A stretch of 64,000 bases of DNA from Monocercomonoides exilis PA203 (lineage: Eukaryota > Protista > Preaxostyla). The position numbers and the translations under genes were made by a program. The stretch is taken from positions 62,001 to 126,000 of the forward strand of contig LSRY02000033.1 in NCBI GenBank assembly GCA_001643675.2. Reading direction: 5' to 3'. Below the pieces are notes generated by a model that saw only the letters and a list, made by a program, of their open reading frames with translations, made no database searches and was not told where the DNA came from. Shown one piece after another: positions 1 to 64,000 of this stretch. Each line of letters starts with the position of its first letter. The first letter of the stretch is position 1.

Positions 1-3000
1 TTCTGTTTCTTGTTGAACTGCTTGATTTCCTTTATAATCAGCATTTGGAATGACAACTTCTGATGCTTTTTCTTCTGAATCAGTATTCATCCTTGAGTTC
101 CTCGTTGTGTCAGTTTTTCTCTTGCTTTTTGTACTTATTCGAATGGATTTCACTTTTTTGATTCTTAGAACTTTCTCTTCTCTGTCTTTTTGCTTGTTCT
201 CCATCGTCAAACGCTCAAGCTCAGTTTTTCTTTCTCTTTTTTGTATCTTCTTTGAAACCTCATTGTTATTCTCGCTGATGCCTTCTTGCTCTTCTTTGTC
301 TTCCTCTTCTTCTATTCTTCTTTCTAAATTTGATTCTTCTTTTTCTTTCCCTTCAAGTTCGTTAGTTTCTTCAAAATGGCTGAATTCTTCCATTTCACTT
401 GCATCTTTATCATTTGTTATTCCTCCGCTAAAATCTTCTTCCATTTGGATTTTTGTATCGTCTTTGTCCAAAGAATCTTCAGTCACATCTTCAAAACTTT
501 TCTCACATTCAGTGCTCAATTGTTCTTCCTCTGTCTTCTCTTCCAAGCTCTTCTCTTCTGATTCATCTGTTTTGATTTCATCATTCTCCAACTTTAGTTC
601 TTCTTCTTCTTCTTTGTTCTTTTCATCACTTTCATTATTTTCCTTTTTAACAATCTTCTCTTTATCTTTTTTAGTTATTTTAATGACTTTCGATCTGCTT
701 CCAACTTTTTTCTCAACTTTTAATTTTTTGGCTCCGTTTTTGTTTTCGTTTTCCACATTTGACTTGTTCTTGTCGCTTTCATCATTTCTGCACATTTCCT
801 TTGTATCATCATTTGAAAGTCCTGTGCCTTCCATCAATGCTGCATCCCTTTTCAGCAACAAAATCTCTTTCTTTAATCTCCTAATTTTTTGCTCTTTTTT
901 TGCATTTGTTTGCATTGTGCTTTCATTGCTTGTCTGCTCCTCAACCTTTTCTGGATGATCTGTTTGTTCTACTTTTCTATTGCTGATCTTAATTTTCAAA
1001 ATCGGAGTGACTTTCTTTTTCGGCTCTCCTCTTTCTTTCTTTTCTTCTTCTTTTGCTTCTTCACTTCCTCTTGTTGCAGGACTCCTCACATTTTTCGCTT
1101 TTGTATCATCTGAATAGATTTCTTTCTCTTTTTCTGCTTCCTTGTTTGGCTTCGCTTTCTTTGATTTGGAATCAACAAATGGCATTTTCAACTTGCTCAT
1201 CTCTTCTTTTGCAATGTCTGCTTCCTTCAAATCAGCATAAAGAGATCGTATTTCCTTTGATTGTCTTGTCAATTTGTTGACCATTTTTGTATTTTCATTG
1301 CTTAGCAAAATTCTTTCTTTTCGTATTTCTGTTGCATCATTCAAAACTTTGTGATTTCTAAGAGTCAAATGCTCTGTCTTTTCATCGTCATCACTTGATC
1401 CGTCTTCTTCCTCACTGTTTTCATTGCTTTGTGTTCTTAAACGCATCGTGAATCCTTTTTCATCCTTTGCTTCATCGGCTGCTTGTTGTTTTAGTACTTT
1501 TTCCAACTCCTTCATTTTCAGTGAAAGATTTCTTTTTCGTTTCACTTCTTCATTCCCTTCTGAAATCTTCTTCTTTTCTCCTCCTGCAGTATTTGCACTT
1601 CTCAAACGACTTGTAATTTGTCTGTCTTCAGATTCATTTGTCTCTTCATCTGATTCTTCTTCCTCCTCCTCTTCCTCTTCCTCTTCTTCTTCTTCTTCTT
1701 CCTCCTCTTCTTCCTCATCATCATCATCTTCTTCCTCTTCCTCTTCTTCTTCTTCTTCAGAATCATCACTTTTGTTTTCGCTTCGTAAATTCAGGCTTTT
1801 GGCTGTCATTCGAAGTTTAGCAACATTTCCTTCATTTTGCCCATTCTTTTTAACTCCTTCTTTATCTTTCTCATTCACTTTTCGAATGCTACTCAACCTC
1901 AATACGCTTCGATAATTTGGAGATTCAATGTTTTTCGCTTTGATTTCATTGTCTTTTTCTTCTTTATCACTTTTGTTGATTTCATTAGGCTTCCTTAATC
2001 TCAGCACAGAGCGTTTTATTTCAGTCTTTTCAGATTCATTTTTTGAGCTGTTTCCACTTTTAACTTTTTGAACTTCAGTCTTTTTATTCGATTGAGATTC
2101 ACTTTTCCCTCTCAAAGAAACTGTGCTTAGTTTTATTTCTTTGCCCTTTTGAGGAGAATTATTGCCACTTCTGGTCATCATAACCTTTTCTTTCTCTTTC
2201 ACATCCTCTTCATCAGAATTGTCTATTTGATTTCGCAACTTGTAAATAGTATTTCCTTTTTTAGCCTCTTTCTTTGCATCTCCTTCACTTGCAACTGAAT
2301 TCTGTTGATCATGACTTCTTGTGGAAGTTCTCATCAAAGTGACATGTTGTTCTTTCTGAGAAATTGAATGGATCGAATGTGCTTTTGACTTTTCGCTCTG
2401 ATTTGAAGCAATTTTCTTTTCAGCATTTCTCAAGTTCTCTTTTGTGATGATTTTCTTTATAACCTTCTTTTCTTCTTTTCCAATGGAACCTTTCTTTGTT
2501 TCTTCAGCTTCAGAATTGCTTTCTTTAAGTTGTTCTAATTCTTTGTCAGATTTTCTCGTTTCGTAGCTTTTCGTTTGTTTTTCTCTGTTATCCAAATCTT
2601 CTGCTTTTCTATTTTGAGTCTGCAGCTCTTTTCGAAGGGCGAACATTCTTCGTATTTTGGATTCGCTGTCAATCTCATCCAAATTCAATTCATTCTGTTT
2701 TTGCTCTCCTTTCTTTGTTCTTTTCATTGATTCGTTTCTGATCAATGTTTTGTTTCTCAGATTTCTTCGTGCAAGAAGTGGATGAACGCTCTTTTCTTTT
2801 CTTTTCTGTATTTCTTTTCTTCTTCTTCTCAGATGTTCCTTTATGCTTTCAATTTCTCTTTCTCTCTCTTTCTCCTTCTCCTTCTCCATCTCTCTTTGCT
2901 TTCGTCTTTCTAACTTCTCCTTCTTTTCCTTCTCATTCAGCAAACGTATTTTCAGTTTATTTCTCTTCCTTTCTTCATCTCTCAGTCTTTCCATCAGAAG

Positions 3001-6000
3001 CTTCCATTCCCTTTCAATCTTTCTCGATTCTGTTTCTGTATCCTTCTGCTTCTTTTTGATGTGCATTAATTTTGTGCTTGTCTTCAGCATCTTTTTGAGA
3101 GAATCGTTCTTCTTTTTCTTCTTCTTTTTTTCTGTCTCTTTTGCTCGAAGATCAATTTTGTGGAACTCCATCTTTTTCGGCCAGCCATTCAAAATCAGCG
3201 CTTTTGGCATCAAATTGATGGGCATTCCAATTCCATTCAAAATCAGCAGTTTATTCTGACCTTTGCCTTTCATCAGATTCTCAAATAGAGAAATAGAGTT
3301 CTTCTCTTTTTCTTTGCTTTCCTCATCCTCTTCTTCATCCTCACCATCATCGTCTTTATCTTCACTATCAACTTCGCTTTCTTCTTCTTCTCTTTCTTCG
3401 TCATCATCAGACGTTTCATCCTTCTCTTTGTCTGACTTTTCTTTGTCACTTAAAAGCCCAATTCTTCCATTTACTTCTTTCTTTTGTGCTATCAATCTGT
3501 TTCTGTTTGGAAGCAAACGTTTTCTCTCTTGTTTTTCTTTTGCTATTGTAATTCGTTCACTTGCAAGTTCTGTGTCTGCATTCATATTGTACCTTTCCTT
3601 TCCTTCAGCAAGCCCTCTGCTTTGAGTTATTTCGCTTTTATCTTCTGAGCTTTTCTTTTCTTTCCTCAGCTTCAGAGAAAGAATTGTCTTTCTTTTTTCT
3701 TTTCCCTTTGTCCTATCTTCTTCTTCTTCATCTTCTTTCTTCATCAGATAGGCACTTCCTCCTATCAATGCAACACTTTCATCTTCGTTCTTAATCTTTT
3801 GTCTTTCAGATTTCCTTTTCTCCACTTTTGAGTTTGCAGTTTCTGCTGTTTTCGATTTATTTTCGCTTTCTCTTTCATTCATCCTCTTTGCCAAAATCTC
3901 AAACAGAATCTTAAGCTCATTTTCCAATTCTTGTTCCATGCTGTTCTTATGTTTCTCTTTCCCGCTTTTCCTCTCATCTTCTTCTTTTATGCTCTTCTCA
4001 TACAAACTCTCCAGAAGATTCTTCACCTCAACTATTCTTCGCCTCATGCTCATGTTGCTGAATTCATTCGCATTTCTTCTGTTCAAATGCTCAGACACTC
4101 CTCCTTCTTCATCATTCGATTCTTCTTCTTCATTTGCATTTTTCGTTCCTGCTTTGTTTTTCCTGTTGTTTCTGCGCTCCTTCTCCTCTATCTCGTCTGT
4201 TTCCATTGCTTTGCTACCTTCACTGAGCGATCTCACTTCTTTCATCCATCTTCTCATCTTCTTATTGTCTCCTGCTGGACTTTCAGGTACATTTTTCTCG
4301 TTTCTCTTTCTTTCCATCTCTGATATTGCTTTTGATGGTGGCATCTTCTGTTTTGGTGATCCCCTCAAAAGCATCGGCTTAATCTGCTCTTTATTTCTCC
4401 TCGAAGCTGTTTGCGGGCTTTCGTTTTTAGTTCCAGTTGTGTTTTGTGGCTGGGCAAGACGAGGCAGCCTCAGTCTTATCAGATGTGTTGGGATGCGCAG
4501 AATGGAGCGATGTGCAGAAGAAGAAGGAGATTGATGCGGACTTCGTGTCTGAGCTGAACGAGACAGAGATGCATTCCCTCTCATCTGCTGTGGAGAAGGC
4601 AAAGCCCTCTTTTGTTTGGCAGATGCTAAAGCTGACTTGTCAGAAGAAGATATCTCATTCTTGTTTCTCTCATTTGATGAGGTTGAATAAGAGCGCAGAC
4701 GAGGCGATGATGATGGCATTGGCGAACGCTGAGGTCTGACTGATGCCATTTTTGATTCGTTGTTATCGATCATTCCATGTTCAATTTCCATTCCTCTTTC
4801 ATTCTCTTCTTTCATCCTTCGCGAAGACTGACGAGTGTTGCGTGAAGGAGATTGCGATGTAATGTCTGCCTCTAATGATTGCTGTGCAGATGAAGAAAGT
4901 CCTGTCTGTGAAAAACGAGGTGGTGAATGGTTGCTTGAAACAGAAGCAGCAGCAGAAAGAGAAGGAGGAGAAGGAGAAGAAGCAAAACGGAATCTCGATG
5001 TGGCTGGTGTGCTTGAAGGGGTGTCTCTTCCTTTGCGTATTGGTGGCGATAGAGTCATCAATTGATTTCGACTGAGTTTTGCTGAGAAGAGCGAAGATGC
5101 CTTCAACTGAGACTGGCGAAGGAGCTGTGAATAGGAAAGGCCAGGAGAAGAAGCAGGGCGAGCTGCTGGGTGAGTGCGTGAGGGTGTCAATGAAGGAGAG
5201 CGCAGATGGGGGCTTGTCTGAAGAAGACGAGCATTTACGTGCTGATTGAGACGAAAGCGTGGATGAGAAGGCAGAAGCAGCTGTTGAGGCGAACGAGAAG
5301 GAGAACGAAGGAATGTTGAAGAAATTGTTGGTGTTCGTTCTATTGTGCTACCACGTGTCTTCACATTGCTGCTTTTCAATCGACTCACCAAAGATGAAGA
5401 AGAATAAGAGGAAGAAGGCGAACGGAGCTTGATTCCTGAAACAGATGATGCATTTGTTGTCTTCCTCATGAGTCTAATTCTTCTTGCCTCAGCTGCAATG
5501 GATGAATCAATCGTTCCTGTTGATGAAGAAGAAGATGATGATGATGATGGCATTGAAGAAGACGTCAATGCAGTTGATTCAGAAGATGCTTTTGGTGTCT
5601 GTCTGATCAGTCCTCTCACTCGACGTGCAGCAGAAAGCAGTCGAACTGCGTGTTTTGTGGGTATTTCGATGTCATACGTGACTCTTCCTGGGAAGATGCG
5701 CTGCCTCACAACGATGTTGACTGAACTCGAAAGCAAATCGATTTCATTCATCAGAATTTCTCGTCTTGTTGTCTCGCGATCGAAGAGAAGAGTTTCTGCT
5801 GTCAGAAACGTGGGCCAGGGAGAAGAGGGCTTTTGCCTTTTGCTTCTGCTGGACTTGTAATGGAGTGATGAATAATGTGTGGAATATGATGGATGAGAGA
5901 AGGAGGAGGAGGATGATGATGAGATAAATTCTTTTGAAGATGAAGACTCATTCTTCATCAGTTGAAGCTTTTCTTCTTCTCTATTGTCACTCTGCTTTGA

Positions 6001-8946
6001 CTGCTGCTGTTGATGAAAAGTGAGTGAAGGTATATTTCTGAGTCTGTTTGCAACTAGAGGAGCAGCAGTGATGAACTGAGCAGAAGAAGCCATCAAAAAG
6101 CGAAGAGATGTTGTGAAGTTGTACAAAGAAGGAGAAAACGAGAAGTTGAATGAAGAAGCATTTCTGAAGAGTTTGTGTGGTTTGATCTCGAAAAGAGGAA
6201 CTTCTGAATTCTGAACGAAGAATTGATCATCATCCGAGAATGAGGTTTGATTGGTATCTGTTTCTGATTTGATGTCATTCAATTCTGAAGAAGAAGAAGA
6301 AGAAGAAGAAGAAGAGTTTGACTGATGAGTGTTTATTCTCTCACTTTCTGATTGAGGCGATTGACCGAAATAGATGGCTGGGACATTATTTGGAAGAGCA
6401 GATGCTTTCGTTGATTCTTTTTGTATGCGTGTTGAGATTGAAGATTTGAATGAGGTCACTTCAGAAGAAGAAGCAGAAGAGGAGGAGGAGGAGGAGGAGA
6501 AAGAGGAGGATGAAGATAAAGACAAAGAAGAAGGAAGAAGATTTGACCGAAGATTTGATGAATGGATGTTTGATTCAGAGAGATTTGGAGTTTCAAGTTT
6601 CACAGATGAAATAGTATCTGCAGTGTTTAAGGCTGAAATCTCATCAATTTCCATATGAGAAGCATCTTCATTCACTTTGCTTGATTCAATGGATGTATTT
6701 GTATGTGCATCAGAAAGTACATTTTGATTGTGCTGAGAAGAAGAAGAAGAAGAAGAAGATGATGATGATGATGATGATGAATCAACAGAAGAAATCAAAA
6801 CAGATTCTGTTTGTTGTTCGATTTTTGCTTCATCTTTCTTTTCATTCTCATTCTCATTCTCCCTTTCCATACTCAAAACTGACTCAGAATAATTCTCTTC
6901 GACTGATTTTCGCAGTGTGTCTGATGAATCAGACAGCAAATTTGCATCAAAAAAGAATATTTTTTGGTTTCTGTTGGCAAAACGAGAAGCAAAAAGAGGT
7001 GTTTGTGCAGTGAACAGGTCGAATGGAGTGAAGCTGAAGAGAAGAGCAGCCAATGGAATGGAAGAGCAGAAGGAGAAGAGAGAAGGTGCAATATCAACAG
7101 TTGATGAGGGAAGAGAAGAAGAAATTGAAGAAGAAGTTAATGTTGTTGATGATGATGATGATATTGGTGATGAAAGAGGAGGCATATGCATATCAGATGA
7201 ATGGATGGAGTGATCTTCTGGTTGATTCAAAGCAGAATAAGCAGAAGAATCATCAGAAACATACACAGAAGACATTTGTCTATCATTTGTTTGTGTTGAT
7301 GATGTTGATGACGATGTTGGTGAAGAATTCACTGATAAGTTAGCATTATTCAACTGCTTCATTGAAGAAAGGGATGAATCAGAAATCACTTCTCTTAAAC
7401 TGTTTTGTGAATAAAAGCGATGCTTTTTATTGAAACAGACAGGAGGAATGAGAGAAAGAAGAGTTGAACGCAGTTTCGAAGGCAAAGAAAGAGAGAAGTC
7501 AGTAGGAGGAGTGATGAAAGGAGCCAAATGAAGAGGATGGAGAGGAGAAAGAGAACGAGCTGGGATGATGCCAAATGAATCAGAAGAAGAGGAAGAGGAA
7601 GAGAAGGAAGAGAAGGAAGAGGAAGAAGAAGGAGAAGCAGAAGTTGATTGGCCATTGAGATTCAATGAAGCCAATGAATGTTGTGTTATTGCTAGTTCTT
7701 CTCCATCGTCTCTATCTGATTCTGTCTGTTTGTTTGTGTCATTCGCAATGAAAGTGTCTGAAAATGAAGGAGAAGCAGAAGAAGTCTGAAATACACTGGA
7801 ATTTGATGAAAGTGGTTGATTATGCTGCAGTGAAGGTGTATGAGCCATGATATTAGCAGCATTCACACCAGATTCAACAGAAAATGAGGGAGAAGAAGAA
7901 GAATTGATTTTGTCGAATGACTTAAACAAAACAGGAGAGAGAGTGAAGATTGGAGAGACGATTGGGAAGAGGAAGCGAATGTTCAATGGAAGAAATGGAA
8001 TTTCTTCTGATTTGAATTCGTCTTCTTCATCTTTTTGTGGATTCTTTTCATTCAACGACGATGAACGACGCTTAGATGTTCTCCAATAGCAAGAAGAGGA
8101 AGAGGAAGAAGGAGATAATTGAGAATAACCATTCAATGTATTTGTTTGTGGAGAAAGAGATAAGTTTCCTGAAGACAAAGTAGAAGAAGATGAAGCAGAA
8201 GAAGCAGCAGCAGCAGCTCTTCTTGTGGTGTAGATGCGACGTCTGGCAGATGAGAGATAAGAAGAGCGGACACGTTTGCCGTTTGTCAGATGCTTCATGG
8301 CAGAATTGCATCTGAGGAAGTATTGTGTGGATGATGGAAGGAAAGAAGAGGAGGAAGAAGAAGAAGATGATGATGATGATGATGGTGATAAGGTTGATGA
8401 TGTAGAAGAAGAGGTGATTGTGTTAGGAACAGAAGAGATGGATGGAGAAATAGTTGAATGTGATTTAGTTTTCTTTCCACTCATTTTTTTGGTTGACAAT
8501 TTCTTCTCATCAACATTTGCTTTATCTTCTTGTTTCTCTTTCTCTCCTTCCTTTTCAGTATTTTTGCTTCGATTCTTTAGTTTTGTTGTCTTCTTCTTTG
8601 AATGCGATTGTTTTGGTTTTTCTTTTGTTTGGGTTGAAGTTTGTGGTTCTTTTGACAAGTTGTAAATTGAAGGAGGAGGAAGAGGGAAAGGAAATTGAAG
8701 AGGAAGAGGAAGAGAAGAAGACGCAGAAAGAGGAGAAGAAGAAGAAGAAGCAGGAGAAAGAGAAGAAGCAAGAGAAGGAGATTTAAGAGAAGCAGATTTC
8801 AGAGGAGGAGTAAAGGAAGAAGACAAATAATTGCTTGGAGGGGCATTTTGAGTGAAGATGGGGAACAAAGCAGAATTTGGAGAGATCTGACTGTTTGTGA
8901 GAGAGGAAAGAGGAATTGCTGAATGAGATGGAGAAGAAGAGGAAGG

Positions 8947-8982
<36 letters not shown>

Positions 8983-11900
8983 GGAAGAGGAAGAGGAAGA
9001 GGAAGAGGAAGAGGAAGAGGAAGAAAAAGTATTAGTAGTGGAAGAAGATGGTGAAAAATTGGTAGAAGAAGAAGAAGAAAGAGGAGGAAGAGGAGAAGCG
9101 GAAGAAGAAGAAGGTGGTGATAATGCAACTTGAACAACAACAGACATTGAATTAGAACTTTTTGAAGAAGTTGAAGAAGAAGAAGGAGGAGGAAGAGGAG
9201 GAGGAGAAGGAGATGATGATGATGATGATGACGACGACGACGAAATAGTTGATAAAGTTGAAGAAATTGATGAAGCAGATGAAGAAGCAGATGAAGAAGC
9301 AGATGAAGAAGGAGAAGGAGGAAGAGGAGGAGAAGGAAAAGGAGGAATAGAAAGGGTGGTGAATGTGATGTTAGTGAGTGGAGCGATGGCTGGTGGAGGA
9401 AGAAGCTGAGAGGAAGAAGAAATCGAAAGAGAAGAACGTTTTTGGAGAGAATGAGCAGAGGAAGATGTGTTCAGAGAAAGCGGTTGGAAAGGCAAAGATC
9501 TGTTTTGAATTTGTTCTGAAGAAGATTTCTGTTTCTGCTGCTGTTGATGTTGCTGGGATGAGTCAGCTAACAATGGAGAAGAGGAAGAGAGGGAGAGAGG
9601 GAGGGGCAATGAAGAAGGAGGAGGAGGAGGAAGGGGTGGAGGGAGGAGAGGGGGAAGAGGAGGGGGAGAAGGAGAAGGAGAAGAGAGAGAGGAAGGAGAA
9701 GAAGAAGATTGTGGAGGAGAAGGAGAAGAAGGAGAAAGTTGATGAGGAGAAAGAGAAGAAGAAGAAGAAGAAGAAGAAGAAGAAGAAAGAGAAGGAGACA
9801 ATTTATGGAGCTTCTGATATTGCTGTATTTGTTTCATAAGAAGATATTGCTGCTGAAGCTGAATGGTTAGTTGTTTGCGCTTCGAAAGGCGGTTGTATTT
9901 CTGAGGTGTCTTAAACTTGAAAGAGAAGAGGGAAGAAGGAAGAGAAGGAGCAGAAGGAGAAGAAGAAGAAGAAACATTCGGAAAAGGAGGAAGAGGAAGA
10001 CTTGTTTCATTTTGAAATGGAGCAGAAAATTGAATGTTTGGCAGATTTGGTTGAGAAGAGGAAGAGGAAGAGGAGGAAGATGATGATGGAGATGATGATG
10101 AAGATGAAGCAAAAGATAGAGAAGAAAGAGAAGATGGAGAAGAAGGTGGAAGAGGAGAAGATGTTGAGGAAGGGGAATGAACAAGAGAAGGAGGCAAAGA
10201 AGGAGAAGATGATGAAATAGAAGATGTTGAAATAGAAGAAGAAGAGGAAGAGGTTGGAACTTTCAACGGTGAAAAAGCCAGCCCAGATGTGTTGAGATTA
10301 GAATGAGAGGGAGGAAGAGAAGGAAGATGATTTGTGTGCAAAGGAAGAGGAAGCATAGAAAGAGGAAGAGAAGGAGAAGAGACAGAAATAAGATTGGCAG
10401 AAGAAGGAGAAGAGTATGAGGATGATGGAGTAGAAGATGGAGATAACAAAAGGGAAGAAGGAGAAGAGGAAGAAGAGGACAAAGATAAAGACATAGACAA
10501 AGAAGAAGGAGAAGGAGAAGGAGAAGTGAAAGGATAAGGAAAAGGAGATGGAGATGGCGAAGAAGATGTGCTTGTTTGTTTGTTTGGCGAAGAAGCAGAC
10601 AATTTTTCTGAGTCTTTTTTGATGAACAGACTTGGCTGAAGAGGATTCTGAGGAAAAAGAACTTTTGAAATCGAATGGACAGCAGGAGAAGGAGAAAGAA
10701 CAGGAGAAGACTTGAAAGTGATTGAAGAAGGAGGAGGCAGAGAAGAAGGGAGAGAAAGAGAAGAAGAAGATGAGGAGGAAGAAGAAGAAGAAGAGGAGGA
10801 GGAGGAGGAGGAGGATGAGGATGAGGATGAGGATGAGGATGAGGATGAGGATGAGGATGATGATGATGAGGAGGTTGAAGAGGGTGAAAGGGAAGGGGAA
10901 GAAAAAGAAGGAGGAGAAGTGTTATTAGACAAAGAAGAAGACTGAGAAGGAGTCAATTGAACATCCATTGAATTATTCTGAAGTATTTTTTTGTTTCTTT
11001 TCAATTTTGCCTGTTTGACTGAATTTGGAGAATTTGGATCAGAAATGGGCTCTGAAGGAGAAGAAGAAGGAGAATGAGAAGAAGAAGGAGAAAGTGTTGA
11101 CAATTGAGATATCTGCACTAATGAAGCAGAGGAAGGGAAAGGAAGAGAAGTTATAGTGGAAGAAGGTGGGAGAGGAAGAGGAATTTGTGAAGGAGGTGGC
11201 AAAGGAGGAGATGTAACAGGAACAGAATGAAGGAGAGAATAAGGCAAATACGAAGAGGAGAAAGAAGAAGAACGGCTTGTGCGTGTTTGTTTGATGGATG
11301 AAATGGCTGGGGCAAATTGAGGAGATGAAGGAGATTTTGGTGATGAAGAAAGAAGAGGAGTAGGAGAAAGAGAAAGAGAAGGAGAGGAAGAGTTTGGCGT
11401 GTGCATGATGGATGAAGTTGATTGAGAAGGTGAAAGAGAAGATGAAGAAGATGAAGAAGATGGAGATGAAGATGAAGATGAAGATGAAGATGAAGCAAAC
11501 AAAGAGAAAGGAGGAGAAGAAGAAGATGAACGAGACAGAACAGCTGTGGTATTATTAACAGCAGGGAGCAGCGTTCTGTCTCTTCTGAGTGGAATGAATG
11601 AAGGAGGAAACTGTGGTGACTGTGGAGTGTCTGAAGGGGTGTCTGAAGGGGTGGGTGTGGATGATGGAGTGGATGATGGAGTGGGTGTGTGTGTCTGTTC
11701 AGGTGTTGTTGCGTGTGACGATGTTAATGTTGATGTCAATGTATTTGTGGATGTGTTTGTGGATGTGGATGTGGTTGTGTTATTTTCCTCCTGTTTTTCT
11801 GTGGTGTCATTCATTCCAGAGGCATTTTCAGATAAAGAAGGAGAAGAAGAAGAAGAAGAAAGAGAAAGAGGCAATTTAAACACGGAATTGGATTGAGATG

Positions 11901-14900
11901 AAGAAATGGAGAAAGTGTCTGATTCTTTTGGTTTCTTTTCATTCTCCTTCATTTCATCTTCTTTGCTCATTGAAATGTTGCTGCTCTGAGATTTATCCGT
12001 TTTCACTCTTATTTCAATTGATGGAAACGGATTTGTTGTGCTTGATGTGTTCAAATTCAACGATGAAATCACCTCAGATGGCACAGGAATGACAATATTT
12101 GACTTTGTTGCTGCTTTTTCAGAAGTGTGTTTTACTAACATTTTCAATGCATTTGCATTCGGAGAAATAGAAATCGGAGAATTAGATGATTTTATTGATT
12201 CAACAGCAGTCATAGCCGTTGGGTTAGGCATCTTCTGTGCTTGGTTGATTGATTTGAGTGGGTCATTTGATAATGTTGTTGTGTTTGTACTCAAAATTGG
12301 CTTGGGAAAAGCAGAAACAGAAGAAATTGACGGAGAAATAGAAGAAGAAAGAGAAGGAGAAATAGCAGAAATGGGAGAAAGGGAAGGAGGGAAAGAAGAC
12401 TGTTCTTCATTCAAAAGAGGGCGTGATGCAGCCAAAGGAGCAAACGAGTCTTTTAAATTCTCTCTTTCCTTTGTTGGTGGAGTTGATGGAATGTTGAATG
12501 GATTGAGTGTCAGAGGAACAGATATGCTGAAAGGAATAAGCTTTGCATTCGAACTCGAAAATCCTGTTTTCACTTCATTTGAAGAAGGAGAAATACTTCT
12601 GATGCTTCTGTTATTATAATTGTTCGTGTTGTTCATGCTGTTGTTGAAGCTTTTGAGCGGTTGAGATTGTGTTTCTGTTCCATTCAATGGAAGAGAAGAA
12701 GAAGAAGAAGAAGAAGGAAGATATGAATTGCTGCTTGGCTGAGTGGAAGCGGCTAAAACATTCGGGAAATGAAGAGAATTGTTCAAAAGAGGCAGAGATT
12801 GAGGCATGTTAGTGCTCTTCACTAACACATTTTTGACTTCTTGTTCTTCCGATGAAATGTTGTTTCCTTGTTTGTTTGTCTGTACAACTTTTTCTTCTTC
12901 TTCTTCTTTTATTTTATCTTTGCCTTCCTCTTCATCATCATCATTTTCTTCTTCTTCGTTCTTCTCATCCAATCTCAAACGACTTGTTCTTTGTGGTTTA
13001 ACCCTTTTCTTTCTTTGTGTTTGAATTGAATCATTGGCAGCTGAAGATGATTGGTTCAGTTCTTCAGGAAGTTGGATTGGTGCCTTAGCAGAAGAAGAAG
13101 ACGACGACGATATCAACAATGAAGTCTCATTCATCATTCTTGTTCTGCTTCTTGTTAGTCGCAGATTTGATGTTGGCGAAGAAGATGGTTCGATCAACAT
13201 CACATCTTGTGCATTGCCATCTCTCTGATTAAATTTGTCTTCCTTTTCCATTTCTCTTCTTTCTTTCTCATTTTCATTTTCTTCTTCTTCTTTTTCCATA
13301 GAAGCAGAGCATTCTTCAACATCATTGCCAGAATCTGCTTTGATTTGTTGTGAATTCTCGGCAGGTTGTTCTTCATCCATTGAAGATGTCTCAATCACCA
13401 TTTTGTTATTCTCTTCTCCTTCTGATTGAACTGTCATTGGAGAAGATGTTGATTTAAGCTGTTGTATTGCCTTGTTCTCATCCAATGAAGAATTCTCTTC
13501 TTTTATTTCCTTCATTCGATTGATCATTTCTTCATTCTTTTTCTCAGAAACCTTCTCAGATCCATTCGAAATGGTCAATTTTGATACAAAACTGTCGATT
13601 TCATTGTTGATATTTTGCATTTCTTCTCTTATCATCTGCCTCCATTTCGGTTTCAGCTCATCTTCTTCCTTCATCTTCTCTTGTGTATCTTCTCTTTCCT
13701 CTTTCTCAATCTCTGCAATTGTCGAGTTCAATGCAGCTAATTCATTGTTCCCTTTGTTCTTAATCTTCTTCTTCTTCTTCGCTGTCGTTTTCTCCCTCTC
13801 ACTTTCCAGTTGCATTTCTGCTTCCTTCAGCTCAATCGCTTTCTGAACTTCTTTTCGCCTTATGTTCTCAATCTCTTGTTCCATCACTCTGAACAGCTCT
13901 TCTTCAAAAAGTGAGTCATTCTTCATTTCTCCTTCTCTTCCCATCCCTTTCACCTTATTTGCACACTCTTCATCCATCTTCATCCTCTTCGTTTCTCCTG
14001 TCCTCTTCCTCATCCTCATCTCCATCTCCATCCCCATTCCCATAGCCATTTGTTCTCTCTCTTTCTTCTCCACACAATTCATCAGCATCCTCCTCTGTAC
14101 TATTTCTGCTGCTGCTGCACATGCATCTAACAGAGCATCACAATGCATCACAAATATCGTGTCCATTTTACTTGCATCTTCAAACGGCTCAAACAAATCC
14201 ACAGCAAAGGAAGCATGGTCTTCTAATGCTGACTTCACCACTGATGGCACATTGATCATCTCCTCCATAATCTTCTCTGCTTTCTCACTGTCACTTTTGG
14301 CACTGCTGCTTGTGGTGGTGGAGGTGGTGGTGCTGTTGCTGATGTCACTACTGTCATCACTGATGCTGCTATTGCTGCTGAGAATGCTGCTGTCACTCTC
14401 TTCATTTTTCTCTCTCTTCTCTCTCTTTTCTCTCTTTTCGCTTCTGTCCTTTTTCTCTCTTTTGTTCTTCTCTTCTCTTCTTTTCTTTTCCTTCCGCTGA
14501 GCTTTGGCTTTGGCTTTGGCCTTCTTCTCCATCTCTCTTTTGGATGGCTCAACATTCTCATACGACGAGGATGAAAGAGAGCTCAACTCCTCTTGTTTTG
14601 AAGGAGTGTCAGAAGAAGGTTTCGTTTCAGGCATTTCATCTGGCTCATCTTTTCCTTCCGTTCCAACATCTCCTCTCAATCTCATTGTTCCTGCCAACTT
14701 CTTCTTTTTCTTCCTTCTTTCTGATCTCGATCTGAGAGCATTGCGCGCCTTGTGCATGTTTTCTCTCCGAATCTCTCTCAATCTTTGGCGACTTGTCAAA
14801 TCTGCTTCTGCTTCTGCTTCTGCTTCTGTTTGTGGAAGAGATGAATTAGAATTCTTGTTTGGCTCAATGTCCATCAATTCTGAATTCTCCTCTTTGATTG

Positions 14901-17900
14901 CATTGCCTTCATCTCTTTCCTCTTCATCTTCGCTCCTTCCTCTTTTCTTTTCTTTGCCTGTTTGCTTGTCTCTTGTAACATATCTTTTTCTGCTTTCTTC
15001 TTCTTTCTTTCTTCTCAATCCCATTTTCAGCTGGCGTTGTTCTTTCTTCTGCTTCATCAAATTTTTCAAAATTTCTTTTTCAATCATTTCATTCTTTTGT
15101 GCTTTTATCGATTTCTTCTTCTCCATCTTTCTTTTCTTCTCTCCCATTGCTTCAATGCTGATATCTGATATTCTGTTGTTGCTTTCATTAAAACTGCTCA
15201 TGATTCCCTTTCTGCGCCTTTCTTCACCTTCTTCTTCTCCTTCTTCTCTTTGTTCATTTTCGTCATTGTCTTCTTCATTGTCATCGTCTTCATCATCTTC
15301 CTCGTCACCCTCTTCCAAATCTATTTCCATTTTTCTGTTGTATTTGCCTCTTCCACCTCTTCTGCCATTTCTCTTCCTTCCTCCCCTTCCAATCCTCATC
15401 CATCTCCCAAATGTTCCTCCTCCTTTTTTCTCCACAGCATTTTCTTCTTCCCTCTCACTTTCTCTTTTGTCATCTGCCATCTCTTCTTTCTCTTCCTCCA
15501 ATTTCTTTTCCCCTTCCTTTCTTGTTTCAATCTTTCCATTCTTCTCATTCTCTTCTTCAGCCACTTTCTTCCATGTTGACAGAATTATCACTGCCAATGA
15601 AACAAATGCCTCTTTGCTGCAGCGTTGCAACATGTTGAATGAGAACAGCGATCTCATCAGCTTTGACACTCGATCAAGGCGGATGATGTCTTGTTCCGTC
15701 AGAGCAGTGATTGAAGGAGAGAATGGAGAAAGAGAAGAAAGAGAAGAGGGAGAAAGGGAAGAGGAGAAAGAAGATGAAGGATACAGAGAAAATGATGATG
15801 ATGAAGTTAATAGAGAAGAAGAAGAAGAAGAAGCATCAATATTATGAATAGCCTCATTTGTCTGTGCTGAAGAAAGAGGAGGCGAATGGAATGGCACATC
15901 TGATGGCTGGTTGAACGAAGTATCAGAAAAGTCAGAGACAATTGTGAATGGAAAAGAAGATGATGGTCTGGAGTCTGAAAACGAATCAAGAGAAGAAGAA
16001 GAAGAAGCTGATGAGGAGGAAGATGATAACGAATAGGATGTTGATGGTTCTTGTAATAATGAAGAGGAAGATGAAGAAGCAGAAGATGAAGATGGATAAA
16101 TAAATAAAGAAGAAGAAGATGATGGTGACATTCCATATACATTCGTTCCATCTTCTTCCATTTCTCTTCTCTTTCCTTCCTCCTTCACCTCATGAAATCC
16201 CAATCCAACATTATCCTTCAACCCTCTTTCCATTTCCATATTCATTTCCTTTTTCTCCTCTTTCTCCTTCTCCTTCTCCTTCTCCTTCCCTCTCTTCTCT
16301 GCTTCTGTTGAATAAGCCATCATATCCTCGTGGCAGAAGAATTGCACCAGTCTCATTGTCAATTTACCTCCAAAAGCCAATCTGTTCAACCTCTGCTCTT
16401 CCAAATCAGACACAAAAGATGTCTTCTTTCTGTTCAAAATGAGAGACACACGCTGTTTGTCGAAGGATGTCTGAGGAGACGGAGAAGATGGGAATGAGAT
16501 GAGCTCATCTGCAATTGGGCCTATTTCTGGAAGGGAAGAGGAGGCAGGAGAAGATAAGTTCAAAGAAGGAGAAGATGAAGGAGAAGGAGAAGGAGAAGGA
16601 GAAATAAATGAATAAGAAGAAGAGGAGGAGGAGGAAAAAGATGAAGAAGATGATGAAGATGATGAAGAAGAACTAATCGTTCCTTGCATTGGTGTAACTG
16701 AAGAACTGGAAGATAAGAAAGGCGATTCAGAAGAAGAAGGCGGAAGAGAAGGAGAAGTCTGTGCTGAAGCAGAAAGTGGCTGAGAAAGAGAGAAAGGCGA
16801 AGAAGAGCTTGAAGGCATCATTGGTGTTGCATTCACAGAAGAATTGGATGAAGAGAATCCAGTTGTTGGAGGAGAAGGAGAAGGAGATGGAGAGGAAGAG
16901 GAAGATGGAGAAGGAGATGGTTCGATTAGATTGGAGGAAGAGTCAGAAGGGATACTCCAATCAGAAGGAGATGAAGAAGGTGAAGGTGAAGGAGAAGGAG
17001 AAGGAGAAGTATTTTTAGTATGAAGGGGCAATGAAAATGAAGAGGAAGAAGAAGAAGAAGATGATGATGATGATGATTCAAAATTATTTGTTGATTGGAT
17101 GGGTGCTGCTAAATCCAATGAAGATATTTCATCTTTCACAAGTGAAGAAGAAAGTTGTTGTTTGTCAAATTCAGAAAAATCAGATGAAAAAGAAGAGGAA
17201 GAGGAAGAGGAGGAGGAGAAAAGAGAAGAAGATGATGATGATGAATCAGAAGAATTGAGTGTTGGTGTGAAGGCATCAAGGGTCGATTGAAAATCAGAAA
17301 CAATAAACAAACCCGTCTTCTTTTCTTCAACTTCCTTTTTGTGTTCTGTTTGTCGTTTGCTTTCTTCTTCTTCTTCCTCTTTCTCTTCTTCAACTGCTTT
17401 GTCTTCTTCCTCTTTCTCGTCTATCTTTCCTAAGCTCATTCTCTCTTTCACTTCTTCTTTCTGAGCACTTATTTTTTCTTTCTTCTTATTTGTGGAATCT
17501 TTCATTGAATTCATCCCAACCTTCATTCTCTTCCTTTTGGCAGCTGATGCAAATGAAGTTGCTGAAGAAGAAGAAGAAGAAGAAGAAGACGATTTTCTAA
17601 GTGATGCTTCTTTTGCCTTTGCGCTGGATGACATCAGCATCGACGCAAGTGAATGAGGAGGAAATCTTTCAGCAATAGAAGACTCTGTTTTGTCTTTTCC
17701 TCTTTCTTTCTCTTTCTCTTTCTCCTTTTCTTTCTCATTTTCTTCCTCCAACTCTTCAAACATGTCTTCATCATCATCATCATCATCAACTTCTATCTCT
17801 TCAATCTCTTTTATCTCTTTTATTTCTTTTATTTCAACCAGCTTCGTCATCTGCTTAGGTCTCAGTGTCTTAAACTCTCCTAATGCCTCATTCAGCACAA

Positions 17901-18264
17901 AAAGAGGATGAATGCTGAAGATGGACTTGTCTTCTTCTGCAAATCGGATCTGTTTCTGTTTGATGTGTTCATCTTGTTTGGTTGATGATGAAGGAGAAGA
18001 AGAGGAGGAGGAGGAGGAGGAGGAGGAAATGGAAGAGAAGGAGGAAGATGAGGAAGACGAAGATGAAAAAGAATTTGTTGATTGTGCATTTGGTGTTCCA
18101 ATTGATCCCTGTGTTTTTCTTATTCCATCTTGTTTGATAGAAGAATGATCAACTTCATAATTAGACCTTTTCTGGTTGTCCTTCACGAGATGCGGAGGAA
18201 TCACTTCCAAATCAACAATTTCTCTTTCTTTCTCCTTCTCTTTCTCTTTCTCCTTTTCTCTTTC

Positions 18265-18296
<32 letters not shown>

Positions 18297-21200
18297 CTTC
18301 TACTGCATTTTTGCTTTTCTTTCTGTTCTGCTTCTTTTTCCCTTCCTCTTCTTTCTCCTCTTTGATCACTGTATTGTTCATATTCGGTTTTTCCTCATAT
18401 ATTTCCTCAATAAGTTGACTTTCTTCCTTTTTCTCCTTTTCATCTTGTGCATTCGTGTTATTCTTCTTCTGTGCCCTTCCTCCTCTCTGCTTCTCCTTCA
18501 GCAGCATCTGATAGTTGAGTGTGGGGTCTGGATAGATCAGCGTTTCTGTTCGGAATGTCTGTGTGCAAAGAGAACAGCTGCAAACAGCACAATCTGCATT
18601 GGATGGGAAATGGATGTTGTTTGCAATGATATTTTGAGTGTGATTGTGAGTGTGATTGCATTGATGATGAAGAGAGAGAGAATAATCATTGGAATCAATC
18701 TTATCATTGACAGAATTTCTGTTTTCAATTGTTGCCTTTGAAGTATCATTTACTTGATTTTCTTCATCATTCTCTTTCTTATTTGTGTCTTTTGTGTCTT
18801 CTGCATAATCTGCTACTTTATCCCATTCAAAGCCATCATCATCAAATCCAATAAGCGAAATTCTGATAGAACGAGCAAAAAAAGCACGAGAATTGAATAA
18901 AAGAGGAAGAATATATGGATTGGTGAGGAGAGAGGTAGGAGAAGTGAGCTCAGAATGAATAAAAGAAGAAGAAGAAGAAGAAGGAAATGAAGAAATTCTT
19001 GAATTGGATCTGGAATTGAAGCTGGGGTGTGGATGAGAAGGAGCAAAAGATGATTTTGTGAGGAAGTTTGGAAGAGGATTCGGAAGAAATCGAACTTTTC
19101 GTCTGACTCTTGGAATTCTTTGAAAGTCTTGAAGAGCTTTTAGTTTATCTTCATTGGTCATTTTACGTGAAGAAGAAGATAAAGATGGTGTTTGTGATGG
19201 AGATGAAAGTTGTGAAGAAGAAAGAGAAGGAGAGGAAGAGGAGGATAAAGAGGAGGAAGAGGAAGAAGAGGAAGAAGATGATGATAATGATGAAGGATGA
19301 GTGAATGCTGAATGAAGAGATGATGAAAGTGAATGTGAAGGCAAATCTTTTATCATTCGATCGCTGAAATTGTAAAGAGGAACAGGAGAAGATGGCTGAG
19401 AAGGTGGCAATGCAGAAGAAGCAGAAGAAGAAGTAGAAGAAGAAGAAGAAGAGGAAGAAGAAGAGGAAGAAGAGGTTGATGATGTTGATAATGATGATGA
19501 ATTTTGAGAAGAAGAAGAGGAAGAGGAAGTTGGAGTGGGAGTGGAAGGAGAAGATGGAAAAGAAGGAGCAGAAGGGAATCTGAATAATGGATTAAGTGAT
19601 GAATTTTGCTGAGGATAAGAGAATTGAGGTGAAGATGCATATTTGATAGAAAGATAAGGAGGAAAAGAAGAAGAGGAAGAGGATGATGATGATGATGAAG
19701 GCGAAGATGAAAGTGAAGAAGGTGATTGAACAGAAGGAAAGAAAGGATATGAAGAATTGAACAGAAAAGAAGGGGAAAAGGGAGAAGAAGAGGATGAAGT
19801 TAAGGAAGGGGAAGAAAGAGAAGGAGAATTCAAAGAAGGAGAAGAGATTTCAGAGGGGGGGGCAGGAAGAGGAAGAGGAAGAGAAGAAGATCTGCGCCAG
19901 AAAAGAGAATTGGTGTTTGGATTGAAAGAAGATGAAGAAGAGGAGGAAGAGGAGGAAGATGAATAAGAAAGAGAAGGAGAGAAAATATTTGATGTTTCTT
20001 GATTTGAAGAGGATATTGAAGGTGAATTAGAATTATAAGCTGAATCAGTTGTGCTAATTGTGTTTGATCGAAATAGCATTTTCTTTTCGTTTGTGAGTTT
20101 GTTTTTATCTTCTTCCTCCTCCTCCTCTTCTTCTTCTTCTTCACTTTTATCTTCTCTCTCATCTTCATTGTCTTCTTCATCATCATTCAATATTTCAATG
20201 CCCTTTCTTTTTGTTCTTTTCATCGTCTTCACATTCAGATTACTATCTGCATCAGAAAGAACTCTTGAAATATCATCATCATTCGAATTAGCAATCATAT
20301 TTGTGTTTGTGATTGTGTTTGCGTAATCACTGACATCACTCTCTGAATCAATGCCATCTGTTGAATGCTGTTGACTTATCAGATTGCTCTTCGGATATTC
20401 AATTGGTTTGATCTGTCTCGTTGTGGAAGTTGCAAGTGGAGATGAAACTGCAATTTCTGCTGCTTTTCTTGTGCTTCCCATTCGCACTGGCTTCTTCACA
20501 GGAAGAGGAATCGAATAAGTAGAAGAAGAAGAGATGGAAGAAGAAGAAAGAGAAGACGAAGATGGAAACTTTGGAAATGATGCTATTTCTTTGTTGTTGT
20601 AGTGGGGGAAAGGAAAATGCCTTGTGATATAATCAGCCAATTCCTCTTCCATTTCTGTTGCGTTTCTTTCTGTTTCGCTTTCGGAATTTCTGTTATCAGT
20701 ATTCAAATATGCTCCTTTTCTCCGTTTAGTTGCTCTTCCATTGTTTCCTTCGTCATTTGTGGATGTGGAATCTTCTCTTTGTTTTCTGTGTCTTCCTCGT
20801 TTGTGTGAAACTTTTCCTTTCTTCGAATTGCTTGCTTTATTTCTTTTTGTACGCAATGAAGATGATGAAGAAAGCAAAGATGAAGAAGAAGATAATGATG
20901 ACGATGATGAAGAAGAAGAAGGTGTTGGTGGAGCAGAAGAGATGTATATCTGCTCATACATTTCATTTCCTCTTCCTTCTCCATCAAATACTTGCTCCTT
21001 CTTCTCTTCTTCATCCATCTTTTGATCATCTCTTTCCATCTCTTCCTCTTCCTTGCTCTTTACTTCATTTCCAAGATCCTCTTCTACTTCCCCTTCTGCT
21101 TCTTCCTCTTCCTCTGCTTCTCCTTCCTCTTCGATTTCCTCATTCTCTCCTTCTTCCTTGTGTTCCATTTCTTTCTCTTCATTCATCCGTCTCAAATTGC

Positions 21201-21808
21201 TAGCAGCGTCTGTGCTGAACACAATGCCATGTGCAATGTCTGCTGAATGGCGGAAGAAGAACGTCAAAAGAGGCATCGAAACACTCGGAACACTCAATTT
21301 GTGATTGGGATGGGCAGATGAAGATGATAATGATGAAGATGATAACAATAATTGAAGATCGAGTTTCATCTCTTCCTCTTTCATCTTCATATTCTTTTCC
21401 TTTTCTCTTTCATCAACATCTCCATTTGCATCCAACTTATCCACATACACACACTTCTGCTGCTGGCACTCCCACATTCCTGTTCTTCTCTTCTCATCAT
21501 CATCACTTCCACAGCATGCAACAGCCATTGCATTCATCTGCTGCATCATTGGCTGAATGCACCCGTGAAGGAAGTGACGAGAGCTGAGTGAGAATGTCTG
21601 CACATCTGAATGGGCAGACAAGAGAGGCAGGACAACATCAGTGGAGATGAGAAGAGAGGCAAAGGAAGGAGGATCGAGAGAGGAGAGAAGGCGAGTCACA
21701 GCAGAGGAGAAGTGTGCTGGCAAAGAAGCACCTGTGCGTGAATGGCTGCGATTGGGGGGTGGGAATGAAGGGGAGGCTGATGGTGTGGATGAGGTAACTG
21801 ATGATGAA

Positions 21809-21843
<35 letters not shown>

Positions 21844-24800
21844 AGAAGATATTTTTGAAGGAGAAGAATTGAGCTGGTTGAGTGAAAGTGTTCGGAATGG
21901 GATGATTGCGGGAGAGTATGAAAGAGCTGATGCTTTTGTGGGATCAGGATTTCTGTATATCTTGTCAAATCCTTTGTTCTTGTTCGGAGAATAACGCCAC
22001 GGAGAATTAAACGCAAAAAGTGGAGAGAAAAAATGTGCTGGAGATGATTTCATCTTTTTGTTCGATGTTAATTTGTTTATTCGTTGAGATGGCAAGTTTG
22101 GAGCAGAAGAGAAGTCATCAATGAAAAGAGGGACACTCGATGACCTCAGAGCATATGTCATCTCCTGCTGCAGAAGTGGCTTTGGATTGGATTTTTTGTT
22201 GAATTTGTTCTTTTGAAGGGTTTGAGTGTTGTTGAATGAAGATGTTGAACTTTCTGGTTGTTGAGATTCTGTTGAAGAAGATGTGATGAAGAAGGAAGAA
22301 GAAGAAGAAGATGATGATGATGATGATGATGATGGATTTGAAGATTGAACAGAAGAGGTGTCTGAAATCAAATGAAGAGTGGGATTGATTTCTTCGACAT
22401 TTGTGGGTGTTGATGTTGATGGTGATTGTGATGGTGATGGTGATGTTGATGAGTGTGTGGTTGATTGGTCAAAAGAAAGAATGCTAGCTGAATTACAATC
22501 AGAGTGTTGGTGATGCGTCTTGTGGTGCGAAAAAAGAGAAGTCGAAGAAATGTCTGATGAAAATGAAGATGATGAAAAAAGAGATGAAGATGTTGGCGTG
22601 TGATGCATGCTCAATGATGGAATCGGAGATGAAGATAAGGATGAAGAGGCAACTGTCGAAGCATCAACATTTTCTGTGGAATTTCTTTGGAATTTCGGAG
22701 AAATTGAAGATTTCTCCGGAATTGTACTTGTGCTAACCTCTTCATCTTTTTCCATCTGAGAAGAAATTTCTTGAATTGTGTTAGCTTCAAATGAAGTTCC
22801 TCCATTTTCTGAAATAGATTGAGTTTCTAATTGAGAATTTGCTGTCTTTTCTTCTTCCATTGAGGATGAGTCTGCTGATGTTGCTGTTGATGTTGATGAA
22901 GCCAAATCAACAGAAGTGCCAGTTGAAGGCTCTATCTCCATTGAATCCATTTCATTCTCTAATGTTTGCAAACTTTCGCCTTCTGATTGTTTTGAATGAG
23001 GAGCATCTGAATTAGGCTCATCAGATGTCTTTGATGATTCATCTGTGATTGATGAATGTTTATCATTCAATGACATAGTTGTATTGTCAGATCCATTCGT
23101 GTTTTGAGAAGAATCATGTGGTTCTTTTTCATTCTTCTCAACTTCGGCTGAAGAAGAAGATGTCAATGAAATTGAAGGGAATAATGTTGATGTAACGTCT
23201 TCATCAGTCACTGGATGATTCAATTGCTGTTGTTCTTGTTTCAATACTGTCTGTACTTGTGTTTGTGTTTGTGTTGTGTGAGAGTGTGTTGTTCGTGGCG
23301 GAGGCAGCGAAAACAAAGAAATCGTCTTAGTCTCCTCTGATGTCACTTTCAATTCATTTCCTTTTCCTGCCTCTCTTTCTCTCTCAGCATCTTTCTCTTT
23401 CTCCCCTCCTTTCTCTTTTCCTTTCTCCTTTCCTTGTTCCTTCTCATCTTCCTTCTCACTTGCAGGCAGAATCAGCCCACCCAGCTGTTCCACACAGAAA
23501 GGACACACCCAAAGCTCTCTCGCAATCTCTTCTCTCATCTTCTGCCGCTCCACAAAGCTGTATGAATCATTCGCTGACCCTAACACAGATGGCTGGGCGA
23601 CAAAACCTGAATATGTTGAAGATGATAAAGATGATGATGATGATGATGAAAATAAACTGGATTGGTGAGATTTCATCATCGTTGATGATGAGTTTTCCTT
23701 CCCTTTGCCTTTTTTACCACTTTTGCGAAGATTGTACACAACTCCTTTGCCTTTCCCTCTTCCTTTGCTATTCCCATTCTTCTGCTCCTCTTTCTCTTTC
23801 TCTTTCTTCTCTTCCTCTTCATCCTCACCTCCTCCTCTACCTTCTTCTTCCTCCTCTTCTTTCTTTCCTTCTCCATTCTTCTCCATTCCTTCTCCAGCTG
23901 TCTTCTTCTTCCCTTTCTCATCTGGTGCTTCATCTAACAGCATCTCCAATGGTACAAAAAAAGGCAGAGTGGACACACAACATGGATGATACCAGCGTCC
24001 ACAATGAGAACAGTTCAGAAAGCGCTCAGAAGAGACAGCAGAAGCAATGGCTGAGGAAGAAGAAGTAGAAGAAGAAAAGGCAAGTGCAGAGGAAGAAGGG
24101 AGGAAGGAAGGCCGATCAGCAGATGAAGAAGAGAAAGGAACGAGGAAATCACCATTTGGAAGAAGGGATGAGTTTTGGAAAGAAGAGGAAGGAGAAGAAG
24201 AGGAAGACGAGAAAGGAAGGGGAGAAAAAGAAGGATGATTTGAAGAACAAGAAGATGATGAAGAAGATGATGACGAGCAAACGGCAGCAGCAACAGAATC
24301 CCTGTGAAGAAATGAAAAAGGGCTGACTTGTTCGCTTGGAGCAAACAGAGAAGAAGAATCATAAGGTCTTTTGACGCGATGGCAGAGTGAGCAAATGTGG
24401 AGCATCTCAAACTGCTTGCGGCAGTTCAGAGAGCAGAAAAAGAGTTCCTTTGGATCAGACAGATGGGAAGAGGATGAAGTGGATGAGGATGAAGAAGACG
24501 TAGAAGGAGGAGAAGAAGGAGAAGAAGATAAAGAAGAATTTGAAGCATCGTCGTTTGCAATCATAAACCGTTCAGTCATTTTTTGTACATTTTCTTCTGT
24601 CTTCTTCATCAGCTGCTTGCATTTCTCGCATCCGCAGAAGCCAAACAGCCTTCTTCTCTTCCTCAGAATGAGCTCTCTGTCCTTCTCAGCTGCTGCTCTC
24701 TTCACTTTTTCGATGTTCTTTCTCATCAGATCCTGTCTGGCTGCACACTCAATACAATACACTGAATTACATTGAGCACACACACGCGACCCAACCAGCG

Positions 24801-26777
24801 TGAGGTTTGGAGGGAAAGAGGCATCTGGGGCGAGGTCAGCAAGCAACTGTGAATGGAGTGGGAGAGGTGGAGTGGTTGGCTGGGCGATGATGGAGGAAGG
24901 CGTGGAGAGGCTCTGCATCTTCTCGTGCTCGTCTTTAAAGTACTCGATGAGATCGCTCTTGACTGACGAGTTTTTGAAGAGGAACTTCTCCAGTTTGTGG
25001 AGGAGGGTGTCTTTTGTGGCTGTGGGTGCAAAAAGAGGGGTAGACGAAGATGAGGAAGAGTCGGAAGAAGGGGAAGAGGAAGAAGGGGAAGAGGAAGAAG
25101 GGGAAGATGATGATGTAGGTTTTAAAGAAGATGATGATGAAGTTGAAGTTGAGGAAGAGGAAGAAGATGGAAATGAGTTCTGAGAAGATGTATTGGCAGC
25201 AGTTGTGATAGATGCAACACCAGCTAAAGATGAAGAAGATGATGTTTTTGCAGCTGGCGAATACAAACGACTTTTCGGTCTGCGCATTGCAAATTGACTG
25301 CTCTTTAAGCTTCTGGTACTTTTGTGCTGATCTCTTAAAAGTGATAAAACCTCTCTTTTCTCAATGTGAATTTCTCGTTTCTTTTCTTTTCCTTTCTTCT
25401 CTTCTTTTTCCTCTTTTTCCTCTTTTTCTTCATTTCCATTGGAAATCTTTTCTTTCGTATCTTCAAAGATTCCAACGCTCTCTCTGTTAATCTTTTCATC
25501 TTCAACAACTTTGGCAATTGTTTGTGCCTTGTTTGTTTCTCCAATATATCCATATCCACAATTCAATGGAAATTCCTCTTTCTGTTCTTCCACTGCATTT
25601 CCTTGTATCAATTGTATTTCCATCAATCCTTCCTTTTTCTCTTCTTCTTTATTTTCCCCGCTTTCTTCTTTTTTTGCATTTATCTGTTCAACTTCTCTCT
25701 TTCCTTTCTTCTTCTCGCATTCATCAACAAACCCCATCAGCTGCTTTGCCAGCGATTCAATGCTGCCAAACGGCTGTCTGCTTTCTGATGCCACAATGCG
25801 CATCGCCCGCTCTGTCGTCAATGAACAATCAGCCCCGCTGCAGTGGCATCCGCAGGTGGAGCATGTGAATCCCCCAATCCCATACTCGTTCCGTGCAAAA
25901 AACCGTTTCAGCGGTTCTGTATGCTTCGCATACATATACGCATTAATATCCGCAAGTGATTTCAAGCCAGCAAACCAAGGAGAAATGGATTGTGTGGAAG
26001 GATATAGCAAGAAGAAAAGCTCTAAGAATAAATCCTGCTCTCCTGAGGTCCATTTTTTACTACTATGTAGCGATAGCTCTGGAGCAACTGATATCATTTT
26101 TTTCTTGTGTTTGTTTTCCAGTGGCCTTTGTACTTCTAAAGATATTTTCCGCTTTGCTGTTGGAAATGATCGCGGGCTCACTTGAATAATTCTTTTTCTT
26201 TTCAAAATAAGTTGAGGTAAAAATGGCGCTAATGTAGATCTTCTTGGATGAAATTTAAGTAATCCCTCTGAATATTGCTTTCGAAATACTTCGCTTTCAT
26301 CATCATTTGGTCTTGATCCATTCTTAATTATTGAAAATGGAGGAATTGGAATTGTTTGATTCTGGGCATTTAAAAAAGTAACATGCTCTCCATTCTGTGA
26401 TGGCGTTGATGATATCTGCAGTCTCTCACGAAATACAATTTCTTTTGTTCGAATCTGATTTCGAAGTTCAGAATTATAAAAAAATTCTTGATTTATCAGT
26501 TTCTAATGATAAACAAATAAAAGATTTTACGGATTCAGTTAAATAAAAAATAAGTAATAGATTAAGCGAATAAATTAAAGTCAATAAAGATGAAAACCTG
26601 ATCTTCTTCTTGGTTTGAATGATAGTTCAGTGTTCGTTCAATTGCTTTGTTTTGCTTTCTTTGTTTTAAAAAACGTTCCCAATCACCATCTTCGTTCGGA
26701 ATGTATTTTGTTTCTCCTGAACTTGCGTTCATAAGAGAAATAAACAAATCCCTTTTAATAGATGTGATCTTACCCAT
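1..26777 (-). CDS. Giant (>=8,894 aa, 3'-truncated by the window edge) low-complexity putative chromatin protein with an N-terminal SANT/Myb-like motif and split PHD/Cys zinc fingers; exon 1 26777-26598, intron 26597-26503, exon 2 26502-<1
   Basis: ATG at 26777; donor CAG|GTTTTC after ...NQEEDQ; phase-0 acceptor ATCATTAG|AAA. The minus frame complementary to + triplets starting at positions 1 mod 3 had no stop in the many lines I translated from 26502 to 1. The ORF track lists no minus ORF in that frame, as expected for a frame that never closes. Motifs: KKWTSGEQDLFLELFFLLYPSTQSISPWFAGLKSLADINAYMYAK; FTCSTCGCHC; VCAQCNSVYCIEC; FCGCEKC; FFCSLNCRKQFEMLHICSLC; NCSHCGRWYHPCC; WVCPFC. Confidence 0.9.
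1654..1758 (-). repeat. Coding trinucleotide tract: 35 consecutive Glu/Asp codons in the giant CDS
   Basis: Run of TTC/CTC/ATC triplets on + in the frame of the giant minus ORF. Confidence 0.9.
10759..10872 (-). repeat. Coding microsatellite (GAA/GAG/GAGGAT)n: 38 consecutive Ser codons in the giant CDS
   Basis: AGA/GGA/TGA triplets on + read TCT/TCC/TCA on -. One of many such tracts in this gene. Confidence 0.9.
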
Positions 26778-27176
26778 GGTCAGAATTTCATGAATATTTT
26801 TTCGAAAAGTTATAAACTGATATGTTTAGATATTTAAATGAAATGAAATGATGACAATTGAGCAAACGTTTAAAAGATGTTTAAGATTATTTTATTTTTA
26901 AAATGATTTGAATTTCGCGTCATTTTCAAAATTGTTGTTTATTTGCCGTGTCATTTTTTCTACAATTGTTTTGTTATAACTTCCGAAGAATTTGTTACTC
27001 GCATAGCAAGATTATGAAAAAACGTTGGACTATTTTATTGCTTATTGTGTCGCTCTTTGCAATTCCAGGTTAAAAACACATTTTTTTTTCAAAAATTGAA
27101 TGTTTATTTAATCTTATTTCTTTTTGTTTTAACAATCAACTGCAAACGTGAAATAGGCATGCATGCGGAATGTCCA

Positions 27177-27197
27177 GGCGGGAAATGTGGCGCGAAA
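27177..27197 (-). promoter_or_regulatory. Tandem E2F/DP-like motifs (TTTCGCGCC and TTTCCCGCC on the minus strand) ~400 bp upstream of the giant gene ATG
   Basis: GGCGGGAAA (27177-27185) and GGCGCGAAA (27189-27197) lie in a short GC-richer island within very AT-rich DNA. Both match the TTTSSCGC consensus. Confidence 0.35.
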
Positions 27198-27568
27198 CGT
27201 AGCTCTGGAAAGATGTACAACTCGCGAGCAGGACGAAGATAAAAAGAACGTCTTTGAAAAGCACATTTTTTTGTTAAAGAAATGTTGTTTTTTTGCTCCT
27301 TGTTCAAAGTGAGTGTTTAAATCAAAATAATGAAATGACATCCATTTTTTACAAATTTTTAGTTTATTTTAAAAAATAAGCATGAATTGTTTTATTTGAA
27401 CAAAAAAGAAAAGATTGTTCTAATCTTAAACATCTTTTTAATGAAAAATTATATTTCTTATCAAAATGAATCCCAGTGAATTTTCGTTTAAATCAATACA
27501 AAAAAAGTTTGTCCTGTTGATGGAATGATTAAACTCTGTATCTTTCAAAATCTGCTCAAAAAAGCTTA

Positions 27569-28567
27569 GGGTGATTTATAAACCCGAACATTTTCATAAA
27601 CCCGGTTATTTTTTTGTTCGTTGAAACAGAATAAATACAACATAAAAATATAAAAAGCAAACTTTTATATGTTTATTTTACTATTTTATGAAAGAACAAA
27701 ATTATTTTTGTTTCAATTTTAGTTTTTGATGAAGATCTGAAGAATTTTTAATTTATCTTCGATCATTTGTTTTGATAGTTTTTAACCAACTCTCTTTCTT
27801 TGTTTATTTTCAATTATAAGTTCAAGAAACATGCCTAATGAAGTTTTTGTATTCGAAATGTTCTATGTTTTTATCTTTTTTTTCGATTGTTTTTCACATT
27901 TCATCATTTTTGTCAAAAAATATGAAAATATGAAAATTATGAGCTACACAATATTTTTTCGATATTTTAAGTGATGTACATGAAAAGAAAAAGATTTTCA
28001 CAAAGCATTTACAATGTTAAAAATTTGTGAAATGTTGTTGCTCATGAAGCACACATCAATTTTTGAAAATAACAAATATGCTTATTTCATATTAAACAAT
28101 TTTTAAAATGACTAATTATTAAGAATACCAATGCATTATTATCTTATTTTCATGTTATTGTAACATATAAATTGTTATATCAAATAAAAGCATAGATGTT
28201 TTCATATTTTCATATTTTTTGACAAAAATGATGAAATGTGAAAAACAATCGAAAAAAAAGATAAAAACATAGAACATTTCGAATACAAAAACTTCATTAG
28301 GCATGTTTCTTGAACTTATAATTGAAAATAAACAAAGAAAGAGAGTTGGTTAAAAACTAGCAAAACAAATGATCGAAGATAAATTAAAAATTCCTCAGAT
28401 CTTCATCAAAAACTAAAATTGAAACAAAAATAATTTTGTTCTTTCATAAAATAGTAAAATAAACATATAAAAGTTTGCTTTTTATATTTTTATGTTGTAT
28501 TTATTCTGTTTCAACGAACAAAAAAAATAACCGGGTTTATGAAAATGTTCGGGTTTATAAATCACTC
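27569..28567. mobile_element. 999-bp non-autonomous DNA transposon (MITE/foldback) with ~368-bp near-perfect TIRs, flanked by TA
   Basis: 27569-27936 is the reverse complement of 28199-28567 with only a handful of differences. Termini TA|GGGTGATTTATAAACCCG ... CGGGTTTATAAATCACTC|TA. Non-coding 262-bp spacer. Confidence 0.9.
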
Positions 28568-28710
28568 TATAATGATCTCTTTGATTTAATTCATATGTAT
28601 GTCTATTTCTTAATGCTAATAAATCAATAAATAATTCAATTAAGTCAAAAAAATCAATTCAAAACTGAAGATATCTAATCCTTAAACTTTCCTCTTTAAG
28701 AAAAATTCGT

Positions 28711-28711
<1 letters not shown>

Positions 28712-28764
<53 letters not shown>
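28712..28764. repeat. Poly(T) homopolymer (~53 nt)
   Basis: Seen directly; followed by a degenerate T-rich tail. Confidence 0.95.
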
Positions 28765-28769
<5 letters not shown>

Positions 28770-29009
28770 TTATTTCATTTTATTTTATTTTTTTATTTTT
28801 TTTATTTTTATTTTCTTGAAATAAAAAGATTGTGTTAGAAAAACACCAGGCATCGCACAAAACACCGGACAAGATTGATTACTCAATAACTGCAAGAGGA
28901 ATGATTTTGACAGTTTTCCTCAAAATATATCTCATCAATACAAACTCATTTGATATACAAAACTTTTAAATTGCTTTATTTGTACTTAGAAAAAATTATT
29001 ATTGAATTA

Positions 29010-30346
29010 TATCTTAATATATTTAAAAAAGTTCCTTAAGTTTAATTTTCCAACAAAATAAGTATTTCATATTTCAATCATATTTTTATTCCAACTCACC
29101 AACCTTCACCAGAATGGAAATAACAACATTGTCAATCGTTTTTTTTCATGACGGAAAAAATCAATGTATTGGAATGAAAATTTGTTAAAAATTCAGGCAA
29201 AACCGGATATCATCATATTATTCAAAATCACATATGAATGAAATCACATTTTTCAATGTGAAAACATTATTTCTATTTTGTCATTTAATTTTGATCGTGA
29301 ATAATCACAAGTCCAAATATTATTAATCACGTTTTTTTATCACAATGGGTGATATTTTTATTGAAAAACCGTTTTTTTTTTATCAAAATCTTCAAAAGTC
29401 CGCATTTTCAAAAACGTATTTTTATAAGTCTGAACTACACAAAAAAACAAAAAATACAATGTTTTTGATGTTGAAAAATGTATTTTTTGTGAAAATTTTC
29501 TAGAAACTCGAAGAATTAATATCTGCAATTATTTAAATGAATAATGCAAATCATTTTTTAAATGAAAATCGATGTGACATATGTCAAAAATATTTTGAAA
29601 AGTTCCTTTTGTTTAATTTTCAAATAAAGTTTAAATAACATATTTCGATAAAATTTCTGTTACCATTCACGAAAGTTCACTAAAATGGAAATAATGACAT
29701 TGATAAGATTATGTTTTTATGACAGTTGAATTTGGTGTGTGTGAACAGAATTTTGATCGAAATATGAAGTTTTTATTTTATTAGAAAATAAAACAAAAGG
29801 AACTATTCAAAATAATTTTGACATATGATCTCAGAATGACAAAGTCACAAACAGTTGTGCAAAAACCGAAGTGATGACATTCTATTGTTATTGTATTCAA
29901 TTTTTTATTTTACACAAAAACTGAACAATAAAAACTTTTCAAATAAATTGAGATAAATAAACATATTTTATCAGGAATTCACAACTCCACGTTGAATAAG
30001 GAAAGATTCAAAGCGAAAAATGATAAGAAAATAATATGACACATCAAAATTGTATTTTTCACATTTGTAACTTTTCAAAAAATTAAAATTTCTATTATAA
30101 ATAGGTAAATCTTTCAGAAAAGTTGCAAATGTTTTATTTTCAAATAAATCAAAAATTTCATATTTTTATTTCGAATTTTCATTCACACACACGAAACTTC
30201 ACTAATATGGAATCTATTTCTTGATAATGCTATTATCTTTATTCGGGTGAAATTTCGTTAATGGGTGCAGAAAATTGAGCAAAATGTGAAATTTTTGATT
30301 TATTTAAAATTTCAACATTTGCTATTTTTCAAAAAGAATTACCCTA
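29010..30346. repeat. Three diverged, similarly oriented ~230-250 bp imperfect hairpin units (~29010-29236, ~29578-29827, ~30102-30346)
   Basis: Shared left-arm motif AAAAGTT..TT(A/T)ATTTTC and shared core TTCAC(C/T)A(A/G)(A/T)ATGGAA at 29105, 29676 and 30198. Unit 2 arms: CATATGTCAAAAATATTTTGAAAAGTTCCTTTTGTTT / AAACAAAAGGAACTATTCAAAATAATTTTGACATATG. Unit 3 arms: TAGGTAAATCTTT..AAATAAATCAAAAATTTCA / TGAAATTTTTGATTTATTT..AAAGAATTACCCTA. Confidence 0.65.
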
Positions 30347-30897
30347 ATTTTTTCTTTGGGTGATTATTTTTGGATTTATATTTTTCCATTCTAAAATTTC
30401 TGTTACAACATTCGCTTTGAAATATTGATTAACGAACACTGAAAAGTCATAACTTATTTCAAAGATAATTTTATCTTGATATTCTCTCACGCTTTGATTT
30501 AAGAAACAATTATTTTATTTTTTCTTTTTGAATGTATTTTACCTCATCACAGAAATAAAACGTTAAAAGAATCGACACTCCGAAAAAAGTTATGATTTCA
30601 AAAACAATCTCCCAATTTCAAATAAATAACTTATTATTTTTGTCAATCAAAACATAACAAAAAGCAATTTTGTAAAAAAAAAGGTATTCAATATTCAAAA
30701 TGTTTTAAAAGTCTGAAGCAAAAACCGTTTTAGAATAATTATTACACTTGTGATTTTTGATTTGAAAAAAAGTGATTTCTTTTTTCTTTCTTTCTTTCCT
30801 TTTTTTTTCTGATTCAAAAAGCACAAAAAATAAAGAATGACAAATTACGCATCAAAATTTCAATAAAACGAAATGTGGAAATACGTTTCCATCTGTC

Positions 30898-31718
30898 ACA
30901 CCAAAAAAATTTTAATTCGTGAAAAAAAATTCATTTCAGCAAATTAATAATTCGAATTCGAAATTTATTAATTCGATTTCGAAAAAGAATAATTCAATTT
31001 CGAAGATGAATATTTTTTTGATTTGTGGAATGAATAACTTGTGTTTTTGGTTTTGAATTCTCATTATTTTTATTCCATCAGTAAACTTAATTAATATTTG
31101 AAATATGACGCATTATCTTAGAAAATATTTCATTCGTTTTGATTGAAAATATTTTTATGTGAAGTTTTTTTGAAAAGAAAATGAATTTGTTTTTATATTA
31201 AAAATTGATGCTTTTCTCGTTATTCCCAAAAAAAACGAAATATTGATTAGGGAAAATAATTCTTGTTATTTGTTATTCATTAATGTGATTGATTATTCAC
31301 TATTTTAATTAGGTTATTCAAAATTGTGAATATTTATTATATTTTTTTCATCAAAGTGATGATTTTCGAAAAAGTAAAAAAAAAAATTACAAAAAATTAA
31401 TTTATAGATTGTTTCTGTCAAAAAACAGTTTTCTTTGAGTTATAATATTTGATTGGTTTAATAATAACTTGAAATTTTCTGAAATCCGTTCTCGAGAAAA
31501 ATTAAAAATTTTAATTTTAAATGTATTTCGAAATAGAAATATTATTTTTCGATATTGATTTATTCTTTTTCAAAAATCAAATTAATAAATTATGAATTCG
31601 AATTATAAATTCCGAAATCAAATTATTTTTTTTCTAAATAGAAATATTAATTCCGAATTTGAATTTTTAATTATCGAAAATGAATTTTTTTTTTCCGAAT
31701 AAAAATTATTTTTGGTGT
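30898..31718. mobile_element. Older ~820-bp MITE-like element with diverged TIRs of >=110 bp
   Basis: Left ACACCAAAAAAATTTTAATTCGTGAAAAAAAATTCATTT matches the reverse complement of right AAATGAATTTTTTTTTTCCGAATAAAAATTATTTTTGGTGT. Arms are rich in TTCGAA-like subrepeats. No clear target-site duplication (TSD). Confidence 0.6.
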
Positions 31719-32042
31719 ATTTTTTTCATTTCTTCTTCACTCTTGAAAACAAATTCGTTCATCAGTCACTTCCTCACGAAGTTTGTCTTTATCTCAAAAA
31801 AATATATATACAAAAAATGATTTTATAGATTCAATTCAATGTATATTCAAAATGTTAGAAAAAAGGAATTTTTTATTGATGTCATGTCATTTTTCATTAA
31901 GGTTAAAGATCTTACAATTTCATCTTTTTTTTGCATATCCTCACGAAAGCATTGAAATGAATGTGTAGCTGTTGCGCTTAATTTGAATTTCATTTTTATT
32001 ATGACTGATTTTTGAAAAATTTTGTGGGATTGTTCGAATTAG

Positions 32043-35000
32043 ATTTTGAAATGCTTGACTGTGGGTGTTGCAGAGACATATAACACATATTCTCACACAA
32101 AGAGCTTTGGAGTCATGAGAAAAAATCAAGGAGCGATTTTGACGGATCCGTGCGAAGGAGTCTGGAATGGAGGGAAAGACAATGCTGAAGGTGATTTCAT
32201 TTTGAAAGTGGGAGATATTATTTCAGACCAAAACATGAAGAATGAGAAAGGACTGAAGCACTTTGTTGTTGAAGAATTGATGCAAAAAGATTCGATGGGG
32301 CAGCTTTTGCGATGCATTTGCATCGAGAATTTTGAAACATTTGCAGTGAAAGTGTTTACTGCTCTAACGGATAGGGCACAGAAAATAGCACTGATGAGCA
32401 AAATACTTGACGAAGTTTGATATTGCTAATTTTTTGGTTTCTTTGTTTGTGATTAAAGGAATTTTTGCTTTTGTGTTTTGAAGATTAGAGAAAACGATCC
32501 ATTGAACTGCCATGGGATGGTCAGGATCGAAAAAAAGTTCTATTTCCACGAGCACTTATGCATTGTGATGCAGATGCATCGAGTGAACTTAAGAGTGTAT
32601 TCTTGCAACAGCGCAAACCCCAAGATTTTAGATAATATTTCAAGGGTACAACAATATGAGCTCTCATTTGCTTAATCAATTTCAATTCTATTCTATTCTT
32701 TCTTTCTTTTCCTTTATTTACTTCTTTCTTTCTTTTTTGAAATTATTTAATTATAACATGAAGCTGATTGGAAGCATTGTTGATAGCCTTGTTTATTTGC
32801 ATAGATTGGGCATTGTTCTCTGTAACCTTACCACAGAAACAGTTGTCTTTGATGAGTTTGCCATGAATTACTTATAAGATATTTTTTACGATTTTATTAT
32901 TGCAAATAATGAATGCGATTCGACATCTTGCATGTTTTTCATGCTGCGCTCTGTTCTTTAAAACTTCATTTATTCTTTTATTATTTCCGAAAGATGTTCT
33001 TGCTGTTTGAGAATAAGCAATTTTGAAGATGCAGTCTATGAACAGCAGCAAAATCACGGCTTATCACAGGACATCTGCTGCAAGTCACCAGAATCGATCC
33101 TTGGGCTTCCGTATGCTGTTATTTGTTCTATTTCACCAATCTTAAATTAGAAATATTGCTTTTATTGTAAAAATTGATGTTATTGTTATCTTTTGTAATC
33201 GGTGCATCAATTGATGCTCCAATTAACATTTGAACCAAAATTATTTTTTTATGACTTTTGTGACGTCTGACATTATTTACAGTGCATCGTTCATGATGGA
33301 TATGTGGAGTGTTGGGTGCATTGCAGCTGAGCTGTTTTTGGGCAGACCACTTTTCTCAGAAACAAATGACTGTGATCTTTTTACGAGGCAAACAAATCTC
33401 ATGGGGTGTGCTGGAATCTTGTTCTGTTGATGTGCTGCTTAACTCAACATTATTCCATTTGTTTCTATTTTCCTTGTAATGTTTGCTTTGTGAATGAACA
33501 CAAAAATCATTTAATAAATAATCCATATTAATTTTAAAATTGCAAATGGATCTGCAAACTATTTATCCTATAGTCCTCTTAGCCCCAAACTTCTTGATGC
33601 AGTGAAAATGTCAAATGATTGTGGAGAGGCAATTAAACGCAAGTTGGCTGCTGTTTCACGCGAGCAGAATCAAAAGGTTTCTATTTATTGAGCTATCTTT
33701 AGTTTTTGAAATTCTATTTATTTCATTAAAACTACATGCCTTTATATATTTTCTTATTAAATGAAATATATTTTACTTTTCATTTAATTTTGGCAAAATT
33801 TCTGCATTTTTGGATCATCATTGCATTTCCGCGATGTGCTGTGTTTGTTCAATGCAAACATCAATCGTTTTACAAAAGGCGGACAAAAACCACGAAAATG
33901 GCAAATTGCTGGAAATGATGTTTTTTGAGCACTTTGAGCTCTTGAAGAGGGAAAAGGGACTAAATTTGTCCAAAGAGAGTATGCCGCAGGTGTAAATGAG
34001 TGAGCAAGTTTCGTGATGCTCCAGAAGCCAAAGAAATTTATATATGATGAGCTGAAAAAAATACTGTTAATGAGAGATAAGTGCTTTATATAGTGTTTTT
34101 CTTTTGTTTTTATTTTGCGATCACAATTTCGTTCAGCTTTAAAGTTGTTGGTTTTATGTGTTATTTTGAAGCAAATAAGTCATTTTTAATTTTCCAATTT
34201 TTTATTCTCTCATCCTCCATCGTTCATTTGTTATTCTATTCTTCTATTTCTTCTTTTTCAGAATTTCTGTCTTTTTTCCACTTTGTGTTCGGATGCTTGC
34301 AACTTGATCCTTCAGAACGTCTTACTCCTCATCAGGCATCTTTTCATCCGTTTCTCACTGGCAGTCCATTCTCTGCGCGATGGAAGCGCTGCTCTTCTCT
34401 TTCACAAGAGATGCTCAACAAAATCAGATCCCTTCCAATTGAGATTCCAGAACTGCAAGGAATACCATGCAGTGCCATGCTGTCAATCAGCAGAGATCCT
34501 ATTCCGAGGAAAGAGAAAAAGAAAAAAGTGATTCAATTTCCGTACACAGAGAAGGATAGACATTTCATGTCCTCATGCAGCGGACAAGGTGAAGATACAG
34601 CAGAAGAAAAACAGAAAAACAACGAACTTTTAAAGGAAGATGATTCATTGCCTAGCTTTTGTTGTGCAAACACTGATTTTTTGAAGGAGAGAACATTTGC
34701 GGCATCAGAGAAAGGAAGTATTTTCACATCTTCGACTGTTCCGTCAGTTCCTAACATCACTTTGCTATCATCGATTAAGAACGACATTATCACATCAACG
34801 CCTCCTTTGATTTCTCCTTCATTCTTTCGCAAAGCAGTTGTGCTTCTCTCTTCTTTTGGATGCCACGCAGAAGCCGAGGAATCTCCTTCATGTTCTTCTC
34901 TTTCTTCAGATTCTTCATTTGATTCTTTGTCTTCTGTTCAACTTTGCATTACAACTCCCTCTCCTTATGTTCAGCCGTCTTCTCCAACTTCATCATCTCT

Positions 35001-37908
35001 TTTGCCATCATCCATCGCACTCAAGATACCAACACATTCCGCAACACTTTCACCATCTCTGAAAACATCACAGTCAGCATCGCCACCCCCAGCATCTCCA
35101 TTTATCCATCCGTCTTCTTTCCCCTCATTTCCATCTTTTTTGTCTTCACCTTCTATTCATCTGCACTCTTCGTCAATATCTCCATTATTCAAACCATCTT
35201 CGCCATCATCATCACTTTACGGTTCTACTTTCCCTTTAACAATACCTCAACTTCGATCACAGCCTCAGCCTGCTTCGCCTTCATTTTCGCAACCATCCTT
35301 TCAATCTGCTTCGTCAATAGCTTCATCATCATCTTCTTCATCATATCTTAATTCTCATTCGCTTCGATCTGTAATTTCCTCAAAGCCCGATTGGCTGCGT
35401 GAGTGCAAGCCATCTTTGCTACCCAAACTGTTTGCTCCGTTTCCTCCTCCGGTAAAGATAGCGCCTCATCTTTGCTGCACTGCTGCTACTTACTCCGCCC
35501 TGCAGTCAGAAGGCTGTGTTGATTGCCCATCAATTTCATCACCTTCATCTGTTGGAATGGTAAATTGTGAAGATTCTTCTTCTATTTCGCTGCCGTTAGA
35601 TTTTTCTCTTTCTGGTGCAATTTCGTCAATTGATCAACTGTCTCAACAGCAACACATTGTGTTTGAATGCCCAACATTCAAAGATATCGATGCGCTGGCC
35701 AAAGACAACAGTTTTGCTGAAATGGCAGTTGAATTCGATGAGCAAAAGGAGCTTGAGTCTTTTGCATTGAGAGAATTTGATTTGTCGAAAGGTTGTTGCA
35801 GTGAAGATGTTGAAAGTGAAGGAGAAAGAGAAAAAGATGACGAAATGAAAAGGAGTAAAGAAGAAAGACGAGACGAGAAGGAAAGAGAAAAGATAAACTC
35901 AGAATATTCAGTTAGACTAAAATCAAAAACGACGGGAAAGATAACAGGGAAAGGGAAAGAAGAAGTTAAGGATTACGCAAAAGAAAGAGAATACGAAAAA
36001 ATAAAGGAGCAGAAAAAAGAGAAAGAGAAAGAGAAATTGATTGCAAAAAACATCAAAAAAGAAGAAATACAAGAAGAGAAAGAAGAGAAAAAGGAAAGAG
36101 AGAAAGAGAAAAGCAAAGAAAAAATTTACAGAAAAAAAGAAATGATGAAAGAAGAGAAAGATATTGGTGCTTGCATGTCTTTTGCTCCAATTGAAACATT
36201 CAAAACATCAAAAGCCAGAAAGCAATTTGCGAAAAAGCTTTCAGCAAAAGAAAAGGAAAAGGAAAGAAAAAGAAAATCAACTTTGGCGAATGAAAAGGTT
36301 GTAACGAAAGGACTCAGTCCAAATGTCAATTTGCTCAGCTTTGAATCGGTGGAAGCTGTTTCTGGCTTCCAAGATATTCTCTCTCCTCTCATTTATCCAT
36401 CTGCACCGGGGGCTTGTTCTTCCTCTTCACCTTCAGACAATTCTTTCTATTCTGCATCTGCATCTGCATCTACATCTGCATCTACGTCTGCCTCTTCTTC
36501 TTTCCTCCATCATGATTCTGGCAGTAACAGATTATCACCCCACACAATTCCTTCTGTTTTTGGCTTGCACAGTGAAACATCTTCGTCTCAGCCAAAGCAG
36601 CCTTCTTTATTTTCATTGGCCCCTTCCTCCTCCTCTTCTTCTTCTCGTTCTTCAGACTTTTCAGCTGCGATATCTTCAAAATTGCATCCTTCATTGGATT
36701 CTTTGTTGTCAGGACGTTTAATCCCTCATTCTGACAGAGCATTGTTTTTGGAGGGGTGCAAAAGTTTGTCTATTCTGCAACGCAGTAAGTCTGCAGCTGA
36801 AGCCTCTCCTCTTTTATCCTCTGCTCCTCCTCCTTCAACAACTATTCAAATGTCTTCGCCCTCTTCTCCTTCCTCCACTTCACCTTCTTCTCCTTCCTTT
36901 CCATCGTCGCCTTCTTTTCCATCTCCTTCTTCTTCTGCTGCTCATTCTCAGGGCCATTCTCCTTCTCCTTCTTCGCTTTCTTCATCTTATCCATCTTCTC
37001 TTCGATCTTCAGACTCATCGAAACGTGTGGTGTGCGTTCACAAAATTCACACTTTTCCGCACTCACCAGAAATTCCGTTCTCAGATGAATCAACACCTCC
37101 TTTGCGCATCAAAAGTGACTGCTCTTTGACACCTTCAAACGAACAGTTGACTCGACAAGCATCTAACAGCGATACGAAACAACAAAAAGGAATACCATCA
37201 ACACGCGAATGTGCATGTGAAGAACACATTTCTTTGAATCATTTGATCCCTCTTCAAACGACTGAAACTGCTGGGCTGATTGACGATAACTTGGATTCTA
37301 TCGAATATGAAAAGAATGATCCAACAGAAGAGGAGGCAGCAAATGCAGAGAACACTTCATTGCAATCTGACGTTTTATATTCATTGGCTGATGGATCTCT
37401 ATCGCTGCGTCCAGACAGCTGCGTTGAAATGAGCGATTCCTTTGATTTACCAGCTGCTGGAATGTTAATGAAACATACAACAAACCAATTGATTCTAAAA
37501 GCAGATGAAGCTCCTTGTTCAAATAGCATTTCATCAGACACATTTGCTTCAGAAAAGCGCGAATGCGAATTGAATCCCACCCAGTCTCAATCTGTGCTTT
37601 CATCGAGTCATCTTCAACCTTCTTCGTCTCCTTCTTTGTTGTTATTTTCTCCATTGACTATTCCTTCGTCAGGCATTGGCTGTTTGGAACAATCTGAATC
37701 AAAGATCGGGATGCCACAGTTGCTGCTTGCACCTTCTTTCACCCAGAAATCTGCTTTGCCTGCATCTGACATTCATTTGGACTCTTCACTTCCTTCTTCT
37801 TCGCGTTCTTTGTCCAAAAGCAATAAGGGCAGCTCTAATAGTTGTTGTCTGAAACCAAAGAAGACACATTTGGAGAAGGAAGATATACACAACAAACAGA
37901 AAACGTGA
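32043..37908 (+). CDS. YAK1/DYRK-family (CMGC) kinase-like protein, probable pseudokinase, multi-exon, with a long Ser/Pro- and Lys/Glu-rich C-terminal tail; true start probably in a micro-exon just upstream (candidate ATG 31957)
   Basis: YAK1-type pre-kinase segment LTVGVAETYN...LTDPCEGVWNGGKDNAEGDFILKVGDII; FAVKV; FYFHEHLCIV; SPESILGLP; DMWSVGCIAAELFLGRPLF; CLQLDPSERLTPHQASFHPFLTG. GT-AG introns such as 32415-32483 and 32646-32763. Stop at 37908. Confidence 0.85.
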
Positions 37909-38815
37909 AGGTCTGTTTGATATTTGATGAATGACAAGAAGGAGTAATTTTTTTAACACAGCACGCATTCAAATTTGTAACCTTTAAGTTGTGGTTATTT
38001 TTCAGTATTGGCTTTATTTGCGTCCTCACAAATTCCAGATTAAAATTTCTTTTTGGAAAAGCGAATGTTTAATAACTTCTATGATTTCGACAAAAATACG
38101 CGCCATTTTATATTTTGAGCGCAGTTCGAATCGAACCATTTGTTTTATGACTGAAGTATTTTTATTTGACTATGTTGTGATATCAATTGAATGTCAGAGT
38201 GGCATTTAATCAATAAATGCTTTTCTGATTCATTTTTTCCATTTATTAGAAAAAAAAGAAAGTATTCAGACTTTTTGATGTGTTATTTGATGAAAATAAT
38301 TAGTTGTCTTATCGGTATTTTAGCTTTTTCAGTTTTGTGTTCATTTCGCGTGTTTATTTATTAATATCAGTTTCTTTAACTTTTTTGTTTGTTCAACAAA
38401 GAATAGATTTTTTTTGCACTTGAATAACATTTAAAAAAGAAAAATGTTTAAAGTCCTTCAGTTCAACAATTTTTAAAGAAATCAGGAAATCATTTGTCTG
38501 GAAAAAAATAGATTTGAAAAAGTGAGTAAAAAATGAAAGAACCTTCAGAGGAATGAAGATTTCGAATCTTCAATTTCATCAATGAATAATCTTTGTTCTT
38601 GATTCTGTAATTCTTATTTTTCTATTTGGAGATCTTTTTTCCAATTAGCTACGTAGAATCGCCTTTTTCAATTTTTTTTTTGCTGTATTCACAATATTTG
38701 CATATACAATTTTGACTATGAATTTAGTATCATGGCTTTTCGAACCCTGTTCAATTTCTCGCATTTAAAAATTTAAACTATTCTTCGACGAATGTTGAAC
38801 TTTTGTTAATTTAAT

Positions 38816-40212
38816 TTAAAAATAATCACAGAGATTTATTGAACATATATAAACATTAAAGCGATTATTGAGTAAAAATCCTTGTAAACTAAACATAATG
38901 TCTTCATATCCGTCTTCCTCCAACACGTCAAATATCTCTTTTGGTGATAATTTCCTATTTGGCTCTTCGCTTTTCTCCTTCATTTCCAGTTTCAGCCTTT
39001 TTGAAAGGATTTGGAAAAATATTGTAAAGTGTGTTGTTATTTCTTCTTCCAAAGTTGGACTGTGGATTTCCTTCAGCATGAAATCAACACACCCTGCCTT
39101 TGACAAGTCATAAACATCAAATATTTTCGAGCCCATCATGTGACTGAAGAGTTTGAAATGCTTTTTAAACATCTGCCAATAATTGTTCCTTGCAGATTTG
39201 AACAGCCTCAAAATGCATTCAACAAATTTGACATAATCTTTTTCTTGTGTTTTTGCTGAGAGAACAAATGATTCAACGGTTTTGCACCATCTCATAATTG
39301 TGTAGACTTCTCCATATTTCATAATTCGTTTTTCCTTTTTCTTCCAATCCACGCATTTTTCAAGTTCTTCCAATTCCTTTGTCACTTCTCTCACAAAATG
39401 CAGCTCATTCACAATCACACATTCCAAACTTTTTTCATAGCTCGATCTGCTGATCAAAAATTCCCATGCAGACTGATAGGCAAGCTGGGTTAAGTTGTGA
39501 TGCTCCTGATGGTGTTGGATAATTTCAATAATTTCATCGATGTACAACTGGCTTTCTTCAACCTATTTAAAATTTAGTATTAAGCCTAACAATTGAAAAA
39601 AGAAAATCACAAAAGACTCACACTTTCCATAGGCTTATGCAGCTAAAAGCTATCAAAGCCATTTCTATTTCTTTTTGAGTTTTAACGCTTTGCTCCTTGT
39701 TCAAAGAAACTTTCAAAAGGCAGGACGCACAAATGGTGAGCAATTTGTCTGGAAAGTTGTTGGCGAATCTTCGGAGTGTTAAATAGCATTCACATAGATC
39801 AATCAACAGCTTTTCATTCCTTTCTTCTTTTTTCTCACTTTCGTCAATGATTAACTTTTCAAATCTGAAACGCAATGAAGTATAATCAAACAAATTGTTC
39901 CAAAAATTGCACATTGACTTACAAAATCCAATATGCTTCAACAACAAAACAGCATTTTCCAATGACAAATTCTTTTCTTCCATCTTTTTGATTATTCTAT
40001 TGAACAGCTCTATATTAATAGCCGATTTCATTTCCTCTTCATCCATTTCGTCTATAAAGCAATTCAATTCATCAATCAGTTGTTTTTGTTCACAATTATC
40101 TAAATTATGCTTAGATTCAGAAAATATTGCTTGGAAGAACGAAAAACAAAAATGAGCCGATAGAAAGCGGTATAAATAAAAACACACTTGAAAACTTTTC
40201 TGCAAATGACAT
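38816..40212 (-). CDS. Hypothetical helical protein of a family I recognise as highly expanded in Monocercomonoides; exons 40212-40188, 40129-39624, 39562-38816
   Basis: Splicing gives MSFAEKFSTIFSE...EKNLSLENAVLLLKHIG...NEKLLIDLCECYL...IIQHHQEHHNLTQLAYQSAWEFLI...LEEDGYED. GT-AG junctions are phase-compatible, and there is an in-frame stop upstream of the ATG. Confidence 0.8.
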
Positions 40213-40949
40213 CTGCTGAACCTTATTCAAAAATAATTGCAATTGTCAAAAAATTGAATCAAAAATTTCATTATTACTTGAACAACTCAAAACAAGCGCG
40301 AATACCTATGTACTTAGCAAAATATATCAAATACGATGAGTTTCAATATCCTTTGATTAAATGTGTTTTTCGTTTAATATTTTACAAAACAAAGGAGCAC
40401 TATCAACTCTCAATGAAAAATGGGAAAGATGATCAACAGAAAAAACTTGAAAATTAGCAAAGAATTTCTGTATTTGTTCAATAAGAAGTATTTTTACACA
40501 TAATTTTTTTTGTTCGAATGCAGGAATAAATTATTCTGCTTCAAAGATATTGATAATGTTATAATTTTTTCTTGACCTTTTTTTTATCAAGACCATTTTT
40601 TTTAATTAATCATTAACTTATCCCACAATTTCTTATTTTTTAAAGATTTTTAAGTATATATATATGAATTCAATAGATAAAAATATATACATTTTGAAAC
40701 AAACCCAATTTCGCATGGGGGGGAGATGGGAGGGTTTAGCCCCATCATTGAACTTCTGTGTGGAATTGGAGGATTTCATGGGGCATAAAACCTTCAGTTT
40801 GTTAAAAAATGCAATTTATATTTTTTTTTTTTTCATTTCATTACAATTAAAAAAATAAAAAAAATTATGATGATCTTTAAAATTTTATTAAAATGATAAT
40901 ATCTACAGAAATAAAATTTAAAGAAGGTTAGAAAAAATTACAGAGAGCA

Positions 40950-42433
40950 ATGTCTTCGCGCAAGTACAGGAATTTTCACAGTCGTCTGGATCGAATGGCT
41001 CACATCGTTGTCCATGGAGTAGTTCGCATCACGGATGCTGTTAATTCCAAAGAATTTCATCGTACAGGTATCAAAAATACAGTTTGAGCGCTGAGAAAAG
41101 GAAGGCTTGTTGGAAAAGTTGGCAGACCTGCAGCAGAAGTGGGTGAAAAGGAACAAAGAGTTTTATACATTATTCACATTGAAGCATAGAATGGAACATG
41201 TTTAAGTTTAAAAAAAAACAAGAGAATTGGTTTGTTTTTTTATTATTTATATGTTTTATTCATTTGTTTTTCAGATGGAAAATGAAATAAACGACAACGA
41301 TGATGAAGATGCGACATTTACAGAAGTATCAATGTCTGCCACGTATGGCTTTGTCAAGCGTCACCCGGATCTGAAGACTGGAACGCCGAAGAATTTGGAC
41401 ATTAACAAACTGGCTGTCGTGCAGAAGTGTTTTAAAACCCTGGTACAAAACACTAGACGAGCTGCATAAAAAGTTCCATTTCAATCCGTCTTTGATTGCA
41501 AACATCGACGAATCTTCAACGCGCGTTCCTACAGATTCAAAACAGCTTGTTGTCCTTGCAGTAGATACGAAAGAAGGTATTTCTAAAGAACCACAAAGAA
41601 TGATTAATTCTTCATTCGTGACATCTGTAACAGATGATGAATTATCCTTTCTTTCTGTTATTCAATGACCAAGTGTATATTTACCAGAGGAACAGAATAG
41701 CCTTTTATCTCAAACGAAGGAAATTTGGGCATATGGAAGCGGATGGATGGACAACAAATGTTTCAAAAGGAATGCTCTCACCATTCTTCTTTCTTCCATC
41801 ATCGAAAGAAGAAAGCGCATGTCACTGGAAAACGAACACATTCTTTTCCTTCTTGATTCGCATGCATCTCGCGCAGATCCATCGATCTGGCGAGAATTCC
41901 AAGAACAACAAGTCGACGTTTTAACCTTCGTGCCACACAGCACACACCTCTGTCAACCACTGGACAGAGGGGTGTTTGCTGAGTTCAAATCTGAATTGAC
42001 ATATAAATTTGAGGCTTCTTCTTCTTCATCTTCCTCCAAACGAGCTGCAATTTCCGACGTTCTGCCTCAAGCCATCCACACAGCATTATCTCCTTCTGTA
42101 ATACAGAAAGCTTTTGTCTGCAGTGGTGTTCTTCACAATTCTTTTGGGCCAGATCTTTTGAAACTGCTGTAATCTTCGATTTACCCTCTTCCATCCAGAA
42201 GAAAATGATTTTCCTTTTATGGAAAAGTGATAACCGACGAAAATCTTTCAGGGAAATGGGAAAATCATTTGAAAATGAATATTGAAAGGAAAAATGAAAT
42301 GGATGAAAAGGAGAAAGATGAAGTGAAGACTGTTGTGGATGAAAAGAAAAAAATAAAAAGAAGATTTCTTCATGTGACAAACGATGATTCTGATGATGAA
42401 AAGAAAGACAATGCATTAAATCGAGCTGAATGA
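40950..42433 (+). pseudogene. Degraded pogo/Fot1/Tigger-like (DDE_1, DD35D) DNA transposase
   Basis: Fragments in shifting frames: GKVGRP (start of a CENP-B-type HTH region), YGFVKRHPDL, IANIDESS, SGWMD, LFLLDSHASR-...-VPHSTHLCQPLDRGVFAEFK, with 35 residues between the last two Asp. Premature TGA/TAG in the 5' part, frameshifts, and an apparent intron at ~41229-41274. Confidence 0.85.
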
Positions 42434-43033
42434 AAAATGAAAGTTATCAAAAGAATTAATACTGATTTTGTTAACATTTTATAATATTGTTTTTAATAAT
42501 TTTTTCACTTCATTTTTTTTGGATCAGAATAAAGAAAAAGTGTCAGGATAAAATAATAATACTGTATGTTTTTTATTTGACAATTTCACGAAAGAAAATA
42601 TTGAATAATTTGAATGAAAATAAGATCAAGTTTCAACAAAAATGCATTTGGCATCGTTGCAAAGAATATGAATATTTTGCTCATGTTCTTTTTTCTTTTC
42701 CAAAATGAGTTTTAATTGTTCTCTTTAACTGTTGGGTTCAAATGTTTATTTTTGACTAATCAATTTTCAACAATCACGTTAATTGGTCAGTTAAAAAATC
42801 CTGCAATTCTAATGAAGAATTATAAAAAAGGAAAATTGTCAAAGATAATACGGACATTAATTTCATTTGAAAAAGAATTGCAAATCATTTCTTTTGACAG
42901 CCCAAGTGCCTGAATCAACATATTGACAACAACAAACGTACTCAAGAGCACCTACACATGAATTCAGAGACTCTTTCGTTCGTAACTTGAACTAATCAAA
43001 GTTAGTGATTACAAAAAGTCCAGGGATGAGAAA

Positions 43034-43034
<1 letters not shown>

Positions 43035-43062
<28 letters not shown>
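43035..43062. repeat. Poly(A) homopolymer (28 nt)
   Basis: Seen directly. Confidence 0.9.
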
Positions 43063-43065
<3 letters not shown>

Positions 43066-43753
43066 ATTTATGTAAACATAACTTTCAATGATTAAAGTAT
43101 TGAATGATAATAGAAAAGAAAAAAATTTTGATGAAAATGAGATTATGTTTCCAAAAATAAGTCGAGGAACATGTTGAAGAAAAGACAATAGAAATTTCTA
43201 TTTTTAGAAATTTTTTTCGCACAAAACGTTGACCATATCAAGTTTTGAGATATTGATTGTATTGCCAGCGATTAATCAGAGAGAAAAGACTATAGTTCAA
43301 TATTATGTGAGAAGCACTTTGAATTTGTCAATTAGCAATCAAAAACAAAATCAAGATAATGCAACAAAGGAATCTCAATTCAAATTCAAAAGTTCAATAC
43401 AAATAATTTATTCAATGGAAAGAGTTATTTTTCATTAAATATTATCCTTTCCTTTTCAATCGAAGATTGAATGTCATATGCATTTGTTTGAAAGAATTAA
43501 AAATAATAACGTCAAATTTGTCCGGATCAATATGAAATCGTAGAAATTGCAGTTTAAAATCTCGCTGAAAGTTTTGGAGGATTTCACAATTGTGAAGAAT
43601 GAAATTCTCAAAAATGAAATAGGCTTTCTAATTAGTTCATTTTGTTTTTCACATGAAGTTCTCATGTTCATGAAATAAAACCAAATAGCTCCAAAGGATT
43701 TGTATTTCTTTAAATACTTATTTTTACAACCTGTACATTTTAATTATTCAATA

Positions 43754-44718
43754 GGGTCAGTAATTTATCATATCCCGTTCTTTTCATCGGGACATAAAAT
43801 TTCTGGCTCACAGGAGCACTTTAGAAAAAATGAAATAACAGGAAACTTTCAAAATGTTAATATGTGCTATTCCTGAAAATAATTTTTATGTTTTAAATAT
43901 TAGTGAAAAGATCTGGCGTTTTTTGTTTTATTTTTTAGATCAAAGACTTGCTCATATTTCAACGAGTTTTTTGTTTTGAGAGTTTTGAGTGTTGATTTTG
44001 TTATTGAACATAACTTCTTTACAATTTTGGTTATTTTTCATTGTTAAACACTTCGTTTTTTTATTATTTTTTTCATTTCACTAAATTTCGATAAAATTTA
44101 AAATAAATTGTGAAATTAGAGTTACCATGTTTTTGTTTATTGAAGAATAGTTAAAAAAACTGATTGATATGTGTACCATCTCAGTTTTGAAATGAAAAAA
44201 TATGATTTGAAGCAAAGGAAATAAAAAAACTCATAAACAAGTTTTTGAGCATAATAATCATGATCATAAAAAATTAAGGATTTTCATCCTTTTGTATATC
44301 TTTATTTATTGATAATTCAAATATTTTCCCATTTTAATTAACGAAAAAACTTATTTATTCAGACGTATTCTTCAATTTTTCGAAATTAAGTGAAATGGAA
44401 AAAGTCATAAAAAAATGAAGTGTTAAACAATGAAAAATAACCAAAATTATAAAGAAGTTATGTTCAATAACAATAACAACTCTAAAAAATCTCAAAACAA
44501 AAAGCTCGTTGAAATATGAGCAAGTCTTTGATCTAAAATAATAAATCAAAAAACTCCAGATCTTTTCACAAAAATTAAAATATGAAAAAATATTTTCAGG
44601 ATTAGCTTTTTATTATATATTAAAAATTTTCTATTTGAATTATTTTCGAAAAGTGCACTGAAGATCCAGAAATTTTAGGTCCCGATAAAAAAAAGGGGAT
44701 ATGATAAATTACTGACCA
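43754..44718. mobile_element. Second ~965-bp MITE/foldback element with ~350-bp diverged TIRs
   Basis: Left TA|GGGTCAGTAATTTATCATATCCC...TAGATCAAAGACTTGCTCATATTTCAACGAG...GTTATTGAACATAACTTCTTTA pairs with right TAAAGAAGTTATGTTCAATAAC...CTCGTTGAAATATGAGCAAGTCTTTGATCTA...GGGATATGATAAATTACTGACC. Confidence 0.85.
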
Positions 44719-45880
44719 AATCTTTTTTCTGGACTTTTCATCATTTTCAACAAATATACCAAAACGCAATCGCATATTCATTTATATATACACTTTCAAA
44801 AGATGTCTTTTCTCCCAAATTGATATCTTTGCGTTTTTGCTCTTTTTCATTCCCTCTTTTCCTCAATATCTCAAGTGTCTATTAAATGTGACAGTGAAAC
44901 GTTCAAATTTGGAACAACATAAAAAGGTTTTTGTATGTCAGTGGATTGAAGCAAACACTTTTTGGATAAAATATATTTTCATAGTTGCTTTCTGTTATTA
45001 TTTCTTGTCAACTTGCATATCACATGGTTTCACATGAATGTCAACAGAAATATGAACACAAAATTATTTGTTTTAATGATTAGCATCCACAGAATAAGAA
45101 TAATTTTTTTCTCTCCAACTTTTGGCTTTTGGAAATTGAAAGATAACGTGCTCATTAACTCATCTTGAAAAAATCCAGAACGTGCTTTAAACAATGAGGA
45201 ATATATTGTTCATGATCAGCTGAAATTGAAATGGAAATCAAAAAACAATGGAAAGAATATCATCTTATTCTATCAAAATCGAGCCATTTGAATGTTCAGT
45301 TTTTGTGCTTTCAACGAAACAGAATCACAGAAATAACGTCTTTTTTGGGTTTTAAAATTCATATTACAGATATGAGAAAAGTTCAGTTATTAACTGATAA
45401 TATCTTTTTCAATTGCTTTAAAGTTTTCAAAAGTCTTCTATAATTGTCTTCAATACAACCTCACTTGTTTTATGATCAGATTATTCATTTTTTTTAAAAC
45501 ATGGAAAAGCAAACTCATTGCATTGAGCAGATATGCATGTTGAATTGCTCTCGCTGGAGTCCTTATTACTGAAAAATCTCTAACTTTAAGAAATTTGTGG
45601 ATTTGACAATTTCTCAAATATATTTTCTTCATGATTATTTATGTTATTTACAAGAATTGGGAGTGATTCAACCATTATATGAGATCATATGAGCGACGTT
45701 TAAAAATACATCACTTCCATTTGCTCACGATGTAAATAATTATCTAATTATATCATATTTCGATTCGACCTAAATTCATAAAAAAAAGGCAAACCTTTAT
45801 AAAACTTTTGTGATTAAGATTTTGATAAGACCTGTATTCCTTCGTTTTCACAAGTTCGTATCAAACTGAAAAGAAAGAAA

Positions 45881-48800
45881 ATGTACAAATTTCATTGTTT
45901 TGCTATTTCTGTGATTGGAGCGATGATTGAACTTGATTGTGAGAATAATGTTTTTCAAAAATTTCACCAATCAAACCTTGAAAGAGAAAAGAACAGAAAT
46001 TTGGAGTATTCAAGGAATAAGTTCATTGAACAAACAAGAAAAAAAGAAATGAGAATTGGATTCGAACGAAGTATTCTGAAAGCAAGACAAATACTTCGCA
46101 ATTCTTCAATTGAAATAATCCAGATGATCCTTGTTTGCACATGCACGGAAAACTCGTTTTCAGTTTATTCTGAAAGTTCATTCAATATTATGTCAAGTAT
46201 TTTTGAGTTTCCAAATGAGAGTAATCACTCTCCTCTCAGCTGTTGTGAAGGAAGCGTTTATTTGACTAATATTTCGATATTTCCAAATTCAATAAATCGA
46301 AGAGTTGGACCAATTATTGAAAGAAAATCACATGGAAATACTAATGCTTGTAATGGAAGATTATTTGTTAGATGCTCTTTTTTCACAACCTTCAGCATTT
46401 CGTCAGGTCCGTTTCTTTATTCGGAGAGTGTTTCGAGTGTTTTGATTAGCAACTCCATTTTCGCAAATATCTCTTCAAAAACATTTGTCGATTCAGTTAA
46501 TGAGAAAGTGGGTCCATGTTTTTCCACGGTTGAAAGTTGTTGTTTTCACTCTGTTCGGAACGTGATTGATGGAGGAATTGTGAAATCTATCAATTCCCCA
46601 TCGTCATCACTCGTTTTTAGAAACTCAACACTTCGTTCCTGTTATCGATCTGTAAATGAAAACACCGAAAAGATTGGATCAAAAGAAGATCCCATGAAAA
46701 AATCTCAGAGAATAATGGTAGAAAATGGCGATCATGTATTTGAATGGTGTGAATGGAAGGATCTTCTCAAGTCAACTTCTGAAGGAGGTGCTATTTGTTG
46801 TCAGTTGAACAACAAAAAAATGTCGATTTCATTTTGCTTGTTTGGGAATTGTTCAACATCCTCGAGCGGCGGAGCGATATATCTCGACTCTTTATCTGAT
46901 ACAAAAATCACCTTCACAAATTTTTCATTATGCTTCTCTGATACGCATGCAGGTGGAATGTTTTATCGAACTCCATCAGCAGCGTCTTTCGAAATGTCAG
47001 ATTGCCTTTGTACAAATTGTTCAATAAAATCCGACAGAGGCCCTTTCACATATCTTTTTTTGGATGGGCACTATTCAGGATATTTCTTGTTTAAGAAAAC
47101 AATAGTGATGAACAACAAACGGAATAATAGTTTTGGGGCTTTATCCTTCAGTTTTCCAACACAGACAGAAATTATGAATATTTCTGAATGCCGTTTCGTC
47201 GGCAATACTGTGAAATCAACTTCAAATGATTGTGGAGGAGCTGCAATGTTTTTTTTTATTGCTATTCTTGGATGAAAGGAAAACAGTTTATTTCGTTTTG
47301 TTTCTTTCATAAGAATATTGACGAAGGAGAAAGAGGAAATGATGTAAAGTTCAGGGAGTATTCAAATCTGACATCATCTCCATTCCTTGAATGCTTTTCA
47401 ACAGCAAGTGAAAAGAGAGTTTGGTATAACGGAACAGCTGTTAATGATGAATATAATGAATGGCTGCCACTTGGAGCAAGAAAGAGATATGTTGCGTAAA
47501 AAGGAAGTGATGATGAAGAAATATGTGGTGTTATTGAGGATGATCCATGCAAAACAATTGGGTATGCTGTTGATAGCGCTTTTGCAGATATGTTTCAAGC
47601 GTTGATTCTGTTGGAATCATCGTTTAACCCTTCTAAATCAATTAACATTGGAAGGAAGATAATTATTTTGGAGGGAAATGGGATTGAAAAGTCAATAATA
47701 ACATCTTCTAAGCTGCTTTCAAATTCATTATTCCAGATATCAACTGGAATGCTTTCAATTTCTTCCTTAAAGATAATTCGTGTGCCGTCTCATATGGAAT
47801 CACCAACCCTATTTGCTTTAAATGAAACAAATGGAAAACTGCAGTTGAGCTTTCTGACAATTGTTGGAAATGGAGAATCCTGTCCAATAAGAAATTGCTT
47901 GTTTTAAATTGAATCAGGTTCATTTTCGTTGAACAACACAAACATTTCACTGTTAACGTTCACATCGTCTGTTGTCATATTGTCACTTGGATTGCTTAAC
48001 ACACCTGTGCTTATAAACTCTTCATCATTCGCATCAGTCACTTGTCTGGAAGGAGGGTGCTCAGCTTTTTTCAGCTTTTCATCAACATCTACCTTTTCAT
48101 TATTTTCTGTTGAAATATCAAATTGTTCTTGTTCATCACTCTTATCCACAGCTTCTTTACCAAAATCAACAAATGGAGGTTGTTTTTCTTTTTTCTCTTC
48201 ATCTTTAACCATGCAGTTGATTGTGAGGGATACTTTGTTTTGGAGATGTTGCGTTGACGAGAAGGATAAAAAAGGGAAAGGAGGGGCAATTTTCGTGGAT
48301 TGCAAGAGTTCAGGCGAGTTAAAATTTGAAGAAGTTTCATTTGACAGATGCGCTGCGGGTGTTGGAAATAATTTGTTTATTGTGAGCAGTTATCTGAATG
48401 AAACAATCTCAAAGGAAAGGTTTTTATTTCAATCGAAAAGTACAAGGCAGATAAAAATGGATTTGTTGGAAGTGATGAAACGTTTGTTAATATTGATCTT
48501 TTGAGGTTCTTGATGGAGTACAAAGAATAGACAGTATTCGTTTCAAACGTGAATGAATTGGACATATTGAGATGCGGAAGTAATGAGGAACCTTGCAATT
48601 CGATTGAGTTTGGATTGTCGCATTGGATCGGTGAGGTAATTGAAAAGTTGGTGGTGATTTCAAAAAGTGTGAAAGTTAAACGCGAAATTGACATGAGCGG
48701 AGTTCGGATTGCACCTGACAACGAAAATGAAATGGTATTGATGAACTTTGAATCTGAAATAAATGGAAATGAAAAGTGGGTGATGGAGAACAGTGAGAAC

Positions 48801-51800
48801 TTTTCAATGGAGCTAATCTCAGTAATGGTTCCCGGTTGCTTCTCTCCTCAAAGGAAATGTTTGATTGAATCACGTTCTGGAATCCTCAAAATGAGTCAAT
48901 GCTGATATGCTCCTGAATTGCTTTCTGCAATTGTGAAGCATTCATTAATTTTTGTTATATCTGGGAGTTTTGAGTGCATTCAATTGTCGATCGATACATC
49001 ATTAGCTTGCTCATTTTGTGAATCGCTGTTTGTAATTTCCACACAATCAGCATCTATATCTTTCCTCAACACATCTCTTTCAAATGTCAAAGTTCAGGAT
49101 AAACCTCTCATAAACATTCATCATTCTCAAGACAGTATTTCAAGGAATACCGTTTGCGAAGTGATGGTGCATTCAGTTTGTGTGAATGCAATAAACCAAG
49201 GGGATACAAACGAAAGTGTGATTGAAAGTGTAGGAAATGAAAGTGTTGGATTGAAGTTCATAAACTCAACATTCAGAGGGTGCTTGGCAAAGGAGAGTTT
49301 GAAAGGAGGAGGGATGAGAGTCAAATTGAGAGGAGAGAGCTTTTTGAGGATAACCGATGGGGATATGGAGTGGTGTGAGAGTTCAACTATTGGTGGACGT
49401 GGAGGAGGGTGCTATTTGGATTGCGTAGGCGAAGATGAATGGAAAAGTGGAATGGTTGCTCCAATTCTTGATGTGAAATTCAGAGGTGTCAGATTTGAGG
49501 CGAACAATGCAAGTGTTGGACGAGATGTATTCATGAAATGTCATGTGATAGAAGAGCAGATTTCAAAGGAAAATTTTCAAGTTGATTTCGACGAAGAAAT
49601 ATTTGAAAGAAATAATGCAATGCACGGCGAAGAAGTTGTAAATGAAGGTGTTGATATTGATTTAATTCCATTTGTTGAGTTTTTTAAAGGAAGTTAAGTG
49701 TTTGTTGGAGTGACCGGCGGAAAAGATAACGCAAGATGCGGAAAAGTGAATGAACCATGTTTATCTCTGAATGAAGGCGTTAAGCATTTGGGAAGTGAAT
49801 TTCATCGGACTATTTTTGTGAACACTTTCTGCTGCGTGGATAAAGGAATAAAGGCAAGAGACGTTCACATATGCTCCATTAGTTCAGAGAAGAGCAAAGT
49901 CTTTTTAAATAAGCAAATTGGGGAGTTTGAAGATGAACGATGTGCTTTATTGATGTCCGGAGAAGGATCATTGAACAAACTGATTATTGAATTTGGAGAT
50001 GATATTGAGTTTGAAGGAGATTCAATTATTGAAGTATCGGACGGAAATATATCAATTTTGTATTGTGAAATTCTGTCGCAACAGTTATATCCGTTAATGC
50101 TGAATTTTTCAATTGTCATATTGAAGGAAGGGTTGTTGGAGCTTTTTTGCACAACATTCAGCTCAATAAAAACTTCTAAGAAGATAATTTGCCTGATGAG
50201 TGGTGTTGAGATAACGATGACAAAAGTGAACATGACTGGAGTAATTTGTGAAAATCTGATGAAATGTGATGGATGTGCTTTGAATTGTAATAGTATGGTT
50301 ATATGCTCAGCCGAAACCAAAGAAGATTCAATTGTTGTTGAATCAAATTCAAATGTCTCATTTGAAAAATTGAATGTTGAGAATGCAAGCGTATGCAAAG
50401 GTTCATTTATGACTGCAAGAAAGATAACAACAGAAATGAATCAAAATTTTCAACATGTCGAAACAGATGCAGATGCAAATTTCCTTGAGCTTTCAATTTC
50501 ACTGTCTTCATTCAATAATATATCAACAAAATCAAATATCTCCCATGTGATAATCTGTCATTCTACCTCCTTTTTAAATATCTTCAACGTTTCATTATCA
50601 AATTTGAATCCATCTTCATCCACGACGATAGGAAAGGCTATGTGCATCATTTCATGTTTAAATGGATTGATTACTCAAAGCCAGTTCAACGGAAATTGCA
50701 TAAAAACAGATGAGAATAATGGTGAAAATAAACTTGAAAGAGATATATGTTCATGGAACGGATCGTTGTTGGCTGCTCTGAATAGCGTAATTGTTTTGAA
50801 CAACACTGATATCTGTTATTCATCATTTGGAGGTTTATCAGAAAGTGGAGGATACGTGATTATTAAAGCAGGTTATTTTTCAAACAACAATCCTGAATAT
50901 GAAAGATATATTTCAATCAGAAGAAACATATTGTGCTCTGAAAATGGAATCATGAATGTTGAGAGCTTAAAAGGAGGAGATGGATGGAAAGACAATTCAT
51001 CAAAGTGGATTATGAATGAGGGATGCAAATTGGAAGGGATTGTTTCAGAAAGGGATTCGTCATTCTTTATTCCTATATTGGAGAGTGTGGAAGCAAAAGA
51101 AGAGACAAATAGATTGAAGCTGATATTCAAAGGAATGCTTTTTATTCCATTCAATCTGTCATTCAGAGTTGTGAAGAGAAAAGGAGAAGAGAAAGAGATT
51201 GAAAAACATGATTTTGAAGGAAATGGGTTTTTATCAGAAAGAGAAGTTGAAGGGTGTGTGGAGAAAAAGCTGATGAGCATCTGTGGTGAAGAGACAGAAG
51301 TGAGTGTGTGTATTCTGTTTGGTGATTTGAAAAATCCATCTTCAACTGATTCTTTCATTCTGAAAAACAGAAGTGAGCCCAAGGCAAATGGAGATGAAAG
51401 GATTGCTGAAGGAGGAAAAGAAGGAAAATCTTCTTTGTTGTTGATTATTATTGTGTTGGTTGTTGTATTATTCATTGTTCTGATTGTATCTGTTGTTTTG
51501 GCTGTTCGATGGAGAAAGCAAAAGAGAAGAATAGAAGAATTGGAAGTGATTGTTGAAGACACAGTGAAGAAGGATCAGAAGGCATTTGAGATGGTGACGA
51601 TGGAGATGTCTCCTGAGGAACAATGGCGAAAAGCAGAAAATGATGCAGAAAAAGTAAATAAAGCGAAGACAAAGTTAGGTTTATATTCAAAGAAAATGGC
51701 ACATTCCGAATCATCTGAATATTTGCTGGCAGAGAGTGGATCAACTGAATACATCTTGGGGAGAGATTCAGATAAGATTCCTGATTGGGCATTAGAAAAG

Positions 51801-52766
51801 TTGGAAGAAGATGAAGATGATATTTCAAGGAAGCGGACTCCATCCCCATCCATCTCATCCACTTCAACAACTTCAACCACTGATACTTCAGACACAGAAT
51901 CCACGTTTGTTCGGAGAGAGGACTTGTGCCCCACCACCTCATCGATGTCGAATCTGGTGGATGCAATGGCCTGTTCGTCTCCTCATGAGAAACTGATTGT
52001 AGATTTGAGGGATTCATTGTTCATGTTGCTTCATGGAAGGAATGAGAAGAAAGAGATGGCAATAGGCACGTTGAAGGAGAGAGAAGTGACAGCTGCTCAG
52101 ATCCTGTTCTGGGTGGCTAATCTTGCACTTTACTCATTTGATGAAATGGAAAATCCTCTTTCTTCTCTTTCCAATTTGAGCCCTCACATTGTTCTTTTCT
52201 CAGAACATATGGTGATCTGCATTGTGATGCATTCCGACTTTTCTTCTGACGATGATTCCTCATCCATCTCTTCATCGACTGTTGTAACATCTGCAAGTGA
52301 TGATAGTGACTCTCTGCCCTCTTCTGCGTTTGAGGATGATGAAGACAACAGGAAGGAATGCATGCGATGGAAGGCGCCGGAGCTGCTGATGAACAAGAAG
52401 ATGGATGCAACGAAGGAGTCTGTTGCATTCTCGATTGGAATGTTGTGGGAATGCTTAACATTAAAGATTCCATTTGGTGAATACGAAGCCGAAGTTGCTG
52501 GGCAGAAGATAGTCAATGGAGAGAGGCCAAGTGTTGAAGCCATTGGAGAGAGCAGCTTGAAGGGTTGTGTGATGTCGAGTTTTGCGACTTGCCCATCAGC
52601 GAGGCCAACACTCATCGATGCCAAAAGAGTGTTTATTGTGCGTTTTCCGGCAGATGCTGCTGTGCTCACAATGTCTGATGCCGTTGATATTGAGCAGTTA
52701 TCGGATCGTGATGACTCATCTGGAAGGTTTATTGAAAGCGACAATTCTTCGACACTCACAAGCTGA
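45881..52766 (+). pseudogene. Disrupted intronless receptor-like gene: signal-like N-terminus, Cys/Ser-rich beta-helix-type ectodomain (GGA/GGG and CG-x-PC repeats), single TM, degenerate kinase C-lobe; the 3' 1,022 codons remain open
   Basis: Collinear ORF pieces are joined by frameshifts (T-run ~47250; ~48440) and in-frame stops (TAA 47497, TAA 47905, TAG 48528, TGA 48903, TAA 49695). TM: LLLIIIVLVVVLFIVLIVSVVLAV followed by RWRKQKRR. Kinase subdomain VIII-XI remnant: RWKAPELL..FSIGMLWECLTLKIPF..NGERP. Confidence 0.8.
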
Positions 52767-54439
52767 ACTGTTTCCCACACGACAACCGCAATGTTGTGAC
52801 TTCCAAAGCAGAAACTGCAAAATTGAAATTTCAGTAATTTTATTTAATGCGAACGAAGCCCCAGAGTCTGTAAAGAAAGTGATTTTTTTTTTTTTTTTTT
52901 TTTTTGCATTTTTTGTTGAAGTCACTGGCTTCAAGAAGCTGATGAAGTTTCCACAGATAAATTGCTTTGGGATATCAATTATTCTTTTGCAGATGGATGT
53001 GATGGCTTTTGATGACGAGGAAAGGAGCATCATCGGTGGACAATTGGTAGTCATGGACGAGTCGGATTTGCTTGTCTCATTTCGCATTCTTCATTGTTAA
53101 CTTGATTTTGCTCTTTGCCTCCATCCCAGAAACTCTTGCGATTTTCGTTTTCTTTTTGTTCAATCTGCATCTGTAAAAACATTGTAATTGCCTTTGAAGA
53201 ATGCAAAGCTCTTTTCATCACTTGTTGTTTGTCAAAAATTCTCTTCGCCTGAGTTTTTTTGTTTCAATTCAATGACGATTTCTTTTCTTTGAATCAAAAT
53301 CGTTCCAAGCCACCTAAATGTGCATTCTTTCATTCTCTTTTCTTTTTCTTTTCTTTTTCTTTTCTTTTCTTCTTTTTCCTTTTTTGTTGGAATTGAACAA
53401 AATAAAATCCTTATAAAAGTGATTGACTTACCTGCAAAACATTATCGAATATGTCTTTTGGAGCAACAATTTCCTTCAGCTGCAAGATTTCTTCATTTCA
53501 TAAAAATCATCTCTTGAATTCTTTTCTGAACATCATTCTTCCAAAATTGATAGCAATTGAAAAACACGTCAAAAAAAACATTGCTTCTTTCATCTGCTTT
53601 ACACGTGTCCTTATGGTTTGTTGAATTTTCTGAAAAGGAGCAAAAATTATACAATGTTTGCATCTTTTCTTTTGTCACTCTCCAATCTGACAATAATTTT
53701 CCGATATTATTTGCTTCTTGTTCATACTTTTTTGCTGTGCCTTTTGTAACACGGAGAGTGTTTTTATAGAAACACTTGCTATATAGAAGTGAAGTTCCGA
53801 CAATAAAAGAGCAACTTTTTAATATCTTTTTTGAATATTGTCTTCCATCTTCAACACATATGTAACCCTCTAATTTATACTCTAGTTAATCACATCAAGC
53901 ATCTTATACTGTTTCTCTAATTCAATAAATTAGTAACAAACATTATTATCTCAAATATTATGGGACTGATAAAATAAAATAAATCTTTTTGAATTCTTTT
54001 AACATTTTTTTTTCTAAACAAAACTCTATTTCTCAATTTGAGCATCAGCATCATAAAAAAATAATATAAAATAAAAACTATTATATTCTGTCTAATTTTT
54101 TTTTCTTTCCTGATGACAACTTTAGCCATAGTGACTTGATGCATTTTTGGAATTATCAAATTTTGCTTTTGAAAAAGATTTCTTTTTCTTTTTCTTTTCT
54201 TTTTTTTGCGTCTTTTTTCTTTTTGACTATCACCTTTTTGCTTTTCCAAAATCCGATATCTCTTGAAAAAAGAAAAAGAAACTCACATATTGATGAATTC
54301 AAAATTATTTTTCACAATCCAAGAAACAATTTCAACGAAAAAAAAATTATCATCCAAAATAAAAAAATAAAAGGCTTATGAGTTATAAAAGCGAAAGATA
54401 TTATAATTTTGAATTGAGCTTTGAGCATTGAATCAAGCT

Positions 54440-56682
54440 TTATGCAAAATATAAAAACCAGTCGACTTTAATAAAAAAAACAAATATGTGCAAAAATGAA
54501 CATTGTTTAAACAATAATAATAAAAAAAGAAGCAAACCATGAAAGACGAGAAGGTAATATTTGATAAATTCTAAAATTCTTATAATTCTTTGCCTTACGG
54601 AACTTGGAATTCTTTTGTAGTACCACAACCGTTGATCAAATATATTTTCTATTTCATGAAGCTCTAAGGTTGATGGTGGAATAAAAGAAGTGTCGGTTAT
54701 AAAATTTGGCCTGTTTAAACGAATAAATGATGAGGGGATGTTATTTACATGAAGAGAAAGCGAATTAGATTCAATATCTGATGGATTTTGCATTGATGCA
54801 GGTGAAAGCGCAGATGAGCTTGGATTGTTTGAACACTCCTTTTGATTCTCTCTATTGATTACCATCATATCATTATCATCTTTCTCTTTCACCTCAATAC
54901 TGTGCGTTTCTTTGCGCTCAAGCTCAAAATTGCACCCATCTTCACAGCTGCAAGTGTTGCTGTTAGAGGCAGTGTTGTCGTCTGATGATGATGATGATGA
55001 TGATGATGATGCAGAACGTTGATGATTTGGATTCTTATCAATTGGCTCTCTGCACACAGGGCACATATACCCATGCTTTCTGATCCATTTTCTCAGACAT
55101 CTCCGATGCACCATGTGCCCACAGGATGCAATTGTCACCACATTCAATTTCTCAAAAAAGTCTTCTTTCACTCCCAGATGGACTTGCTTACCAATCAATT
55201 GTGATTTTCTGATATTGTGAAAAGACGGATCAAACTCAATCACACAGGTTGAACTGTTCTCGTCGAAATGATTCATTTTTTCGAGGATTGCTGGTCGAAT
55301 GCTGTTGTCTTCAATAGCCCTCCCGAAACAATGCGCAGCATACATTCTTTTCTGAGAAATAATTGAAATGAATATTCAAATGATAAATTCAAATTGTCAA
55401 AAGATAGAAATTAATTGAAATGGATTATTAAACAGCAAGTTAATCAAAAACATTGAAATTTATTTCAGAAAAAGGAAATGTCGTTTAAATTATTGAAAAT
55501 TATTATGAATAAAATTCAAGAGAATAAAAAAATAAAATACAATAAAAATATATTTAAATCACATACAAAGCAGTTTATGTACTCACAAAATTTTTTTCGA
55601 TAGGATCGATAACAACATGGACAAAATGTGAATATTTCTGGATGCTTTTGTGTGTTCCCATCCAACAAGTCGCGTCTTTCACTTTCCTAACAATAAAGGC
55701 AAAAAATAATGTGTTAACATATTGAAAAAGAAAGAAAGAAAGAAAGAAAAAAGAAAAGATTTCTATTTGAAAATCATACAATCCAATTTATGTTTGATGA
55801 TATGTCTTTTGATGCTAAGCGAATAGAAGTTATAATTGTCAAAAAAAGAATGATGGATGGAATTCCTTTCATTGCATTATTCACATTAGTCAGTGCTAAA
55901 AACAACTTATGAATAGCATTAACAGGTCTTTTTTTAAAATATGTCATGACATTCTTTCACCAACAATTGCAGTACAGATTTTTGTGTGTTTGTCAAAATT
56001 ATGTCAATTGAATAAATAAATAAATATTAAGTAAATTGGGAATAATAAACTGCTCACATCTATTTTCTCGTCTTCGTCTGAACATTTTTTTGTGCTAAAC
56101 ATTTTCTTAATAAGCCGCTCTTTTGAAATTTTTGAACGTTTTGCCCCAATGTCAACATCAGCAACAAATCCATCCTCTCTTTAAATAAAATATAAATTTT
56201 AACTTTTTCCATCGATAATAATATATAACGAATCAAACGTCATCAGTATCAAAGAATTTGTAACAGGTTTTTGATATTTTCTTCTCCATTCATCAACAAT
56301 TTTATGTGCCAACGATCTGCATCTTTCTTTTGTCTCGCAATCTTGCTGTTTAAAAGAAATGAATGGTATGAGAGAAAGAAAATTTGCAAATAAGCAAAGA
56401 AAATTTCATAACTGGAACAAATATCAAAGACAGTTGTCTATTCTTTTCTTTTCCAACTGATCTTACAATTTTTAACAGTTCAACGAACCTTTCCATGCTA
56501 ATGGTGTGCGTTAAATCGCATATTTCCATTGGAGGTAAAATGTCAACTGCTAAATAATCAGTTAAAGATGAAATCTCGCTTTTTTTAAAACATAAATTTG
56601 GCTCAATTCTTGGATCTGGAACTCCTTCAGCAAACAATGATCCAAAAACATATATAATCACAAACATATTAAATAATTTCAT
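54440..56682 (-). CDS. Multi-exon protein with a signal-peptide-like N-terminus, an atypical RING-H2 finger and a hydrophobic C-terminal segment
   Basis: MKLFNMFVIIYVFGSLFA at 56682. The exon overlapping the 301-aa ORF has SCGHMVHRRCLRKWIRKHGYMCPVCREPI, with an acceptor TTCTCAG at ~55352. Internal exon boundaries and the linkage of the 5' exons are not resolved. Confidence 0.65.
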
Positions 56683-57446
56683 TCTACAAAAACAAAAATT
56701 TAACACAAAATAACGAAAAAATGAAAAAGCAATATTCAGTTATTTTTTATGGGAATATCAGTAAAATATTTTATAATTTTATTTTTGAAAAACTTTTTAA
56801 AATATTCAATATGACGATCAGGTTAATATGAAAGTTGTTAACACAGGTGATTTCCAAAAAACAGAGGAAATTTGTTGTTGTTATTGTAATAACAACTTTT
56901 CTTTTCGAAAAAAAAAAGAGAAGAATGAATGCGTTTGCAAGCAATTCATCGTAACTTAACAATCAATGTGATATACATTTTCATTTTCATTTTTAAAAAT
57001 TGAATGACTCATCTTTATTTGTTTTTAGCTAAACAAAAATGGACTATGACTAATTTTTTCCAAATATTTTATCAAACTCTCAAAAGATAAAGCTGATACG
57101 AACATCAAGAAAAATAGTCGTATAAACATTTGTTTTAAACTTTGTGGAAATGTTAAAATGTTCACAATATTTCTTGTTCTTTTTTTTCGATAATAATTGA
57201 TTTCCTTCCTTTAAATATCTTTGATCTTGTCAAATAATAAATTATCTTTGATAGATGAGAACTGATAAAATATTTTAAAAAAGGTAACGTATGCTCGATA
57301 TACTTTATTATCTTTTCACGTGTATTTATTAATTTGTTTTTCACAAAAATTTAAAATGCATTTTGGTGTAATAATTTTATTTAATATTTAATTTTCATTT
57401 TTTATTATCAGAAAAGTTTCAGCATAAAATAATTAATTTTTGATAT

Positions 57447-59774
57447 ATGACTAACCTAGAAGCTAAAACAACTTATTTGCATAATACTTATTTTTTTAAT
57501 TCAACGCAGTCTTTTATTTTATCAAGAGATCCAAAACGCCTTTATTCAAGGAGAGTCACTTCATCAAAATCAAATGCTTCTAGCGAAATTAGCGTTCATT
57601 CAAATATTTCCACTTCTGTTCCATTTTATATTATGGATAGTTTTTGTGAATCTGAAAATTTTCTTAAATGCAGCAATGATGAAGTTTATCCAAGGAAGTT
57701 TTCCGAAAGAGCCTCATGCTTAATGTCAAGTGACAATAAAAATACATCGTTATATCAGAATGCAATGAGATCTCAATTTGATGCAGATGACTGCTTTCGA
57801 AAATTGCAAGTTCATAATACCAGTTTTTTCTCTGATGAACCTGATGAATTGACAAAGTCTTTCGCAACACCAAGTCAAAAAGTGAAAAATGAATTCCTCG
57901 GACACATAAAAGAAAATGCATTAAATATTTATGATAAAGCAGAAAACCGTTTCAGATCCACTATCACTCTTACAAAGGAAGACTTTCTCGAGGAGTGTCG
58001 CAAGCTTCTTTTGAAAAATGATATCTCTCCTCCAGACGAAGCAACCCCATCAAGACAATCACAAACCAGTAAGCTCAACACGATTCCAACGATTCAGGAG
58101 TCAATATCTCCGCTAAGCAGCGACTCTGAGAAGCTCTCCTCTTCAAGCGTTTCTTCCACCGATGTGACTCGCCGCATTCTCGATGCCTCTTCTCGCATTC
58201 AAGTGGAAGAGCTGTTGCGCAGATGGAAGCCGCTCCCTTCTCAAAAGCGCAGCATGTGCTATGCTGTTGACAGAGTGGAGGACGGAGTGAAAGTGTCTGG
58301 CGTTGTTGAAGCAGTCCGCGAGAGGATGATTGAGCAGTGGCACAATAGAGACATTAAACGCAAACAGATGACAGAGGCAGACGAACAGCAGAGGAGAAAG
58401 TTACGACAAAGAAATGCGAAAAAGGAAGTCAGAGAAGCAAAGGAGTTTTACAAGCTATTTGGAGAGTGGGTAAGGAAGGATTGGGAAGATGAAGACGAGG
58501 ATGAGGAAGAGAAGAGGCTGTGGCGTGAAGCGGAGCTGAAAGTTAAGCAGAAAGAAGAAGAAAAAGAAGAGAAAGATGGAAATGATTCTGTGCGAGGGAT
58601 GACTTTGGAAGAGCTGAGGCGATGCTTGGATGATGCACAGAAAATGGACGATAGAGAAGAAATTGAGCTGATGAATGAAATTATGAAAAAGGAAAAGTTG
58701 GAAGAGAAAAGAATGCTGGAAAAGGAGCTCACGCCTCTTGACAGGTACTTCTTAATGCAAAGGAAACAGTACACAAAAAAGAAGGAAAAATTGCTTTCAA
58801 AGTCGTCTCAACTGGACTCTTCTTGTGGAGACGGAAAAATTGATTCAGAGAAAGAAGAAGAAGAAGAAATAAACACATTGCAGTTTCAGTTATTTGAGGA
58901 AGACAACAAAGATTCACATTCGATTGAATTGCAGTCTTATTCAGGTTCACATCCCGATAGCTATACATTGGAAGAAGATCACTTTAACAATAAAGCCATT
59001 ACCAGTATTCAAGATGGCACTTTATCTGAGTCAAAAGGCACTTTCACTGCACTTCATTCATTTGCTGCTCATTCTTCTCCACTTTCTGTCTCTTCTCGAA
59101 AGAAACGAATTGATTTGCCGCTTCTGCATACACCTTTTGTTTCGACTTTGGAACAACAACAACAGTTATCTGAATACAAAACTGGAATTATCAAACATTT
59201 TGCAAACAATAAGCATTTAGGGAATTGCAATGCAAATCTTCCTTCTTTGGATGTGAATTCGATAAAAGCCTTAAATTCTCATTCAACTTCATTGCATGAA
59301 TCGAAATATTTATCCGAGCCATTTTTTACTTTTCAAAACTTTTCGGCAGAATTATCAAATGATGAAAATGAGAACAACTTCAACATTTCCAACAATTCAT
59401 CTTCGATTCTCGTTACTCCCTTTCAATTTCCTTTTTCAAACAAAATTCAATCTCAAACAGCATCTCTTTCACGGCTTCGAAAAGAAAAGCTAACTGATTT
59501 TCGGAATGTGAACAAGAAAAGAATGAAATTCATGTCTCAGCCAACAGAATTGAGGCGGAAGATGTTGTGGGTATTTGATGAGACGGTATACGTGGCAAAG
59601 CACAACAGACACGGGAAAAAGCAGAGAAAACCAATGGAAGTCTTAAAGGCACAGCAGGAAAGAGAAAGTTCTCAGACAAATGTAAATTTTGATAGAACGC
59701 TTGAAGATGTGTCATATTCATGTGTTATTGATAATTCTTCGTTTATGCAATCAATTGTGTATTTATTTTATTAG
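57447..59774 (+). CDS. Hypothetical 775-aa protein with a central charged, coiled-coil-like region
   Basis: Single long ATG-to-TAG ORF with higher GC than its flanks; no recognisable domain. Confidence 0.75.
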   Translation: MTNLEAKTTYLHNTYFFNSTQSFILSRDPKRLYSRRVTSSKSNASSEISVHSNISTSVPFYIMDSFCESENFLKCSNDEVYPRKFSERASCLMSSDNKNTSLYQNAMRSQFDADDCFRKLQVHNTSFFSDEPDELTKSFATPSQKVKNEFLGHIKENALNIYDKAENRFRSTITLTKEDFLEECRKLLLKNDISPPDEATPSRQSQTSKLNTIPTIQESISPLSSDSEKLSSSSVSSTDVTRRILDASSRIQVEELLRRWKPLPSQKRSMCYAVDRVEDGVKVSGVVEAVRERMIEQWHNRDIKRKQMTEADEQQRRKLRQRNAKKEVREAKEFYKLFGEWVRKDWEDEDEDEEEKRLWREAELKVKQKEEEKEEKDGNDSVRGMTLEELRRCLDDAQKMDDREEIELMNEIMKKEKLEEKRMLEKELTPLDRYFLMQRKQYTKKKEKLLSKSSQLDSSCGDGKIDSEKEEEEEINTLQFQLFEEDNKDSHSIELQSYSGSHPDSYTLEEDHFNNKAITSIQDGTLSESKGTFTALHSFAAHSSPLSVSSRKKRIDLPLLHTPFVSTLEQQQQLSEYKTGIIKHFANNKHLGNCNANLPSLDVNSIKALNSHSTSLHESKYLSEPFFTFQNFSAELSNDENENNFNISNNSSSILVTPFQFPFSNKIQSQTASLSRLRKEKLTDFRNVNKKRMKFMSQPTELRRKMLWVFDETVYVAKHNRHGKKQRKPMEVLKAQQERESSQTNVNFDRTLEDVSYSCVIDNSSFMQSIVYLFY

Positions 59775-60532
59775 AAGAAAATATTTTAATTGTCATCTAA
59801 GTTTTGGTTGTGAATGGTTGAATTACATTTCAATTTTGTGATTTTTTGTATTTGTTCTTATTTCTTTTCTTTTCTTTTCTTTTTTTCTTTTTAAATTTTG
59901 AAAAATTGAAAGCAAAAATTAGGTTGATTTTAACATTTTTTGTTATAAAAAAGTTTCAAAAAGAATAATGATATTTATTCGTTCATAAATTTTATTGGAA
60001 ATATTCTGACATTGAATTCATATCAAATAATGTGAAAAGCAATCAATGGAATTTTCTTCAAAAAAATAAAATACATAAGAATTGAAAAATTCAGTACCAT
60101 ATAAAATGCTAGTTGTAAAACATATAAAGAAACATAATGACAATAAAATTTTCATATTGCTATAAGCGCATACACAAACTAATTCATTCAAAAGAAAAGA
60201 AATACATAGCAAACTCCAAAACACAAACAAAATGAATGTGCATTTAACGAACTCATCAAATTTTTTTTGTTGTTTTAATAATAACTTTCGCTACGACAAA
60301 CATAATGAAAATAAAAAACTGAAATCATACATAATGATGATGCAATAAATAGACAAGGATAGAAAATTCATACATAATTATACACTAAAAGACGAGTTTT
60401 TGAAACGAAAAAACATTCCAACACATTAAAAAAATTCTAAATCTCAAATAAACAAAAGAAAATAAAACTAAAGAAAACACGAAATCTTCAATTTAGTTTT
60501 TTCTTTTCTTTCAAAATCGAAAAGAAAATATG

Positions 60533-63500
60533 CTAACTAATTGAACCTTCCAGATCCGTGGTGTTTGCCGTGTGTGTCTCGTCGTTCTTATGAATATTCT
60601 GCTCGCTATTCTCCCCTGACTTGCACAGCAACGCCACAATCTCTTTGCTTGTTCTGATCGTGTCATCCACTTCTGAGTCCAATGGATTCATCACAGACAA
60701 TACACTTATCACCAGCAACACAATGCCACACACATACTGCGCAATCATCACATGTTTTTTTGTTTCTATCTCCCCGATGCTGCACTCCACAATCAGCGAC
60801 AGATAGTTCTGCAGCCCCGTCAGCCCATCAAGCCGGAGCAGCTTGTGAATCACTCCAAACGATATAAGCGTCGGCTTCAGCACCGTGTCATTCTGCTCAA
60901 TGCTCAGTTTCTGCGCATTCACCACAACTGCATCCATGATGCTGTCCAGCCCCACAAAGCTCGGGTTGATCCCTCCGATTCTGTCTGGCTTGCACTCCTC
61001 TTCCTCTGCAAGAAAGCATCCGCTCTTTTTCAAAGACAGCTCGTCCAGCTGCTTCCATCTGCCCCGCGTGCGCTTCACAACAAGGCTGTCCACAATCTCG
61101 TCACTTGTCAGCGTTAACCCACCGTCTGGCTTTTCCAGCGACTTTGCAAGCGACTCAGAATCTGAGCCAAACAGCAGCTTTGTGTTCAGATAGGAGAAGT
61201 ACTGTATGTGTTTTGCGAGCAGCAGTGACATCTCCTGCCAGTCGTTTGAGGCGTGCTCCATTCCTTTCCAGTGTGGGATGGTTGATTGCACCGTTGACAG
61301 GTTGCCGACAAGCACAGGTGTGTCTCTGTGAACCAGCTGTTGTGCCAGCAGGCCTATCTGCAGGGCAGACACCCCTCGCAGCACGGCTGCAAGTGTCGTG
61401 GGACCGAACGAGGAAAAGGAGTACAAAGCAACTAGCACAGGAGACGCGATCAAGAGGATGCTGAAAGCTGCACCCGCAAAGCCGATGGTGGCGAGAACAG
61501 GGAAGCATTTGGATAGTGGGTGCTTCAGTGCATATGTCTGCTCGACAACATCGTTGATTTCCTCGTCAGCGAGAATTGAATGTGTCAGTTTCTCTGCTGA
61601 AAGCAAGTTTTCTGTGGATGCCTTTGAAAAGTGGGTGCGGAGGTTGAGCGGCTGAAAGGATGCGATTGATGAGAGGAAAGAGAGAGAAGCTGAGGGAGAC
61701 ATGGAATTCTGTTCGGAAATGATGGGCGATACAAAAGTGGATGTGATTGGTGATCTTTGACGTGCAAAAGCTCTGGCATTTGTTGCATTCGCTGCATTTG
61801 GATTACCCTGTGTTGCTTGTGTGTTTAGTGAGTTTTGAACATTCTGAGGATTTTGAATGGTTTGTCCGTTTTGGTTATTGAAAGCATTCTGTGTGTTAAG
61901 CGGAGAGGACTTGCGTGAAGGAGCATCGGGATGTCGCATAAATACGATATCGCTGCTTTCTAATTTGCTTGCCACATGCTGTGCAGCTGATTGAGAAGGA
62001 GGACGAGGCGGTAAAAAATGAACATGGGAAAGAATACCACTGGAAGATGAAGATGAAGAAGAAGAGGAAGAAGATGAATCTTGCGCATTCGACTCTGTTT
62101 CTGATGTCATCACCGACGGAGGTAAGCCAACCTGGCGCTGCTGTGTGCTGTTGAATTGACTGCTCAGACTCAGCAGATTCGCCTGTTTCCCGTCCATTGA
62201 AGACGACATAAACATCGCTACGTCTGCTGGCTGCACACTCTGCTTCTTCTTGTTCAGCAGCAGCTGCTCCTCCTTCAGAACAGCTGGATCCAAAATGCTC
62301 GGAGAGTCTGAATGTGTTGAGCCTTCATTTTTAATCAACGACGAGTCATCCCCTCCGCATTTGGGGATGAAGAGAGAATATTGCTGTTCCATCCTCCCTT
62401 CTGGACGCTGCACTGCCTCAGAAACAAGCGGGAAATCGACAAGATGGTTGCCTCCTGCCATTTTCACCCCATCCGCTGACAGATTCGATGCCTTGTCCAT
62501 CCCTGCACCGTCTTCCAGCTCGATTTCGTTTCTTGTCAGGTTCTCTCCATTCATAATCCTCTCAGCCTCCATCAGCCTCTTCTGCACATGCTCCTTCTCA
62601 CTCAAACACAATTGCAGCACAGACTCTCTCCTCGTTCGTGATATCTTTCTCACATTCAGATAGTACATCACCAGCACTGCCACACAGCACCCCACCGCTT
62701 CTACTGCAATCAGCACCGTGGCAACAATTTCAGCTGTCTGCAAGTCTCTCGCCAGATCATCCAGCACACTCGTCAGCGTCTGCTTGAATGCCTCAGTGAC
62801 ACCCACAGGTGCATTCAGCAGGATCAACAGAAGAGACTGCACTTCCTCTTCTGGTGACTCAATCTGCGTGTCAATCACAAAATGTCCCGCCGCAGCAAGC
62901 TCGCCGACAAGATCGACAAGGCCAAATTTACTTGGGAAGAGATACACCACTTTTGAGGCAGCGTTCTGGATGGTGGAGACGGTTGAGAACAGATGCTCCT
63001 TCCAGCAGGAGAACTTGAGGGGCGTTTCGTCGTAGGCTTTTTTCAGGTAGTAGTTGATGTGAGAGGTGATAGTCTTCATCTGCTTGTGGAGGACGGGATC
63101 ATCATCTAGGAATGGGTGATCAGAAATGCTTTGGGTGAGGAGAACGTTTGGGCGGCTTGACGACGACGATGATGATGATTGAAATGAAGATGGGATGCTG
63201 GTAAGAGGAGGAGGAGAAGGTGGAAATGAATGTTGATCCATAAGTTGTGATGTATCAAGGGATTGAGATGATGAAACTTCAGAGTTGGATGAGCAGAGAG
63301 AGGAAAATTGGTTGTTATGATTTAGAGATGTCGATTGAAGTGAATTAGAAGAAAGATGTGGAGGTGTTGATTTGATTGGTGTTGAGGGAGATAAAGAAGA
63401 CAAAGAAGACAAAGAGGAATGAGAACAGGGAATAGAAGACAAATTCTCACTATGATTTAAATGAACTTTTTGATGAAATTCGCTCGAATAAAAATGAGTG

Positions 63501-64000
63501 TCAGAAGGTTGCAACAGATTTTGTGAAGTGGAAGAGGCTTTCTGACTAACAGGTTGAATTAAGTGATCTTTATTATTGTCAAAACTGCTGTTATTCTTTT
63601 TATTGTGAAGCGGAAGTGGATGTATTTGAAGAGGTGTATTTGACGTTGAAGCCAGATGAGATGACGTTCGAAGTGAATTGTCTGTAAATGGAAGTTTGTT
63701 TGTTGTTGGTGTTGATGTTGATGTTGATGATGTGGTTGTTGGTTTTGATGTTTGATGAAATGGGGGAGATGAATATATTTGAGAGGGATTTTGTGAAAAA
63801 GACGAAATGGAATCAGAAGAAGCTGCAACAACAGCTAAATACTGAACATTAGACTGTTCATCGATCACCTCCTGCGACTTGAAATGCTCTTCTAAAGAAG
63901 ATAAATATGATTGAGAACATATTACTCCCTCTTCCATCTGCACAGAATCTCCCGAAAGTGACGAGCTGTCAGGTGCAATGGCGTGGTGGATGAGGAAGTC
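60533..64000 (-). CDS. 3' part (>=1,155 aa) of a large multi-pass membrane protein, tentatively TmcB/TmcC-like architecture
   Basis: The frame is open from the window end to TAG at 60533. Hydrophobic segments IVATVLIAVEAVGCCVAVLVMYYLNV, FPVLATIGFAGAAFSILLIASPVLVALY and VMIAQYVCGIVLLVISVLSVM flank a helical loop and low-complexity linkers. Confidence 0.8.
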   Translation of the reverse strand, partial: DFLIHHAIAPDSSSLSGDSVQMEEGVICSQSYLSSLEEHFKSQEVIDEQSNVQYLAVVAASSDSISSFSQNPSQIYSSPPFHQTSKPTTTSSTSTSTPTTNKLPFTDNSLRTSSHLASTSNTPLQIHPLPLHNKKNNSSFDNNKDHLIQPVSQKASSTSQNLLQPSDTHFYSSEFHQKVHLNHSENLSSIPCSHSSLSSLSSLSPSTPIKSTPPHLSSNSLQSTSLNHNNQFSSLCSSNSEVSSSQSLDTSQLMDQHSFPPSPPPLTSIPSSFQSSSSSSSSRPNVLLTQSISDHPFLDDDPVLHKQMKTITSHINYYLKKAYDETPLKFSCWKEHLFSTVSTIQNAASKVVYLFPSKFGLVDLVGELAAAGHFVIDTQIESPEEEVQSLLLILLNAPVGVTEAFKQTLTSVLDDLARDLQTAEIVATVLIAVEAVGCCVAVLVMYYLNVRKISRTRRESVLQLCLSEKEHVQKRLMEAERIMNGENLTRNEIELEDGAGMDKASNLSADGVKMAGGNHLVDFPLVSEAVQRPEGRMEQQYSLFIPKCGGDDSSLIKNEGSTHSDSPSILDPAVLKEEQLLLNKKKQSVQPADVAMFMSSSMDGKQANLLSLSSQFNSTQQRQVGLPPSVMTSETESNAQDSSSSSSSSSSSSSGILSHVHFLPPRPPSQSAAQHVASKLESSDIVFMRHPDAPSRKSSPLNTQNAFNNQNGQTIQNPQNVQNSLNTQATQGNPNAANATNARAFARQRSPITSTFVSPIISEQNSMSPSASLSFLSSIASFQPLNLRTHFSKASTENLLSAEKLTHSILADEEINDVVEQTYALKHPLSKCFPVLATIGFAGAAFSILLIASPVLVALYSFSSFGPTTLAAVLRGVSALQIGLLAQQLVHRDTPVLVGNLSTVQSTIPHWKGMEHASNDWQEMSLLLAKHIQYFSYLNTKLLFGSDSESLAKSLEKPDGGLTLTSDEIVDSLVVKRTRGRWKQLDELSLKKSGCFLAEEEECKPDRIGGINPSFVGLDSIMDAVVVNAQKLSIEQNDTVLKPTLISFGVIHKLLRLDGLTGLQNYLSLIVECSIGEIETKKHVMIAQYVCGIVLLVISVLSVMNPLDSEVDDTIRTSKEIVALLCKSGENSEQNIHKNDETHTANTTDLEGSIS

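Follow-up and report, generated by a model that had tools for sequence, protein, structure and literature searches.

The question raised by this locus is whether one minus-strand frame, open over more than 26 kb of the genome of Monocercomonoides exilis, encodes one giant protein or several. The window analyzed was a stretch of 64,000 nt from the strain PA203 (contig LSRY02000033.1, positions 62,001 to 126,000). A preliminary description, made from partial translation, had proposed that the frame 26502..1 is stop-free, and translation of the window bore this out over its whole length: there were 0 stops in 8,834 codons, against about 480 expected from local composition and a minimum of 429 among 200 local shuffles. 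The length of at least 8,894 aa given in that description is incorrect, as the window part comprises 8,834 codons. The remaining five frames over the same interval contained 208–629 stops each, present in every 2-kb bin. The short ORFs listed there had rightly been regarded as shadows: those of at least 140 aa are F/L/S-rich and lie antisense or off-frame. The giant ORF was indeed absent from the ORF track, but the edge of the window alone made it seem hidden, since the track omits ORFs running off the source end.

Beyond the window edge, in the adjacent contig sequence (L003, G000:C29:52001-62000), the frame continued open for a further 1,431 nt (477 codons) and closed with a TGA at G000:C29:60567-60569, giving 9,311 codons from stop to stop; this extension also contained a conserved C-terminal module. 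AATAAA/AAATAA motifs, reported as poly(A) motifs for M. exilis (PMC8767320), were found within 30 nt 3′ of the terminal TGA. GC3 was the lowest of the codon positions in 9 of the 10 3-kb bins, the exception being 24–27 kb, where GC2 was lower, and the tandem repeats of the giant exon keep the frame, as previously stated, with periods nearly all multiples of 3. The frame includes 4,348 one-step nonsense sites, from which 1% neutral divergence would yield about 14 stops (P of no stop = 5e-7). Such openness far exceeds chance, and codon structure is present throughout the frame.

The TAG bounding the giant frame holds the acceptor AG of a predicted intron, and the single exon proposed earlier gives way to a predicted gene with two exons, the first of 60 codons and the terminal one of 27.9 kb, separated by an intron of 95 nt (Table 1). 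The predicted exon 1 has an in-frame stop upstream and a reading frame unlike that of the giant frame; the two join, in phase 0, only once the intron is removed. The donors of the predicted introns of the giant gene and its paralogue, GTTTTC and GTTTGA, do not fit GTATG, which has been reported as the consensus in the oxymonad Streblomastix (PMC1501061), and are atypical for oxymonad introns. BLASTP gave no alignment between the exon-1 peptides of the two genes. Exon 1 and the intron are thus a putative model read from the DNA. Based on the joined exons, the predicted protein was computed to have 9,371 aa and a mass of ~1.03 MDa.

Table 1. Features of the giant gene (positions in the window unless L003 is given).
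Feature	Position	Strand	Remarks
Predicted exon 1	26598..26777	-	ATG 26777-26775; 60 codons; ends ...GAT CAG, then GT donor
Predicted intron	26503..26597	-	95 nt, GT..AG, 20% GC
Giant exon 2, window part	1..26502	-	Codons 1-8834 of the 9,311-codon frame; rest left of window
N-terminal conserved domain, aa 151-231	25810..26052	-	Putative SANT/Myb-like helices, then CxxCxCxC cluster
Cys cluster, aa 564-640	24583..24813	-	CxxCx4CxxC ... CxCxxC; conserved in paralogue
FCS-like motif and putative split PHD finger	23485..24450	-	CSLC aa 704-707, core CSHCGRWYHPCC aa 831-842, CPFC aa 1000-1003
Three internal islands, aa 2853-2882, 3582-3641, 4083-4198	13909..17946	-	Collinear with paralogue; E 0.036, 8.7, 7e-4
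Ser/Pro-rich block, aa ~4550-7250	4753..12855	-	Up to 45% Ser, 16% Pro per 500 aa
Glu/Lys/Arg-rich block, aa ~7400-8834	1..4305	-	43-52% charged; a hydrophobic-[LM]R[LSTN] motif recurs
Conserved C-terminal module, aa 9198-9266	L003:8705-8911, left of window	-	Paralogue match E 2e-11; helical

A paralogue with 4,784 open codons was found in the same genome (C57:460234-474585). Its layout equals that of the giant gene: a small exon (45 codons), an intron at the matching codon position (102 nt, GT..TAG) and a giant exon. Homology of the giant exons starts at residue 1, directly after the acceptor (E 0.002), and six HSPs with E<1 follow one order in both proteins, including the N-terminal (E 3e-10) and C-terminal (E 2e-11) islands. 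On comparison of the two sequences, the collinearity of the islands in one frame, from residue 1 to the C-terminal helical module, indicates that this is probably one gene and not several. The alternative, in which the interval holds several adjacent genes or large frame-preserving introns and no 9,000-aa protein is made, draws on the many in-frame ATGs and on 43 internal AATAAA/AAATAA hexamers on the sense strand. Depletion of these hexamers was examined as a sign of selection on full-length mRNA, and there was none (50.7 ± 7.7 in codon shuffles), so shorter transcripts are possible. However, stops and AT-rich spacers would have to lie between separate genes, and within the giant exon there is no 75-nt window below 20% GC; intergenic DNA in the window has about 22% GC. 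An in-frame stop and frame-preserving introns had been named at the outset as possible counter-evidence. No such stop occurs in the frame 26502..1, and the scan of the giant exon for AT-rich (GC ≤25%) GT..AG intron-like segments of 3n length returned nothing but one 45-nt K-rich stretch. Given also that the paralogue keeps the island order within one open frame, we consider the division into several genes decidedly unlikely.

Concerning the N-terminal part, the domain at aa 151-231 shares 37% identity with aa 147-230 of the paralogue, a match that was also recovered in a search of genomes. The protein-language-model neighbours of aa 135-260 were Myb/SANT clusters (0.90, 175 shared features), and the AF2 model, built on a two-sequence alignment, has three helices at pLDDT 44. 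Pfam gave no SANT/Myb match at E≤1, and the PDB profile search returned no relevant match. The SANT-like domain suggested by these models is only a lead. Word-index homologue searches with aa 135-1050 were blank, both within the 8,834-aa query and as a 1,100-aa query. The Cys cluster at aa 564-640 matched aa 397-419 of the paralogue (E 0.015), while the PDB offered only a weak, non-significant FYVE-like match (E 0.16). The FCS-like match was also non-significant.

A putative PHD-finger core is supported by the comparison of motifs and profiles. Taking C-x2-C-x4-5-H-x2-C as the definition of the core, we found the Cys4-His-Cys3 ligand order with an aromatic residue before the His in both paralogues. 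The ligand groups are split by low-complexity loops of ~123 and ~157 aa, and the paralogue equivalent, CAVC ... CTCCGRTFHFGC ... CPLC, shares the Cys/His pattern and likewise has long loops. In a phmmer search against the PDB, the core matched mostly PHD-finger or related chromatin proteins, the best being DPF2 (E 7.8e-5). The match to Pfam PF00628 had E 0.016 and covered only model positions 10-29 of 47; the paralogue had no Pfam PHD match. A compact PHD finger of ~50-60 aa above the Pfam gathering threshold is not what is seen here, given the score of 15.7 bits (cut-off 24) and the length of the loops.

The giant protein is mostly low-complexity, as the preliminary description held; it has 22% Ser, and about one third of it is Glu/Lys-rich. 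There are 65 Ser runs of at least 5 residues, the longest of 38; they mix TCT, TCA and TCC codons, only 10 of the 65 use a single codon, and the longest run of identical codons is 11. The high Ser content and the S/P/T blocks on a 2.7-kb scale resemble mucin domains and would suit a mucin-like glycoprotein rich in Ser, Thr and Pro, either secreted or on the cell surface, instead of a nuclear protein. A signal peptide or membrane anchor, by which such glycoproteins were to be recognized, was not found: no 19-aa window has a mean Kyte-Doolittle value above 1.8, and the maximum 12-aa hydropathy of exon 1 is 0.81. In addition, the N-terminus carries zinc fingers of intracellular type, including the putative PHD core, a third or so of the protein is Glu/Lys-rich, and the paralogue has an AT-hook-like KKRGRPPRK. 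A mucin-like glycoprotein is therefore highly improbable. The nuclear location proposed earlier is plausible only, being consistent with the PHD core, the SANT-like lead, 14 basic clusters and the lack of a signal peptide or TM segment.

It is also conceivable that the low-complexity bulk is itself functional and directly selected, as a phospho-regulated condensate scaffold or an ER/K-type spacer of defined length. The low complexity falls into distinct S/P-rich and E/K-rich blocks, both paralogues retain equal kinds of blocks, and the distal third has more copies of the hydrophobic-[LM]R[LSTN] motif than expected (17, where shuffled aa 7000-9100 gave 4.7 ± 2.0). However, the linkers of the two paralogues are unalignable and differ 2-3 fold in length, and the neighbouring unrelated ORFs also contain 12-21% Ser, so that the Ser-rich expansion looks genome-wide. 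We regard direct selection on the bulk as unlikely.

Based on the above results, we suggest that the locus is probably a genuine nuclear protein-coding gene of M. exilis, for a protein of ~9,371 aa with inflated linkers, whose frame is held by the C-terminal module. The N-terminal ~1,000 aa would comprise a helical domain resembling SANT together with several motifs for zinc binding, the split PHD core among them; the ~8,000 residues between the ends would be Ser/Pro-rich and Glu/Lys-rich low complexity with few conserved islands. The frame would remain open since the C-terminal module must be translated, and upstream nonsense or frameshift mutations would then be removed by selection. Triplet repeat growth in the linkers would be tolerated and may have inflated an originally much smaller protein, as the half-size sister gene suggests; the lack of introns may likewise come from this inflation. 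The strong selection invoked earlier thus stands in part. The nonsense sites and the conserved modules of the paralogue indicate a real, selectively maintained exon, but selection over the whole length is unneeded, because selection on the C-terminal module combined with tolerated triplet-only repeat growth suffices to account for an intronless exon. It is possible, though tentative, that the protein is a chromatin-associated scaffold reading histone tails or DNA via its N-terminus. A more far-reaching proposal is rather doubtful: a ~1-MDa chromatin-associated protein whose zinc fingers (PHD, FCS-/FYVE-like) still fold despite disordered loops of 120-160 aa between ligands, whose 27.9-kb exon stays open only because a small C-terminal module is essential, and whose family has no detectable relatives outside the M. 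exilis genome.

The 9,311-aa frame was searched in pieces (window and L003). Pfam assigned no family at E≤0.01 to any part of the 9,311 aa, the C-terminal 477 aa among them, and nothing above threshold to eight sub-regions and the paralogue. The exhaustive search with the C-terminal 192 aa returned an 84-aa fragment of the same gene and one other protein, of tandem reverse-transcriptase fragments, which is spurious. The PDB profile search with the C-terminal module gave no relatives, and the AF2 models of both conserved end domains were of low confidence (pLDDT 42-44, two-sequence alignments). Neither the full-length protein nor a homologue outside the M. exilis genome was found in the protein collections searched, and the two genes make up a putative two-member family, so far known from this genome alone. 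Giant genes of low complexity are already a recognized phenomenon, and the M. exilis genome is already published and annotated; neither the literature searched nor the first of the supplementary files published with the genome described the giant gene.

If the model is true, the coding exon, at 27.9 kb, would rank with the longest of any intron-containing eukaryote, and the gene would be an example from nature of repeats inflating a reading frame to an extreme. The locus would show to what extent a protein can grow by in-frame expansion of low-complexity sequence: a sister gene of half the size has the same islands, and what appears to keep 28 kb open is a tiny module at the C-terminus. It may serve to test whether megadalton disordered proteins are made in a mitochondrion-lacking protist, whether zinc fingers with long inter-ligand loops can still function, and whether such genes systematically escape gene finders and ORF tracks or are broken up by them.

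Among known systems, titin is similar in its very large size only. The giant protein is about one third as long, so the term "titin-scale" used earlier is too strong; Pfam found no Ig, FN3 or kinase domain of the titin/obscurin type, and there is no PEVK-type repeat, only short-period triplet repeats. A protein of the Trithorax/MLL (KMT2) type is not indicated either, as SET, post-SET and FYRN/FYRC were not found among Pfam families at E≤0.01 in the 9,311 aa. With the ELM2-SANT/Myb-like co-repressors (MIER, CoREST, egl-27), aa 135-260 may share the language-model neighbourhood, W-x2-E-x2-F and three predicted helices, but profile searches of Pfam and the PDB gave no match, ELM2 is lacking, and the model confidence is low. 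The PHD-finger readers (DPF2/DPF3, KAT6A, BPTF, KMT2C/D) are alike in the core C-x2-C-x4-H-x2-C and the WYH signature, present in both paralogues. Their loops are roughly 10-30 aa, in contrast to those of the giant protein, whose metal binding and folding are putative and in which Pfam detected no partner domain such as SET, bromo or MYST. AHNAK, SRRM2 and KMT2D are giant proteins, disordered for the most part, and in each case a single very large exon supplies most of the coding sequence. The giant gene has no sequence relationship to them, its exon is longer and its composition is Ser/Pro and Glu/Lys; AHNAK has repeat units of ~128 aa, whereas only short-period repeats occur here. What it has in common with all three is a near-intronless, very long coding exon of mostly low complexity with small structured ends.

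Translation of the reverse complement of window positions 1-26502 gave 8,834 residues and 0 stops, as the preliminary description had claimed, and the remaining five frames of the interval contained 208-629 stops, with every 2-kb bin hit. Purine- or pyrimidine-rich tracts are excluded as the source of the open frame, since local base composition predicts ~480 stops per frame and block shuffles (n=200) never gave fewer than 429. Leftward of the window, the frame runs for another 477 codons, through a conserved C-terminal module, to a TGA, making 9,311 codons from stop to stop. Within 30 nt 3′ of the TGA lies TAATAATAAATAATAAATAAAA, which holds both poly(A) motifs reported for M. exilis, AAUAAA and AAAUAA (PMC8767320). 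The short ORFs listed over the interval are all F/L/S-rich shadows, as proposed; the giant frame was indeed missing from the ORF track, but merely because the track omits ORFs running off the source.

Coordinates of the giant gene, its paralogue and neighbouring features
Feature	Position	Strand	Description
Predicted exon 1	window 26598-26777	-	60 codons, ATG at 26777, stops upstream of ATG
Predicted intron	window 26503-26597	-	95 nt, 20% GC
Giant exon	window 26502 to C29:60567-60569 (TGA; contig LSRY02000033.1)	-	
N-terminal island	aa 151-231	-	E 3e-10 against paralogue
C-terminal module	aa 9198-9266	-	
Paralogue	C57:460234-474585	-	open frame of 4,784 codons
T homopolymer-like tract	window 28712-28814		~103 nt, 83% matches; in 22%-GC intergenic DNA upstream of giant gene
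Ser-rich ORF	window 34081-37908	+	1,275 codons, 21% Ser
ORF series	window 45881-52766	+	GGAI/FxxN-type polymorphic-membrane-protein-like (Pmp-like) repeats, TM segment, kinase-like C-terminus
RING-H2-like ORF	window 54440-55345	-	301 aa; CGHMVHRRC...CPVC, poly-Ser tract, hydrophobic C-terminus

The TAG bounding the frame (26505-26503) sits in ...TTATCATTAG|AAA, and a candidate donor, CAG|GTTTTC, was found 95 nt upstream of it, directly after a 60-codon ORF. This ORF and the giant exon do not share a frame, and a phase-0 join is obtained only by removing the 95-nt segment. The donor GTTTTC is atypical against the GTATG consensus of the oxymonad Streblomastix (PMC1501061). On these sequence features we infer exon 1, and the predicted product would comprise 9,371 aa (~1.03 MDa, computed).

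Within the giant exon, no 75-nt window falls below 20% GC, and the only GT..AG segment of 3n length with GC <=25% is 45 nt long and encodes VIKITKKDKEKIVKK. In nine of ten 3-kb bins, GC is lowest at the third codon position (GC3); in the remaining one, 24-27 kb, GC2 is lower. Introns of M. exilis average 119 nt and 27.6% GC, with a mean of 1.95 per 2.73-kb gene (PMC8767320); at that density, applied uniformly, 28 kb would hold ~20, against the one here, at the very 5′ end. The same scarcity and 5′ position hold for the paralogue. The proposal of a single exon without introns thus holds for the giant exon itself, but not upstream, where the intron and exon 1 are predicted. No depletion of internal poly(A)-type hexamers was seen, so shorter mRNAs are possible.

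A search of the genome (82,301,135 bases, 101 contigs; published PA203 ONT assembly, ~82.3 Mb, 101 contigs, PMC8767320) with the C-terminal 192 aa found a single other locus, on contig C57, and the N-terminal domain matched the same locus and no other. All six HSPs with E<1 occur in identical order in both proteins: the N-terminal island, the C-terminal island (FFALRELRILIRST ... IALHR..VWK, E 2e-11) and four more with E between 7e-4 and 0.12. Between islands, the linkers cannot be aligned, and their lengths differ 2-3 fold. At its 5′ end, the paralogue has a 45-codon ATG exon and a 102-nt GT..TAG intron directly before its giant exon. The two giant exons can be aligned over their first 36 residues, beginning at residue 1 (E 0.002); BLASTP gave no alignment between the exon-1 peptides. 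Judged by sequence, we regard the giant open frame as one gene, not several.

Ser, Glu and Lys make up 22%, 10% and 8.5% of the giant protein. Its N-terminal ~1,000 aa contain Cys residues, after which come blocks of Ser/Pro/Thr (Ser reaching 45%) and of Glu/Lys/Arg (charged residues reaching 52%), and the C-terminus is of higher complexity. The protein has 14 basic clusters; neither a TM segment nor a signal peptide was found. In window 1-5500 (aa ~7000-9100), hydrophobic-[LM]R[LSTN] occurs 17 times vs 4.7 +/- 2.0 expected, often followed by an acidic/Ser stretch, and may be a repeated linear motif.

Pfam gave no significant match for either paralogue, the sole trace being half a PHD finger (E 0.016, under threshold). 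Searched with phmmer against PDB, this 36-aa core retrieved mostly PHD-finger and related chromatin proteins, the best being DPF2 (E 7.8e-5), then DPF3, KAT6A, KMT2D and BPTF. CxxC pairs flank the core ~123 and ~157 aa off in both paralogues, which share this split Zn-finger pattern and the C-terminal module. Language-model neighbours of aa 135-260 were Myb/SANT clusters (0.90), with no profile support from Pfam or a PDB profile search; AF2 models of both end domains were unreliable, and the giant protein showed neither a SET domain nor any further feature of MLL. For its function our best guess, held at somewhat less than even confidence, is a chromatin-associated scaffold; pointing to this are the PHD core, the SANT lead and the basic clusters, as well as a KKRGRPPRK resembling an AT-hook, located around aa 2328 of the paralogue.

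Among 1.84 billion representative proteins, the C-terminal module had no relatives beyond a fragment of its own locus (84 aa on a Logan contig, 100% identical to the genome). The 1,370-aa library protein P0002 (E 2.5e-25) was a false positive due to repetition only, being 17 tandem copies of a reverse-transcriptase fragment (..SAYADDVLL..). The two genes form an orphan family, the searched genome collection being without relatives of the M. exilis genome.

In the giant exon, 4,348 single-nucleotide changes would each create a stop. Neutral divergence would be expected to produce ~7 stops at 0.5% and ~14.5 at 1%, the probability of none at 1% being 5e-7 with indels uncounted. Repeat match levels are 67-95% (TRF), no more than 10 of 65 Ser runs are built from one codon alone, and identical-codon stretches reach 11 at most; the repeats have existed long enough to diverge. 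Since no such stop is present although the repeats have diverged, nonsense and frameshift changes have been removed. The strong in-frame selection proposed earlier is to this extent supported, but the need to translate the conserved C-terminal module would be its simplest sufficient cause; the linkers may also be selected directly, but this is not required. Ser-rich expansion looks genome-wide, as unrelated neighbouring ORFs also contain 12-21% Ser.

The first in-frame residues of the Ser-rich ORF include ...LQLDPSERLTPHQASFHPFL, which by eye resembles the last part of a protein-kinase domain and so points to kinase exons upstream and to a long tail rich in Ser; with Pfam this ORF had no match. 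The kinase-like C-terminus of the ORF series matched PK_Tyr_Ser-Thr just below the cut-off (E 8e-5, Pfam). M. exilis has a large protein-tyrosine-kinase (PTK) family (PMC8767320), of which this gene is probably a member.

The giant locus is a genuine gene, very large and mostly of low complexity. The description of its product as titin-scale was right as to very large size but overstated, the protein being about one third of titin. Giant disordered proteins encoded by a single huge exon are a known class, which this gene joins.

Follow-up and report, generated by a model that had tools for sequence, protein, structure and literature searches.

A giant minus-strand open reading frame (ORF) in the DNA of Monocercomonoides exilis PA203 analyzed here (the window, 64,000 nucleotides of contig LSRY02000033.1) encodes three widely spaced sequence pieces that resemble the parts of a PHD finger. 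We consider the chances slightly better than even that they form a genuine, though highly divergent, PHD-type zinc finger of a BPTF/PHF2/TAF3-like subtype, with loops expanded in frame and the pieces assembling around two zinc ions. The original prediction had named three motifs in a fixed order, and all three lie where it had put them, in one minus-strand frame: ICSLC (amino acids [aa] 703-707; 24382-24396), NCSHCGRWYHPCC (aa 830-842; 23977-24015), and WVCPFC (aa 998-1003; 23494-23511). Together they supply eight candidate ligands as four pairs in Cys4-His-Cys3 order (C704, C707, C831, C834, H839, C842, C1000, and C1003), with C841 as an extra Cys within the core. Codon n of the ORF starts at window position 26502-3(n-1) on the minus strand, and the features discussed below are as follows.

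1 to 26502, minus strand: part of the giant ORF that lies in the window; first Met at codon 136 (26097), end outside the window at contig C29:60570.
24619 to 24780, minus strand: zinc-knuckle-like upstream Cys clusters, C575-x2-C578-x4-C583-x2-C586 and C623-x-C625-x2-C628.
24409 to 24438, minus strand: F-F-C690-S-L-N-C694-R-K-Q-F, a half-finger of the "FCSxxC" form that resembles FCS/HIT/MYND fingers and lies 10 residues N-terminal to C704.
24358 to 24399, minus strand: aa 702-715, with H-I-C704-S-L-C707-H as the proposed first zinc knuckle and then K-R-P-Y-D; candidate ligands C1 and C2, and the PYD of a BPTF/PHF2-type loop 1.
24013 to 24381, minus strand: loop 1 (aa 708-830), between C2 and C3, built of degenerate TCT/TCC-type trinucleotide repeats.
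23959 to 24027, minus strand: putative PHD core (aa 826-848), with beta-1 F-L-N and then C831-x2-C834-G-R-W-Y-H839-P-C-C842-V-S-T-L-P; ligands C3, C4, H5, and C6.
23506 to 23976, minus strand: loop 3 (aa 843-999), between C6 and C7, rich in Glu, Lys, Gly, and Ser and without Cys.
23494 to 23511, minus strand: W998-V-C1000-P-F-C1003, the putative last zinc knuckle, which would supply ligands C7 and C8; W998, two residues ahead of C7, matches the PHD Trp.

The open frame runs uninterrupted for 9,311 codons, beginning at window position 26502 and continuing beyond the window as far as contig position 60570, and has a composition of 22% Ser, 10% Glu, and 8.5% Lys. Cys is scarce (n = 53, 0.6%), Trp accounts for 0.2% and Tyr for 1%, and there are nine CxxC motifs, seven of which fall in the relatively Cys-rich first 1,000 aa; past aa 1003, two occur in 8,308 aa. 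Besides the PHD core, no Pfam family was detected in all 9,311 codons. A Trithorax/MLL-like architecture, the idea of a companion note, was rejected, as Pfam found no SET, further PHD, FYRN/FYRC, or CXXC domain over the same 9,311 codons. An N-terminal SANT/ELM2-like lead from a protein language-model atlas (score 0.90) received no confirmation from Pfam, and the C-terminal 210 aa yielded nothing. The host protein is a mostly disordered, probably nuclear protein of ~9,200 residues with the putative PHD-type finger near its N-terminus.

Both spacers had been anticipated closely. The Ser-rich one, put at ~123 aa, comprises 123 residues from C2 to C3 (40% Ser), and the Glu/Lys/Ser-rich one, put at ~155 aa, comprises 157 residues from C6 to C7 (E 17%, S 15%, K 14%, G 12%). 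From C704 to C1003 the putative domain thus spans 300 residues, where a compact PHD finger has ~50-80 (PMC6814106). Within the core, C834-G-R-W-Y-H839 places four residues between ligands 4 and 5, a distance of 4 or 5 residues in PHD fingers, 2-3 in RING, and 2 in LIM domains (PMC6814106), and H839-P-C-C842 gives H-x2-C. Judged by sequence, this C-x2-C-x4-H-x2-C stretch, which includes WYH, is the core of a PHD finger. The isolated 37-aa core matched positions 10-29 of the Pfam PHD profile (23.2 bits, E 7e-5), and a PDB sequence search with it returned PHD fingers for 39 of 40 matches (best E 1e-4). The strict core pattern was found at four loci in the 82-Mb genome versus none in the reversed control. 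Ser follows C3, a position at which PHD fingers have a near-invariant Asp. In context the Pfam score fell to 17.1 bits on 367 aa and 14.9 bits in 1,500 aa, short of the PF00628 gathering threshold of 24 bits; routine annotation would miss the domain, which bears out the expectation that profile searches would overlook it.

For the distal knuckle, we used a small local profile built from nine PHD fingers of the same genome. Adding the knuckle raised the score against this local HMM from 12.7 to 23.4 bits (+10.7), as one full-length domain, with the insert-deleted join covering profile positions 3-51. None of 2,000 random or shuffled controls reached this total, and other CxxC knuckles of the ORF yielded 4.7-13.7 bits. 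The W998 column of the MAFFT alignment holds W, Y, or F in all nine own-genome fingers, the top three PDB sequence matches to the knuckle were the TAF3 PHD finger, and WVCPFC resembles YVCPFC and FICPMC of the paralogues L026 and L027. Assignment of W-x-C-P-x-C as the putative ligands 7 and 8 is strongly supported by these comparisons.

When nine canonical own-genome PHD fingers were aligned over the three pieces by MAFFT, unaided, all eight ligand columns coincided. AlphaFold run on the single sequence was uninformative and left the pieces apart (pLDDT 42), and assembly was obtained with AlphaFold2 once the own-genome PHD alignment was supplied (pLDDT 78-91 in the three pieces, <50 in the inserts), a PHD-guided result that speaks to feasibility only; the expectation that structure prediction would bring the motifs together thus held for the guided run and not for the single sequence. 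An unbiased search by structure with the guided model, covering 48,161 PDB representatives, had PHD fingers as its top 25 entries. These alignments extend from the first piece into the third, cover 44-69 residues, and have an rmsd of mostly 2.3-4.2 Å, with Z scores of up to 4.8 that are low in absolute terms. Foldseek returned PHD fingers only, with E values near 1 because its local alignment is unable to bridge the inserts. Neither alignment nor guided model places an insert inside a secondary-structure element, and a helix is predicted at the end of loop 3, just before C7 (aa ~983-996). The modeled pieces are, as a matter of feasibility, compatible with a PHD fold.

Relatives were found neither by a HMMER search with aa 540-1015 over 1.84 billion representatives, nor by word searches at lengths of 262-833, 1,320-4,200, and 4,655-14,810 aa, nor in JGI metagenome contigs, and the search for an orthologue or paralogue in the M. 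exilis genome gave low-complexity matches only. Searches of the public protein sets failed to retrieve even the M. exilis protein itself, so this absence says little.

Several other readings of these pieces have to be weighed. Splicing could remove most of both inserts and leave a mature protein with an ordinary PHD finger of 50-80 aa, and own-genome PHD paralogues do carry introns in loop 1 (L026 and L027) or in both loops (L024). Those true introns, however, are 126-141 nt long with 19-21% GC and contain stops, and published M. exilis introns average 119 bp and 27.6% GC (PMC8767320), whereas the inserts measure 321-378 nt, have 42-45% GC like the remaining ORF, stay in frame without stops, show trinucleotide periodicity, and contain no GTAAGT/GTATGT-type donor sites. 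The insert proper of loop 1 (aa 719-825) has a GC content of 0.449 and lacks in-frame stops and any strong 5' splice-site motif, and that of loop 3 (aa 859-984) has a GC content of 0.421; both resemble coding sequence and are built of Ser or Glu/Lys codon repeats, as are the other 8,000 residues of the ORF. RNA-labeled contigs from four runs contained 94-99% of the 31-mers of window positions 22501-26500, inserts included, where removal of the inserts would cost ~20% of this 4-kb stretch, but the runs come from a single study labeled "synthetic metagenome" and may not be independent evidence for expression or for absence of splicing. On composition, frame, and splice motifs we reject the intron reading, which we regard as very improbable. 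Least probable of all is a chance placement, with flanking CxxC pairs that have nothing to do with the core. An upstream CxxC within 130 aa would be unsurprising in the Cys-rich N-terminal 1,000 aa, but any CxxC in 157 aa is expected only ~0.04 times empirically and 0.002 times under independence, W-x-C-P-x-C is single in 9,311 aa, and the gain in HMM score is specific to the distal knuckle. Since Cys and CxxC are rare and "W.C..C" and "PYD" each occur once in the whole ORF, both where a PHD finger predicts them, the arrangement goes beyond chance.

Harder to dismiss, though still quite unlikely, is a mis-assigned first knuckle, with C704/C707 and C690/C694 making a separate four-Cys, FCS/HIT/MYND-like knuckle; the core and WVCPFC would then be at most a one-zinc half-finger, and the eight ligands in order partly a coincidence. 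The four Cys do form a compact cluster (C690-x3-C694-x9-C704-x2-C707), and the N-terminal piece added 0 bits to the local PHD HMM and had no match among PDB sequences. FCSLNC gave sub-threshold matches to zf-HIT (E 0.014, 15.5 bits, cut-off 24.7) and to the FCS-type zf-FLZ (E 0.033, 14.1 bits, cut-off 23.4), which cover just 8-9 residues at the profile ends and do not place it among FCS/HIT/MYND fingers. This half-finger may claim C704/C707, or it may pair with C623/C625/C628 over a 61-aa low-complexity stretch, so that partners other than C704/C707 are at hand; neither upstream Cys cluster (C575-C586 or C623-C628) received a Pfam assignment. In favor of CSLC as C1/C2, the only PYD of the ORF comes after C707, as in a BPTF/PHF2-type loop 1, and aligns with PHF2 and BPTF through the paralogue L026. 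MAFFT sets the knuckle on C1/C2 of seven canonical own-genome fingers, the guided AlphaFold model likewise puts C704/C707 at that position (pLDDT ~80), and H839 and C842 would otherwise have no partners. Support for CSLC as C1/C2 is nonetheless weaker than for the core and the distal knuckle, and it could instead belong to the adjoining FCS-like knuckle. The most serious alternative, which we consider unlikely but of real weight, is a decayed relic: a PHD descendant disabled because low-complexity sequence grew unchecked in a giant protein that evolves fast, without fold, zinc, or histone binding, whose ligands persist only for want of elapsed time. The score below the Pfam threshold, the loss of the canonical Asp after C3 and of the aromatic residue before C1 (now Ile), the lack of detectable relatives in the sets searched and of any other recognizable domain in 9,311 aa, and the failure of single-sequence AlphaFold to assemble the pieces all agree with decay. 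Against it, a protein so poor in Cys, Trp, and Tyr has kept every one of the eight ligands, the two hallmark Trp residues, and PYD, the residues flanking the ligands are still PHD-like and not low-complexity, and the secondary-structure elements are free of inserts.

If the finger is real, as we favor, trinucleotide-repeat slippage would have expanded two naturally variable loops (C2-C3 and C6-C7) in frame to 123 and 157 residues. In a cross-brace topology each loop would begin and finish beside a zinc site, and low-complexity stretches could therefore be extruded as disordered loops; roughly 55 conserved residues would still assemble around two zinc ions, with the inserts looped out. The proposal of one PHD finger with giant inserts is upheld for the PHD-like nature of the three parts (Pfam, PDB, and MAFFT); the functional histone-reader fold that had also been proposed, with folding, two-zinc binding, and histone H3 tail reading, is inferred. 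A bolder reading, in which a functional split finger has regulatory disordered loops and similar expansions hide many domains in giant low-complexity oxymonad ORFs, seems to us improbable. Under it, the Ser-rich loop 1 could serve as a gate that depends on phosphorylation, while loop 3, rich in Glu/Lys, could mimic a histone tail within the same molecule or help to form condensates. The suggestion that this lineage has a hidden class of fragmented domains is not supported: among 22 PF00628 candidate loci in the genome, long in-frame low-complexity inserts occur here only, and the other interrupted PHD-like loci have ordinary AT-rich introns or are RING/NFX1-type fingers.

Should the finger fold, the cross-brace scaffold would tolerate loop expansion to five times the normal domain length, and chromatin binding would be the sole functional handle on a 9,000-residue protein without another recognizable domain. 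M. exilis is the best-known eukaryote without mitochondria, and domain annotation in its genome can fail on low-complexity inserts; searches with motif pieces and gap-tolerant alignment can bring them to light. In principle this is nothing new, as disturbance of similarity searches and hiding of orthologues by low-complexity sequence have already been described for Plasmodium (PMC1199594).

Among known systems, the closest are the BPTF/PHF2/PHF8/TAF3-type PHD fingers (H3K4me3 readers, PF00628), with which the M. exilis sequence shares the C4HC3 order, a PYD that follows the first knuckle, the core pattern hydrophobic-x-C-x2-C-x2-W-[YF]-H-x2-C-V, and a terminal W/Y-x-C-P-x-C preceded by a helix. 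It differs from them in loops of 123 and 157 residues versus ~10-20, in Ser instead of Asp after C3 and Ile instead of Tyr/Phe before C1, and in lying under the Pfam threshold; relative to the BPTF/PHF2 subtype, its first knuckle reads C-x2-C-x5-PYD versus C-x-C-x2-PYD. The aromatic cage of BPTF, which we take to be Y10/Y17/Y23/W32, corresponds to the position preceding C1, the PYD Tyr, position C3-3, and the Trp at H5-2. Mapped via L026 to PHF2/BPTF, three of these four positions are aromatic (Y714, F828, and W837) and the fourth, before C1, is Ile703; Y714 is parted from beta-1 by the loop 1 insert. The canonical fingers of the same genome (L026 on C41, L027 on C54, and L024 on C10) share the strict core and a V/I-C-P-x-C ending, but in their case short AT-rich introns break up the same loops in the DNA, and splicing restores a normal spacing, whereas here the interruption is low-complexity sequence that is translated. 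The NFX1-type PHD/RING finger L028 of this genome likewise has a cross-brace arrangement whose last loop is long, with about 60 aa ahead of C-P-F-C, and long loops are usual in the NFX1 family; the loop of L028 lacks low-complexity character, and its ligand pattern and context (NFX1 repeats) differ. In the literature searched, whose coverage is incomplete, we found no published PHD finger with inserts of comparable extent, "split PHD" included. Low-complexity stretches of Plasmodium falciparum lie mostly between domains and infrequently invade them, are disfavored by selection in core secondary-structure elements, and disturb standard similarity searches, creating "hidden orthologues" (PMC1199594). 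The present case differs in its oxymonad host, in Ser and Glu/Lys versus Asn/Lys, and in having two inserts inside one 50-residue zinc finger, and the M. exilis finger is an extreme case of this already known kind of domain disruption.

Translation of the minus strand placed the three motifs noted earlier, in order and in one shared frame, at window 24382-24396, 23977-24015 and 23494-23511, within a giant ORF (aa numbers are codons of this ORF):

Window 26502 to 1 and on to contig position 60570 (G000:C29:60570; L012:8570-10000), minus strand: giant ORF, one uninterrupted frame
aa 689-694 (window 24409-24438), minus strand: F-C-S-L-N-C, with sub-threshold zf-HIT and zf-FLZ matches (Pfam)
aa 703-707, minus strand: ICSLC, proximal knuckle
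aa 830-842, minus strand: NCSHCGRWYHPCC, core
aa 998-1003, minus strand: WVCPFC, distal knuckle

The putative ligands are C704, C707, C831, C834, H839, C842, C1000 and C1003. Loop 1, between the second and third ligands, has 123 residues (40% Ser), as noted earlier, and loop 3, between the sixth and seventh, measured 157 rather than the ~155 noted (Glu 17%, Ser 15%, Lys 14%, Gly 12%); degenerate trinucleotide repeats make up both. The ORF spans 9,311 codons, with the first Met at codon 136, and is composed of 22% Ser, 10% Glu, 8.5% Lys and 0.6% Cys (53 residues); the PHD core was the sole family or domain recognized by Pfam. The assembly searched had 82,301,135 bases in 101 contigs (published M. 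exilis ONT assembly: 101 contigs, ~82.3 Mbp; PMC8767320). Low-complexity matches elsewhere in this genome include ORFs of 4,000-7,400 codons, so giant low-complexity genes are typical of M. exilis.

Several other features of the ORF and its surroundings were observed. The last ~180 residues look globular and had no match in Pfam or the protein atlas. Residues 136-357 (window 25432-26097, minus strand) contain K-K-W-T-S-G-E-Q-D-L-F, which resembles SANT; for this region a protein language-model atlas suggested DUF7952/ELM2/Myb clusters (score 0.90), with no Pfam match; window 25392-25430 codes for a Glu/Lys repeat. Two Cys clusters, C-x2-C-x-C-x-C-x4-C (aa 214-226; window 25798-25905, minus strand) and C-x2-C-x-C-x2-C (aa 2638-2646; window 18565-18660, minus strand, after a His-rich stretch), matched no family. 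Upstream of the giant gene, ~7.5 kb (window 26500-34000; 22-28% GC) held no ORF of at least 150 aa, an unusually long stretch because the mean intergenic length of the genome is 1.9 kb (PMC8767320). A RING-H2 gene (window 54440-55345, minus strand; zf-RING_2, E 1e-8) matched profile positions 12-44 only and has a single Cys (T-C-V-I-E) at the expected first-knuckle place, which could mean a degenerate first zinc site or one coded by another exon. A 1,022-codon ORF (window 49698-52766, plus strand) gave a weak PK_Tyr_Ser-Thr (protein kinase) match (E 8e-5), in the C-terminal part only (profile positions 160-252).

Judged by its sequence, the core is clearly PHD-like. As an isolated 37-residue piece it matched positions 10-29 of the 47 in the Pfam PHD profile (23.2 bits, E 7e-5), and 39 of its 40 phmmer matches among all PDB sequences were PHD fingers (best E 1e-4), including DPF2/3, KAT6A, KMT2D and BPTF. 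Ligands 4 and 5 lie four residues apart, the spacing of PHD and not of RING or LIM fingers (PMC6814106). Across the 82-Mb genome, just four loci carry the strict pattern C-x2-C-x2-W-[YF]-H-x2-C, while a reversed control pattern gave none. Within a 1,500-residue context the Pfam score was 14.9 bits against a cut-off of 24, as expected from the prediction that profile searches would miss this finger.

Assignment of the distal piece as putative ligands 7 and 8 is well supported. The pattern W.C..C was found once in the 9,311 residues, preceded by 157 residues with no Cys, and two canonical paralogues end similarly, in YVCPFC and FICPMC; the top three PDB matches of this piece were the TAF3 PHD finger (E 0.04-0.16). 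With a local HMM built from the nine canonical PHD fingers of the genome, the score rose from 12.7 bits for the core to 23.4 bits for core plus distal piece, in a single domain that spans profile positions 3-51, a value reached by none of 1,000 random-flank and none of 1,000 shuffled-flank controls. When other knuckles were substituted for the distal piece, six CxxC knuckles from outside the finger scored 4.7-10.0 bits, the finger's own first knuckle 6.3 bits and the core knuckle 13.7 bits.

The predicted assembly of the pieces depended on the input to AlphaFold2. From the single sequence (aa 683-1012) they did not assemble (pLDDT 42), but with a MAFFT alignment of aa 697-1012 and the nine canonical fingers the blocks reached pLDDT 81/78, 91/90 and 88, with the inserts below 50. 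Foldseek on this guided model returned almost exclusively PHD fingers (E ~1), and a gap-tolerant aligner could lay all three pieces over complete PHD fingers, for example that of BAZ2B (56 of 58 residues at rmsd 2.9 Å, Z 4.7) or of ORC1b (48 residues, 2.5 Å, Z 4.8). An unbiased search across 48,161 PDB representatives had PHD fingers in each of its first 25 rows, and FYVE and RING domains came next. Since PHD fingers were part of the input alignment, the guided model speaks for feasible geometry only and is not proof of folding.

The proximal piece is less certain as ligands 1 and 2. It added nothing to the local HMM score and had no match among PDB sequences, and its C-x2-C-x5-PYD spacing differs from the C-x-C-x2-PYD of the BPTF/PHF2 subtype. 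The motif F-C-S-L-N-C, ten residues upstream, looks like half of an FCS/HIT finger and could make a C4 site with C704/C707, and the first knuckle might then belong to that motif instead of the PHD finger. This is rather improbable, given that the sole PYD of the ORF sits six residues after C707, directly after the first knuckle as in the paralogue L026 and the solved PHF2 and BPTF fingers, and that unguided MAFFT placed C1/C2 of seven canonical fingers on C704/C707. In BPTF the Tyr of PYD is an aromatic-cage residue (Y17). If F-C-S-L-N-C is such a half-finger, it resembles the second half, and its likeliest partner is C623-x-C625-x2-C628 (window 24619-24636, minus strand), 61 residues upstream over a Ser-rich stretch; together they could form another zinc module that low-complexity sequence interrupts.

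That the inserts are introns is highly improbable, even though three canonical paralogues of BPTF/PHF2 type have introns in the same loops: L026 (contig C41; 141 nt, 19% GC) and L027 (contig C54; 126 nt, 21% GC), both in phase 0 exactly between C2+2 and P[YL]D, and L024 (contig C10), in both variable loops. Low-complexity inserts and introns thus occupy the same structural loops. The inserts are unlike those introns in length and GC content (321 nt, 45%; 378 nt, 42%; rest of the ORF 40%), and scans found no in-frame stop and no GTAAGT/GTATGT-type donor site in them; genome-wide, M. exilis introns average 119 bp and 27.6% GC (PMC8767320). Between 94 and 99% of sampled 31-mers of window 22501-26500, about one fifth of which is insert, occurred in four RNA-labelled runs of one study, which is weak evidence because these runs carry the label "synthetic metagenome" and were compared by 31-mer content. 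A relic PHD finger that has lost its function is unlikely, and a chance arrangement scarcely credible. The most likely reading, which we consider moderately probable, is that the feature is a true though very divergent PHD finger of BPTF/PHF2 type; translated low-complexity expansions would fill both of its variable loops and could loop out of the cross-brace fold.

No orthologue was found by HMMER of 1.84 billion representatives, protein word searches, metagenome contigs or the genome itself, and three public protein searches returned no form of the giant protein. The original prediction of a hidden class of fragmented domains gained no support, as this locus alone among the 22 PF00628 candidates of the genome carried long in-frame low-complexity inserts, in a survey that may overlook cases because HMM seeds underlie it. 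Nine of the candidates were canonical, several were single exons of intron-split fingers and some were RING-H2 fingers; one, an NFX1-type finger, has a loop of ~60 residues that is not low-complexity. With no conservation visible so far, and assigned from sequence and a guided model, the finger would represent a known domain in an extreme form, in an organism of some interest. The general phenomenon is already known from Plasmodium, where low-complexity regions disturb similarity searches and yield hidden orthologues (PMC1199594).
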